Assembly (NCBI GenBank): GCA_051362555.1
Contig: CM120648.1
Location: 19,464,587 to 19,528,586 of the forward strand
Length of the DNA stretch: 64,000 nucleotides
Direction of reading: 5' to 3'
Source of the DNA: Lingula anatina
Lineage: Eukaryota > Animalia > Brachiopoda
Shown here: positions 1-64,000 of the stretch, one piece after another
How positions within the stretch are numbered: the first letter of the stretch is position 1
How the letters are laid out: each line of letters opens with the position of its first letter
Notes under the pieces: model-generated
What the model was told of the DNA's origin: nothing
Databases searched by the model: none
Seen by the model: only the letters and a program-made list of their open reading frames with translations
Translations under genes and position numbers: made by a program

Positions 1-14
1 TTAGCCATAAATAA

Positions 15-190
15 CCAGTGGTGGATTTAGGTGGGGAGGGGGTCAGGGGGATCCTGGTTTCTGAAAAAAAATCACACTAGTATTCCCCTCTTGAAATTAG
101 AAATTTGACTAGCTGAATTATAGTTCTAAATAGAACTGAATGAAACTGTTCTCCCTATAAGGTATCAAATTTCTTCGGGGCCTTTTATAT
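15..190 (+). mobile_element. Partial MITE-like repeat (CAGTGGCGGATTTAGG...GGATCYGCCCCTG family)
   Basis: Begins CAGTGGTGGATTTAGG and shares the internal tttctgaaaaaaaatcacac...ttgaaattag segment with copies at 10152, 55583 and 56379. Right end approximate. Confidence 0.6.
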
Positions 191-2051
191 CTCATGGAAC
201 TGAATCAGTTGCCAGTGTTTCATGTTACCCTAGTGCATTATGCAAGAGGGTAAGAGTGATTATGCTATTATGTAACAGTGCTTCAAAGTTGGCCAAAAAT
301 TATTTTATGTACTTTTTTTCTGTAGTCTGAATATTTCACAGTTTAACTTTTGCTGCCTTGTTTCTTGGTGTCTATATATTTGCAAGCTTTGTATATTTTT
401 TAATTGAAATGTTGGAAAATAAGTAAAAGTAAAATGTCTGGATATAAGGTAAGATTTTTGAAAATACTTACCAGATTATACATAATATTGCTTATTGTAA
501 AAACTTCCAAGTCTAAGATTTCATTCTAGAGTTTTATCATGTCTATTTAAAAGTTTTGAAGTGCAAAACTTGTTTGCAAAAAAAGTGAAGGTTATGTCAA
601 TGTAGTATTTTTAATAATTATCCATCCATCAACTATTATAGCATCTTTTTGTTTTTGTCGTTTCACATATTGATTGAATCATTTCGGAAGCAACCGTGTG
701 CTGCGCGGAGTCATTGTGTAGAAGATGTTATTACATACAATGTGTAACAGTGATTTCAGTATTTTTTATCTACAAATTACAATTTCTGAACGTTCCGTGA
801 ATGGGACTCTGCACCAAACAGTTTCAAATAGTCACCTCAAGTTTGTAAAAGCTGCACTTGGTTGGGAAATTCAAGAATGAAAAAAAAAAGTTCTATTCAA
901 GTTAATCTTTTACTTCATATTGTATCTGAATACTGTATATTTAACATGGACATATCACTAATGAAAGACGGTTTCAAAGGCAGCCAAATGAATGTAATAA
1001 CTTGCATTAATATATTATCAACAATTTCATTGTAATAAACCTAGGAAAACTGACAACTTTTTTTCATGCTGTCTAAGACCAACCTCTTCCTAGGGCATGG
1101 ACACAGAGGGCCATGGAATAAATACTACAACAGCATGCTTATAAGCCATCACAATGTTCCAATAGTATTCAATGAATATAAGATAAAGTACAAAAAGCAG
1201 TAGGGCTCATAATTGTACATTAAATACATCTTCACCCAGAAATGTTACAAAATGCTGGTCATCAAGTACAACTTCTTCCAAATTGCAGAAAATATTGTTC
1301 TACTGAGTATGATTTGAATTTAACCTTTTTTTTTCATTTTATACTTTTTGCACTTGAACAACAACCGTTATTTTGCCAAATTGGTTATAAATATTGAATA
1401 TACATTCATCTGGATAAAAATGACTCCTTTATCAAATCTACCATTCCACTGTTCTGCATTCATGTGTGCAATCATTTGACACTGTGACAGTAACTCCACT
1501 TTTCAATAACCAGTTGTTCAATTTTTTCCACCCAGTGGATAAAGTAAATTTACATAGAAAAGCATGACGGTATCGACTGTGCAGCAACAAAATAACTACA
1601 ATTAGCAGCATTTGACTCTAAATCAAAATTTTACAAAAAAATTTCCACAGGTAAAGCACTAAAATGTAAAATTATTTTAAATAATTCAAACTTGCATTAA
1701 AAAACATTACAATTAATCTCTTTAGGTGTCAGAAACATTCACTGATAAAAAATAAAAAACTAAAGATAAAAATACTGATGAACCAGAAGACCCCAACTTC
1801 TCTCCACAGTCAACAAGAACGTCAACTCTTACAACAATATACTGAAAATGTCTTCTAAATAATGGTTGCCTAGGCTGAAAAAATGTATCTGCTGTCTCAG
1901 TCCTGTGACTATTTCATACCTTGACTAAAATGTTCTCAAATTTGGTAAGTTTTTCAAATTAACCCTCAATTGCAAAGGGAATCCCATTTTTCACATCTCT
2001 CTTGTAAGTGAAATAAAAGAATATGTCATCTCATTGGAAGCTGTGGATCTT

Positions 2052-2084
2052 CTAAATGGTCTCCACTGGTCGATGTATTGTTGC
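2052..2084 (-). pseudogene. DIS3L2: DIS3L2-like terminal coding exon (ATIHRPVETI*)
   Basis: Acceptor ttctctttccag, phase 0, 11 codons ending TAG. Aligns by eye with the AILKRP C-terminus of DIS3L2 and is phase-compatible with exon 3391-3558. Confidence 0.65.
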
Positions 2085-2820
2085 CTGGAAAGAGAATACC
2101 ACAATATAGCCACAAAATGCTCGGCCACTCAATTGGCTTGTACTGGTAACATTGAATCTACTTTACCTTAAGAACTGTAACATTAATTGCAAACTTAAAA
2201 CATGATTATGGTTGTTGTAATTATATTTTCATTTGCATTGGGTGTACAAGAGTTGACCTATTTTACCAATTTGACAAGTATCTCAAACATTGCAGTGCAA
2301 GTTGTACTATACTTCAGGAATTTCTAACCAAATGTCCTGTACACAACTCCCTCCCAAAGGATTTGGAATTTCATAGTATCTTAAGTCTAAAATCTGAGCA
2401 GCCATACACCCACCATACAGAGTTAAATATATATTATAATTATAACTGATTCTTCCTACTCGCTTTCTGAATGAACTCCACCATTCCCCTCTCAAGAGTT
2501 ACGAGTTACAATAAACTTTCACCCTTTCTTGATGACCCCCCCCCATGTACCCATCCAAGGTTTAAGATAATAACATACTTTCTGAATGACATCTACCCCC
2601 CTTTAGATTTTGGGTCAGCTCCCCACCCCTCACCTACTTCAACTGTTTTCACTGAATCTTAAAAAAATGTTCAAATGGTTAACCCAGTGGGCCTTATGAT
2701 TGTACATAAAATGTATCTTTACACAAAAATATTACTGAAACAAATGGAGGTAAAGATCAAAGGTTTCAGATAATAACTGATGCTTCCTACATACTTTTTG
2801 ATTGAAATCTAACCCCTTTA

Positions 2821-3393
2821 ACATTATTAATAAACTGCATTATACTAACAATCATCATTCCAGATGACCCCCCCTCCCCACAGACCTGTTAACAATTACT
2901 TACATTATTAATAAACTGCATTATACTAACAATCATCATTCCAGATGACCCCCCCTCCTCACAGACCTGTTAACAATTACTTACATTATTAAGAAACTGC
3001 ATTATACTAACAATCATCATTGCAGATGACCCCCCCCCCTCCTCACAGACCTGTTAACAATTACTTTCATTATTAATAAACTGCATTATACTAACAATCA
3101 TCATTCCAGATGACCCCCCCTCCCCACAGACCTGTTAACAATTACTTACATTATTAATAAACTGCATTGTACTAACAATCATCATTCCAGATGACCCCCC
3201 TCCCCACAGGCCTGTTAACAATTACTTACATTATTAATAAACTGCATTATACTAACAATCATCATTCCAGATGACCCCCCTCCCCACAGGCCTATTAACA
3301 GTTACTTACATTATTAATAAACTACATTATACTAACAATCATCATTCCAGATGACCCCCCCTCCCCACAGGCCTGTTAACAATTACTTACATT
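2821..3393. repeat. Tandem array, ~81-bp unit x7, duplicating the DIS3L2 5' splice site and intron start
   Basis: Unit acattattaataaactgc...gttaacaattactt. On the minus strand units read AAT|GTAAGTAATT, the same as the real donor at 3390 (one copy mutated). Confidence 0.95.
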
Positions 3394-3558
3394 CCACTTC
3401 AGGGGCCGGTCATCAGCCTTAAGAATTCACTGGACATGAGTGAAGATGGTCACTTTCTGGGTGACCTCCCTGCGGTGGTCATCATCTGGGGCCCACACCA
3501 GGGTCAGCTCAGGACATTTACGGACCTTCTGGTAGGAGAAACTGATCAGGGGAAGTTT
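3391..3558 (-). pseudogene. DIS3L2: DIS3L2-like penultimate exon (S1-domain region) with in-frame TGA at 3427-3429
   Basis: AG/GT-bounded 168-nt phase 0/0 exon: KLPLISFSYQKVRKCPELTLVWAPDDDHRREVTQKVTIFTHVQ*ILKADDRPLKWN. Matches the QKVGKKPELTLVWEP...ITIFSLVEVVLQA region of DIS3L2. Confidence 0.85.
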
Positions 3559-3801
3559 CTGGAAACACGAAGCAATGGTCTTTATCATATAAAAAGATGT
3601 ACACAGTTTGCACATCAGCAATGAAACTGTTTAAAAGGATGCCATCAAAATTTCCCTGAACTTTGTACATTTTAATGTAAAAATTAAAATAAAATTATGC
3701 TACAGAAAGTTCAAGTAAAAACTATGAAGAGGACAGCAATATATTATGCATATATATAATATAAAGTGACTGAAAAAGTAAGCGATGGCAAAAACAGAGA
3801 C

Positions 3802-3968
3802 CAGGGGAAGATCCAGAGATATTTTCTGACAGTCTTCCAAATTATCTTTGGTGATCCATTCTCCATTTTTGATCATATTCTGACAGAAAAAAAATCAGAT
3901 CACCATCAATGTCAACTTGAAAAATTCTGATCATCCACCAGAATACACCTTAATTCCATCTGCCCCTA
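3802..3968. mobile_element. MITE-like repeat (CAGGGG..GATCCAG / ATCTGCCCCT ends)
   Basis: Imperfect terminal inverted repeats; related partial copy at about 45557-45650. Confidence 0.5.
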
Positions 3969-4016
3969 TAGACAAGCATAGATAAAGTGCCCCGACCCTC
4001 CACTTTCCTTACTCAC

Positions 4017-4121
4017 ATCACAGTACACTCTCTTCACCACTCCAAGCTTTAGCACCAAAACATCAAAACCTTTCTCCAGGACTCCCATCACCATCCCTTG
4101 TTCCTCCAGTGGACCACATTC
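4017..4121 (-). pseudogene. DIS3L2: DIS3L2-like exon ([35 protein letters not shown])
   Basis: 105-nt phase 0/0 exon with acceptor ttatttccag and donor gtgagt. Close match to DIS3L2 [35 protein letters not shown]. Confidence 0.9.
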
Positions 4122-4458
4122 CTGGAAATAATAAGGTAAGACAAATTCAGATATATCCTATATAACTTGTTCTTCTAGTGGACCACATTCCTGGAAAAAA
4201 TAAGGTAAGACAAATTCAGATATATCCTATAACTTGTTCCTCTAGTGGACCACATTCCTGGAAATAATAAGGTATGACAAAGTCAGATATATCCTATAAC
4301 TTGTTCCTCTAGTGGACCACATTCCTGGAAGACATAAGGTATGACAAAGTCAGATATATCCTATAACTTGTTCCTCTAGTGGACCACATTCCTGGAAGAC
4401 ATAAGGTATGACAAAGTCACATATATCCTATAACTTGTTCTTCTAGTGGACCACATTC
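4097..4458. repeat. Tandem array, 67-bp unit x~5.3, duplicating the DIS3L2 3' splice site plus ~25 nt of exon
   Basis: Unit cttgttcctctagtggaccacattcctggaaataataagg...atcctataa; minus strand reads ttccag|GAATGTGGTCCAC in each full copy. Confidence 0.95.
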
Positions 4459-4699
4459 TTTAGATATTCTCATCAGATAGATAAGGTGACTTCTGTTTCT
4501 AGTGATTTTGAGCAAACCTGCTGAAAATCTACAATGGGACATTCCATGATGCAATATAGATATTCCCCACATTTTATACTAATAGCATTATTTGTGTTGT
4601 GATACTCATCTGTACTAAAACACATAATGCCATGTGTAGAGGTGTCCTCAAAGAAGTATCTGCTGCTGTTTACCATCATCAGAGCCAGTGTAGACATTC

Positions 4700-5019
4700 C
4701 AGTACTTGTATATATTTAGCTGACAATAATGACGTACAATAATCTAGACAATCTAGTGGTTGTAAAGTACTTGTATATATTTAGCTGACAATAATGACAT
4801 ATATTAATCAAGACAATCTAGTAGTTGTAAAGTACTGTAATATATTAAGCTGAAAATAATGTCATATATTAAACAAGACAATCTAGTAGTTGTAAAGTAC
4901 TTGTATATATTTAGCTGAAAATAATGACATATATTAACCAAGACAATCTTGAAGTTGTAAAGAACTTTCAAATATTTAGCTTAAAATAATGTTATATACT
5001 TAATTAAGACAATCTAGTA

Positions 5020-5096
<77 letters not shown>

Positions 5097-5975
5097 GAAA
5101 ACACTAACAATACTTAATTGAGACACTATAGTTCTTGTAAATATTGAATTGAAAATATTCATAATAATTAAGATGCCCTAGCACTTTTATAGAAGTTGTC
5201 AATATTGAATCGAAAGTACTAACAATACTTAAATAAGACACTTAAGTAATTGTAAAATACTTGTAAATATTGAATTGAAATTACAGACAATGCTTGATTA
5301 AAGATGCATACAAAGTCAATTTTTTGTCACAAAAACCAACCAAATGCCAGCATATAGTTTCAAGTAGTATAACTAAGAGAATTACCAAAAGGCATTGTTT
5401 AATTTTACCCGAAAATGATGTTTGAACAGATTTTTCTGCTGGCATTCTAAGCTGTATGTCAATGGGGCAGGAAAGTAGGTCACAAATGTAGGTTAAATTT
5501 ACAACCATAAATTTAAAGAAAGGAGCAGTCTGAAGGTCTTTTATGGCTGATCGAGTGATCTATTCAGTTTATCCCTTGGCATGTCGAATTTATTTGAGTC
5601 ATATAAGAATCTAGTAGAAGTGGTTTACATGTGTTACTGGGAATCCATGCTCCACCGATGCTCGGTTCGTATGTACCTTTAAGACAGTGCTCTCGTACAT
5701 GTACTTGTTAAGTAGTTGTAAAAATTGACTTAAATAGGCCTACTGACAATATGAAATGAAGACAGTCTAATACTTGTAAATATTGATTTGAAAATACTGA
5801 CAGTACTTAAGTAATTGTAGAATACTTGTAAATACATAACTGAAAATACTGATAATACTTAATTGAAAGCCTCTAGTAAATATTTAGCTGAAAATTTCAA
5901 CAAAACTTAAATAAGACACTCCTGTAAATTACTTGTGAAGTACCAGTAAATATTGGATTGTAAAATACTGACAAC
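4700..5975. repeat. Degenerate ~65-bp tandem array interrupted by (TA)n (5023-5092) and a Kolobok-type insertion
   Basis: Recurrent agtacttgtatatatttagctgacaataatgac...agacaatctagtagttgtaa units that decay toward 5975. Confidence 0.8.
5298..5682 (-). mobile_element. Kolobok-type non-autonomous element, TTAA target duplication
   Basis: ttaa-AGATGCATAC...GTATGTACCT-ttaa. Near-identical inverted full copy at 46086-46467 and truncated copy at 24695. Confidence 0.8.
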
Positions 5976-5978
5976 AGA

Positions 5979-6555
5979 TAGGAAAGTTTGGCATAGTCAA
6001 ACGACATTTTATGGCGACAACAATCTCCAGAGCTTATTTATGCACATGTCCATTCTGCACATGCTCAATTGTGCACTAGAGGGGTAATCTCCTTTGAGGC
6101 ACATGTTGCTACTTATACCATGGGGCATCACTGCCTGGCCTCAGTTTGCTTGATTCATCTGTTCACGAGCATGATACAATTAAGCTACAAGTTATCTCAA
6201 ATCTGCAACTGAAATCTTCAGTTCAAAAATTTTCATTTTACCACAAATGAAATTTGTGCAAAATTGTTGGTAAATAATAACTTTTGCTGACTCGTCGCAT
6301 CATAATTTTTAGGATGATGAGTCTCATTGAATATTTGATATATAATCTTTATCCCTAAGGCCATAGCATTTAATACAGGCAACAATTTGCTACATTGTTA
6401 TTATTGTTAAAACGATTAGGATAGAGGGGTCATATAATAAAAGCGGCCTGGTTTGGCTAAATCACGAACAAACAATATTCCTTGTTGCCTTCTTTCTTGC
6501 TATGAATGAGAGTATAAAAGTTGGTGGTACACTGAGATGGAGGAGACATAAAGGA
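5979..6555 (+). repeat. Dispersed repeat, inverted copy of 34380-34700 + 35285-35540
   Basis: Colinear reverse-complement identity, e.g. ggaaagtttggc.tagtcaaacga.attttatggcgacaacaatctccagagc and aataataacttttgctgactcgtc. Confidence 0.85.
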
Positions 6556-7039
6556 TATATATATATACCTCTCTAAATAACTGATTTAATCTGTGTAAAT
6601 AGATAATCCAGTTATTACAGTAATCACCTTAAGATTCATATCTTTTGACATTTGTGTTTATTTCAATATATAAATTACACACCAGTGTATGTCTTGTTTT
6701 CCTTTTTATGGACAGACTCTGTCTGGACATTCACTCCTCAGCCGCATCTGCTTTTGTCTATAGTGCTGTCTATGCTGTACTTTCTTCATTAACACACAAC
6801 ATCAAATATCTTCATAAATATACGGGCAAGCCAAAGTCCCTACAGAATTTAATGCAGATGGAATTTAACCACAGTGAAAAGACGATAGATTGACACTGTC
6901 CATGATTAAGACAGTGCTCTAGTACTTGCTAAGTAGTTGCAAATAACCATTTTGGTAATAATTTCATCACAGAAACCATAACAGCCCTCTGATTCACAAC
7001 ACATAACAGTTTAAAGTTTGCATTTTAACACTGAGATAT

Positions 7040-7345
7040 CAGGCTTGCTCAGTGACTGTGTACATGTGCTGCCACTTACCGGTGACCAATTGCACCAGCA
7101 TGGCACAAGAGGCAGAGGTACTGGTCAGCTGTATGTACCATGGGTAGGGTGTACAGACAGCTATGGCCACATCTTCATTGCTGACTGTTATAACAGGATA
7201 GTGGCACTGAGTCCACAGGGACAGTTGATCAGATACATTGTCACTAAGGATGATGATAAACTGGTGTATCCTACGTACAGCAGTAGTCATCAACCCTGCT
7301 GACCTATTGGTGGCAGCTGAGGCACAGAGTGAATTGAGGACCTTC
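7040..7345 (+). pseudogene. NHL-repeat (TRIM2/3/71-like beta-propeller) C-terminal fragment
   Basis: HQHGTRGRGTGQLYVPWVGCTDSYGHIFIADCYNRIVALSPQGQLIRYIVT, then a frameshift near 7275 into AVVINPADLLVAAE. No upstream domains are visible. Confidence 0.8.
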
Positions 7346-8595
7346 AATACTCGAAATGAAACATATTGCTCAGATTTTACATATTGTAATACTGGGCTTT
7401 TTAACTGGAGAGCATCGCAAATCGCTACTGAGCACAAGCATGGCGATTCGTTGCAATTCCATAACTCATAAGCATCACAATTTCCAACCGAGTGCTTATA
7501 GTAATAGTGGTATCACCTTTAGTCTGAGGTCATTATTTGTGGCGAGTAAATCCCATCGCAAAGGCCTTTGCACATACATGATTAGTCATTTTATGTGCCT
7601 TTCATGTAATTAAACATACAGTGTCTTTCATGTAATTAATTGGGTTTCTAGGGATAATAGCATATGTATAACAATGCATGAAAGCTAATGAAAGATGGAG
7701 TCACTCGGCACCTCTGATAGAAAAAAAAACTTGCAGTAAATTTTCATGTGTTAAAGTCATGTTTCGTCACGCATAAAAGATCAACTTTCAACATTTCATA
7801 TATCATGTTATATTTTCTGATGAATGTTCATCTGTGTAGTCTTTTGATAATAATTATCTGTCAAACAATCAAGAATCACAACAGCAAGTTCACTTTGTTA
7901 CCATTGAAGTAAAATACTGACAATACTTTATGAAAACGACATCCATCTTTCAAAAACTGACGTGTGGGTTATCTTCTCTATGATCTCCACACTAAAGCAA
8001 TAGTCTAGAAATATATGCAAAAGTCTTCACATTTATCGTGTAACATCTTTGATCTTGTAATATCTTCATTTCAATTAAAAAGAATTAAAAAGAACGACTG
8101 TTTGATGATATTCTTTTAATGAACTGGTAATTTTTTTTCTGGTACTTATACAATTTTATAGTTAATTTTCATTTCTCCCATTTTTATTTGTAAAATACAA
8201 AAGTGCACAGACTTTGCGTACATTTAAGATCAAATACCGTAAAAGGCGAGTAACTGAGAATTATTGTCGACATTGCTATTTTAAAGTCAAAATTTGTTTG
8301 TTTTTTTTTTTTTTTCATATGGATCATTTGTTATGAATATTGGCATACAGAGACAAATAATCTTAAGTTTCAAAAATGATTCCAAAAGAAAAAATACTTA
8401 GCAAAAGAAATTGACATTGGCCAAACACAAAGTCTTAACAGTCAAAACTGGGTAGGGCCTCGGGATGCTTCAATGCAGGCCGCGATCTGTTGGTGCCTGC
8501 ATGCTTCGGATGAAGCCCTCATCACGCTTATTCGGAATCAGCAGGAATGAAGAAGAATGAGCCTGAACGAAGAATTTTTAAAATTCACACCACAT

Positions 8596-9298
8596 TCCTC
8601 TCTCAGCAGCTACTGTGCTGGTAGGTACACATGTATGCTAGTACCTGTTATACAACGAGTTATTTCAATGACAGTATCCTCTCTCAGTAGCTACTGTGCT
8701 GGTAGGTACACATGTATGCTAGTACCTGTTATACAACGAGTTATTTCAATGACAGTATCCTCTCTCAGTAGCTACTGTGCTGGTAGGTACACATGTATGC
8801 TAGTACCTGTTATACAACGAGTTATTTCAATGACAGTATCCCCGCTCAGTAGCTACTGTGCTGGTATGTACACATGTATGCTAGTACCTGTTATACAACG
8901 AGTTATTTCAATGACAGTATCCTCTCTCAGTAGCTACTGTGCTGGTAGGTACACATGTATGCTAGTACCTGTTATACAATGAGTTATTTCAATGACAGTA
9001 TCCCCGCTCAGTAGCTACTGTGCTGGTAGGTACACATGTATGCTAGTACCTGTTATACAACGAGTTATTTCAATGACAGTATCCTCTCTCAGTAGCTACT
9101 GTGCTGGTAGGTACACATGTATGCTAGTACCTGTTATACAACGAGTTATTTCAATGACAGTATCCTCTCTCAGTAGCTACTGTGCTGGTAGGTACACATG
9201 TATGCTACTAGTACCTGTTATACAACGAGTTATTTCAATGACAGTATCCTCTCTCAGTAGCTACTGTGCTGGTAGGTACACATGTATGCTAGTACCTG
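8596..9298. repeat. Tandem array, 81-bp unit x~8.7
   Basis: Unit tcctctctcagtagctactgtgctggtaggtacacatgtatgctagtacctgttatacaacgagttatttcaatgacagta; copies nearly identical. Confidence 0.97.
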
Positions 9299-10151
9299 CT
9301 TTAAACACGTATGACATGGTTACTTGGATATTGAAAAAGGCCGGAACACATTTGACATCAGTAGAATTGAGAAAAAAAATGTGTGTAGTCGTAAATCATA
9401 ATTTTCAACAACATTTTCTATTATAACATGTGCAGGTAACTCAAGTCACCTTGTTAAGATAATGGCACACAAAGAGCCGGTTGCCCGCCATTTCTTAAAA
9501 AGGGGAATCCCCGCCCTAATGTTGTAGATTGATAGTTTTCTGACCAATAGATGTGATTGTAACACTACATCCTAGACACATTTCCTGGCACATGCACCAT
9601 AGGTATGTGAATTTTTACTGGTCACAAATCCTCGAGCATCATCAAACCCCTTTAACCGTTTAACCCTGCAGGCAAACATGCAGCAGTTTATCAGAGGAAT
9701 GATGCGACAGTTGCTAAGGATCATATTTGCCTTATGTGGGAACGTTTGAGATAACGGACATAAATGCAGAAAGTCAAAAGCGTGAGTGTTATTTAAACTG
9801 TATTTACTCATCCACACAGAGCACTTGTACTCGCTGATTACTTTCAGTAACAAAGCAACAACTGCAGCTATCAGAATAACCAGATGTAAACCATATAGAC
9901 AATCTGCGGGCTGTCATTCCTCGCTGAATCAGCGGCCTACTGGTCCTACAATAAATCTAAACCAGCTACAAGAAATACTTCGATGCTGTCACTTGGATAT
10001 CGGCCGTGCCTGTTTTGGCAGTTATTAGTCGCTCCCTTCTAGTCTTCTGGTAAGTAAAATTCTCCTCTGACATAATTAACACCTTTCTATTTTGCGGTGG
10101 GATAGAAATCGGTTTTATATCCTGTTTCACCTATATTATTCGATCATTGAT

Positions 10152-10307
10152 CAGTGACGGATTTAGGGTATGCCAGAGGGATCCTGTCCCTCCCTCCCGA
10201 TTTCTGAAATTAATCACAACAATGGTCCCCTCTTGAAATTACCCAAGGGGGGGGGGTCGCCTTTACATCCCCGGAACCCCCTTCAAATAATCCTGGATCC
10301 ACCCCTG
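10152..10307 (+). mobile_element. MITE-like element (CAGTGACGGATTTAGG...CCTGGATCCACCCCTG)
   Basis: Imperfect TIRs; same family as 15, 55583 and 56379. Confidence 0.7.
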
Positions 10308-13169
10308 ATTAATGATGGAAAATGCTAAAATAATGTCTCAATTGTGGCGTGCTTAGGTCCCGTATTATGGAAGGAAACGGAAGTGCGCTGATAACGTTGC
10401 GTGAGGTAAAACAAATACCAGACACAATATGGGTATCTAAAATGACGAAAGTGTATAATAAAATGAATATCAGCGATAAAATGTCTAATATTATTCATAT
10501 TGTTGACCTTTTTACGAGATTTTAAATATAAATGTTGTTCAAATCGTTAAATACTCATTAACAGCTTCATTGAATCGGATTATGAAACAAAACTAGGGGC
10601 AGAAAGACACTGTGACGTGGGAGTATTTGAAGCAATTTGTAGTCGTATAGTAATTGGAATTGTTTTATAAGAGTATTAATTTCAGTCATTGTTTTTTCTT
10701 CAAGACTATGCTTCACAAGAGTGTCCTCCAACATAACGAAAGTCAGTTTGTCACTGCTTTCTAGGACTTTACCTCTCGCCCTCTGAAAAAAAAAAAAAAG
10801 ATCGCACCCATAATTTTGTCTAGATTTCCGTAGGGTTAATTCTTGAAGCCCACTCAAAAAATTATCAAACCTTTGATGTAACTTGATTCAACCTCACTGC
10901 TGTCTGTAAATACCAGCACAAATTTAATACAGTTTTCGTAAGGGGAAACCCTCAGTCGCTCATGATGGGGCAGTAGTCGACTAGATCTGCCTCATCAGAT
11001 TGACTTAGGGACAGCTTTCCATGCACACCTCCCTTCAGAAAACATATTGCAATTCACTGCCACATTTCAATTTCAGTGTTATTGTTCACTATGTCAGCTC
11101 AGCGTAGCATGGACTGCATGTACATCGTGTGTACAAAGAAATAATTTTGGGTGACTATATTTAGAGAGCGCACATCGTAACCAACCGCTTATCGCAGGCA
11201 ATACAAATACTGATATCGATTACCGTCATCACAACGTCAAAGCTTTTTCTGCTGGCAGAAATAGAAATTAAAACTAAGATGTATCTTTGAGAGTTCTGTT
11301 GACAACTGAGATATCTCTGTCTGATACACAGTTGTCTAACATATTCTCTTTTGTTGTTCTAAACTAAGGTATTGACTGTAATGGTATAGGTCCTATACAT
11401 ACATGTATATTCTTCCATAATACACCACCGTACCATTCCACTATAGTTCTGCCTAAGTAACTATAGATGGGAGTCATCTTCGGAGAATCCCATTTATGTA
11501 ACTATCTATGTTACTCAGTGATTACTGCATGTAGAAATTGTATGCAGGTGTCACACTGTCCCGAAATTGACACGGAATGGACACACGATCAATAAAAACT
11601 TCAAATAGGGTTCTGATCGTGAAAAAATCAAAGAAAAGAAAAGGCACCACAAGCCGTTGACAAAAACATGTAATTGATTCAATGATAATTATAACATTCT
11701 GTTATGTGCATATATAAAATACAATACAAAATGTTAAACAATAAAAAGATAAAAAGGGAGAATTTGGTCAGATGACCGAATGTAATACAAGGGAACATAT
11801 TTGATTAAATTGGATTTCTTGTGACTATAATATGTAACGTTCACAGGGACTGATATCTATTATCCATCCCTTCTGTAAACTGTTGCATCCTGTACGTGTT
11901 TTTAGCAACGAAAAAAACCCGCTTACATTCGGCCCAATAAGTCGTGAAAGTCATTGGAAACTTAAACTATTATGTTTGTCAAAGTTCTCCTTTACCTGAA
12001 CACCCACGAACACCGTTTTAACACTAACATACTGACACCATTTAGTACTCCAAAACCCTGTCAGCAATTTTTTCTTAAATTTTCATTTCGGATATTATTG
12101 TTGCTAAAGCAAAATAGTGCCTTTGTTTAGTTAAGATCTGTAAATAAAGGATCGTAACTCCATAACAAAAGGATTAACCAAAATGTCGGCAAGCAATTGT
12201 AGCCCACTGACTCGTGGTCAACTATGCCAATTTTCGTGATACAATCTTATTTGTGGATGAAATAACGCCCCAAACCGATTTTTATCCCACCTCAAAAAGA
12301 AAGGTGTTAAATTGAAAATAAAAGTTTTGAGCTGCCTAGGCTTATACATTACAACGAGTGCATTTTATTGCTTGAAATCAGCAAAGATAAACCCATTCAA
12401 TAATAATTAGACACAGGGAAAACTCATTTTCGGTATCTAGATGATAACAAATGCTTAAAATACCCCTAAGCTTCGTCAGCTTATTTATCCCTAACAACCA
12501 GCACGCAGCTTATCAGGCCGAGTACTATAGTGACGTCACCCCTTATTCAGTGAGCGGTGATCCCCTCCTGGCGCAACGTCCGCTCTATTAAAAAATTCTA
12601 ACAAACGTTGTGAATTAGGTTTGACTTCCTTTGTCTTTTCGAATAAGTTTGTAAAACATGAATAATTTCGATAATTTCCTTTTACACACACATACACACA
12701 CACAAAAAAAAATAAATAAATAAATAAATAAATAAAAGGAAAGGTATTGCTACAGGGGGAACACAAGGTCAACGTTCACCATTTGTATGAATAGTAACAT
12801 TTAAGATAATGAGAGAACTCTTAACTTGTACAATACATCGCTCTAAAACGGTGGATAACGCTGTTACAAATGTGTTTCAAAGTCGTGCCTGTCTACATAA
12901 GGTTATGACCCTGAGCCAAGCACACTAAGTAACAAATATAACAACAGATACATCATATCCATCTATTGCAAATGCTGCGGGTGCATTGTTACAGAAAGGA
13001 AACTTGTACTGTAAAACGGAGAAATTGTCTAGGGTAATTTGTCGTTGTTTTACTCAAGATCAACCAGGTCGTTGCAAAGGCAGCCTTCCAAATATAACTT
13101 CTCTTTAAATAAACTGATCCTGACGCCTGTACGTAAAGATAAGCAGGGTATGATATCATTCACTGTTGA

Positions 13170-13250
13170 CCTGTAGAAGGCGATTTCAAGAAAGTTAACC
13201 TCTATAACCAAGATAAACTGATCAGGGCATGGGAATTCATTGACATCATG
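13170..13250 (-). pseudogene. Decayed signal-peptide exon, paralog of 29918-29986
   Basis: MMSMNSHALISLSWL*RLTFLKSPSTG followed by a weak GTCAAC donor. Flanks 12540-12650 and 13135-13375 align directly with 29755-30130. Confidence 0.6.
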
Positions 13251-13713
13251 CTGGGTGCTGAGATATTAATATATGAAGTGATTAAATCTGTCTACTCTTG
13301 TGGATGCAGGCTGTGCTGTGACAGCCAATGTATGTTTAAGAGAGAGATAAGACACTGTCACCCGAGCAATATATTGCATTCAGTTTAACTGGCGTAAATG
13401 TCTGCCCCACACTTAACATGAAGTACTTGGATAAAGTCGGAGAAACTTTAGGTCCACGATGATGCGAGGCTATGGGATCGCAGTCTTTAACGCCTTCCTT
13501 CTGATTTTTATTGCCCTTAAACTTCTCTATGCTTCATTGACTTAATTTTTTTACCCCAAAAGACGGTAACTTTTAAACAAACTTCACAACAAGTTGCGGA
13601 ATTTTTCTAGGATTCGGTTCCTTAAAGAGAGCGTTTACACAAACAATTGCCTTCCATTGTTAAAGGATTTAAAGAAGTGAAATAGTGAGACTAAAAAAGA
13701 CGAAACAAAAGTC

Positions 13714-15393
13714 TGTCATAGATTAGTATAATCATATATATGGAGGATCATGTCATAGATTAGTATAATCATATATGTGGAGGATCATGTCATAGATTAG
13801 TATAATCATATATGTGGAGGATCATGTCATAGATTAGTATAATCATATTTATGGAGGATCATGTCATATATTAGTAAAATCATATATGTGGAGGATCATG
13901 TCATAGATTAGTATGATCATATATGTGGAGGATCATGTCATATATTAGTATGATCATATATGTGGAGGATCATATCATAGATTAGTATGATCATATATGT
14001 GGAGGATCATGTCATAGATTAGTATAATCATATATTTGGAGGATCATGTCATAGATTAGTATGATCATATATGTGGAGGATCATGTCATAGATTAGTATA
14101 ATCATATATGTGGAGGATCATGTCATAGATTAGTATAATCATATATGTGGAGGATCATGTCATAGATTAGTATGATCATATATGTGGAGGATCATGTCAT
14201 ATATTAGTATAATGATATATGTGGAGGATCATGTCATATATTAGTATGATCATATATGTGGAGGATCATGTCACAGATTAGTATAATCATATATATGTGG
14301 AGGATCATGTCATAGATTAGTATGATCATATATGTGGAGGATCATGTCATAGATTAGTATGATCATATATGTGGAGGATCATGTCATAGATTAGTATGAT
14401 CATATATGTGGAGGATCATGTCATAGATTAGTATGATCAAATATGTGGAGGATCATGTCATATATTAGTATAATCATATATGTGGAGGATCATGTCATAT
14501 ATTAGTATGATCATATATGTGGAGGATCATGTCATAGATTAGTATGATCATATATGTGGAGGATCATGTCATATATTAGTATGATCATATATGTGGAGGA
14601 TCATATCATAGATTAGTATGATCATATATGTGGAGGATCATGTCATAGATTAGTATAATCATATATTTGGAGGATCATGTCATAGATGAGTATGATCATA
14701 TATGTGGAGGATCATGTCATAGATTAGTATAATCATATATGTGGAGGATCATGTCATATATTAGTATGATCATATATGTGGAGGATCATGTCATATATTA
14801 GTATGATCATATATGTGGAGGATCATGTCATAGATTAGTATAATCATATATGTGGAGGATCATGTCACATATTAGTATAATCATATATGTGGAGGATCAT
14901 GTCATATATTAGTATGATCATATATGTGGAGGATCATGTCATAGATTAGTATAATCATATATGTGGAGGATCATGTCATATATTAGTATAATCATATATA
15001 TGTGGAGGATCATGTCATAGATTAGTATAATCATATATGTGGAGGATCATGTCATAGATTAGTATAATCATATATGTGGAGGATCATGTCATAGATTAGT
15101 AAATAGTATGATCATATATGTGGAGGATCATGTCATATATTAGTATAATCATATACGTGGAGGACCATGTTATATATTAGTATAATCATATATGTGGAGG
15201 ATCATGTCATAGATTAGTATGATCATATATGTGGAGGATCATGTCATAGATTAGTATAATCATATATGTGGAGGATCATGTCATATATTAGTAAAATCAT
15301 ATATGTGGAGGATCATGTCATAGATTAGTATTATCATATATGTGGAGGATCATGTCATATATTAGTATAATCATATATGTGGAGGATCATGTC
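13714..15393. repeat. Minisatellite, 37-bp unit x~45
   Basis: Unit tgtcatagattagtataatcatatatgtggaggatca with recurring G/T and A/G variants. Confidence 0.98.
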
Positions 15394-17305
15394 AGCTTGA
15401 TATTTTTACATTTACAAGCTTGTCACAATATTTTTAAAAATGTAAAATATTCAACAATGAACGTGGTTAGTAACTATTTAGTTGTTAATTGTGCTCTACT
15501 TTCTGGTTTAAGCAAGGTCCTTAAAGAACTCTTAAAAATCATTACAATTGCAGCACTTCCAATTAAACAGTAAACGATATTTGAATATGGGTAAATCAAT
15601 AATTGCACATGACAACAATTTACAGCCTGGCATGATTTTCCCCGTTACGTTATTTGTTGCACTGTCGGTCGATACAGAAATTATTAGAAAACAATTTGAC
15701 TAAAAATTAGAACAATTTTGCAACTTCAAGCTTCGTGACACGTTTTAATATACAACGTAATACACCCCATATTTCTACAAGTGTTCCCTCCTCAAAATGC
15801 CGAAAGACAAAAATATTATTTTACCATGCCGTCAGAAAATCGGCTTCAGCTTGGCACTCACGGCTCCAGTCCGGTGTACTTCCAGCTAAAAAAAGAGCAG
15901 GCAGCTTTACGTCTTACACCACTGGACGTCATATCATGTGCACTTCCGGCACAATTAGTAGGGGAGCCAAACTCCAAAAGCCTTCAAAAAAGGGTAGTAA
16001 AAAAATTTAATGATAGAAAATTTTTGAACATATCGTTGGAGAGCCTGATACCTGGGGTTTACGAATTTGCTTATTGGACAAATGGGCTCAATTGCAAAAG
16101 TGCCCAAAAATCCAAGATGGCCGCCAGCCATGGTGAATGCACAGAATTAGCATCAGTTATAAAAAGTGATTAATATTATTTATTTGCTAAAGTGTTGATT
16201 ACTTTTATTGTGTATATTTTGTGGAAATATGTACTTCCTGGTGATCTGCAGCAATAATTTGTCAATTGGATACAAAATGGCCGCTTCATCCAAGATGGCC
16301 GACAATATTTCACTATTTGGCTGCCACACACCCATTACACACCCATTACCATTATGAGTCAGAAGCACAATGTATATTTTATTGGAAGTTGAAATACCTT
16401 ATTAAATGAAGTACATTTTATTTTTATTTTACAATGTGCGGGTATATTGTTTCAATTTTAAAGGTAAATTTGAGATGGTGTCTTAACCCAAGATGGCTGC
16501 TTTATCCAAGATGGCGGCCAAAAATGTACCCATTTTTGCAATTAATTCATGTTTTATCTAATCTAGAATTACTTTCAATCATGATAGAAGCAACAAACCA
16601 TCAAATATAAAATATGTACAGTTTAACCTGTATTCCTCTCTCTGTACAGTATGAAACTTTATGGTTAGAAAAAAATCCAACATGGCCACCATGCACGTCG
16701 TCCGTTATGGCCCAAAGGTGCGCACAGCATGCACCTTATTTGCAAAATCAAATATCTTCTTTAATGAAGTATATTTAATGTTTCCTTTGCAATTTATCGG
16801 TAAAGGACAATTGCTTATTTTTAAAGGTAAAGCTAAGACCATATCTTTTTTCAATATGGCTTCTTTATCCAAGATGGTTGCCATTATTTTACCATTTTTG
16901 CAACTGAGGCACATGTTCTATAATCTAGAAATTGTTTCAACCATGGTAAAAGCAATATTTCAAGAAATATTAATTCTCTTAAATATTTCCTACATTTTAA
17001 TATCTGTAAAGAATATGATTAGGTATTTTTCATTAGAGAAAAATCCAATGTGGCTGCCATATACCCCTTACCTTTACAAATCAATGGTACCATGTGTACT
17101 TTACTGATAGTTGAAATCTCTTATTTAATGAAATATGTTTTTCAGGTGGTTGTGATAGAGATTTTATAGATGACACTTGTCATATCTAGATGGCATGTAA
17201 TGAACTTTTCTTTATATATGGAGTGAATGTCATAAACTTTTAAAAATTAGGATGCTTAATTCAAGTGTGGGCTTGAAATAGTACATTACGATTTCGACTA
17301 ACTTA

Positions 17306-17697
17306 GTGGATAATGCAATCTAAAGATTCCACGGTTCATGTCAGATTTACATAAAGGCACACAAAGAAAACCCAAGTCCACATAATGACCAGTTAAACGC
17401 TTTATTTGTTGAAGTTTTTAAGTCTCCAACTCCTAACTTCTTGAAAACACGTCTGCTCTGTCTTTCCCAATCTCCTCTCCTCTTTCTCCAATCTCTCCCA
17501 AAGGTATCAATTCTCATCAGTGGATAATGCAATCTAAAGGTTCCACGGTTCATGTCAGATTTACATAAGGTCGCACAAAGAAAACCCAAGTCCACACAAT
17601 GACCAGTTAAACGATTTATTTGTTGAAGTTTTTAAGTCTCCAACTCCTAACTTCTTGAAAACACTTCTGCTCCGTCTTTCCCAATCTCCTCTCCTCT
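17306..17697. repeat. Direct duplication (~213 bp x2) inside the Academ element
   Basis: agtggataatgcaatctaaag...cccaatctcctctcctctt at 17306 and 17519. Confidence 0.9.
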
Positions 17698-19139
17698 TGC
17701 ATGTTACTATAATGTTGCCTTGGAACATTACTTTTAACTTTACAATTAATATTAAGTTGGGCTTATTTAGATGATGTGGACCTTTAAAACTTGATTTCAG
17801 AGATAAAACAAGATTACAAACATATTTCAAAGTATGTGGTAATTATCCTTCACGTGGTATATGAGAAATTTTGAAGCTTATTTTCAATATAAAGCACCTA
17901 TCTAATGAAGGAATTACTAACTGCATTTTTTCTTGTATGAATTTTTTGGATCACAAATTGAAAAAGGCCTATGTTAATTTTTCATAACATCTCCTGTGTT
18001 TGACATTTTTGCTGTGGAATGTTCATCCATTATTCCTGACAAGTTCTCTCCAACTATAACATGTTTCTATACACTACATTGAACAATACTTCTTACCTGT
18101 ATCTAGTACTGTTTAAAGGTCATGGAATAACAACCAAGGACAGTCTGTGGTCATGTGTGTAACCATCTCTGAACATTATGAATCCTTCACCTTCCTACTG
18201 CCTTGGAAGGATAAAATATGTTCCACAGGTTTCACCAGCTCAAATCAGCATAGTAGATACAGGGACAAGATCTGTGTGTCAAAATAATACATCTCGAGTA
18301 CCTTATGTTATGGATCCTTCAGTACATTGCCCATGGGTGAAAAACCTTTTTGTGCATGGTGATCAGATTTTCTTTTCCCAAAGGAGAGTGGAAACTAAAG
18401 GACTCGACCCGTCTCAGATTCCTCCTAAGGAAACATGGTGTTACAGTGGATTGGAGACTTGGAGCATTCAGTACTTGGATATTTCATTAAGCATATTGGT
18501 AAAGAGGTCATGGGTATATTCCTCAGAAACTAGCCATACACATAGGTCACTGCAGGTTGCAAAAATTGGAAGGTTTCTTCCAATTCACACATTGATCTTT
18601 GTCTTACATGAAGCACTTATAGTCCACATGGATGTGATTTCAGTACAGTTTCTGAGCTTACTGGGCGTAGTTTCATCAACTCTCCTTATAAGCATGGGAA
18701 GTGCATATGCTTGGCATTTTGTAATCTTTTCCAGCATGGAGGGGAATGTCACCACCTTACAGTTACATGGTATTATGGAAGAGGCAAGCATTATTTTTGT
18801 ACAGTTATATGGATTTTTGGGTCTTTAGATATGACCAAAGGCCCTGGATATTTGCTTCTTGCAAAGCAGATCTCAGGTTTCTCCTCCCAACTGAGGATGC
18901 TCTTCATTTCTATACTTTATGAGCTTTACCCTTACCAAAATATCAGGCCAGTTGCAAATTTACTGCAATATTGCTGCAAATCTACTGCAAATTGCAATTC
19001 ATTCTTTCCAATTTGCTATAATATTCTGCAAATAAGTAGCAATAAAATTTACTAGACTTAATGATGTGGAACATAATAAACTGCTCAACAGCAAAATGCA
19101 TAGTTGTGGCCACCATCTGTATTCCCAAAAATAAATTGC

Positions 19140-19436
19140 AACTCAAAAAGCTCACAGAGAGTGCAGACCTCCGCCAAGGTAGCAAAGTCTCCACCCAATG
19201 CTTTTTTACCCCTAAATTTTCATTCTATAATGATTTAGCTTTTTGATTCTTGATTATTGATTGATTATTGATCCAGATCACCACCAAAAACTAAACAGTT
19301 CTAAGTTAACCCATTTCTGAGCTACCCTGAAAATTCCATCGAAATTCATCCATAACTTTTTGAGTCATGTTGATGACAAACAAACAAGAAAAAAAAGCAA
19401 ACGGGTGAAAACATAACCTCCTCGGCGGGCGTAACT
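19140..19436 (-). mobile_element. Helentron/HINE-like non-autonomous element nested in the Academ element
   Basis: gagagtgcagacctccgccaagg...gatccagatcaccaccaaaa...acaaacaaac...gaaaacataacctcctcggcgggcgtaa: subterminal inverted repeat plus short microsatellite layout. Confidence 0.6.
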
Positions 19437-21464
19437 AAAACACCAATGTAATAAATAAAACTAGTATCTATTGCAGAGTTCGATAAATGTTGTTTGAAGT
19501 TGCAATAAAATATGAGTTTGCCTTTGATTCCATGAAAAGAGATTTGCATGGAATCAGAATTGTTATTGTACAAAACCTTTAAGCTTCTTTTTGATAAACA
19601 AATAAATAGATAATGATGTTATTCTCGACATGTACTTTTTGACAACATAGTTGTTATGCTATAAAATACAATGGTCCAAGAACATGCATAGGAATGTGAA
19701 GAAACTTGTAAATAATTGACTGTGAATAAACATGTCATCTTAACTTTATCTGCAAAAAGAGAAAAACATTCTCATACACCCATATATTATAAAATAAAAA
19801 TGAAATGTACTTCATCAAAGGAGATATTTTAACTTTTGATGAGATACGTGACTTTGTTTCATATGAGGATAATGATAAGGGATTTATGGTTGTCATTTTG
19901 GCTGTTTCTATAAGCATAAAGCCTTCATCTTGTATATAGATAGTGAAAATGCAGGAAGTTAGGGTAGAGTATCTATGTTTGATGACGTTTTGCTTCTAGA
20001 AGATTGAAAGAAATTCTGACGTAAAGAAAAAGGGATTCAATTGCAAAATTGGTCAACTTTTGGCTGTTGTCTTGGATAGAGTGGCCATATTGGATTAATA
20101 GGCAGTCTATAATTGACCTTTATAAAATTCAAAAACAAGTGTACTTTACCCATATGTTTTAAAATGAAAGTATAATATACTTCTTTAAAGAGATATACCA
20201 ACTTTTGATATGATATATGTTTCAACTTTGACTCATATTGGTAAGGGGTGTATGGCAGCCATATTGGATTTCTCTCTAAGCTAAGAACGATTCCCAGTCA
20301 TTTAACCTATACATCCATAAAAATAAATATGACTAACATTCTAAAAATTCTATTGAATCAGAAAACACAAGCCTCCAAGCATTCAGATAGCAAAAATGCA
20401 CAGAGTATTGGAGAAATTCTATATTTGGTAAATTTTAGCTTTTTCTATAATTGAAAGTAGTTCTAGATTACAGAAACCATGACATCATTGCAAAAATTTG
20501 GCCGCCATCTTAGATAAAGTAGCCATCTTGGATTGAGATAGCTCTTTGAATTAAGCTTTAAAATATTGAAACAATTACCCTTTACCCAAAAATTGTAAAA
20601 TAGAAATAACGTTTGCTCATTTAAGTAGATATATGAACTTTTCTATAAAAGACAGATGGTACCCTTGCCTCATATTGGTAAGGGGTGTGTGGCGGCCATA
20701 TTGGATTTTTTTTTGCATTCACAAAGCCTCTATATTATACATAGATGGTACAAATGCAGGAAATAATAGAGGCAATATTTATTTGATAAATGTTCGCTGA
20801 AATCATTATTGAAAGAAATTCTAGCTCTAGATCAATGAAAAGAGGATTTAATTGCAAAAAATGTTGAAATATTGGCCGCCATCTTGGATAAAGTGGCCAT
20901 TTTGAATCCAATTGACCAATTCCTGCTACAGATCAGCAGATAGTACATTTTCCCACAATGGACAATAAAAATATACACCCTGAAACAAACTGAAAATATC
21001 AACAATTTTTCATAATTTATCCATTTATTGCATATTCCTTAGGGGTGGCGGCCATCTTAGATTTTTGGGCACTTTTGCAATTGAGCCCATTTGTCCAATA
21101 AGCAGATTCATAAACCCTAGATATCAGGCTCTCCGCCCATGTGTTCGAGGATTTTATATCATTAAAATTTTTTTCATCCTTATTTTTTGCCTTGGCACCC
21201 CTACTAAATCTTTTGTCCTCCGTTTCCTTTATTACAACATATAATTTTTTTCAACGTTAACGGTCACTTAATATTTTCAGATTATCCAATAACAGCGCCT
21301 TTTGCTATCTGGGGTCACTAGAATAATGTAATAAATTAGGGGGTATTCAGCTTCATTATCATACCAACAGGATGGAGTCATCTCTGTGGGGATTCTCGCT
21401 GAAGTGCAGTCAATGTAATCAGTTAAATAGTGTAGCACGTCACCTTGCGAAGTTACAGTAGTAA

Positions 21465-22191
21465 TAATAATTATGTTTTCCTTGTACGGCGTTTTAAAAA
21501 CGTCAGAAATGTTTTAATCCCTATTATATCCTGTGAATAGAAGGGGGCGGACAAACAATGGAGTGCCGTCTCATCCCTTCAAAATTCGAAAGCAAAATCA
21601 CAATAGTTTAGGCGTAATAACACACAATACATTAGGCGAGTGAACCGCATGACGCCTGTTTCTGTTGTCTAGCGCGAGGGCGACAATCCGCTGTAACTAG
21701 GTGTAGCAGGATACATCAGCCAGAAGGTCCCCATTGTTCGTTGCGGCGATAGGATTATAGCTTTAAGGGGCTAGAACCCATGCTAACGCGTGCCACTCCC
21801 GTGGCCAATTATCCTTTTGTTCACTAGCTTGGCAAGCGCAGCTGATCATGTTTTAAGTGTTGCAAGAAAACTGCTAGTTTAATTTAGTATCAGTTATTTA
21901 ATTCAATATGAAGTGTTCTGTGGTCAAAATTTGAATTTGATAAACATGCATCAGCATCGTACATCAGCATGATCAACAAATCAAAGTTAAAAGATGCTCC
22001 GTACATAAATTTCCATCATCGCGACCTCTGTAAAAATAGATTACTGTTTAGAAATAACAAAGAAAGAAACATTATTAATACAATTTATTCACATAACAAG
22101 CTGACGTATTGCCCCAATTACTACATTAAGTCATATTTTATATAAAATAGTAGAGCAAATCCATAAAAGGATAAATAATAGAAAGTCTTAA

Positions 22192-22242
<51 letters not shown>

Positions 22243-24311
22243 ATTATTTAAAGAATTACGTAAATAATAAGATGACATTAAGAATCAAATAAAAATAGAT
22301 AAAATTAGATGGTATAAATCATTCAATAAAAGATAAGTTATTTCAAATAATTTAATAAATAAATTATGATTTTGTAATAAAATGAATAAATCGCTGTGAA
22401 GAAATAATCATTGTCGCAGCTAACGTGGTGAGTGTCTACCCATTATCAGGGCCGCAGATAGATTTTCACTAGTTACCAGTATAGACAGATATGTATCTGG
22501 TTATTTGGTGGGACTTTTTTGCACGCGCGTTAGGGGAACGTGCACATAAACTAATTACTTTTAAGATGATAGTGAGTGTCCTATCATTTGAAAGCCAACA
22601 AAATGTTTCATTCCACATTAGAGAAATAAGCCTCATAATTACATTTGTAATTTTATAACCGGGTGTATGTAACTCTTTGCCGTTCAGTAACAGTTATAAA
22701 AGAAAGTTAGATTTTGCTTGTATGAAACAAACTTTTTATTTTGATAAAATTCGACTGCGCATGGAGCATAATGATATTAGGCTTTCGATGATGATTGTGC
22801 ATGAAACGTCAAGTCATTTTTCCTTTTCATAATAGTGCTGGGCACCCAGGTGTTGAATCTTTTACTCGACGTGTATCTCCTACTATTGTATATGCATGAT
22901 ATCAGGTTGTTCGGGAGCGATGACGATTGCGTTCAAAATGGGTTGTTTGCAGCATAAGGCCCTTATGCTTTGTGATATATGTGAATAAACATAGCTTACT
23001 AAATAACTATAACCAAAGTACGTAAAGTAGGGCTTTAGGTTTAACAGTCTAAGATTTATTCAATTTGGGCAGTTAACTTGGACCAGTCTTGTTTCATTAA
23101 CTTTGCGAATGAAACAGTCTCCGTCGTCAACGTAAATTTCCAATATGATTTTACATCACTTATCTGATTTTACAATCTTACTGTTTAGGTTTGGTTTAAG
23201 GTTGTTTGAGAAAATATGATCGCGTTTAACAATAGATTGCGGGCTATAGTAAGCCCCCTCCTCTTTGAGCGATGTCTAAGACTGTTAATTCACCGTACAT
23301 GTAGTGTGACCACACTGTCAGACATCCCCCTTGTTGCACGTTGCAAGCAGTTTGTCTCATAACTATGACAAGGCGTTCTTTTTCTCGTTATTGTTTAAAA
23401 ACGGACCACTTTGTCAAGGCTAATTGCTTAGCTCTTTGCGCGTTGCACGCTAAGATATGAATGTTATAGTGGATTGTTTGTGCCCGGGTGCCGCACTTAT
23501 GCTTTCTTACTAGAGCGACCTAGAACAAGACGCTAGTTTATCCTGTTTGTAACTGTAGCAAAATATGTTCGACATGCCGTTTCTGCACGACAGCCGGAGA
23601 CACAGTAATTATATAGGCATGGTTTAAGCTTGTTCAAGAGATAATAACAGTCGCGTTTAACAATAGATAGTAAGACCCCCTCCTCTTTAACTGATGTCTT
23701 ACACTGTTAATATTGACCGCACTTTCATATATTAAGTACTGCCAGACTTTCACCTGTTGCACGTTGGCGTTGGATTGTACTTGTGCCTCTGTCAATGCAC
23801 CTCATTTAGTTTTGAATAGCTTTTGCCGCATAAACCTTTGTGGTTTAGGGTTATTAGTTTAAGTAGTAGGGATAGGATGCTTGGACAAAAAGCTTCTAGT
23901 GAACTCGCTTAGACCTAGGGTGTGATGCTGCTATCATCCGAGGAAACACCTACACTGAATCCTTTACCTAAAATCCCCCTAGCTGAAACAAAAATGCCCC
24001 TCGAACCTGTCCATTTTTAAAAGCGTCGAATCATTTTTGATATCATTGAGCATCTTTAAACGAAAGCTTTCAAGTGACAAAAACAGAACCGTGTGGTGAA
24101 TATTTATTAAAGCCTAGGTTTATTCATCATAATCTATTTTGTTAACAATACTTACCTAGATTTTAATTGGATTGTTCATCGTCACTGTTTGGCTACTCGC
24201 CTACATGTATAATGCGTGCTGAACGACAGACAACTTATAAATATTATCTGTGTTACTGTGTAAATGACCACGTTAAGTTAAAATAGAACAATGTCATTGA
24301 TTTAATCCATC

Positions 24312-24375
<64 letters not shown>

Positions 24376-24698
24376 CTGTTCTTTTACAACCAGTGTCAGG
24401 TTAACACCAAGTCAAAGCAAGCCTTGCAGACTGATTATGTTTAAATTGTCGTAAATTAAGTAAAGCTAAGTAAGGCCTGTTTCTAGTTCATCCAAGCTAC
24501 AATGTATAAAACTGCATGAAGGCTAACAAGTCTCTGTAGCCAATTAACCTTTGCTATGCCCTGTGCTTAAGTTTAACATGTAATACAATAAAATGAGTAT
24601 GGCCTAAGAGAAATATAAATATGAAGTCGTGTATGAAAGATGTTTCAAATAATAAAAATCAAGAATTTAAACATGTTAGGTACATGCACATCACTTAA
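21465..24698. repeat. Segment paralogous to 42002-43875 (mostly inverted)
   Basis: 21465-21960 matches revcomp 43370-43875; 23862-24698 matches revcomp 42002-42775; 23550-23812 matches 42917-43190 in direct orientation. Confidence 0.9.
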
Positions 24699-24879
24699 AG
24701 GTACATACGAACCGAGCATCGGCGGAGCGTGGATTCCCAGTAACACATGTAAACCACTTCTACTAGATTCTTATATGACTCAAATAAATTCGACATGCCA
24801 AGGGATAAACTGAATAGATCACTCGATCAGCCCTAAAAGACCTTTAAACTACTCCTTTCTTTAAATTTTTGGTTGTAAA

Positions 24880-24884
<5 letters not shown>
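24695..24884 (+). mobile_element. Truncated Kolobok-type element
   Basis: ttaaAGGTACATACGAACCGAGC... matches the 5298 and 46086 copies and ends in (TA)n-(T)n. The paralogous site at 42002 is an empty TTAA. Confidence 0.85.
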
Positions 24885-24951
<67 letters not shown>

Positions 24952-25175
24952 GAGAAATGACATGGATTATGCGAGTGTACTAAGTTTCATCAGTTTGAAA
25001 TGTTAGTTAAGCAAATGCTGTATGCTGAATATGTACCCCTGTAGTTCTACCCCGTTACATTACGAATAAAAGTGGACGGTTTTTACAACCAGTCATGAAT
25101 TAGGCACTGCATGTTCACTCGAGGACGTCTGGGTACAAAATAACAGATGTGCTAAATATATGCAAATTTACTCAC

Positions 25176-26613
25176 ACTGTGCCAGAAATATCACCACTAG
25201 CACAAACACGAGGAGGGTCCCCGTTATGTAAAAGGCCACGGTGTATGGGTCCGATTTGCTGAAACCCGTTTTGACAGACAGGCAGGCGCTGTTTTCTTGA
25301 AACAAGTCAAATAGTTGGTGCGGAGACGCCGTTACTTCTTTGGAAGCGCCCTTACTTATTATACAAATGATGTACTGGACCATTCTGCCTTTTAAACCAG
25401 AGAGAGTTACTTCAGACACAGGCATTGTAGACGATGTGACGTTTCGTTCCATAATATCTGGTCTTGGTTTGTATTTTTCGTAGTACTTGAATACAAAATT
25501 ATTGAAAGGAAGTGGTTCTGGTAAGTGTATTGTTATTGACGTACCATTCACGGTGTAGTCCACAAGATATAAGTGGACGAATTGGCAGAACGTCCCGTGA
25601 AAATATTTGCCTCATTCACACACATTCTTCAGCAAGATACACTGGCCCTGGTTACACATGTCGTCACAGACGCCAGCAGTTGTGGTTATTGATGATGTCA
25701 TGGGCGGTTGTGACACTGGTGTCGTCACTGATGCAGTTGTCGTCGATTTCCTGACCGTGCTGAAAGCGGGAGTGCTGTGCTCACTGTTCTTTTTGTCAGA
25801 CACCGATGTACTCTTGCCATAGATTGTTACTGTTGTTAGTTTGACAGTGTCAGATGTTATTTCAGTTGTGGTAATTGGCGATGTCATGGACAGTTGTGTT
25901 ACTGGTGACGTCACCGATGTTTGTGTCGTCGATATCCCGACTCTGGTGGAATTGGGTGAAATGTACTTCCTCGTGCTTTTGTCCGACACAGGTTTAGACG
26001 TGTCGTAGGAAGTGGAATATTCCACTGTTAACTTGACAGTTTTAGAAGTAATTTCGGTAGTAGGAACTGAAACTGTACTACTTCCTGTGGCGTCCCCTGT
26101 GACGTAGTCATAATGAGTGTCCGTGGCGTAAGATGGGACGTCACGCGTGGCGTTGTGTTCTGAAGGGGTGATGGCGGAGGTAAACCTGTCTGTGGAGCTG
26201 TGTTTGTCGTCATATGTGTTGTTCTTTAACACTTTATCAGCGTAGCTTTTGGTGTCATTAGCCGTGGCATTCTGGATGAAAACTGTGACATCTTCATCCG
26301 CTGCAATAAGGCTCTGGAGGTCACCACTCTTAGCAACACTTTCAACCGTCGTGTTTTCTGTTTCTTGTTTTAAAGTTATTATTGGAAAATAACCGTTTTT
26401 CTTTTCTGGTAAATGCATCCTGAGATTTTTGTTTGCAGTTGCAAATTCATTTTTCGTAATATCATTTTAACCAGCTCTCCCAACGAGGCTGTCAGGCTCC
26501 TAAAAGCTTCCTTGTTATCTGCATAGTTGACGGCGAATTCGGCACTCTTGACAAAACTAGCTGTTGGTTTGTCGCCGTCTCCGAGGCGTCCGCCTCCTTT
26601 GCTGTTGCGAGAC
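25176..26613 (-). pseudogene. Large exon of a type-I membrane protein: Thr/Ser mucin stalk, EGF-like, FN3-like, TM helix
   Basis: Acceptor ttttttag (phase 1, GLATAKEAD...) and donor gtgagt. T/S-rich tract; CDDMCNQGQCILLKNVCE*GKYFHGTFC EGF pattern; VTLSGLKGRMVQYIICI FN3-like strand; TM YTVAFYITGTLLVFVLVVIFLA. Lesions: frameshift near 26500, TAA near 26468, TGA at 25612-25614. Confidence 0.75.
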
Positions 26614-28091
26614 CTAAAAAACAAGCCAGAAACAGGCAATAAAATTTCGTGTTCGCCATTTGTTATTCAGCTGACGTAAAATGCATATTCTGTATGTTAA
26701 AAACAGAATGGTGATACACACACAGTCTATGTGGATCCAGCGGTAATCATATCACATTGTTATCCATGCCTAGTGCGATTTAATAATACAAATATACATC
26801 TGCTGATAGTCACATATCATGGTTAAGGGGTAATCTCAGTAGCATATCTTCTGGCTTGCAATTTTTGTCCTATACAGCAGTTTTGAATTACACCAGCTTC
26901 GCATTCATTAAGGCGTAAGAATGTCCTCGTGTTTTGAATCGTGTTGAGTGCAGTGCCATATTTCACGTCGTATCCAAGCCTGTTCGCGGGAGTGTTAAAG
27001 CGTGATGATGTGATTGACGATATAGCAAGATTAGATAATTCGTTATCTGTTGGTGGGGATTTAGATCATTGGAATGCATAGGAATGTGTGTGTGCGTGTG
27101 CGTAAGTACCTTTTATATAGAGCAAAAGCCTCTTATGGTTGACGTTATATATTACACCATGATTATATAATATCATATTTGGCTTTAAAAAGCGGACAGG
27201 AACCTTACACCAGCCTCATTTTGACTGATGTGGATAAATGGAGTAGGGGTGTCAATCCCCCCAAACTCACACCCCTCCCTCCGTGGCTTCTTTGCCTATA
27301 CATGTATATACATGACTCATGGAATCCGGGGACCTTGCTTTCGCTAGGGGCAGATTTTTTGGAATGTCTTAGGGCCAAATGTGCCAATGTTTGCTTTTTA
27401 TATAAATTACTATATATTTTGCCAGTTTTATATTAATTATTCCAGTCTGATTTTGGCTTAATTGTCATTTAACTTTAATCGAACATTAAGAAGTCTACAT
27501 ATGATATATCGACGTAAAACGTGACACAACAAACAAACCTCTTCTTTCACCATTCTAAATAAGGGTGCTAGCTGCATTGATCATAAATAAAATAATTACA
27601 TGTCTATGTGCAAACGGAAAATTTCTGAAATTCAAGGCTCTACTGGAAACGACAGATGCAGGCTGATAATTTCGGTGAGTTCCCAGATGTCTTTTACCTA
27701 CCTGACACTCCAGGGACATGTACTTCAGTTTAATCGTTGACAGCACGTGCTTGGTCAATTCCACATTCAATCTGACTTAGTCCAGGTCCATTGCTGTTCT
27801 TCTTTTCCTGAGGACACTCAGTTATGGAACGCCATCCACGCAAAAAATCAGACTTGCAATTTAATAGCCAAATGACATTCTAACAGCCTACAAGAAATCT
27901 AACAGTGGTCAAAATAATCTAATAGCCAACTCATAAAATTTAACAGTGTTAAAAAATCTAATAGCCAACTCATAAAATTTAACAGCGTTAAAAAATCTTA
28001 CTCCCAACTCATAATCTTACAGCCAACTTCTCAAAACAGCCAAGTCAGCATCTAACGCTAGAGGTCACTGCTGTCAAGGGTTTATCTGTTT

Positions 28092-28358
28092 AGAACTTCA
28101 CGAACTGATAACAATTCAAACGAGAATCCTGAAATTTTCAATTCCTGGCGATTCGTGGGATTCGTGGTCTGTGTGAAAAAGGGGCATCAACGTTTTTGCC
28201 ACCAATTCCTGTTGGTCAAGAAGTGCAAGAACTGACTACGAATATATACGAATCTGTTAAGAACTTCACGAACTGATTACGATTCAACCACGAATCGTGA
28301 AATTTGTCAATTCATGGTCATTCGTGGATTCGTGGTCTGTGTGAAATAGGGGCATTAC
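28092..28358. repeat. Two direct copies of a transposon-end-like sequence
   Basis: agaacttcacgaactgat...gattcgtggtctgtgtgaaa.aggggcat at about 28092-28188 and 28260-28357. Confidence 0.7.
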
Positions 28359-29917
28359 CATTGCAGCAGTTCTGTGTCATCCAGTTATCTCAACAAACGC
28401 AATGAACGGGGTGACGGTTGGAAAGTCCCATGTTGATTTAATTGAACAGTTAGTTATCATCTGTGAAAATAATGACACTACTGAATATCAAAACTAGAAA
28501 ATACACCACACTCAAACACAGTGACAGTTTGATTTTGATATTGTTTATACATGTAGATTTGAAATCTTACTAATGTGATTTTACTTTGCTTACATAATCA
28601 ATGGGGCATTAAATTATTTTCAACATTGGAGTGTCATTGGTTAATGTTCGATTCGATTCAAAACGTCTGGTTTATCAAAACACATATTGAGACAACGTAT
28701 TATAATATTCTCACAGCCCGAATTGTTTTGAAACATGTGCAGTTTTCTTAATTTTATTAGTTTTTTTCGAAGCGCTTTGTAAGATATTGCTAAATGCTAA
28801 GATGGTAAAGTAGACACTCACTGCAAATGCTTTTGAAAAAAAATGTTATACTAGAAGTGGGACTTTCCTGTATGATGATTTTGGCCCAGAGTCAACCCTA
28901 CCCTAAGTGAAAAGTAAAGTGAAACGTCATCAGTTAGCATTTGATGTGGATTGTTTACTTTTACTTCTGCATTTTTACCATTCGTTTATAGAAGCTGGAG
29001 TGAACGCATCACCCCTCATTACGCCCCGACCTAAGAGATAATGCTACTAGACCTTGAAATGTTTCTAAGGGGGAAATGCGTTTGACCAGCTGTCCACCTA
29101 CTGGCTCAGCGATATGGTAACTTTGAAAACATTTCCGATTATGGAACTGTAGTCTTACAGGCACTTGATTCAAGCATCTATCCTCACCCATATATTATAT
29201 CAATTTTAACTATAACTGATAATCTGTGTTTCCCCGTTTTAATCTTACTTCTATGCAAGATCAATATTTGCAATTACTTTGCGAGGATTTGTGTTGTTGA
29301 ACTGAACACATATTTATGCACGACTCTTATGTATCTCGCTAAAATTCCGTACTCCATTTGAAAGAAGGTCCTGGCTGTACCAGTGAAATGGACCGCTGGA
29401 TATGAAAAGAACATTAATTCTCCTGTTTGTGTTATTCTATCTTCCACTATAATCGTTAGTAAGAGATCACTGGTTCCCTTTATTCTCATGCAGTGAAATG
29501 CCCACACATCAATGTTTTCTCAACCACATGGGACCACAGAAAGTTTTTTCACTAGATTTTTATCTGGCTAAATGAATATACTTTCTGTATTGCGTTTCAC
29601 CCTGCCGGTATGGATTATGTATGTACCCCGTATTTTAGGACAGAAAATTGATCTGGATGTTTTAAAAGGGCGAATGAATTACAGCAGATACATTATTGAT
29701 ACAAAACAAAACAGGCAGAGGCAAAGAGAAACTTATATGTTTCCTTGCTCACGGCTGGTCACTCTCCAGATCTGGTTTCTATCACCCTTATGGCCGCCTG
29801 GTGCAACGCATGCACTATTAGATAACTCTAAAACTCTAAAAATATGAATTAGGTATGACTTCTTTGTCTTTTCAGCCAGGTAAAGATATGCAGGCTATGA
29901 TTTCATTTTCTGTTTAC

Positions 29918-29986
29918 CTGTAGACGGGGATAAAAAGAAAGTTAATATATATAACCAAGATACACTGATCAGGACATGGGTATTTT
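29918..29986 (-). pseudogene. Signal-peptide exon of the mucin-EGF-FN3-TM gene (start codon lost)
   Basis: NTHVLISVSWLYILTFFLSPSTG with a phase-1 donor GTAAAC matching the phase-1 acceptor at 26613. The paralog at 13.2 kb retains the ATG that is mutated here. Confidence 0.65.
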
Positions 29987-31384
29987 ATTGACCACAGAGC
30001 TGGGTGCAGTGATGCTCTTTGGAGAGAACGCACCGTGACAGATTAAATCTGTCTACGCTTATGGATGCAGAATGACATTGTGACAGTCGGTGAATGTCGA
30101 ACATAACACTCTATCAACAGAGCAATAAATTCAAAGATGTTTTGGCATATAACTTGCTAGGGTGGTTTTGTATCATGTTACATGAAAGAAAGAACCTCAA
30201 TTTCACAGAAAACACCCCTAAAACAGAATAAAGAGTATATCGCAACGGTAGCATAAGATCTCTGGGTATGCAAGGCATCTAGTGCGCAATAGACCTGTAT
30301 TCAACATTTCATTAATTTTTCTGTAATTTTCCACATCTTCCTTTAAACCACCAAGAGACAAATTTACTTGTTTTGTGTTAATTGCTTACGTCTATATTAA
30401 TATTATCATTTTATGATGAAATACTACGCCTTAAAGCTTAATCAGGCTTTGTGAATAAATAAGTAATTATCTCCAGCTTTAACCCACTTTAACATATCTA
30501 AGAAATGCACAGTATAACATATACATGAGGTAACTTGTTCTCTCCTTAACGCCTTAACAGCGGCAGTTGGGAAGTTTCCTCCACATATTTTCACACAAAG
30601 CAAAGCAAATACCTGCGTGTTTTTCTTCTCACCTGAGCGTAGGCCAGAGGGTTGATAAACACAATTCGTACAATTGCGTTAACAATATCACTTGCTGAAT
30701 ATTCTTTATGACCTGCTGGCTGCTTTTTAAGTCAGCTAAAATGGGATTTCAATACGTTTTACTTTTGATAATGTGGAAATAAACGTGGCTGTTTTACAAG
30801 ATATGGCAACAGGATAAATTAGTGTATGCGAATCCAAGCCCCCCCCCCCCCCCCCCCCCCGGGGGTTCGGGCCCGGTGCTATTTGTCACGGTTTAGCATT
30901 AGTAAAAATTCTAATTTCAAGTGGGAGGCAGGGGGGCTATTGGTCTTTTTTTTTTCAGAAACAGAATGGGGGTGTTAGGACCCCCCTCCCCGTCGGCATC
31001 GACACCCCTCCCCTATATCCGCCACTGTTCAACACAAACAACTGTACGTACCAAGACTATATGACCTACGTACATTTAAGATCACTAGCAGCATGTATGA
31101 TTGGTTCAGTGCTTGTCCATCCTTGGTGTGCGGTGTTTAACCTTTGTAGTTTGACAGTACCCTTGGCAAGACACAAGCACGGTTTGATGACGCTTTCTTG
31201 TGGCTGATCACAGCGTCTTAATTTTCAGTATATAACATGCAGGTCAATTGTTCAACGCGCTTTAATAACTTTCAATGGTCTGCGTTTATTTAGAACGTAA
31301 TTTTATATTTATGAAAATCTTTATTTACACTCACATATTTTAACGAATTCAACTTTTGGGTTTCTATGATTTTATATGAAATTA

Positions 31385-32091
31385 GGGGATACCGGAGCTA
31401 GTTGGATCCAAGGGTAAGCCCCCCCATCAATTTATTAAAAAATAGCTATGGGGTAAAGAAGTTCATCACATCATTTTGTAAAGTGACCGTATCCAATAAT
31501 ACTAAGAAAGTGTCGGTCGTACAGAACTTTTATTTAGGCAGTGAGTCCACATGAAGGAATTTAGCATCTTAAAGTAACTATATTAAAGAGATTATAAAAT
31601 CTATTTTCATAAGCTTTTGCTCGAATGTATATGTATAGGGCATCAAACTGAAGCTCATTGTTTCAAGTTTCACAGAAATATATCATCGTTGTTCATTCTA
31701 GCATCATAAATGGCTACAACCCTTATAAATTTAAATGTGCAACACATTCAGCGTAACAATTTATTTATCAAAGACTCTCAAAAATCAATTTAATAAATTC
31801 AAAATGTATTAAAATATTTTTCAAGGCGTTCAGATGGGATACTTAGTTCATTTTCGTATAGGGCGTCAACTTGCCCCGACCCTGGGGCCAACTTGCCCCC
31901 CCCCCCTGACGTCAAATACGTTTTTTGTCAAATTGTGGGCCATCTGGCATTATATTAATAAATAATGACGTTGCACACATAACTTAGTTCATGGGGCTTA
32001 CTTTGAAACCGTTTTTGTTACTCTAAATCATTCCTAATGGGCTCTACAAGGCCAAAAGTGTCTAACTGGGCCAACTAGCCCAGGTTTCCCC
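31385..32091. mobile_element. TA-flanked non-autonomous TIR element (Tc1/pogo-type MITE)
   Basis: ta-GGGGATACCGGAGCTAGTTGG ... CCAACTAGCCCAGGTTTCCCC-ta. Confidence 0.8.
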
Positions 32092-32095
32092 TATA

Positions 32096-32133
<38 letters not shown>

Positions 32134-32601
32134 ATCTAGCCAACATCCACTCCTTACCAGGACCACAGATTGATTTTTGACACGATATTCACAGGTTATT
32201 CTCTGGGAAAAAGCATATAAATACCAAATGTAGGTATTTATAACGCATCAAACCATCCTCACATTTTTATACCTGTAAGTTGATGGCAGGTATAATTATA
32301 CTGGATTTGACAAGTACTAAGTTAAAAAAAAATATTAACACAGGTGTGTCAGTAATTATGGATGTGTATTTCTATACAAAGCAAGGTACACCTATTTCTA
32401 CAATATTGACCTGAACGTGAGAGTGAACACAATATGATACGTCACCAGACACCGAACAATGGGTATACCTATAAACCAGACATTTGCCAAGGTCAGGTCA
32501 GCGTCAGATAATAAACAGACACCATGTTTCTGTTTTACTTTTAAAGTTTTGGAAGGGAATAGAGGAAGGTTGCGGCTGTGAAGAGCTCAATAAAAGTATG
32601 C

Positions 32602-34139
32602 CAGAAAATCTGGCCTGACATTAACCTACGTTACGGATACACTGAGTGTGTACTAACGCCACTGTGGTCGCTATTAAGCAAAGCTATCGTGCGAGAGGAG
32701 TCAGTTAATTGAACAGCCATTAACACTTAAGTATACAGCAGTGATTATTTTGTGTTGACAAACACCAAAGGTGTCTTAACCATGAAACACAGTTTGTCAT
32801 GTGACAGTAAGCGTCTTTCTGCCTTGGTGTTTGGGTCATTTCAGCCTCGACCTGCCCCCTTGCTGAAACTGATTGTGTGCTGTGTCAATGACACCCGAGA
32901 TGCGATTGAGGTAAAGCTTTATTTATTCTTAAAGGGTTTTTTTAACATGTTATGACTATATCCATAATTGCTAGTCACTGTATTAAGTGCCTTTATTAAT
33001 TTTAGTACTTTTGAATAACAATGTGTATTCTTTTTCAATTGTTCATTTTCAGGACATAGCCCAACAAGTCATTTTGTCCAAATATCTGTTGCCTTTGTTT
33101 GTGCAGATTTTTTTCATTATCTTTTGTTACACCCCAAAAGCTTGCTCCTGAATGGTCATTTTTTGTTGGAATGTTGTAGAATGTGAGAACAGAACTACAC
33201 GAATCACTTCAAATGAAGATGTTATCCCCGGAAAAGACGTTTCAATTCTTAACTTGTGGGTACAGTGAGAGTGAAGAAAAGGACTCCTATGACGTCAGCG
33301 TTTTGTTGGACGGGTTTGAGACAAAGTGGAATATGCATGGAGATTGTCCTAAAAAGGTTAGTATTTATAAGATATATTTTTCAATATTGTGAAACAAAGA
33401 TAAAAACACTTAAACTGTATGTATTGTAATGATCATGGCACACTGTTATGCTATATTATTTTTTCTTAGATAATGATAACAATAGTCATAATAAAAGAAG
33501 ACTAAAAAGACACTTTTTGCATTTTAGATTATGAAGTATGAGAAATTGTTCAAAACCGAAACAGAATACATAAGTTATGCCCTGAGCCCTAAAATGGCAG
33601 ATGAACTTGATGTACTTGATTGCAAGATACACATAAAGCAGGAAGTATCCAAGGATCAGGAAGAGGACATCAAAGTGCTGACATCCACTGAGTTTGACAT
33701 CCACTGGTTTCCAGTAAGTTAGTAGGCAAAATCTGGGTTACTGTAATGTGATAAGACATTATATCATAAGACATTATGTGATTATGTGATAAGACATTAT
33801 ATCATACTTACTGTAACAAAGTACAATAAGTGCATGTTTTGGCTAGGTTCAAACCCAAACGTCATCATCCTTCAGTTATCCCACCTTCAGGTTGAATCTA
33901 GAAAATTGATGAACAAAATGCAAAGTATATGAGAGTGCAAAGTTAGACACGGTATCCGTAATAAAAAGCACTATTTCTAACAGTTCACAGCTGTGAGGTG
34001 ATCATTTTTAAATAAAAGTACATGGGAATGGGGGTGGAACAACCTTTTTGACCAATGTTGTATACCCACAGGGTTTCTTTTATTTAACAGGAGCATGGTC
34101 CTTCCCCACCTGCCATGAAATTGTCAAGTTATGCTGAAG
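32602..34139 (+). pseudogene. ZU5 remnant + UPA-like domain gene fragment (UNC5/UNC5CL-like); exons ~32602-32910, 33180-33356, 33528-33713, 34091-34139
   Basis: Phase-0 GT-AG exons joining to KRLSALVFGSFQPRPAPLLKLIVCCVNDTRDAIE/NVRTELHESLQMKMLSPEKTFQF, resembling UNC5 UPA (KRLKL..FAP...IRVYCL.DT.DAL.EV). The upstream part has stops (TGA, TAA near 32709-32730). Confidence 0.6.
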
Positions 34140-34379
34140 GTAACATGGAGCTTTACACTCTTGTAAATTTGAATTATTAAAATTAAAATTATCAAATAAT
34201 TGATTTTCTGCATTAGTCTGATGTTGTTGGAAAAATCCACAATACCTTGGTTTTATTACAGTTGGATTTTGTGCTGTTTAATTTTTTGTTATTTTGCTCC
34301 AGTTTGCTATATTTTTATGTACAGACACATTGTGTCTGTACATACCGCCAAACCTCTTTAAATGCCGATGTAACAAACA

Positions 34380-35540
34380 ACATTTATTTCTCCTCCATCC
34401 CAGTGTACCACAAACTTGCATAGTCCCATTCATAACAAAAGAGAAGGCTACAAAGACTATTGGTTGTTTGTGATTTGTCCAAAGAAGGCCGCTTTTATTA
34501 TATAAACTCACTATCCTAAAAAATTTGACAATAATAACAATGTAGCAAATTGTTGCCTGCATTAATGTTATGGCCTTAGGGATAAAAATTAAATATGAAA
34601 TATTAAATAAGACTCATCATCCTAATAATTATGATGTGACGAGTCAGCAAAAGTTATTATTTTTCAAACAATTTTGCACAAATTTCGTTTGTGGGGTTGG
34701 AAAGAGGCCATAACCTTGACTGGTGCCCAAGCGCACTGGGCAAGGAAGACCCAGCAGAGGAAAACAACGCAGAGGGCTGGAACATAAACACACAACCTGA
34801 TGTTGAGATCGGGAATATATAGACACATACTCACCACTTACCATATACACATACTTACCACTTACCCCGACGACGCGGAGAGGAATATAAAGACACAAAA
34901 CATGCCACTCACCCCGACGTAGTGGGGGGGGGGGGAACAAAAATGTTACAAAAATAAGGCATGACAAATTATGCCACTCAACCTGAGAAACAGCCGAGAA
35001 TTAATAAGGCCCTACAGCTTTGTATAAGTAACTGGCTTGCGCTGCAAGTAATTACCCCGCGAGATATTAGGGCACAGACCTAATCATAAGAAACCGTAAA
35101 TAGAAAATAGAATTTAGAAAATAGAATTCCCATGTGAATGAAGCCTAATAGTCGGCAGATGTATGGCTACTCCCTGCTTGAACTTGTACAGAATATTTTG
35201 CTGTCATAATATGTTGTAAACGAGCCAGAACGCTTTGAAATGTCAATTGAACTGCTGGAAAGGTCTCATGGAAGGAAAAGCGAATGAAATTTTCCAAACT
35301 GAAGATTTAAGTTGAGGGTTGGAGATAACTTGTAGCTTAAATGTATCATGTGGGTCAACATAATGAATCGAGCGAAAAATGGGTCAGGCAGTGACGCCCC
35401 ATGGTATAAGAAGCAGCATGTGCCTCAGTTGGGACCACCACTCTAGGTAGAATTGAGCATGTAGAATGTGCACGTGTGCAAATAAGCTCTGGAGATTGTT
35501 GTCGCCATAAAATCTCGTTTGACTACGCCAAACTTTCCTT
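34380..35540 (-). repeat. Dispersed repeat (copy of 5979-6555) with ~580 bp extra internal sequence
   Basis: Two halves match 5979-6555 in reverse complement, separated by unrelated sequence at 34700-35285. Confidence 0.8.
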
Positions 35541-35984
35541 TCTATAGTTCGTGTTTGTACATATAGTCATCACCTGCATGTGTCGACACCAACGCCATCA
35601 TTGCTGTCACCGTCATCATTATGCTCTTACACCAATAACACAACAAGGTAATGCAGGTCTTTTTCGGAAATCAGCATGACCGGGCTAATTTTTCTGAAAA
35701 GTAATGCTTTTTTTCAGCATACTTGCAACACTGATAACATGATAAGCAAAAAAATGTTTTATCTTTTGGCTTGAAACTTAAAGAACTGATGAATATGAAT
35801 AAAATGCAGGTCGAGTTAAAATCAGCATGATTTTGGTCTATTTTTTTAAAGTTATGCAGTTTATTTTTTTCTCACTTTCAGCAAAGCTGCAACACATTTA
35901 ATCAAGAAAAACGAACTTGCCTATTGTATTGAAATTCACAGAAGCGATCAGTCTTACTTAAATACAGGTCGAGTTTGAAAATGA

Positions 35985-36900
35985 ACTTTTTATTTATTTA
36001 TATATTTATTTATTTATTTTATTCACGAAAATTAACACAGAACATTTACAACACAATGAGAGACAAAGACACCTTCAACACGTCATTCGCACACTGAAAA
36101 AAAAGGTTCTTTACAAATGCTGATTAAAAATACATGTAGAATTTTAATAAAAGAATCTTAGTAGGCCTAGGCAATGACAAATGTTCTTTTCCATTCATAG
36201 AAATATTTTTCTATACTTTCCCATTTTTATCTCAGGTCGACTGCCTTTTGAGGACCCAGTAGGTATAGAGACCGTACATCTATTTTCTTTTGCTTTTCCA
36301 AATCCTTTTTGCAGGCATTCCAGAAATATTTCTTTATATGAAGAAATAGTAGTTTAATACCTGTCGTCCAGGATTCCAAATACCGGTATAAGCAGGCAAG
36401 GTGTTCTAATTTAACAGAGTACTGTGGTCGTATGTTCTGAATGAAACAATTCCAAAAGTTTGAAAATCAATTTGATCAGACCATTTTTTACCATATTCAA
36501 ATATCTAGGATGACCAATAAGCCTATTGTTTTGAAAATCACTGGAGTAATCAGTCATATTTTCGTTGAAATGCTGAACTCTCCAAATGTCAACCCAATCA
36601 AATATGTGCATCAATTCAAAAACTTTATCTCTAGCTTTAGGATTATTCATATGTTTGTGATTAAAAGTGTCTCTTTTTGGGTCCATAACCATGTTTCAGT
36701 CTCCACATAGTATTACCAAATTGATCTATAATATCGTGCACTTTATCATAAAATTCTGGGGAACCTTGCCCACTTTATTGATAGTTAGACGAAAAGCCAG
36801 TAAGATTCCTGCTTCATCTGTTTCTATTGATTTTACCTTAAATTCAAAATTGTTATTCAAGGGTATCGCTACACTTCTTGATTGGCTACCGTTATCAAAA
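35985..36900 (-). mobile_element. L1/Tx1-type LINE debris: endonuclease fragment plus 3' end
   Basis: VMDPKRDTFNHKHMNNPKARDKVFELMHIFDWVDIWR (post-GDFN APE region), a KW..Y..IF-like ORF2 tail near 36200, and an A-rich tail at about 35990-36020. Confidence 0.7.
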
Positions 36901-37352
36901 AAGAGGTAAAAACATATTTTGAGTTAATATTGGAGGATATTATAGAACATGGAAATTTGACAATTCTCTATTGTTTGAACAAGAATATCCAGTAATTATG
37001 AAACAATCATTAAATATGCGGCAATAACATATAATAGAGCAGCCATCACACAAGTTAATTAAAACGAACTTCAGTTTGTGATCAGTAATAATCTTTTCTT
37101 AGAAATTATATTAATCAAATGAAAATACGTGGAAAATCCATTGCATTTGCCTTAAAGAAAAAAAAAAAAAAAAGAATGAAATAGAAAGAATAAGAATAGT
37201 GATAAAGAAGAAAAATAATTCAAAGATCAAATAGGAAATTTGGAAAACATAGTGAACAATTTGCGTGATGATATAACTAGGCAAGAACTGATAAAAAAAA
37301 ATTAGAACATTAAACAATGAATTATATTAGATGAATTCAAGAGGGGGAAGGC

Positions 37353-37450
<98 letters not shown>

Positions 37451-38063
37451 TTTTTACAGTGGTAAATAGAACTTTCGTTAACAAGTCTATAGATAAGATA
37501 CACAAAGATGATGGTGACGTGGACACAAATCAGAATGATATTATGCAAGAAGCAAACAAAAAAATATTATGAATATATTTTTTACAAAAAAAAGGACAGA
37601 TGATGTTAATCCGAAAGATTAGTTAAGATCCTATGAAATGCCTAAGATGGATACTACCACATGCTTGAAGGGAAAATCACAGATGATGAATTACTACCAT
37701 ATGCTTGTCTATATAAAATGTTCAGGTTACCCCATGTTCACTGACAAATACCTCGCAGACGTAGTTATGTGAGATGTCTATATAAGATGATTACAACATA
37801 TATTCAGGTACCACATTTTTTTTTTTTTTTTCAAAACAAAAAATAGGAAAACAACAATTAAAATAATTAACGTCTTCACATGCACAACACATGTGACTGC
37901 TAAAACTACAAACTCATGAGCGGTAATTAAATTGAATTAAGGTTATTTATCTCATGAAACGGACATTTTTTTGAGAAATGGCATTTGGTTTATAGATCAC
38001 TTATTGTCAGAATTTTTAATGCTGACTAGTGCAAAGTATTTTTCACATTGTTTATATATATAT

Positions 38064-38712
38064 ACACTCTTGCCCAAAATGGTTGGTACACAGTAATTTT
38101 GGGATGCATATAGCCCTGTTTCTTTCATTATTATTGATATTATCAAATGAATACTTTTTATATTGTTAAATATGTGAAGCTGGAAGATTGGTAATGTCAA
38201 GGAGAAGCAACCAATGCAAATGTGAAAAAAGCGTTAATTTATTTAGGTTTTTTTTTTCTCATGCCCCAAAAAAGATTGCTTTTTTTACATAACAGTACCA
38301 AGTGAAAAATTAAACATACATTTATACTGTGATTGACAATTAATATGAAATGAGGGGAAATTATCAAGAAGCATCTTCAGAGTTCATTTTTAATCTAAAT
38401 AGCGGGTATGCCCACCCTAGCTTGGATAATGGCCGCCAGACGGCGTGGCATACTGTAAACTAGAATTTCAGTTCTTTGGAGAGGAATTCTGGTCCATTCA
38501 TCTTGATGGACATCTCGCAGTTCATCTAGATTTGCAGGGGGAGGGTTTCTCCTCTGAATAGCACGACCAAGTTCGTCCCACATGTGCTCAAATGGGTTTG
38601 CATCTGGGCTTCTTGCTGGCTGTGGCATCAGCTGAATGTTGTTTTGTCATGTTTAATTTTTCACTTGGTTCTGTTATGTAAAAATAGTACCCTTTGGAGG
38701 GCTTGAGAAAAA
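38064..38712 (-). mobile_element. Tc1-like transposon fragment (transposase C-terminus plus right end)
   Basis: PARSPDANPFEHMWDELGR...SMPRRLAAIIQARVG; TA-adjacent end cactcttgcccaaaatggttggtacac; inverted repeat 38255-38320 / 38648-38712. Confidence 0.85.
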
Positions 38713-38862
38713 TATTATATTATGTATGCTAGTAATCTGTGCAAATACAATTCAAAAGTTCTATATACTCTGATTAACAAAGACCAGAATGATTTTATGC
38801 CAGAAAGATTTCTAGGGGGAAATACAAGGGTTGTTTCTGACATTACAGAACACTGAGTCTTT

Positions 38863-38902
<40 letters not shown>

Positions 38903-39122
38903 GGAACTTGCAATACAAATAGATCTCATGAATGTATTTGATTCTTAGGAATGGTACTTTATCTGAAAGACACTTGATTTTTTTTTTGTTTTTGGAAAAT
39001 GAATGATTAAATGGGTAAATAATTTTTTTGACAGGTGTACAGTCAAATGAATGTATAAATGAATGAACATTCTTCTTCCTTTTTTAAAGTATCGCCAGGC
39101 TGTCGCCAAGGTGATCCCCTCT

Positions 39123-39166
<44 letters not shown>

Positions 39167-39390
39167 GGAACTTGCAATACAAATAGATCTCATGAATGTA
39201 TTTGATTCTTAGGAATGGTACTTTATCTGAAAGACACTTGATTTTTTTTTTTTTTGTTTTTGGAAAATGAATGATTAAATGGGTAAATAATTTTTTTGAC
39301 AGGTGTACAGTCAAATGAATGTATAAATGAATGAACATTCTTCTTCCTTTTTTAAAGTATCGCCAGGCTGTCGCCAAGGTGATCCCCTCT
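38863..39390. repeat. Recent tandem duplication (~260 bp x2), each copy headed by ~37-42 A
   Basis: polyA-cggaacttgcaatac...gtcgccaaggtgatcccct occurs twice, differing mainly in homopolymer lengths. Confidence 0.9.
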
Positions 39391-42300
39391 CACCATACCT
39401 ATTTATATTATGTGCTGAAATTATTTCTAGTATGTTAAGATAAAACGACCAAATGAACAGCATTAAATTCATAATGAAGAATTTTTTATATCCCAGTACC
39501 GTACTCGGATTAAGAATGTGTACATTTACCCCGTGGACTATTTGAAGATTACACTGCGATTAATGCGGTGGAAAATACAATAGAGAGAGTGTATAATGAT
39601 AGGGTCGCTAAACGATTGTTGACGCCATATAGTAACTAGCCTAATCCCTTGGTCGCCTGGGTAGCCACGCCCCCTTAGAGTACTTATGTAAACAAACGGT
39701 CTCCCGTAGCGAACTATCCTTTTGTTCAACAGCTTCGCGCGTGCAGCTGATTATGTATGTAGTGACACTATAGCTAACTGCATATAAATTTGTGCTAGCT
39801 GTTATTTGATTCATTCTGCTGTGTCAGATGTTGTGGATCAGCCCACTGGTTCGTTGACTTCTGTTTTTCTGAAGATTGGTGGTGCAGATTTTGAGTGCTT
39901 AATTATGTACCCTCCTTCTAACAAGAGAAAGGGGAAGGGAGATAAAAAGAGAGAGTGTCAAATGAAACGGGTAATGAGTAATACATTACATTAAATAAAG
40001 GGACTCGCGGTGGAAGAAACGATAGACTGTTTTGCATCAAGGTATGTCATTATAATCCGACATGGCCCATAACATGATCCATAACATGACTCATTGTTGT
40101 ATGCCTTATATTTGTGCCGACTAATATTTTACTCTCGTTCATTTCGTGAAACTATTTCCTTAAAATAAAGTTTTGCCTGTATAAATTAACTTTGTGACAT
40201 GAAGTAATTAATAAAACGCGCCTGTTGAAAAGGGGGCTTTTCGTAACTAATAAAGGTTCACTATTCAGAAAAATATCGTCGCCGTTCGTCGCCGCTACCT
40301 TCAGGAAAGCGTACCCTCCGCGTGGATCACCGGCATTTTTGATTATCTGACAAATTAGGGCAATTTACGTTTTAGCTAATAATTCTGAATTTACTAATAT
40401 TTTGGACTAAATTCGATGTCAGATTCATAGCAATGACGGAGAGCCGACAGAGTAACTGTTTAATTTTCTAAACTAATCAAACTAGAACGCGTGGCGATAA
40501 AATGTGTCGCTAGATCTTGTAAACACTCAGCGAAATGCACCTAGTGACTATATTCAATGTGCCGTCACTTAATTGCTTTCTCGATTTCATTAATTGACGA
40601 TAGTAATTGCAGATAACAAGGAAGAGGAAATGCTGAAGACAAAACAACGTCGGGTCTTTGTGTGACTTTCTCCCTAAACACTTTTTATGTTGCTGTCAAA
40701 GAAAAAGGAGTCTAGATAGCGATTATTTAAACCACTGCTGCTGCTTTTGCAGGTAGACTTCCTCGTTTATCATTTAAATGCTCCCCTCCCCCAGCAGACC
40801 CAACTTGATGCATGTACGTCTTGGTAGCTATAGTACAGATCTTGGTTCAAGTAATGAAAGGTTTAAGCACAAAACGATAATTTGAGGCTATTTTTTCATT
40901 CAAGACAAAATAAAGTATCTATGGTGTGTGACAATAGGGACTTTACAAAGCTTAATTTGTCCTTAAATATATATTCCAGTAGCATAGGCGAGCGACGTAA
41001 TTGTAACCTCAACTTGAGGTATCCTCGATGAAAGCGGAGTACAAAAATTAACTTTTTTAAATATCAATTACAACATGCTGTACAATGATATTGAGACTAA
41101 AGGGTTTAATGGACTTCTTTGCCTTAAAAGCAATTCATTTCAAAATTAAAAGAAACAGTTTTTTTCGGGGAGCGCGGGTAGACAGTTTACGTCAGGTGAT
41201 TCGTTAAAGTCGAGGAGTGTTTCACTATCAAATGTGTAAATCATATATGTCATAAAACACTATAAGAAAGTTTTTTGTTACGATCTGCAACATTTGTTCT
41301 TTTATATAGCAGGGCGAAGTTAAAGCCAGAGGTAAATAGAACCTAATACCGTAATCCTCCTCGTCCATTTATTTAAATCGTATCAAAACGTTTGATACAC
41401 AATGTTCATTAAATTAATAATTTTAGCGATTTATTAAAACCATATTGGTACATAAAAGTTTAAGATTAGCATAAGTTAAGCAACAACCAGTATGAAGAAC
41501 AACACCCTTTTTAAATGAGGCAAGACACCCTCTTCACACTGATTATAACCTTGAGAAAGACATTATGCAACTTAAGGTAAAGGAGTTCTTTCATCTCGTG
41601 TGTGAATACAACACATTCTTTGTCACTTTTACAAGACAACGGAGGCGAGCAAGTAGAGTAATTACAATACACAATAAAAAGGACATTAGTATAGAAAGCT
41701 TACTTCGGGTCAGCCCTTTGCTTGTTCGAATGAAAGAGATACCTGTAGATATCGCGCCGCGACTCCCTTTATTAAACCTTCCTGTGTTTGTGTAAAAGTG
41801 TGAAAGACAGGCAACGGTCTTTAGTCGCTGTTGATATTGTTCGCGATTAATATTGAAGTATAACTCCTTCGCCTGCATGTAAACGTGTTACTTTTCCTCA
41901 TGTTCTCTATATTTCTTTTAGGTGGTTGAGACAATGGGATGAGATCGATAAAAGTAAAGGTTAATCTAAACAATTAGATGCGATTTTTGTGAAATGACTT
42001 ATTAAGTGATGTGCATGTACCTAGCATGTTTAAATTCTTGAATTTCTAATTTGTCAAATCTTTCATACACAGCCTCATATATGTATTACTCTCAGGCCTT
42101 CGATATTATTGTGTTACACGGGACTCCTGGAAACCTGAAGCACAGGTCTACGGAGTCTTGTTATCCTTCATGCAGTTTTATGGCTGGGATGAACACTGCG
42201 AAGTAGAAACAGGCTTTACTTAGCTTTACTTGATGCACGACAGTTTAAACAAAACCAGTCTGCAAGGCTTGCTTTGATTTGGCGTTACCCTTACACTGGT

Positions 42301-44151
42301 TTAAAAAGAACAAATATAAATATGTTCGATGGATTAGATGCCGGCTTTGTTATATTTTAACATTTGCATTTGCACAGTTACACAGATAATATTTTTTAGT
42401 TGTCTGTCGTTCAGCACGCATTATAGGCGAGTAGCTAAATAGTGACGGTGATCAATCCAAGCTCAATCTTGGCAAGTATCGTTTACAAAATAGATCATGT
42501 TGAATAAACTTAATTACGCTTTAATAAATAATCAACACATGGTTCGGTTATTGTCACTTGAAAGCTTTCGATCAAAGACGTTCAATGAAATCACAAATCA
42601 TTTGACGATTAAAAAATGGACATGTTCAAGGGGCAGTTTTTGTTTCAGATAAAGGGACTTCAGGTTCAGGTAGAGGGTGCAGTTACGTGTTTCATCGGAT
42701 GATAGCATCACGCCCTAGGTCTAAGCGAGTTGAATAGAAGCTTTTTATCCAAACATCCTATTCCTAACTACTGAGTTAGGACAAAGGTCTAGTAACATGC
42801 ACTGTGCAATTACTATTAATGGATCAGACGCATACTTGATTGTTTTTCCTCTGGTGTCGCACGTATGCATCCTTTCTTGAGTGATCTAAAACAAGTCGCT
42901 AGTGTACCATGTTTCCCACTGTAGCAAAATACGTTCGACATGGTGTTTCTGAACGGCAGCCGGAGACACAGTAATTGTATAGGCATGCTTTAAGCTTGTT
43001 CGAGAGACAAGAACAGTCGGGTTTAACAATAGATAGCGACCATAGTAAGACCCCCTCCTATTTAACTGATGATTTACACTTTTAATTGACCGTACTTTCG
43101 TATATTGTATGATCATACAGCCAGACTTCCCCCTGTTGCACGTTGTAGTTGGATTGTCATTGCGCCTATGTCAATGCACCTCATTTAATTTCAATATTAT
43201 AATATAAGCATAATATAAGTAATATGTTATTTCCTTATTCCTCTTTCATTATCATTCATGTTTTATAAATACTTGAACGCTTGAATGCAGATATTTCAAA
43301 TTAAAACGTAAGTACATAAATAAATTATACATTTATAAATTAATGCAATAGGAATTTTTTGAGACAGATTGATGCTGACGCTCATGCATTTCAACCAAAC
43401 AAACAATAATTAGTTCAATTTTTGACTGCGGAAATTTCATATAGGATGAAATAACTGATAACAAATTTAACTAGCAGTTTGTTAGCAACACTAAAAACCA
43501 GCTGCGCGTGCCAAACTAGTGAACAAAAGGACAGTTCGCTTCGCGTGGCACGCCTTAGCATGGGTTTAGCCTCTTCAAGCTATAATCCTATCGCCGCAAC
43601 AAACAATAGGGACCTTCTGGCTGATGTATCCTGCTGTTAATTACACCTAGTTACAGCGGATTGTCACGCTCGCGCTGGGCCACAGAAACCGGCGTCATGG
43701 GGTTCACACGTATTAAGTATTGTGTTATTCCACCTAAGCTATTGTGTTTGTGCGTTCGAATTTTGAAGGGATTTATACGACCCTCCATTGTTTGTCCGCC
43801 CCCTTCTATTCACAAGATAGGGATTAAAACATTTCGAACGTGGTTACACCGGTGTACAACGGAAACAAAATTATTCCGACCACTGTATAAATGCACTTCA
43901 GTGGGATTTGATTTTTTTCTTAAAAAAGGATAATACCTGTTCATTTTGGTCAGATAATGGATTTTCCCAGGGTAAACAACAACTTTTCCATACAGTACTT
44001 ATCAGTGGTTAATGAATCCGTTCCAATATTTAAAGTTGGTCTTAAGATATGATTACAAGGGTAGTCATCCATGGAGGTCACTTGGACCATTGGAATAAAA
44101 ATATTTATAATTTGGACATTTTATGAATAGGAATAGTCTCTTGATAAGCTA

Positions 44152-45538
44152 CACACACTGGACAAAAGAAGTGTCACCCCCTAACTCAGAGTAATAAAAG
44201 TAGGCAGATCTTGGGTACTTATAATGCCTGGTCTACTTATAATGTGACTAATGAGTCTAAAACCGCTATACCATGGAATTGTATTGTTGGTCTTGTACAT
44301 GTACAGCAAATGTTATTCCTGTCTTCCTCCAATATGACAAGATACAGGCAATTATCTAACGGTTATAGGTGCAAGTTATTAACCTGAAGAGGCGGAATAT
44401 AAGCAATGTCAGAATAGCAATACAATTGAATTGTTCAGTCAGAACCGTGCAGAGGGTCTGGTCTCGGTATAGAAACACTGGATCAAGAGACAAATTGCCT
44501 CTGATGGGTCGTCCAAGAAAAAATACTGGCCGTGAAGATAGACGACTGATTTTGATGTCCAGGTTGTCAAAGTTCGACACTGCTTGTCAGTTGACAACAC
44601 AGTGGAACAATTTCACACATAAGAATGTGTCTGTGAAAATTGCTAGGCGTCGGTTACATGCTCAGAGAGTGTACAGCAGGGTAGCAAGACTGAAACCTCC
44701 TATATCGTTACAAAACAGGCAACGTAGAGTAAACTAGGGTCAAACGGAATCTGGAACTGGACAGTTAATGACAATTGGTCTTATATATTTTTTCTGATGA
44801 GTGTCGCTTTGGTCTGACCTCTGATGACAGACGGGTACTATGCTGGCAAACTGCTGGTAAAGCATTTGAACCACATGCACTGAATTTTCGAACCCGGAGC
44901 AGCATATTCATCATGGTGTGGGGCTGCATCAGCATCCATGGCTTGGGCGAATTGATAGTGGTTAATGGAAACATGAATCACTAGAAATATATCGATGTTT
45001 TGGAGTCAGGCTTGCTACCATCTATTACTAACATGTTTGGTGACAGGAATTATCCATTTGTTCACCAGGATGACAATGCTCCTTGTCACAGGCCCAGAGC
45101 AGTTGATGATTGGTTTGACCAACAGGACATTCGCAGGGTGATGTAGCCTGCCCAGAGTCCGGATGCAAACATAATAGAAAATGTGTGGAATGATATGTCA
45201 AAACTTTTTACAAATGCCCGTCTAACCAGCAGAGAAACTCTGTTATATTCAGTGTTTCATGCTTGGGCCAGCATAAGCCCTGAACGCATCAGACAATTAT
45301 ATGAAACCTTGCTTCGTAGACTGGCACCTATTATTAGGTCACGTGGCTATGCCACTTAGTACTAATTTTGGACTTGAAACTGCATATTTTGGTAGAATGT
45401 ATATTTTGTTCTCATTTTGTGATTTTTTGTGAAATTTGATGTTAATAAAATGATACCAGGAGCATATCATGCCACAGTCATTTATCTCCCCCATAGTATT
45501 GGCTCAGCAGGGGTGACACTTCTTTTGTCCAGTGTGTG
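44152..45538 (+). mobile_element. Tc1 DD34E transposon, full length, inactive
   Basis: TA TSDs; perfect TIR cacacactggacaaaagaagtgtcacccc; GRPRK, FSDECRF, MVWGCIS, DDNAPCH...SPDANIIENVW with 34 residues between D and E; several stops and a frameshift. Confidence 0.97.
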
Positions 45539-46085
45539 TATATAATTGAATAAGTGCAGGGGTGGATCCAGATGTATCTTCTAACGGCGTCCATATTTTC
45601 TTCATTGATCCATCTTCCATTTTTGACCATCTGACAGAAAAATGGCCCCATTCACAATGGACGATCCGTGTACTTAATGATCAGCCGAGTACATATGGCT
45701 GAACACAGTTCAAAAGCAATGCCGCTGATACCTGATGGTCTCCCTGACTAAACACATGCCTTTAAATGGATTAAATCTCTGCTCTGATGTTTAATTGTTA
45801 GGCCCCTGCAGCAACGGCATGTGTGGTATTTACTGTTTGTGTAAACTAATTAGACACAAAGAAAAATTTGCATACAAGCTAGGCACTCCAGCTATCAAAT
45901 TTGGGCTTTGTTCATTGCATGTCTTACCTTAATTAACTATTTGTATACCCACTTAAACTAATAATGCACTGGAACAAACAAGAAAGCAAGCACTCTTACC
46001 AAAAGGATGACTGAAAATCAAAACAGACAAGATAGCATTTTCAAAATAAAGAAAATAATGTAATAAATAATTTTTAGAATTTTAA

Positions 46086-46467
46086 TTAAAGGTACATACA
46101 AACCGAGCATCGGTGGAGCGCGGATTCCCAGTAACACATATAAACCACTTTACTAGTTTCTTCTACGACTCTAATAGATTAACATGCCAAGTGATAAACT
46201 GAATAAATCACCTGATCAACCATAAAAGAGCTTTAGAGTGCCCCTTTCTTTAAATTTATGGTTGGAAATTTAACCTACTTTCGTGACCTACTTTTCTGCC
46301 CCATTGACATACAGCATAGAATGCTAGCAGAAAAATCTGTTCAAACATCACTTTCGGTTAAATTAAACAATGCCTTTTGGTAATTCTCTGAGTTATACTA
46401 CTTGAAACTGTATGCTGGCATTTGGTTGGTTTTTATGACAAAAAATTGACTTTGTATGTATCTTTAA
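46086..46467 (+). mobile_element. Kolobok-type non-autonomous element, TTAA TSD
   Basis: ttaa-AGGTACATAC...GTATGTATCT-ttaa; copy of 5298-5682. Confidence 0.8.
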
Positions 46468-46705
46468 GGCTAAAAAAAGAGAATTAAAAAGTGTTTGTTG
46501 CCACAGTCCCCCCCCCCCCTCCAGAAAGAATGTAAACAAACAAACAATCCACCCGTTAATCCACAAATAAAAAAGAACCCTACAGTAAAGTCTTGAAAAT
46601 TTTGTCGGCAGACGATTTTCCGCCGACGTAATTTTTTCCCCTTTGAAAACTTTGTCGACCTTGAAAATGAGGTACTAGATAATTTTTGAAAAGTTCGTCA
46701 CCAAT

Positions 46706-49700
46706 ATGGCCGCGCTGTCCAGCTCAAGCATGAAGGTAATGCGTCCGTTTATTCAAGACAATGATACGATCAGGATATCATTGCCGATAACACTCAATGG
46801 GAGATGGGAACAATAGTGCGCCCCTGAGGGGGTTACTCATAATATAGATGGTTTAAATGTGAATTCCTGGCCTTTTGTCTTTAGTTTCATTACTATTACC
46901 TGGCTCAAGGTGCGTTATCAAGCCGGCAAATAGAAGTCCCAGGCCGCACCTCTGTCATTTGTAACGCCGTTATTGTTATCGGCGGCTGTTCTAAATGAGG
47001 AAGACGCAATGAGAAAATCAAGATATTATCTTGAAGGGAAATGTACCCGTCACTTCTATTCATGTCTACGTTCTATTTAGGACCATTTAACGATTACCTG
47101 GCTCGTACATGGAGATCATTCGCAATGCAAATGGGACAAGATGTCAATTTTCATATCTTCTTATTCGTAGCGGACTCCGTTCACGTAAGATCATCTGCGG
47201 GATATCATTTGCGATTCGAGAGAGACAAAAAGGCAATCTTCATATCTTCAGCGGGAGATCGTTCGCGACATAGGCGAGAATAAAATGCACTTTTCATATT
47301 AGTTCAAGGGAACTTCATTCGTGGAAGATCGTCAGCAGGAGGTCATTATTTTAACCCCCCTCCCCCTTTGAATTTTGTAAATAATATATATTTTTCATTT
47401 TATCTATAACCCCCCTTCCCCCGCTCACGGCATATCTTCAGCGGAGAATCGTTCGTGTAAGATCGTCAGAGGGAGATCGTTCGCGTTCCGAGCGAGACGA
47501 AAAGGCAATTTCTATATCATCATCGGGAGATCGTTGCGATGTAAGCAAAAATGAAATGCAATTTTCATTTTGGTTCAAGGGATTTAGGGAACTTCGTTCG
47601 CGGAAGATCGTCAGTGGAGATCATTACTTAAACCCCCCCCCCCCACACACACACACACTATGGATTTTTAAAAAATATTCATTTTCATTTTATCTTTAAT
47701 CCGCCCCCTCCCCCGCTTTGGGTATATCTTCAGCGAGGAATCGTTCGCGTAATATCCTAAGGACTTTGGGGTCATTTCTTAACTACTCATAATGTGACAG
47801 TTTTTTACTTCTGCATGTTCTTAGCAGAAATAGAAATAGATCCTAAAGTATCAGTTAATGAGTGGAGAAATTGGCTTATTTTAGGAATATTGGATATGGG
47901 TATATCCCATACATTAAACCAAGCTGTTTCATTTTTGTGGAAGAAGTGCCTAAATACATCATGGAAAAAGCGTTCGAGAAATTAAATTGGTTTCATGCAT
48001 TCGCAATGGACAAAAACGGTTGAGTCTGACATTTTTTGTCTTTTGCTCTTTTTTTTTATGACACATCTCGTGTCTGTGCATAGAGACATTATTTGTCTTT
48101 TAACACCTTAGTTGATGTCAATGCTGTGGCTTTCAGAGATTACACTGCAGTTGGAAAACCATGTAACATTTTTGTGGATTTTTCCCTTTTTACATTTTGA
48201 CATTCTCAAGGTGTGAATTTGAAGTGCAATCAGCATGAATATGTATACTAACTACATTTTCTGAATGTCCACATGAAGAGATAAATTTAGTATATTATTG
48301 AAATTATTGGTTTTATTTAATCACCACTAATTGTCTTAGGTTTATAATTCCAATCTACTATTTTTTATTTCTCCTGTACTTTTTTCTTACAGCGTCTGTT
48401 TAAAACATCCAGAGAAACTTCTTACTTGGGCCAGTCCAGCCAGTCCCGTGTTAAGACCACACAGAAGAAAAGGAAATACAGCGATGACGACAATGATGAT
48501 GATGATGATGATGACAGCAGTTACCACCATGGCAACCCTTCAACATCAAAACAAATCAAGTTGACACCCAGCAATACCTCTCCTGCTAAAAGAAAAGGTG
48601 TTACATCAACTAAAAAATGGAAGACTTCCGATAATGAAGATGTACGCTCCTTTGAGTTACTTGTATTCGTACGGAATTCTCTTAAGAAGATTAAAGATTT
48701 CTTGAAAACATTATTTCACAATATGATGATATCGTATTTTACAAATGAAATCAGTGGGTTCCATGTATATTGAGAACCTATAATATGTGCACCTCTATCA
48801 CCAACAATATTCAAGGAAAGCTGTGTCACTTAATTTTCTCTTACTAATAAATAATATTGCACCGAACTATGCACATCAATATTTTTTGCTTTTTGTCTGT
48901 ATGTTTGACAACGTTGCAGTTTTGTTTGCCATTTTTTCTGTTTTTTTTCTTCTTTCATTTTATCTTTCTTTTTTGTTTTGTTTTGTTTTTATTATTCCTT
49001 ATTATCAATATATCATTATTTCAGGACCTAAGACAGGGGCCAGTCTCTGGCCAGCAACAGGAGCAGCAAGGTGATGCCAACTTCCAAAGAAGTGACAATT
49101 TAGTTCACGAATCCCCATCTTTATCAGTCACTGAAGACCACCTGGAGGAACAAGCTGGCGTCCACTTTGAAACAAGGAGGAAATCAGGCCATGACTTGCC
49201 ACCTTTACCACCACAACAGGACCCTGTGGCTGCTGATGATCAAGACCAGGGTGTAACTGATCCTCAGACCATCAAAACAATGGGAACCCAAGCTATTAAC
49301 CAGGCCCATGGGGATAATCAGTTAGAAAGATTACCTACGGCAGTGACACAAGAGATTGCTGGGGTTCTAAGACAGGTCCCTGCTAACACAGGCAACACAA
49401 ATGTTACCTTCAATTTGCAGCTGGTTTACCACAATAATAACTCAGAAAAGGCATCAATGACACACATGAAAGAGAACAATGTGACAACATCTTTTCATAA
49501 ACATGTCCCTCCAAGTGTGAAAAAACGACTGAATGAGACACTTTCTCAAAATGATGTATGGAACCAAGTGAAGAAGATGTATGACATTTCAGATGAAACC
49601 CCATGTCCTCCTGATGTTGTATCTTTTTTGTTGTCAGAAGTTGAGGGTTCTATTGCATCTTTCATCAGTGTGTTGTTAAAGTTAAAAGAACGCCACAGAG

Positions 49701-50502
49701 AAGGACAGCAAGACATACCACAAGATTTGATTAATGAAGTCAAGGTAACTGATAATATGGTCTAAAATATAGTCAAATAAAGTAACCAGTCTTTAAAGTT
49801 TTAAAATGACATTGACAATTCATCTTGTGACTCTAAAACAATTTTTTTCCACATTTAAAACATTTTCTTTCTCTGTAAGTCCTAATTCAATTCAACAAAG
49901 TTTTTCATTTCTTCATATTCCAAGTGAAAGAGTAAGAATTAGAATTAAATGTATAAGACAATGGGTTGGCTGTTTGGGGTTACCAGTATTGCTAAGTGTA
50001 TTGAAAGTCATTTACATAACATCATGGTTTGAAGGAGTAGAAGTTGTAAATGTGGCTTATTATATTTCTCTTCTAGGAAGGACTTCTGAGTGAAATGGAG
50101 TACAACAAACTGAGGGAGAAAGTGATTGAATTTGCTGCGGAACTTTCCATTTATATGGAAAGAATTTTAGATTACCTGTATCAGTTTAGTGTAATACCAG
50201 ATGAGGAGACAACAAAACTTAAAAATGATGCAAAGAGAAATCCGCAAGATGCATGTAGAGATTTGTTGAAAGCACTTCTTGCAATCAGTCCTAAAAAAGA
50301 ACCAATTAAACATCTGAAAGCTGCATTCAGGGATTCTGGTCTTTGGCATCTGGCAGATGAACTAGAAGTCAGCTACCAGGATGTAGAGGATGAATTACAG
50401 AAACATGGAGGTGGCCGGCCTATTTGTGAAGAGCCGTTAGCAATAGGAATGGCAGCTCCCCCCACACCTGCTACAGGTGAAACCCCTACTGGAGAACATT
50501 AA
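46706..50502 (+). CDS. Death-fold adaptor-like protein (low-complexity N-term, Death domain-like, CARD-like), 474 aa; exons 46706-46735, 48393-48641, 49025-49744, 50077-50502
   Basis: All introns GT-AG and phase 0 with no stops: MAALSSSSMK/RLFKTS...DNED/DLRQG...NEVK/EGLLSEMEY...GEH*. DD-like PPSVKKRLNETLSQNDVWNQV...SIASFISVLLKL. CARD-like LREKVIEFAAEL...ILDYLYQFSVI...ACRDLLKAL...AFRDSGLWHLADEL. Exon 1 is less certain than exons 2-4. Confidence 0.8.
47150..47755. repeat. Degenerate nested tandem repeat in intron 1
   Basis: Recurrent catatcttcagcgggagatcgttcgcg motifs within two ~280-bp higher-order units. Confidence 0.75.
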
Positions 50503-50922
50503 AACTACATGTGTACAGTATTTGACAGTATGTGTCAAGATTGTTTATGCTATTTGGGTCTCCGTGGACTAAGACATATGGTATTCCCACATATATTGAC
50601 ATCAGACAAATAAAGTGGTTGTCTGTATTTAATGATTTTGAACAAGCCTGCTGAAAAACTACAGTGATGCAGACATTTATCTATACTGTTCAGCATCAAA
50701 TGTGAACCCTAACTTTTAACAGGAAGATGACAGAAATTTTAAGCAAAACCCAGTGGACTATGAAACCATCAATCCTGTTAGGAGACTTCTTTGTTGATTT
50801 GTCTTAGATCTCCTAAAACCTATGTTGTGTTCTTATTTTACAATACCAAAAACAACCTTAAGGTTGTCCCTCCAACCTTAAGGTGCGTCAGAGGACACTC
50901 TGTCCTCCTTTTTGACCATATT

Positions 50923-51548
50923 TATGTACAGTACAAGGTGTAAAACCAGTAGAAACAGGTACACAGTGCACCTATTACAGTGTCATGATCCTGTATATGT
51001 TATTATACCCATCTATGTACAAGGTGTAAAAACCAGTAGAAACAGGTACACTGTGCACCTATTACAGTGTCATGATCCTGTATGTGTTATTATACCCATC
51101 TATGTACAAGGTGTAAAACTAGTAGAAACAGGTACACAGTGCACCTATTACAGTGTCATGATCCTGTATGTGTTATTATACCCATCTATGTACAAGGTGT
51201 AAAAACCAGTAGAAACAGGTACACTGTGCACCTATTACAGTGTCATGATCCTGTATATATTATTATACCCATCTATGTACAAGGTGTAAAAACCAGTAGA
51301 AACAGGTACACTGTGCACCTATTACAGTGTCATGATCCTGTATATGTTATTATACCCATCTATGTACAAGGTGTAAAAACCAGTAGAAACAGGTACACTG
51401 TGCACCTATTACAGTGTCATGATCCTGTATATGTTATTATACCCATCTATGTACAAGGTATAAAACTAGTAAAAACAGGTACACTGCACCTATTACAGTG
51501 CCATTATCCTGTATGTGCTATGATAACTTATGCTATTATACCCATCTA
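50923..51548. repeat. Tandem array, 86-87-bp unit x~7
   Basis: Unit gtacaaggtgtaaaaaccagtagaaacaggtacactgtgcacctattacagtgtcatgatcctgtatatgttattatacccatctat. Confidence 0.95.
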
Positions 51549-51747
51549 TTTAAACTAGCTTATAAATTACTCCTTTAGTTCATTCCCACAAACAAAAATG
51601 GATATTTGTAAAAAGCACTGTATATATGTAAAAAGTGTCAATATGCTCTATGTTAATATATTCTTCTGATAATGTCAACACCATGTAATTTATGTAAATA
51701 TATCCCTTAAAGATGGCAACACCACAAATACATGTGGTAAATGTTTT

Positions 51748-52262
51748 AATATGTATACAAGGTATTATACTCTCAGTTTTGTCCCACACAGAGTATAGTT
51801 TGGTAATTTAACACACGTATACATGTAAGTCTATTTATTATATTGATATCAATATGTATACAAGGTATTATACTCTCAGTTTTGTCCCACACAGAGTATA
51901 GTTTGGTAATTTAACACACGTATACATGTAAGTATATTTATTATATTGATATCAATATGTATACAAGGTATTATACTCTCAGTTTTGTCCCACACAGAGT
52001 ATAGTTTGGTAATTTAACACAAGTATACATGTAAGTCTATTTATTATATTGATATCAATATGTATACAAGGTATTATACTCTCAGTTTTGTCCCACACAG
52101 AGTATAGTTTGATAATTTAACACACGTATACATGTAAGTCTATTTACTATATTGATATCAATATGTATACAAGGTATTATACTCTCAGTTTTGTCCCACA
52201 CAGAGTATAGTTTGATAATTTAACATGTGTGTACATGTAAGTCCATTTATTATTTTGATATT
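51748..52262. repeat. Tandem array, 103-bp unit x5
   Basis: Unit aatatgtatacaaggtattatactctcagttttgtcccacacagag...tattgatatc. Confidence 0.95.
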
Positions 52263-52711
52263 ATTCAAGGTGGATGTCTTTATATGTAGTATTGTATTAA
52301 ATTATATTTACATGAGCAGTGTATATATGTAGAAAGTTTTAATAAGCACTTTATGTTAATAAATATTCCCTCAAAGGAGACAACATCACAGATATTTATA
52401 TGTGCAGAAAGTTAAACTGTGTTTCATGTAAGATAAAATATACTTTGTTCTCATTCACAGAATATAGATTGACAGATATCTCAACTTGCTTGTGTATGTA
52501 CTGTATATAAGTGCATCAATTAGTTTTACATTACCCATGGTAGATATTTGAATATTTAATTTTTTTTTGTATTTTTATTTTTAAAAACCACTGAATATGT
52601 GTTAAAAAGTTTTAATAAGTAAGTTAAGTCAATGCATTCAGTCAACAATATGAACACCATATACCTTAACTTACTTCAGTGTATTTATATATTCTCTCAA
52701 AGATGTCAACA

Positions 52712-52763
<52 letters not shown>

Positions 52764-53178
52764 AAAGATGTTACAATATGGAACATATTGAATGTATTTG
52801 ATCTAATATGAACATACATGTACATTTATGTATATTAGTTCAGTAATTAGTTTTAGATTATTCATGGCTTTTATTAAATCACTATAAATATATATGGAAA
52901 GATGGTTCAATATCTAGCATATGTTAAGATATTATGTGGTCACTTACAGAGAACTAAGATTGAAAGATGTTTTAATTTAATAGCTATTGTACGGGTGTGT
53001 ATACGAGTTCATTTATCAGTTTTAGAAAAATAATGTGGCTTTTGCAAAATTACCAAAATACGGACCTTGCAAATAAACTAATTTTCTCTAATTTAAGTTG
53101 TCTTACTTGTATCTTTAAAATATAGGCCTCTATATCGCCTTTCTTTTATGATACTTTATAAAAGCAAATTTGTATTAT

Positions 53179-54787
53179 TTAAGGCCTCTAGGATATTAAA
53201 AATACGTCTAAAACTCGATTTTTAGTTTTTTATACGTTAGAAATAATCAATATTGTATCTAGTACTCAATTAAGTTATATTTGTGAAACACGGACTAAAA
53301 ATATACATTTGGACGAGTTTGTCTACCTGCCCTGACTGGTACGGGTGGCAGGCTTTAGGCTCCGCCTCCGTTGTCAAGCACCGTTACTATGTTGGGCGGG
53401 GCAAGAATGGTTGTCTAACTTCTTAAGCTGTTACGCGTGCCCTGGCAGCCCATAAGTCTTACGTCAGCTAAGCAGAACACAGTTATATACACAGTAATGG
53501 GAAGAAAGAAAGTTGCGAGAAAACGGATGAGCGAGGAAAGCAAGATAATTTTGAAAGATAGTACTTCTGGTGGATGGAGAAACCCCGCATGTCATGAAGG
53601 GGAGTCTTCGAGTATGCAGGGAGCCAGCGCTCGGAAAATCTTGAAGGACGATTTATCGTCGAGCTCCGACAGCGGGGTTGTCAGAAAAAATCGTTAGGCA
53701 ATCATTTTATTCACAATAAAGATTGTAACAGCAAGCAAGTTTATAAGTAATATTGCCACGCAAAACATTTTCAAATTCGCATGTTACGGTCTTGGCACTA
53801 TGTGGCATCATGGCTGATACGTACCCACATTGGGCCATTTCTCGGAGTAATTCTTTCTTTGCTTTCTCAATTTTCGCGTCTTGGTGTGTAGAGCGGCGTC
53901 CATGCACGACGGGTGGCATTATCATCTGCTTGCGCCTCAAGTGATTTTCTTTTTGTTTGTTAGCGCTTCCTTAGACACTTCCTAGACAGTGCACAGACTT
54001 CTACTGCGTCAGGCACAATTATGATTAATTACGTCAGTGAAACGAGAGTAGGTAGACCTACTCAGCTGTCAATCATTTCTCAGGGAATATCGGCTTACGT
54101 GGTGCGAATAAGTTTGCGTACAAAAGTAAGATTTTCTGACATCTAGATAGAAACAAACAACCCAATTTTAACACGTAATGGTGTATAGACCTTCCGATCA
54201 ATAAGATGATAACAGGTAAGGCGGAGGTGCAATTAATTTGCTAAATTAGCCCAATTACCTGAGCCAAATGGTTTATGAGCGATTTCTCAGCTTTGAAGAT
54301 TGATATTATAGTCTTTACTTCAATCCCCATATCTCATTCTTTAACTGTCAGATTGACATGAAATTTGATGTGTCTGTGTTTCAGTATAATATCTAGTGGA
54401 CTGAGTCTTGGTTTTTGGATTGACCTTTTATTTTTGAAGTTATTAATACTGAAATTGGAAGGTCCATATATAATTCGTAAAATTCACGTTTTATCAAAAT
54501 AAAATCAAAAGTAAAAATAATAAGAGAAAATCCTAACAGAGTTTGCTGGTTTTTGTGCTAACCTTTAGATAGCTATTTCAATCGTATTAATAGGTTTTTT
54601 TGTTGAAGAGAAAATCTTGATTAAAAAAATGACAATTTTAGCCCCAAAACGCTGATATTACGTCACTCGTGTTACACTGTGACTACAATCTTTGGAAAAT
54701 TGTTTTGCTTGCTACACCATATCCTTTAGTTATTAGGAAATTTCATTAGCTGCATTAGTTTTGGACTTAATATTCTAGAGGCCTTAA
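53179..54787 (+). mobile_element. Kolobok-type internally deleted element, TTAA TSD
   Basis: ttaa-GGCCTCTAGGATATTAA...TTAATATTCTAGAGGCC-ttaa; CpG-rich interior with short convergent ORF stubs (MGRKKVARKR...). Confidence 0.8.
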
Positions 54788-55582
54788 AGAAAGGGAGGGT
54801 TCCAGATGTCAGCCACTGAAAATTATAACACTTCAATACAACATAATAGTCAAAATTGCTGCCCAGAACACAGTGCTAAAACGTATTTTGATAAAAAAGA
54901 ATCCTCAGAGAGACCACTAGCCTCCAAAAACATAACATATGTTCACCGTGATACAGTTGCTATAAAGGGTAATTCAAATGCAGTCTAAGAGAAAATCTTA
55001 TTCCAATAAACTCTATATCTGGCTACCAATGTGTCATTTGCCCAATATCTAAAGTAGCATACCCTAGGTTCTAGATTCCGGTATTGCCAGCTCGATCTTG
55101 ATTTCATATATAACCCATATCAGCAATACCAATACTAGTAAAAATGACTCCAAGGTATATTGAATATTTACAAGCTAATTTTTACGTTGCTCTGACACTC
55201 AGGGTAAAGTAGCCTCAATTCCCAGATATCTTCAGAGAGAGAGTAGAGCGTTTGCCTCTGCTTTATAAACACTGAAACATCTTATTTTAACTTCTTCAAA
55301 TTTTAGTTTCCTGTAAACAACACAAAAACGGGGAATTTATATAAAATAATAATAATAAACAAACATAATACTCGTATAAATAAAAAATACATATTTGATG
55401 ATCTGTAGAAAATATAGAGTCTAAAAGTGCATTTGTCAACCTGAAATGTATAAAGTTGAAGCCGTTTTATTTTGTGTGTAAACTTGCACATAAATACCCA
55501 GTACATCGACTGCGTATTCTTTTTGTCTCCCTACCGAGTGTTAATAGATATGTTTGAATTAGAATAATAAGATTGTCTTACT

Positions 55583-55883
55583 CAGTGGCGGATTTAGGGA
55601 GGGGGTTCAGTGGAGTCCTGACCCCCCCCCCCCTCCTTCGGTTTCTGAAAAAAAATCACACTAAATATTACCCTTTTGAAATGAGATTTTTAAGTTGCTG
55701 GTTTATAGTTCTTAACCGTTCCAAAAGACACCGTTTGGCATTAATTCAAAACACCAAAATATTTTGGGGCCCTTCAGTGGTCCCCCAACCCCACCACAAG
55801 GAGGCTGAGGGTCAGCTTCGAATCCGAGGTCTGTCATTCGTAAAAGACACTCTCACCCCCTTCAAATCCTGGATCTGCCCCTG
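55583..55883 (+). mobile_element. MITE-like element
   Basis: CAGTGGCGGATTTAGG...CCTGGATCTGCCCCTG imperfect TIRs; an internal fragment also occurs at about 56125-56255. Confidence 0.75.
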
Positions 55884-56377
55884 TCTAACCACTTGTATAA
55901 TGCGTTCAGGAGACAAAAATGGTGTCTTCTTTGTGAAATTGTTTTGCAAATATGCTTAGGCGGGGATGGTTTTTGTTCTTTATCCTTTACCAGCTACGCC
56001 ACAGATCAAACTCAAATGAAGTCAATAGGTAATCCGGCATGGCGGCATGAATGTCATACTTCTCAGCAAGTTTTTTTTTCAAAAGTCACGTCGCCCTTAT
56101 CACTATCAGTGATCTCTCAGTAATCTCTCTTGAAATTAGAATTTTGGTCAGCTGATTCATAGTTCTCAACCGTACCAAACGGCACCGTTTGCCCCCCAAA
56201 ACACTCCACGGAGGCCGAGAGTCGGCTTCTTATCGGAGGCTTGTCATTCCTAAAAAAAGGCGATCACGTAAGATTGCCACCTGACATTTGGGTGCCTTGT
56301 GGCCTGTGAAAGGGAATTCCCCCCCCCCCCGCCCCAGGACGAATAACCTGTAAGAACTCGGCAAAGTGGTACGGTGA

Positions 56378-56647
56378 ACAGTAGCGGATTTAGGGGGTGT
56401 CAAGTGGTTCCTGACCCCCTTCGATTTCTGGAAAACATCAAACCAATGGTCTTCTCTTGAAATTAGAATTTTGACAAGCTGAATCACAGTTATCAACCGT
56501 ACCAAATGGCACCGTTCGCCCTCTAAAATACCAAAATTTTTCCGGTCCCTTCAGCGGGCCCCTGACCACAGTCCAAAGGAGGGGGGGGCGTCGGCGTTGC
56601 ATCCGCGGACCCCCCCCCCCCTCTCAAAAATCCTGGGTCTGCCCCTG
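56378..56647 (+). mobile_element. MITE-like element (same family)
   Basis: CAGTAGCGGATTTAGG...CCTGGGTCTGCCCCTG. Confidence 0.75.
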
Positions 56648-57749
56648 TCCGACACCCATATTCTTTCTTAATTATATCATGAATTTGACTCTCGATTTAT
56701 ACCGCTCACTTAGCAGGTGACAAGATGATACAACGATTAGCGTAGCATTTATATAAGTAATGGATTAAGACAGACATGGAGTATTCGTTATATTCAATGG
56801 CAAAGTGTATCAACATTTTTGGGCAACAATGTTTTTCTTGTTACGTTTTATTAAACTTTATTATTGTGTTTTCAGATTTGAGGGTAATTATTTCCACGAA
56901 TATGATTTCTCGCTTGAGAGAGTAAGGTGGTAGTGACATTATAAAGCCATCTCCGTGCGTTTTATTGAAATATCCCCTCTAACAACGCAGATTTTGCCCT
57001 CAGCGGTATCGGTTATCTGGACAACATATTGTAAAACAGTTTTCACAAAATTTGATAAGGGTGGTTCAAAGGAAGGAAAGAAATGATTACAAATTAAACA
57101 GGCTCTCGATCTTGTATTCTCTTATGCTTCATTACCATTTACATTTTGGTGAAGGTTTGCATTCAATTGTGGGGAGATCTGGAGTTTCATTGGTTTTATT
57201 GAGAAATACAGGATGAGGGTAAACTCTGCGTAGTCTTCAGTAGTAAAACTGGGATATTAAATAAAAAGAATCAAAAAACAACATACACGTTACCAGAGGA
57301 AAGTAGCCTGCAAGTTTGGTTCTTCTCCACCCTCACCTCTCCCCCTCTCTGTTTCTCTCCATCTCTCTTACTCTCTCCCTTTCCCCCTCTATATCTCCCT
57401 CTCTTTTTCTCTCTGTGTGAGTACTAGATTCTCTCTCTCTCTTTCTCTCAAACACTGTAATTCACATGTACAGTATATGTACACAAGATATTGTTTTAAA
57501 ACGCCTTAGGTTGTATTGTGCATAGCAATTGTACAGTATTTTTACAGTGGCTGATTTGCTACATTACTATAGCTTTTGTAAGCAACGTGTTCAAATAAAC
57601 AAAAAATAGTTAAGTTTTAGTCCAATTTTGTTCAATTTTCTTTTTTTTACTCTCCAAACAATTTGCTTTAACATGGAGTCACCCAAGAGAAACATAACCT
57701 TTATTTTACATTCTCAGGTGAAGCAGAGCTTTTTGGGAGTTGTACTGAG

Positions 57750-57972
57750 ATGGCTCCAAATCACAAGTCTACAGCACGGCCACTGAGAACCAACGTGCTG
57801 CAGGATGAGGTGACCGTTAGTGAGGACGCGGAAGTGACCATTACTGGGGACAACACAGAGTTCGTGTTCTCTGCCGCCAGCGAGGTGTCAGAGTTCCTGA
57901 CGTCAAGTTATGACGTCAACGACACGTCATTATTTGACACCATCCCGGACCCAGAACCAGAGATTTTCTACA
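57750..57972 (+). CDS. Probable first coding exon of an unidentified gene (exon 57718-57972)
   Basis: Acceptor ttttacattctcag and donor gtaagt; GC-richer open frame MAPNHKSTARPLRTNVLQDEV...TIPDPEPEIFY, ending in phase 1. Confidence 0.55.
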
Positions 57973-58329
57973 GTAAGTCGTAATTTTATCAGTTGAATTC
58001 GTTCCAAATATGTGGGAAACTTATTTATACACATGAATGACACAAAACACACACATACACACGCGCGCGCACGCACACACACGCACACACACAGAAATAA
58101 TAAAAATTAAACGTTCACTCGAGAAAAATGTTGGACCTTAAGTATGATCTCAAAATCATGGCGATGGTCGATCTTTACATCTACATGTAGGCCTATTTAA
58201 CATACTTGTACAGTGTATCCACTCATTTTCTACAGTGTGATACATGTACTATCGAAAATACTTGCCAAATTAAATCATTATAAAATCATAATAATGGCCG
58301 TAGCGGGATCTCGCGGCTTCGCAGCCTAA

Positions 58330-59573
58330 GGCCACACTTTTTTATTTTTATGGATGACATCCTCTGGGGACCCCAAAATCGGTGCGAGCGGGCGAAAAAA
58401 AAAAAAAAAAACAGTCCAAAAAAAAAAAAAAAAAAATGCTTAAGAAAAGTTATGTTTTCAGTTCACAGCTGGAAACACTAATTTACCACAGAAACACGTA
58501 TCAAACTAACAATATATCTTTATCCATGCTCTCAAAATATTAAAGCATTGTGAATAGGGCCTACTTCGTAGAAAGGTAAAAAGTCATGAATATATATGCT
58601 GCATATTACCAAATCTATTTAATGTTATTTCATGCATTCTGTTGGGATAGCAATCAATAATACAAATATCAAATAAACAGCGTGTCTTTATTTGTACTCT
58701 CAGAAAATTAAAGCATTGTGAACACTTCACAGAATTGTTTAAAAAAATGAAGCAAAGATAGGCCTATGCTTCCTACTACCAAATCTAAAAAAGGTAATTT
58801 CGCACGATGCCATTTGTCTACTTCGACTCACATGTAGCAGCCAACTATCGGGTGGCCTGTCCGACTTTCAATCCACCAAATACCACGACACTCTTGTCGA
58901 CCCTTTTTTCGCTACAAAAAAAAACCTGGTATGTGCTGCTTTGGACTACCCTGAGTGTCAGAGCAACATAAAAGCTAACTAGCTTAAATATACCTTGTGA
59001 TGGAGTCGCTTTTACTAGTAAAATTCCCGTACTAGTTTACCTGGTATTGCGACATTGGTTATATATGAAATCAAGATCGAGCTGGCAATACCGGAATCTA
59101 GAACCTAGGGTTCTTTGGACAGAATGTCACTGAAATTTTCCGGGCGATGATCGCTGGCCAGCCTTTCGTATAATTGTAAAAAGGTGATATCTCCATGTCC
59201 AATATCAATGGCAAACCAATCCAAAACGACGGCCCCCGTTCTCTTTATGACTTTAATTGTCGTGTATTTTGAAATTAATGCTAGAGATGAATTTGACAGC
59301 AAAACGGCCATATTTCCACGTGGTGATAATACGCATGCGCAAAAAGATCATTTTCCGCACTCGGAACTACTCGGATGTCTCCGCAGTCAACAATGACAGT
59401 ATGGAGCTTGGAATTAGCCGAGGATTGCCGATTGCATTTTCAGGCAAATTCAATAACGACGTTTGCGACAACTGACTTCCTTGGGGGGGGGGATTTTATT
59501 TTTTTTTTTTGGAGAACGGACAAAAATCGGTGCGCGCGCAGGATGTCATCCATAAAAATAAAAAAGTGTGGCC
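58330..59573. mobile_element. PIF/Harbinger-type non-autonomous element, TAA TSD
   Basis: taa-GGCCACACTTTTTTATTTTATGGATGACATCC...GGATGTCATCCATAAAAATAAAAAAGTGTGGCC-taa. Internal 58945-59110 has an inverted copy at about 55060-55210. Confidence 0.85.
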
Positions 59574-60039
59574 TAATGCTAAAGACACAGTTCACTCTAG
59601 GGAAATGACAACGCTGGAGAAGGCGGAGCCAATTTGAAGGCTTGTCATTGGAAGAGTTATGTACTGGGAGGGTGATTTAGTAAAAGGGCAAGTCACTGGA
59701 AAAGGGTCAGTCGCTTAAATAAGCAATTCACAGGAGGGATGAGGTGATTGCACATTTAGTTTTCATCATTTGTCTGTTTAATTATTGTGACATTCATTTT
59801 AGCTGAGCCTATAGTGTCTGAGTTGTAGAACATGTCATTTGCTTGATATGTTAATATCTGTGTCACTGTGATTGGATTATATGAGGAATCACAAGTTTTG
59901 AATAATTTCAAAGCAGTTCTTAACAAATAAGAACTATGCTTGCAGTGCAGTTTATATAAAAGGGAGTATGTTTTCTATTGGTAAATGATGCATCAGGTTA
60001 AAATTATTGTCCGATGGTACCTTTTCTTTCCTTTTACAG

Positions 60040-62463
60040 ATTGGTGTGTGGGTTTGGCGGTGCTCTGTTCATTTATTTCCACAGGAAAATTATCCACTTT
60101 ATACGAAAACAGAGGAATTTGTCCTCCTTTCTCCAGAAGAAGTAAGTACCAGTTACAGCAGGAGTCATCCACTGTATGTGACTTACAAGAGGGTTTGCAC
60201 ATGTATATGTCACATACAATAGACCACAAGTGTTTGTATAGCTGCTTCAAGCATTTATAGGATGATTACACTTGTATTTTGCTTACAACACAGTGAAGCA
60301 TGTTAATATAGATGAGCGAGCAATTATTCTATTGTTGCTAACAGTAAATGTTTTTATGATTGTTATCACATAAGGAAATGTTTGGGATAATTATGTGAAA
60401 AGGACATAATGAAGATACCTTTTATTAGCATTCAGTTTATTCCCATTTTATGTGTGATATAATGTGTAGTAAATATAACGTGTTTTATTTATTTCAGTTG
60501 ATTCATCTATCCTACTGTGATAACATTTTATGTGTAGATATAATGTGTAGTAAATATAACGTGTTTTATTTATTTCAGTTGATTCATCTATCCAACTGTG
60601 ATAACATTTTATGTGTAGATATAATGTGTAGTAAATATAACATGTTTTATTTATTTCAGTTGATTCATCTATCCAACTGTGATAACATTTTATGTGTAGA
60701 TATAATGTGTAGTAAATATAACGTGTTTTATTTATTTCAGTTGATTCATCTATCCAACTGTGATAACATTTTATGTGTAGATATAATGTGTAGTAAATAT
60801 AACATGTTTTATTTATTTCAGTTGATTCATCTATCCAACTGTGATAACATTTTATGTGTAGATATAATGTGTAGTAAATATAACATGTTTTATTTATTTC
60901 AGTTGATTCATCTATCCAACTGTGATAACATTTTATGTGTAGATATAATGTGTAGTTAATATAACATGTTTTATTTATTTCAGTCGATTCATCTATCCAA
61001 CTGTGATAACATTTTTGATATCCACTCTATCCTTTCCCCTGGGGCTGGGGCAGTATACAGCTGGAATGGTATGTATCATGGGGGGTGGGGGTGTTATTCT
61101 TCCCCCTGGGGCTGGGGCAGTATACAGCTGGAATGGTATGTTTTCTAGAAACATTTTTCACAAGACTAGGAAGCCAACATATGATTAGTTTGTCCGATTT
61201 ACCAACACAACTTACCAAACACCCCTTTCCTGCATTAGTAATAGATACCTCAAAATGTACAGAGATTATACTGCTGTGGGCATAAATCACTTTCCACAAC
61301 TCATGACAGTCCATCTGTCCTTTCAGTTCTCATGGAGAAATTTAATGTACTTTCAGTTAACTCACCGAGAAGCTGTGAATGAGTTGTTCAGTAACTTCAC
61401 ATGGTCCACGGGGAAAGCAGAGAACTTAGATCTGGACCAACTAGAGGTGCTCAGTCACTGGAATCACCCGGACACCAGCGTCTACGTCACACTGACTTTG
61501 TTTATTATTATACAGGTGAGATTTACTCTTTGTATGAGAAGACCAAACATCAACCCCAGTCTAATTGTATGAAGATTTTAAGAGTTGGCAATTTGAAAAT
61601 TTGTCTGTTATAACCTAACTTTAAAATATGCCATGTGTCTCTGTAATACTTAAATTTTTTGGTATATATAAATAATTTTGAATGGTTGTGCACTGATTTC
61701 AGTTGTACAGAGTGATCTCACACAAACAGTTTACTTATAATAATAATGGATTACATTTGTTTTCAGTTTGTGACAGCTGCTTTGGCTGGTTCCCTCCCCA
61801 TTCCTGCTGGAGTGTTCATTCCTGTCTTCACTATAGGTAAGTTGTGTCATCATTTTACCACTTACTGTTGCCTTGTCAACTCTTCCCCAGGACTGCGGAC
61901 TGTGCAATTACATATTATAGGAAAGCTTTTTTAATAACATTTCATTTTGTTTTGTTGCATTTCTTTGATATGTTAACATGTTCAGAAGTAGGTATGAGCA
62001 TTTTGAGTTCAGTTATATTGATAATTCTTCATTCATTTGAATAATTTTCATCATCCTTGGCTAGTCTACTAATTATTATAAGGTCAGATGCTGAATTTAA
62101 AAAGAATACAAATTAAAGAGTATATGAGTATTAACACATGCTCCCTGTAAAGTCTGGTTTGGAGTGCACTGACCTCGACCTACAGTGACCTTGACCCACC
62201 GTGACCTTGACTTATAGTGACCTGTCCACACTGGTCTGATGGTGTGACACACTTGAAGATTATGACAGCTGTTTTTCTGCCTAAATTCTCCTGCACTATG
62301 CTGCCATCTCCAGGTTGAAATTAGCTAAGAGAATGTTCTTAATTATTCCCAGGTGCTGCCTTTGGTCGTCTTGTAGGAGAGTGTTTGGCGACGTGGTTCC
62401 CCAGTGGAGTGAGGATGGGAGAGCAGGTGTCTCCTATAGTCCCTGGAGGATATGCTGTAGTAG
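60040..62463 (+). CDS. CLCN2: ClC-2-like chloride channel, five central exons: 60040-60141, 60984-61068, 61357-61515, 61767-61836, 62353-62463 (partial, possibly a duplicated fragment)
   Basis: Phase-consistent GT-AG exons: [18 protein letters not shown]..., [66 protein letters not shown]...[10 protein letters not shown]. These are ClC-1/2 motifs including GxFxP. Confidence 0.93.
60445..61014. repeat. Tandem array, 81-bp unit x7, duplicating a ClC 3' splice site plus ~30 nt of exon
   Basis: tgttttatttatttcag|ttgattcatctatccaactgtgataacatttt x6, followed by the real cag|tcgattc at 60984. Confidence 0.97.
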
Positions 62464-62873
62464 GTAAGTGTATGACTACATGGTATCCCAGTGAAGTCAG
62501 GATGGGAGAGCAGGTGTCTCCTATAGTACCTGGAGGATATGCTGTAGTAGGTAAGTGTATGACTACATGGTATCCCAGTGAAGTCAGGATGGGAGAGCAG
62601 GTGTCTCCTATAGTACCTGGAGGATATGCTGTAGTAGGTAAGTGTATGACTACATGGTATCCCAGTGAAGTCAGGATGGGAGAGCAGGTGTCTCCTATAG
62701 TACCTGGAGGATATGCTGTAGTAGGTAAGTGTATGACTACATGGTATCCCAGTGAAGTCAGGATGGGAGAGCAGGTGTCTCCTATAGTACCTGGAGGATA
62801 TGCTGTAGTAGGTGAGTTTATGACTACATGGTATCCCAGTGAAGTCAGGATGGGAGAGCAGGTGTCTCCTATA
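62377..62873. repeat. Tandem array, 87-bp (29-codon) unit x~5.7, derived from the ClC exon and its donor
   Basis: Units start at 62464, 62551, 62638, 62725 and 62812 (partial); each follows GTAGTAG and begins GT[A/G]AGT. Confidence 0.97.
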
Positions 62874-62874
62874 T

Positions 62875-63640
62875 AGGACTTGCATTATTCGAAAGGTGCG
62901 ATGTGCGCATGACCAGAATTGTGCACTGCAGGGGTCAAAATAGTACCGGAAGCGTTGTTGACAGCGATAGGAACACATGATGGAAGCAGAAGACGCGCCG
63001 GGGGCGATATTAAACAAGCCATTTGAGCCGACAATGGTGCCGGAGTTGAAACGTTGGTTAAAATGTAGGTTGCCCACACATCAGGCAAAAAAGAAGAGCT
63101 GATAAAAAGGTATGTTACAAGATATTTTCTTAAATACACGACCAAAAACAAAACCCTTATGTGGTCATTATGTAATTATGTTCACCTGAGTCATTCATTG
63201 GGGAGATAAATTTGTCACCTGGTTCAGGCAATTATCTGATACAATCTCTGAGGTGGGCTAGTGCACTGTACAATAAAATTAGTACAAGCTCCCTGTCATT
63301 ATTAGTGCATCTATCATTCGTTTCTTCATTATCCTTCTGTTGTGTATCCAAGTAGATTTCGGTTAAAAATTTTCTGTTTTGTCATCAGTCTAATATGTAT
63401 GTATGTAAATAATCACTGTTATAGATGTATTGATGATGACTTTAATAATTATTTTCATGACTATTTTTTACTTGTTTTATAGGTGTAAACTGTACAGTGA
63501 GAATAGAGAGAGAAACAAAATATTGGATCCAGACAGTGGAGTTTGGAAGAGAAAATTAGAAGTAGGCCTACCAGATTGAAGTTTGAATCAAGACAGTGGA
63601 GAATGGACCAAGCCCTTGAAGGGAATGCCCAAACCGTTTT
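62875..63640 (+). mobile_element. 5' part of an ISL2EU-like DNA transposon with a decayed spliced SAP-domain ORF (62977-63109, 63483-~63637)
   Basis: MMEAEDAPGAILNKPFEPTMVPELKRWLKCR-fs-AHTSGKKEELIKR is a SAP motif, spliced to CKLYSENRERNKILDPDSG...WTKPLKGMP. It starts abruptly after AT within the 87-bp array. Superfamily is inferred and the right end is not in the window. Confidence 0.55.
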
Positions 63641-64000
63641 TTTTTTTTTTAATATTTGTCTTTTAATAAATACAATTCAAGATTTTGTTTCACAATTTTA
63701 TTTTGCATAATAAAACCAATGATGTTGCCTTGGAAATATCTTTCCAAGGTACCTTATGATATTTCATGTTTTAAAATGCAATGTTTTAAACATTTTCTAG
63801 ATATGTTCAAGTGCAATGTGATAATAAAAATGTGATATTTGGTAAAATTGTTCTCTTTTTTGTTATTTGCATAAGTAATATACGATTCAATACTCCTTCA
63901 CAGTCAGGATTAAACCTGGTTTTAGTTTTACTGAGGTCTAAGCAATGGCGATAACAAAACTCTTAAACTAAAGTAAAACTAAAACCAGCTTTAACCTTGC

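What the first reader, a model, noticed from the sequence alone, without database searches (positions are those of the whole stretch)
2821..62873. Tandem arrays repeatedly nucleate exactly on splice junctions
Seen: five duplications in two unrelated genes each contain a real splice site. They are the DIS3L2 donor (81 bp x7, 2821-3393), DIS3L2 acceptor (67 bp x5, 4097-4458), ClC acceptor (81 bp x7, 60445-61014), ClC donor (single ~40-bp copy, 61101-61141) and ClC donor (87 bp x5.7, 62377-62873). That is 5 of the 15 visible junctions in these genes. In each case the exon stays intact and the extra copies extend into the intron. Inference: either a splicing/transcription-coupled or microhomology-driven process amplifies exon-intron boundaries, or junction-spanning duplications are simply the exon-overlapping ones that survive selection. 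Either way the spliceosome must choose among stacks of near-identical sites.
Basis: partly seen in the sequence, partly recalled or inferred. Interest (0 to 1): 0.8.

Follow-up and report, generated by a model that had tools for sequence, protein, structure and literature searches.

The report
Lamp-shell splice-junction "mirage" minisatellites
In two gene pieces of a lamp shell (brachiopod), five short tandem repeats copy an exon edge and its splice signal into the neighbouring intron; this repeat type is already known from lancelets, birds and a human gene, the RNA examined uses the copy next to the exon, and the spare copies are likely harmless by-products of ordinary local duplication.

Summary
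The five duplications are real and each includes a true splice site. The window is Lingula anatina. The genes are a 3' piece of DIS3L2 and a middle piece of ClC-2; neither has its 5' exons in the window, and DIS3L2 carries a stop absent from nearly all reads. The arrays hold 20 decoy GT/AG sites; 16 would create a premature stop. RNA from three studies uses the exon-proximal site (acceptor 60984: 15 of 15 listed loose ends; donor 61068: 17 joined reads, no decoy joint listed), at low depth. Arrays appear in DNA of two other animals. 'Exactly on junctions' is overstated: units span the site, with 3-75 exon bases. 'Exon stays intact' is geometry. Local enrichment exceeds chance (5 of 18 duplications; 0.5-1.3 expected), but the window was picked post hoc. 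This is the known 'mirage' class of amphioxus (also F7 VNTR, chicken 'exon stuttering'); I found no report for brachiopods. The scan has already found it elsewhere in this genome and in other invertebrates. The cause of the junction bias stays open.

The parts
2821..3393 (-). DIS3L2 donor mirage, 81 x7.1; unit = first 81 intron bases, 3 exon bases; 5 intact decoy GT donors, 1 mutated to GA; 5-base microhomology at both ends
   Evidence: RNA depth 0, 0 and 0.3 in the bin below 3382
4097..4458 (-). DIS3L2 acceptor mirage, 67 x5.4; unit = 42 intron + 25 exon bases; 4 decoy AG acceptors; far end cut mid-unit against a dispersed repeat
   Evidence: RNA depth 0 in 4141-4230 in 3 of 3 runs
4017..4121 (-). 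DIS3L2 exon (start of the Dis3l2_C_term domain)
   Evidence: Pfam PF17877 E=1e-13; RNA joint 4017-3558, 24 reads
3391..3558 (-). DIS3L2 penultimate exon; in-frame TGA at 3429-3427 in the window only
   Evidence: (3427 differs in 31/31, 3/3, 9/10 reads and in all X6 depth)
   Evidence: canonical acceptor, frame and stop
60040..60141 (+). ClC-2 exon, first one present in the window
   Evidence: tblastn 97% to P0001/P0002; its 3' end is the loose end of 15 reads at 60984
60444..61015 (+). ClC-2 acceptor mirage, 81 x7.1; ~50 intron + ~31 exon bases; 6 decoy acceptors, all followed by a C>T change that makes an immediate in-frame stop; 6-base microhomology at both ends
   Evidence: RNA depth 0 in 60860-60973 in 3 of 3 runs
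60984..61068 (+). ClC-2 exon with a mirage at both edges
   Evidence: RNA loose ends at 60984 and joint 61068-61357
61027..61141 (+). ClC-2 donor duplication, period 67, 1.7 copies with linker; 1 decoy donor at 61136 (frameshift if used)
   Evidence: present in X3 contigs and read as exon in database model P0002
61357..61515 (+). ClC-2 exon, no array
   Evidence: 100% to P0001/P0002; RNA joints
61767..61836 (+). ClC-2 exon, no array
62353..62463 (+). ClC-2 exon upstream of the 87-base array
   Evidence: joint 61836-62353, 5 reads
62389..62873 (+). ClC-2 donor mirage, 87 x5.4-5.6; 75 exon + 12 intron bases; 4 decoy GT donors, open and in frame (+29 aa each); far end cut mid-unit against unrelated sequence
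   Evidence: RNA falls off at about 62463, depth only 4-6

Best explanation
These are 'mirage' minisatellites: short tandem repeats whose unit spans an exon-intron boundary, which likely began as ordinary microhomology-mediated local duplications of 65-90 bases and likely grew by minisatellite turnover, and which are likely tolerated because splicing uses the copy next to the exon. Steps: (1) SHOWN: units span real splice sites and make 20 decoy GT/AG sites. (2) INFERRED: the seed is a DNA-level tandem duplication; 5-6-base microhomology is seen at the two arrays with both ends readable, and breakpoints fall at varying distances from the junction. (3) SHOWN: decoy copies are homogenised among themselves and differ from the exon copy; INFERRED: by unequal exchange or slippage. 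(4) SHOWN at low depth: mature RNA uses the exon-proximal site at donors and acceptors; INFERRED: by exon definition, with decay of stop-containing mis-spliced RNA as a back-up for 16 of 20 decoys. (5) INFERRED, least certain: the excess at junctions arises because an exon-anchored array keeps a permanent, selected seed copy and cannot be removed whole, whereas purely intronic arrays decay or are deleted; no splicing-coupled machine is needed.
For: Anatomy. Homogenisation: in the 87-base array the exon part differs from the real exon at 7 of 75 bases in 4 of 4 decoys, and by 0 among decoys; in the ClC acceptor array 6 of 6 decoys share one C>T. PMC3087553 reports the same pattern for BflGb6 (passages). 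RNA: 15 of 15 listed loose-end reads join the upstream exon to 60984; 17 reads join 61068-61357 and no joint from 61135 is listed; depth 0 over acceptor decoys in 6 of 6 runs. Not an assembly artefact: X6 contigs have summed depth 1200-7300 and 1800-3600 on array bins against about 150-600 on unique bins, and carry only the expressed alleles at 6 sites; X3 holds the 67-base duplication with its linker; model P0002 reads the decoy copy. Same size class away from known junctions: 65, 81, 87 and 103-base arrays at 4701, 8596, 50931, 51748; arrays of period >=30 cover 10.7% of the window. Precedent.
Against: Step 5 is untested, and 0 of 5 in-gene duplications are purely intronic (P=0.002-0.003), which a position-blind process explains poorly without such an added bias. 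RNA depth is low (5-30 reads per run on ClC; donor 62463 only 4-6) and comes from other animals whose array lengths are unknown. One X11 read runs past donor 61068 into the linker, and about 10 bases of one X18 read pass donor 3391: nascent RNA or rare decoy use. Only the nearest one or two units of each array were in the laid stretches. Poly(A) RNA hides decayed products. Contig depth is no copy number, and the X3 contrast is weak (940-1800 on arrays against 56-900 elsewhere). Microhomology of 5-6 bases in AT-rich DNA is weak, and three arrays have no readable far end.
Confidence: 0.7

Rival explanations
1. A mutational bias: breaks or template switches occur more often near exon edges (polymerase pausing and R-loops at splice sites, or linker DNA beside exon-positioned nucleosomes), so duplications are seeded there preferentially.
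For: 5 of 5 in-gene duplications hit junctions; one 85-base exon has a mirage at both edges; the 1.7-copy duplication at 61027-61141, plausibly young, is also at a junction. Unreviewed scan notes on other pieces of this genome report high rates (leads only).
Against: Breakpoints are not fixed to the junction (3-75 exon bases); arrays of the same unit size lie away from known junctions; the window was selected post hoc; no genome is held for a proper test.
Confidence: 0.2
2. The arrays are functional: decoy sites tune expression through unproductive splicing, or the in-frame 87-base donor array adds 29-residue repeats to ClC-2 isoforms.
For: The 87-base unit is in frame and open in 4 of 4 decoys; splice signals are intact in 20 of 21 decoy positions.
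Against: No decoy joint is listed in 6 runs; homogenisation alone keeps signals intact; the DIS3L2 copy here has a stop and lacks its 5' exons; the repeat would insert into the membrane domain (inference).
Confidence: 0.04
3. Assembly artefact: repeats were stacked by the assembler, and the gene truncations are mis-joins.
For: Both gene pieces end mid-unit inside an array and lack their 5' exons; the window has private variants not seen in X3, X6 or RNA; no raw long reads were examined.
Against: Units carry distinct, nested variants; array units appear at raised depth in contigs of other animals; P0002 contains the decoy copy. This bears on the arrays; the truncations could still be mis-joins.
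Confidence: 0.04
4. RNA-templated origin: reverse-transcribed or spliced RNA was copied back at exon ends.
For: Every unit touches an exon end.
Against: Every unit includes adjacent intron, none contains an exon-exon joint or poly(A), and breakpoints are not at the junction.
Confidence: 0.02

Closest known systems
Amphioxus 'mirage' minisatellites (Adh3, globins BflGb6/BflGb9, troponin C, PGBD5). Seen: passages of PMC3087553 and one passage of PMC3902484. The original Adh3 paper (PMC117041) is not held; known only through those citations.
   Same: Unit spans an exon-intron boundary; donor- and acceptor-side cases; duplicated AG/GT; normal mRNA; internal units homogenised; unit sizes (10-160 there) include 67-87.
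   Different: Another phylum (Brachiopoda); 5 of 15 junctions in two gene pieces; length polymorphism and somatic instability were shown there and not tested here.
Human F7 intron-7 37-bp VNTR (PMC1557585; abstract and Discussion read)
   Same: First unit spans a donor; identical downstream pseudo-donors stay unused; only the most upstream, exon-proximal one is chosen.
   Different: Donor side only; here two acceptor arrays also use the exon-proximal (last) copy, which 5'-to-3' scanning from the upstream donor would not predict and exon definition would (inference).
Chicken dot-chromosome 'exon stuttering' (bioRxiv 10.1101/2025.09.16.676548; passages)
   Same: Exon-edge fragments copied 1-44 times into the adjacent intron; local origin; mechanism left open there.
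   Different: There confined mostly to GC-rich dot chromosomes (190 of 236 introns) and of longer span; here AT-rich DNA (arrays 24-48% GC).
Intron gain by tandem genomic duplication (PMC3265369; abstract only)
   Same: Local duplication creates new splice signals.
   Different: There a duplication inside an exon creates a new intron; here existing sites are copied and no new intron or exon is in use.

Membership tests
Mirage minisatellite | Tandem repeat whose unit spans an exon-intron boundary | tested here: met
   5 of 5; one holds only 3 exon bases and one has only 1.7 copies
Mirage minisatellite | The boundary is a real, used splice site | tested here: met
   60984 and 61068 by joined reads; 3391, 4121 and 62463 by the edge of RNA coverage only
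Mirage minisatellite | Splice signals duplicated in the extra units | tested here: met
   20 decoys with intact GT or AG, 1 mutated
Mirage minisatellite | Normal splicing; no aberrant mRNA detected | tested here: met
   No decoy joint listed in 6 RNA runs; two single reads run past a donor; low depth; other animals
Mirage minisatellite | Concerted evolution of internal units, boundary unit excluded | tested here: met
   87-base array: 7 differences to the exon copy, 0 among decoys; shared C>T in 6 of 6 acceptor decoys
Mirage minisatellite | Copy-number polymorphism between alleles | tested here: inconclusive
   Contigs show variant units and poly-C length variants but no piece spans an array; depth is no copy number
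Mirage minisatellite | Somatic instability | not testable with these tools
   needs small-pool PCR or single-molecule reads of one animal
Retro-copied (RNA-templated) repeat | Exon-exon joints, loss of intron, breakpoints at junctions | tested here: not met
   all units include flanking intron; breakpoints 3-75 bases into the exon
Intron gain by tandem duplication | A duplicated segment is spliced as a new intron or exon | tested here: not met
   RNA joints follow the existing exons only

The most novel reading that the evidence does not exclude
In Lingula, and perhaps many marine invertebrates, a transcription-, splicing- or chromatin-coupled mutational process seeds tandem duplications preferentially at exon edges, so that a large share of splice sites is amplified, and arrays in turn act as breakpoints that cut genes into fragments (both gene pieces here end inside a mirage).
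Probability: 0.2. Interest if true: 0.65.

Novelty: new member of a known kind. Interest (0 to 1): 0.22.

Why it matters
As it stands it extends a known oddity to brachiopods and supplies natural test substrates: stacks of identical acceptors where the last copy is used speak to exon definition in an invertebrate with short (250-800 base) introns, and the in-frame 87-base donor array is a case where decay of bad RNA cannot hide decoy use. It also warns annotators: a database model (P0002) took a decoy copy for the exon. If the junction excess proved to be mutational, it would link splicing or exon chromatin to DNA duplication and give a route to intron gain; that is not shown here.

Tried and rejected
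Whole-genome enrichment test: no genome is held, so statistics are window-only. The look-up of sequencing runs listed no indexed RNA holder (no evidence either way); raw-read runs were laid instead. In one search most reads piled on an interspersed repeat (3800-3900), which crowded out loose ends at 3391 and 4121 (233 rows not shown; 98 variant rows not shown). A homologue search with DIS3L2 exon 3430-3558 found nothing; one with the next exon found 76 DIS3L2 relatives, none named as Lingula. Pfam gave no hit for five single ClC exons or for the sequence after 62873; ClC identity rests on P0001/P0002. Exons at 56875 and 57719, first taken for the ClC N-terminus, do not match P0001/P0002. The 8596 array as a sixth mirage: donor-like motif, no Pfam hit, untested, counted as a non-hit. 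Papers: the Adh3 paper is not held; searches for Lingula or brachiopod with tandem repeat, minisatellite or mirage listed nothing on this; one search found nothing; subscription journals are not searched; no supplements were read.
Full report
What was checked. The fifth was recovered by my own scan of all periods 30-300 (61027-61146, period 67). That scan found 18 local duplications in the window in all; 13 of them are not at a known junction. TRF arrays of period 30 or more cover 10.7% of the window, so this is minisatellite-rich DNA.

Identity. A ClC exon is 100% identical to two proteins named by their source as chloride channel protein 2 of Lingula anatina (P0001, P0002); P0002 carries Voltage_CLC and CBS domains. 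Two minus-strand exons match Pfam Dis3l2_C_term, and the first of them finds 76 DIS3L2 relatives.

Both genes are pieces. P0001 and P0002 match the window only from residue 323 and 683 on. Eleven DIS3L2 relatives, four of them full length, match only the last exons. The missing 5' parts of the two genes would face each other across the same 55 kb. The DIS3L2 piece begins mid-unit in its acceptor array, next to sequence that recurs at 50593-50666 (80% identity). The ClC piece ends mid-unit in the 87-base array; the gene may resume beyond the window. At six DIS3L2 exon sites all three RNA runs and the X6 contigs differ from the window; five of the six change or stop the protein, including TGA at 3427-3429, while the 12 listed sites that vary among runs are all synonymous (98 variant rows were not shown). 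The window's DIS3L2 is therefore likely a dead duplicate. For ClC, 15 of 16 exon differences tested are synonymous (3 adjacent differences at 61413-61415, in one run, were not tested), so that piece looks constrained or recent.

Anatomy. DIS3L2 donor: the unit is the first 81 intron bases with 3 exon bases, bounded by a 5-base microhomology that straddles the donor; 5 intact decoy donors and one GA. DIS3L2 acceptor: 42 intron + 25 exon bases; 4 decoy acceptors. ClC acceptor: about 50 intron + 31 exon bases, 6-base microhomology, 6 decoys. ClC small donor duplication: 33-42 exon bases + 6 intron bases + linker; 1 decoy. ClC donor array: 75 exon + 12 intron bases; 4 decoys. The units span junctions at varied offsets; only one has a breakpoint within 3 bases of the site. 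All contain intron and none an exon-exon joint, which argues against a spliced-RNA template. Decoys resemble each other more than the real exon (87-base array: 7 of 75 differences to the exon in 4 of 4, 0 among themselves; ClC acceptor: one shared C>T in 6 of 6). That the exon stays whole is a geometric consequence of any junction-spanning tandem duplication and is no evidence of a process.

Consequence of decoy use. 16 of 20 intact decoys give a premature stop or frameshift: 5 of 5 DIS3L2 donors, 4 of 4 DIS3L2 acceptors, 6 of 6 ClC acceptors (stop in the first codon) and the single ClC donor. The four 87-base donors are in frame and open (+29 residues each).

RNA (six raw-read runs from three studies, 6-26% of each read). 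ClC: 15 of 15 listed loose-end reads at 60984 carry the upstream exon, and depth is 0 over 60860-60973 in 3 of 3 runs. 17 reads join 61068 to 61357; no joint from 61135 is listed. 5 reads each support the next two joints. Coverage falls at about 62463 at depth 4-6; the 32-39 bases laid on the next unit fit reads placed on the exon copy (inference from bin depths). DIS3L2: 24 reads join 4017 to 3558; coverage ends at the exon edges (0, 0 and 0.3 below 3382; 0 above 4140 in 3 of 3). Against: one X11 read continues into the linker past 61068, and about 10 bases of an X18 read pass 3391; X11 had only 5 reads, partly intronic. The reads come from other animals and from the expressed gene copy, only one or two units per array were in the laid stretches, and poly(A) RNA hides decayed products.

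DNA of other animals. X6 contigs carry only the expressed alleles at the six sites above, yet show summed depth 1200-7300 and 1800-3600 on the two DIS3L2 array regions against about 150-600 on unique bins. X3 shows 940-1800 on the ClC arrays against 56-900 elsewhere (one repeat-hit bin apart) and a contig with the 67-base duplication and its linker. The tool warns that such depth is no copy number, and no contig spans an array. Model P0002, from another assembled locus, translates linker plus decoy copy in place of the real exon start. Together these make an artefact unlikely and suggest the arrays also flank the working genes (inference).

Is it more than chance? With arrays collapsed to one unit and 3 bases' tolerance, 5 of 18 duplications hit a junction against 0.51 expected (15 junctions; P=1e-4) or 1.31 (38 junctions, 23 picked by eye; P=0.008). 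Given placement in the two gene spans, each has a 27-33% chance, and P(5 of 5) is 0.002-0.003. The window was chosen for this pattern, the spans end at arrays, and a 16-base-period intronic repeat at 62170-62223 falls below my threshold. Selection against exon-internal duplications removes only 5-9% of placements and does not explain the lack of purely intronic ones. A modest real bias is likely; its cause is open.

Mechanism. Most likely a DNA-level microhomology duplication of 65-90 bases, the size class also seen away from known junctions (65, 81, 87, 103), expanded and homogenised by minisatellite turnover (inferred). It is tolerated because the exon-proximal site is used (shown at low depth). 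For donors this matches the F7 result. For acceptors the used copy is the last, which fits cross-exon definition better than scanning from the upstream donor (inference). I think junction arrays are over-represented mainly because their seed copy is held by selection on the exon, so they persist and re-expand (inference, untested); a mutational bias at exon edges is the main rival (0.2).

What is known. [quoted passage not shown] PMC3902484 (one passage) adds PGBD5 and troponin C. PMC1557585 (abstract, Discussion) covers F7. A chicken preprint (passages) screens 236 such introns as 'exon stuttering'. PMC3265369 (abstract) shows intron gain by duplication. The Adh3 paper was not available. Searches listed no report for Lingula or brachiopods; subscription journals and supplements were not seen. 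I reached the mirage reading before consulting the scan's notes; those notes (AI-written, unreviewed) report the same class on other pieces of this genome and in other invertebrates, and gave the lead to the chicken preprint.

Verdict. Observation confirmed; interpretation partly supported; a new member of a known kind. Interest 0.22.

Noticed in passing
window 8596-9298 (+), with 8500-8620 upstream: 81-base x8.6 array whose unit holds a donor-like GTAGGT after an open, exon-like stretch; candidate sixth mirage of an unknown gene. No Pfam hit; no RNA laid.
   Followed up: partly
window 2052-4458 and 60040-62873: DIS3L2 and ClC-2 are both pieces lacking their 5' exons, and each ends mid-unit inside a mirage array; arrays may be rearrangement or insertion breakpoints, or assembly mis-joins.
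   Followed up: partly
window 3407-4074: Six window-private DIS3L2 changes, five non-synonymous or nonsense; likely a dead duplicate that is absent from animal X6.
   Followed up: yes
P0002 versus window 61073-61135: The database gene model uses the decoy copy plus linker as exon and lacks sequence after the 87-base array: mirages mislead annotation.
   Followed up: yes
window 62390-62411: Run X17 exon alleles match three states of the decoy units rather than the window's exon: old array or conversion from array to exon.
   Followed up: partly
window 4701-5021, 13714-15394, 50931-51525, 51748-52261: Further minisatellites (65 x4.9, 37 x45, 87 x6.9, 103 x5) not at a known junction; the last two lie downstream of a CARD-like gene.
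   Followed up: no
window 48392-50502 (+): Three-exon piece of a gene ending in a weak CARD-like domain (E=9e-4, below cut-off).
   Followed up: partly
window 44150-45540 and 38395-38646: Decayed Tc1/mariner-type elements (HTH_Tnp_Tc3_2 E=2e-8; DDE_3 weak).
   Followed up: partly
window 21454-24884 versus 42002-46273: Several inverted and direct dispersed repeats of 0.2-0.9 kb at 74-91% identity; a 3800-3900 short interspersed repeat in the DIS3L2 intron is very abundant in DNA and RNA.
   Followed up: no
window 62977-63100 (+): Short frameshifted reading frame that recalls a SAP motif (from memory; no Pfam hit), probably in a mobile element abutting the ClC array.
   Followed up: partly
window 25168-26466 (-), 33052-34140 (+), 56875-57973 (+), 7015-7300 (+): Unidentified exon-like pieces: a Thr/Ser-rich frame broken by a frameshift, a small multi-exon piece, an acidic exon pair, and an NHL-like fragment (label recalled); no confident Pfam hits for those scanned (33052-34140 not scanned).
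   Followed up: no

What the first reader, a model, noticed from the sequence alone, without database searches (positions are those of the whole stretch)
62377..62873. ClC 5' splice site built from exon sequence: in-frame ladder of five donors
Seen: the 87-nt unit is entirely homologous to the exon ([13 protein letters not shown] vs [13 protein letters not shown]). Exonic GTAG-GAGAGT corresponds to GTAG|GTAAGT in the copies and GTGAGT in the last one, with GTAGG microhomology at the unit boundary. The array has no stop codon. Of 11 exon-vs-copy differences, 10 lie in the first ~36 nt and only 1 in the last ~51 nt. Inference: the present intron start is recycled exon, as in the tandem-duplication model of splice-site/intron origin, with ongoing homogenisation of the 3' part. 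Use of distal donors would add 1-4 29-aa modules just after the GVFIP selectivity motif.
Basis: partly seen in the sequence, partly recalled or inferred. Interest (0 to 1): 0.75.

Follow-up and report, generated by a model that had tools for sequence, protein, structure and literature searches.

The report
Splice-donor "mirage" repeat, brachiopod chloride channel
In the lamp shell Lingula, the end of one chloride-channel exon and its splice signal are repeated four and a half more times inside the next intron; the signal was likely inherited from the old intron rather than newly made, no RNA read was seen to use the extra copies, and this repeat type is already known from lancelets and a human gene.

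Summary
The array is real: the last 87 nt of a CLC-2 exon, four identical copies and a 62-nt partial copy, five in-frame donors, no stop. The gene is Lingula anatina CLC-2. The "donor built from exon" reading mostly fails. Contigs in 2 of 2 DNA runs show this exon end followed by GTAA and exon-unrelated intron sequence, so the unit is exon nt 5-87 plus the old donor's GTAA; only +5 onward is exon-derived. No new intron arose. In two RNA runs laid at 25-nt resolution no read covers copy-specific bases; 3 of 3 long-anchored junction reads use the first donor. Power is low and most reads come from other CLCN2 versions. The window holds only a 5'-truncated CLCN2 piece; 3 reads splice it out of frame behind a CARD-like gene. 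The lack of stops is expected (59-70%). The 5'/3' divergence asymmetry is real (p 0.0006-0.003). A multi-copy, transposon-like element cuts the last copy. This is a "mirage" minisatellite (PMC3087553); the scan has noted such arrays before in this genome and in others. Ordinary.

The parts
62353..62463 (+). CLC-2 exon ([10 protein letters not shown]...PGGYAVV, phase 1/1); its last 87 nt are the template of the array
   Evidence: human ClC-2 467-502, E 8e-9; identical to Lingula P0002 residues 815-849; RNA joints into 62353
62464..62469 (+). First (authentic) donor GTAAGT; +1..+4 GTAA shared with the exon-unrelated intron start, +5/+6 exon-derived
   Evidence: 3 X19 reads leave at 62464 into the next ClC exon; X1 and X2 contigs continue GTAA then unrelated sequence
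62464..62811 (+). Four identical 87-nt copies, each ending at a spare in-frame donor
   Evidence: unit held without differences by contigs of X1 and X2 (records 5, 10, 11)
62812..62873 (+). Fifth, partial copy (62 nt, donor GTGAGT), cut after CCTATA
62874..63110 (+). Start of a multi-copy, transposon-like element (begins TAGGAC, at a CTATAG site of the unit); right end not located; family not identified
   Evidence: 8 contigs with other flanks end at 62869-62878 and depth jumps there; no Pfam or PDB hit for its short peptide
60040..60141 (+). First ClC exon held in the window (residue 323 of P0001 onward)
   Evidence: 8 X17 reads join it to an upstream ClC exon that is not in the window
60444..61015 (+). 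Second mirage in the same gene: 81-nt x 7 array over the acceptor; six spare acceptors are followed by TGA, the real exon (60984-61068) by CGA
   Evidence: 21 of 21 listed junction reads use 60984, no depth over 60395-60928 in 4 runs
61028..61141 (+). Third duplication in the same gene: 67-nt x 2 over the donor at 61068
   Evidence: 18 of 18 listed junction reads use the first donor
61357..61515 (+). ClC exon, 100% identical to Lingula anatina CLC-2 models P0001 and P0002
   Evidence: RNA joints
61767..61836 (+). ClC exon holding GVFIP
   Evidence: RNA joints
50077..50476 (+). CARD-like exon of the upstream gene whose internal donor at 50476 is joined to 60040 in 3 reads, putting the ClC exons out of frame
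   Evidence: frame fixed by P0003 (98%) and a weak CARD hit, E 7.6e-4, below Pfam's cut-off

Best explanation
This is a splice-donor 'mirage' minisatellite: a tandem repeat of exon nt 5-87 plus the first four bases (GTAA) of the intron, likely made by slippage or unequal exchange at the GTAGG look-alike inside the exon, and likely silent because splicing takes the first donor. Shown: the array, its five donors, an exon-unrelated GTAA intron start for the same exon in two DNA runs, splicing at the first donor in the few informative reads, two more exon-edge duplications in the same gene, and a multi-copy element that cuts the last copy. Inferred: (1) the first duplication kept the old GT(AA) and changed GTAATA to GTAAGT with exon bases; (2) the 5' 35 nt then decayed as intron (6 of 7 remaining changes go to A/T, 4 of 7 change the amino acid); (3) the 3' part was refreshed from the exon later, by a second, phase-shifted duplication or by conversion that spares the array's edge; (4) the unit was amplified and then interrupted by the element; (5) the window's locus is a 5'-truncated CLCN2 duplicate that likely makes no channel, so the open frame is a leftover of exon origin.
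For: GTAA + unrelated intron start in X1 and X2 contigs, no homology to exon or copy. Zero depth over all copy-specific bins in X15 and X19, and 3 of 3 long-anchored X19 junction reads leave at 62464. The 4 X19 reads first placed at a copy end cover only unit positions 52-87 and are explained by that lineage's exon having the copy's A at position 65. Neighbouring arrays: 21 of 21 and 18 of 18 listed junction reads use the authentic site. A stop-free copy is expected in 59-70% of simulations. Mosaic age: copies share C35 with the diverged X19 exon but A44/G47 with the window exon against X15 (3 of 3), X19 (3 of 3) and one contig each of X1 and X2. tblastn finds no CLC-2 residues before 323 in the window; 3 X14 reads join 50476 to 60040, giving a stop 122 nt into the ClC part. 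Known class: PMC3087553 section 16, PMC3902484 passage, PMC1557585 abstract.
Against: The RNA test is weak: about 5-6 informative reads, and those of X15 and X19 carry G44/T47, so they come from other CLCN2 versions that may lack the array. In X14 one read ends at a copy end (62551) and a second read could run up to 24 nt into copy 1; the coarse bins cannot settle this. The fifth donor GTGAGT has the exon's G at +3, which fits a GAGAGT-to-GTGAGT-to-GTAAGT series as well as a later A-to-G change. The GTAA-unrelated contig may be an array-free version or the far end of the array beyond the element; no piece links it to either. The polarity of positions 35, 44 and 47 rests on 3 reads per run. The chimeric junction rests on 3 reads of one run. 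The missing 5' exons could lie more than 60 kb upstream; no genome was held.
Confidence: 0.82

Rival explanations
1. One reading: the whole 87 nt of exon was duplicated, the junction first read GAGAGT, and point changes turned exon bases into a new donor (a splice site born from exon sequence).
For: The unit aligns with the exon over its whole length; the last donor GTGAGT is one change from GAGAGT; +5/+6 of the donor are exon-type.
Against: The same exon is followed by GTAA in the exon-unrelated intron start, so two chosen changes would have to rebuild exactly the old letters; a crossover four bases into the intron needs none.
Confidence: 0.08
2. Functional donor ladder: an array-bearing, full-length CLCN2 allele uses distal donors and makes channels with 1-4 extra 29-residue modules, which in register would lengthen the loop between two helices rather than break them (helix layout recalled).
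For: 87 is a multiple of 3, no stop in any full copy, donors are consensus; changes such as L to M and F to Y are mild; one X14 read ends at a copy end; repeats at exon edges can alter splicing in duplicated human genes (PMC2812944, abstract).
Against: No read over copy-specific bases in X15 or X19; stop-free by chance 59-70%; 6 of 12 arrays listed in the window have a period divisible by 3, among them the acceptor array whose copies carry TGA; the window locus lacks codons 1-322 and is spliced out of frame; F7 pseudo-donors stay silent (PMC1557585, abstract).
Confidence: 0.05
3. Assembly artefact: the array or the truncated locus was made by mis-assembly.
For: Four copies are identical; no contig spans the whole stretch; the two RefSeq models of this gene are visibly broken.
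Against: The unit, with its junction, is in contigs of two DNA runs of different samples and studies, though one may be the window's source; copy-specific changes cannot come from collapse; RNA joins the upstream gene to the ClC piece. The copy number may still be wrong.
Confidence: 0.05

Closest known systems
Amphioxus 'mirage' minisatellites (Adh3, globins BflGb6/BflGb9, troponin C, PGBD5). Read: PMC3087553 section 16 and passages; PMC3902484 one passage. The original Adh3 paper (Canestro 2002) was not held and is known only through these.
   Same: Head-to-tail unit over an exon-intron boundary; spare GT signals; interior copies near-identical, edge units divergent; both donor and acceptor kinds in one gene; authentic site used.
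   Different: Brachiopod host; the unit holds only 4 intron bases, so it looks wholly exonic and keeps an open frame; cut by a mobile-element-like insert; lies in a truncated gene copy.
Human F7 intron 7 37-bp VNTR (PMC1557585; abstract and outline read)
   Same: First unit spans the exon-intron boundary; identical donors follow; the most upstream is used.
   Different: 87-nt, frame-preserving unit; scanning was tested by mutation in F7 and only inferred here.
Intron gain by tandem duplication (Rogers model; ATP2A1; potato RdRp). PMC4974935, passages read
   Same: Tandem duplication of exon sequence with AG-GT at the joints.
   Different: No new intron: the donor position and the downstream acceptor are those of the other CLCN2 versions; GT comes from the old intron; the exon has AGGA, not AGGT, at the homologous place.
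Variable internal tandem repeats in human segmental duplicates (PMC2812944; abstract read)
   Same: Repeat at an exon edge in a recently duplicated gene copy.
   Different: There some repeats enter the mRNA or form new introns; none was seen to here.

Membership tests
mirage minisatellite | Tandem unit spans an exon-intron boundary | tested here: met
   unit = exon nt 5-87 + GTAA, the GTAA shared with the exon-unrelated intron start
mirage minisatellite | Copies carry spare splice signals | tested here: met
   four spare donors, GTAAGT x3 and GTGAGT x1
mirage minisatellite | Normal splicing uses the authentic site | tested here: inconclusive
   3 of 3 long-anchored reads at the first donor, none over copy-specific bases, but mostly from other CLCN2 versions; met for the two neighbouring arrays, 21 of 21 and 18 of 18
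mirage minisatellite | Interior units homogenised, edge units excluded | tested here: met
   copies 1-4 identical; exon (11) and last copy (2 in 62 nt) differ
mirage minisatellite | Length varies between haplotypes | tested here: inconclusive
   an exon end without following copy exists, but contigs collapse repeats and depth is no copy number
Rogers-type intron gain | Duplicated exon segment holds AGGT that supplies both new splice sites | tested here: not met
   exon reads AGGA at the homologous place; GTAA is shared with the old intron start
Rogers-type intron gain | A new intron position absent from other versions of the gene | tested here: not met
   reads from other CLCN2 versions splice at the same position; position in vertebrate CLCN2 not tested
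Alternative in-frame 5' splice sites (isoform ladder) | Transcripts that include copy sequence | tested here: inconclusive
   none seen in X15, X19; at most one partial read possible in X14; low depth
Functional CLC-2 gene (window locus) | Full N-terminal half within the locus, spliced in frame | tested here: not met
   no match to residues 1-322 in the 60 kb upstream; out-of-frame junction to the CARD-like gene in 3 reads; DNA beyond the window not available

The most novel reading that the evidence does not exclude
An array-bearing, full-length CLCN2 allele exists in Lingula and uses the distal donors, so that a length-variable minisatellite sets how many 29-residue modules are added to a loop of a ClC-2 channel: a mirage recruited as an in-frame isoform dial.
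Probability: 0.05. Interest if true: 0.6.

Novelty: new member of a known kind. Interest (0 to 1): 0.15.

Why it matters
As it stands, little: one more mirage, in a genome where they appear common. Its small value is as a worked example of how such arrays form: the old intron start is still visible in other versions of the gene, the crossover can be placed about four bases into the intron, and the unit is a mosaic of an older 5' and a younger 3' part. Mirages outside lancelets and humans were not found in print by my searches (titles and abstract starts only, open-access library), so their spread in brachiopods may be unreported, but that is a genome-wide point, not this array's. It would matter if distal donors proved to be used in a full-length allele.

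Tried and rejected
No whole genome was held, so the parent locus and the DNA beyond 64000 could not be read. No RNA holder was listed by the index; raw RNA runs of the same species label were laid instead, 6-30% of each run read. Reading the four X19 reads placed at 62551 as distal-donor use was rejected: their anchors cover only unit positions 52-87 and the exon of that lineage has the copy's base at 65. Reading the copy as a diverged coding paralog or mutually exclusive exon was rejected: no acceptor precedes it, 4 of 7 remaining changes alter the amino acid, and changes lean to A/T. The rest of the fifth copy and the element's right end are not in the window. Single exons gave no Pfam hit. 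Canestro 2002 and Zhuo 2007 were not held. No structure was predicted. No supplements were read; those of PMC3087553 hold the mirage alignments and could sharpen the comparison.

Full report
Observation. The array is as described. The exon runs 62353-62463; its last 87 nt are followed by four copies identical to one another and a 62-nt partial copy; donors end at 62463, 62550, 62637, 62724 and 62811; the frame is open to a TAG at 62874; exon and copy 1 differ at 11 places, 10 in unit positions 2-35 and one at 65. Tandem Repeats Finder gives period 87, 5.4 copies, 98%. The diverged 5' part is homologous beyond chance (21 of 29, p 9e-7) and the asymmetry is significant (Fisher 3.6e-4). The exon is human ClC-2 467-502 (E 8e-9). 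A neighbouring exon is 100% identical to two Lingula anatina CLC-2 models.

The locus. The window holds five ClC exons, 60040-62463. tblastn with both models finds nothing before residue 323 in the 60 kb upstream, which holds other genes. Eight X17 reads join 60040 to an upstream ClC exon whose sequence is not in the window, so they come from a full-length locus elsewhere or far upstream. Three X14 reads instead carry 19 loose letters that match 50453-50471 with one mismatch, chance 0.00: they splice a CARD-like exon (P0003, 98%) to the ClC piece. That junction is phase 1 where ClC needs phase 2 and meets a stop 122 nt into the ClC part. The simplest reading is a 5'-truncated CLCN2 duplicate transcribed as the tail of another gene. 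This rests on 3 reads of one run; no genome was held to check it.

Where the donor came from. One contig each in DNA runs X1 and X2 follows the exon end with GTAA and then leaves the window's sequence (TATCATG...). Those 30 letters match the exon at 4 and the copy at 7 positions, and their local score is reached by 1276 and 1545 of 2000 shuffles. So an exon-unrelated intron start exists and shares GTAA with the array's donors. The unit is best drawn as exon nt 5-87 plus intron +1..+4, with the crossover in the look-alike GTAGGAGA / GTAGGTAA. Two of the 11 differences are then old intron letters, not mutated exon. Whether the contig is an array-free version or the array's far end is not shown; either way GT(AA) is inherited.

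The asymmetry. Other versions of the exon carry the copy's base at position 14 (X14, X17, X19; X1, X2, X15, X19), at 65 (X15 2 of 3, X19 3 of 3) and at 35 (X19 3 of 3). Without positions 2, 3, 14 and 65, seven changes remain in positions 5-35 and none in 36-87 (Fisher 6e-4; 0.003 allowing any span; 0.002 and 0.005 if 35 is dropped too). Six of the seven go to A or T and four change the amino acid, as for neutral decay in a 36% G+C genome. At 44 and 47 the copies side with the window exon against X15 (3 of 3), X19 (3 of 3) and one contig each of X1 and X2; at 35 they side with the diverged X19 lineage. This suggests an old 5' part and a 3' part copied from the exon later. A second, phase-shifted duplication or conversion that spares the array's edge would both give this; I cannot tell them apart. 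Edge units escaping homogenisation is described for the BflGb6 mirage (PMC3087553, section 16).

Splicing. At 25-nt resolution X15 and X19 have zero depth over 62465-62514, 62565-62764 and 62815-62864, that is, over all copy-specific bases; three X19 reads anchored through the exon leave at 62464 into the next ClC exon. Four short-anchored X19 reads fit a copy end, but cover only positions 52-87, where that lineage's exon equals the copy. In X14 the 57 letters of depth in 62442-62530 fit two reads spliced at the first donor plus one short-anchored read ending at 62551; a read running up to 24 nt into copy 1 cannot be excluded (arithmetic). X11 had no read on this exon. Against my reading: these are few reads, and the X15 and X19 reads carry G44/T47, so they come from versions that may lack the array. 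The two neighbouring duplications are better covered: 21 of 21 listed junction reads use the last acceptor of the 81-nt array, with no depth over the spare ones, and 18 of 18 use the first donor of the 67-nt pair; one X17 read reaches into the second 67-nt copy and is unresolved. An exon-derived, in-frame copy stays stop-free in 70%, 64% and 59% of simulations with 7, 9 and 11 random changes, so the open frame is no sign of selection. The 81-nt array is also a multiple of three, yet its copies carry TGA.

The right end. At 62869-62878 three X1 and five X2 contigs arrive from other flanks and depth rises many-fold: a dispersed element starts at about 62874, in the unit's CTATAG. The rest of the copy is not in the window. 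The family was not identified.

Comparison. Tandem repeats over exon-intron boundaries are known as mirages in lancelet Adh3, globin, troponin C and PGBD5 genes, where they do not disturb splicing (PMC3087553, section and passages; PMC3902484, passage). In human F7 identical donors behind the real one stay silent by upstream-first choice (PMC1557585, abstract). The array meets three defining features and is inconclusive on two. It fails the Rogers intron-gain model on both features tested (PMC4974935, passages). In this window at least five arrays sit at exon edges: three in ClC and two in a DIS3L2-like gene on the minus strand. Earlier notes of this scan report the same for other parts of this genome and for other animals (unchecked). 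My searches found no paper on mirages in Lingula (listings only).

Verdict. A new member of a known kind, probably neutral, in what is likely a non-coding ClC remnant. Interest 0.15. The isoform-dial reading is not excluded but has about 5% odds.

Noticed in passing
window 50476 to 60040: Three reads of run X14 splice a CARD-like exon to the truncated ClC piece, out of frame: a chimeric transcript from a partial gene duplication. The RefSeq model P0003 reads through this donor.
   Followed up: partly
window 60444-61015 and 61028-61141: Two more exon-edge duplications around one 85-nt ClC exon (81 nt x 7 over the acceptor, 67 nt x 2 over the donor); all six spare acceptors are followed by TGA where the real exon has CGA.
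   Followed up: yes
window 60140-60191: Three X14 reads go back 52 bases with 26 extra letters: a further donor-edge duplication in that animal, absent from the window.
   Followed up: no
window 2821-3393 and 4097-4458, minus strand: Arrays at a donor (81 nt x 7) and over an acceptor (67 nt x 5) of a DIS3L2-like gene (exon 4017-4121, E 2e-9). The exon next to the first array has an in-frame TGA, so this gene copy may be broken.
   Followed up: partly
window 62874-63600: Multi-copy element starting TAGGAC at a CTATAG site, transcribed in X15 and X19, with a frameshifted peptide that looks like a SAP domain (recalled; no database hit).
   Followed up: partly
window 58323-59580: A 1.26-kb element with 41-nt inverted ends, 95% complementary, just upstream of the ClC piece; could mark the edge of the duplication.
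   Followed up: no
window 57718-57972: An exon-like open frame with good splice sites between the CARD-like gene and the ClC piece; no Pfam hit, not in P0003-P0005.
   Followed up: partly
runs X17 and X19 over window 60040-62463: Reads labelled as the same species differ from the window at about 7 in 100 exon bases, against near identity for X14: a diverged lineage or paralog.
   Followed up: no
P0001 and P0002: Both RefSeq CLC-2 models lack the exon after PGGYAVV that RNA reads show, and P0002 repeats its CBS region; the annotation of this gene is broken.
   Followed up: no
window 63905-63999: Inverted repeat with 38-nt arms, 82% complementary, 19 nt apart.
   Followed up: no
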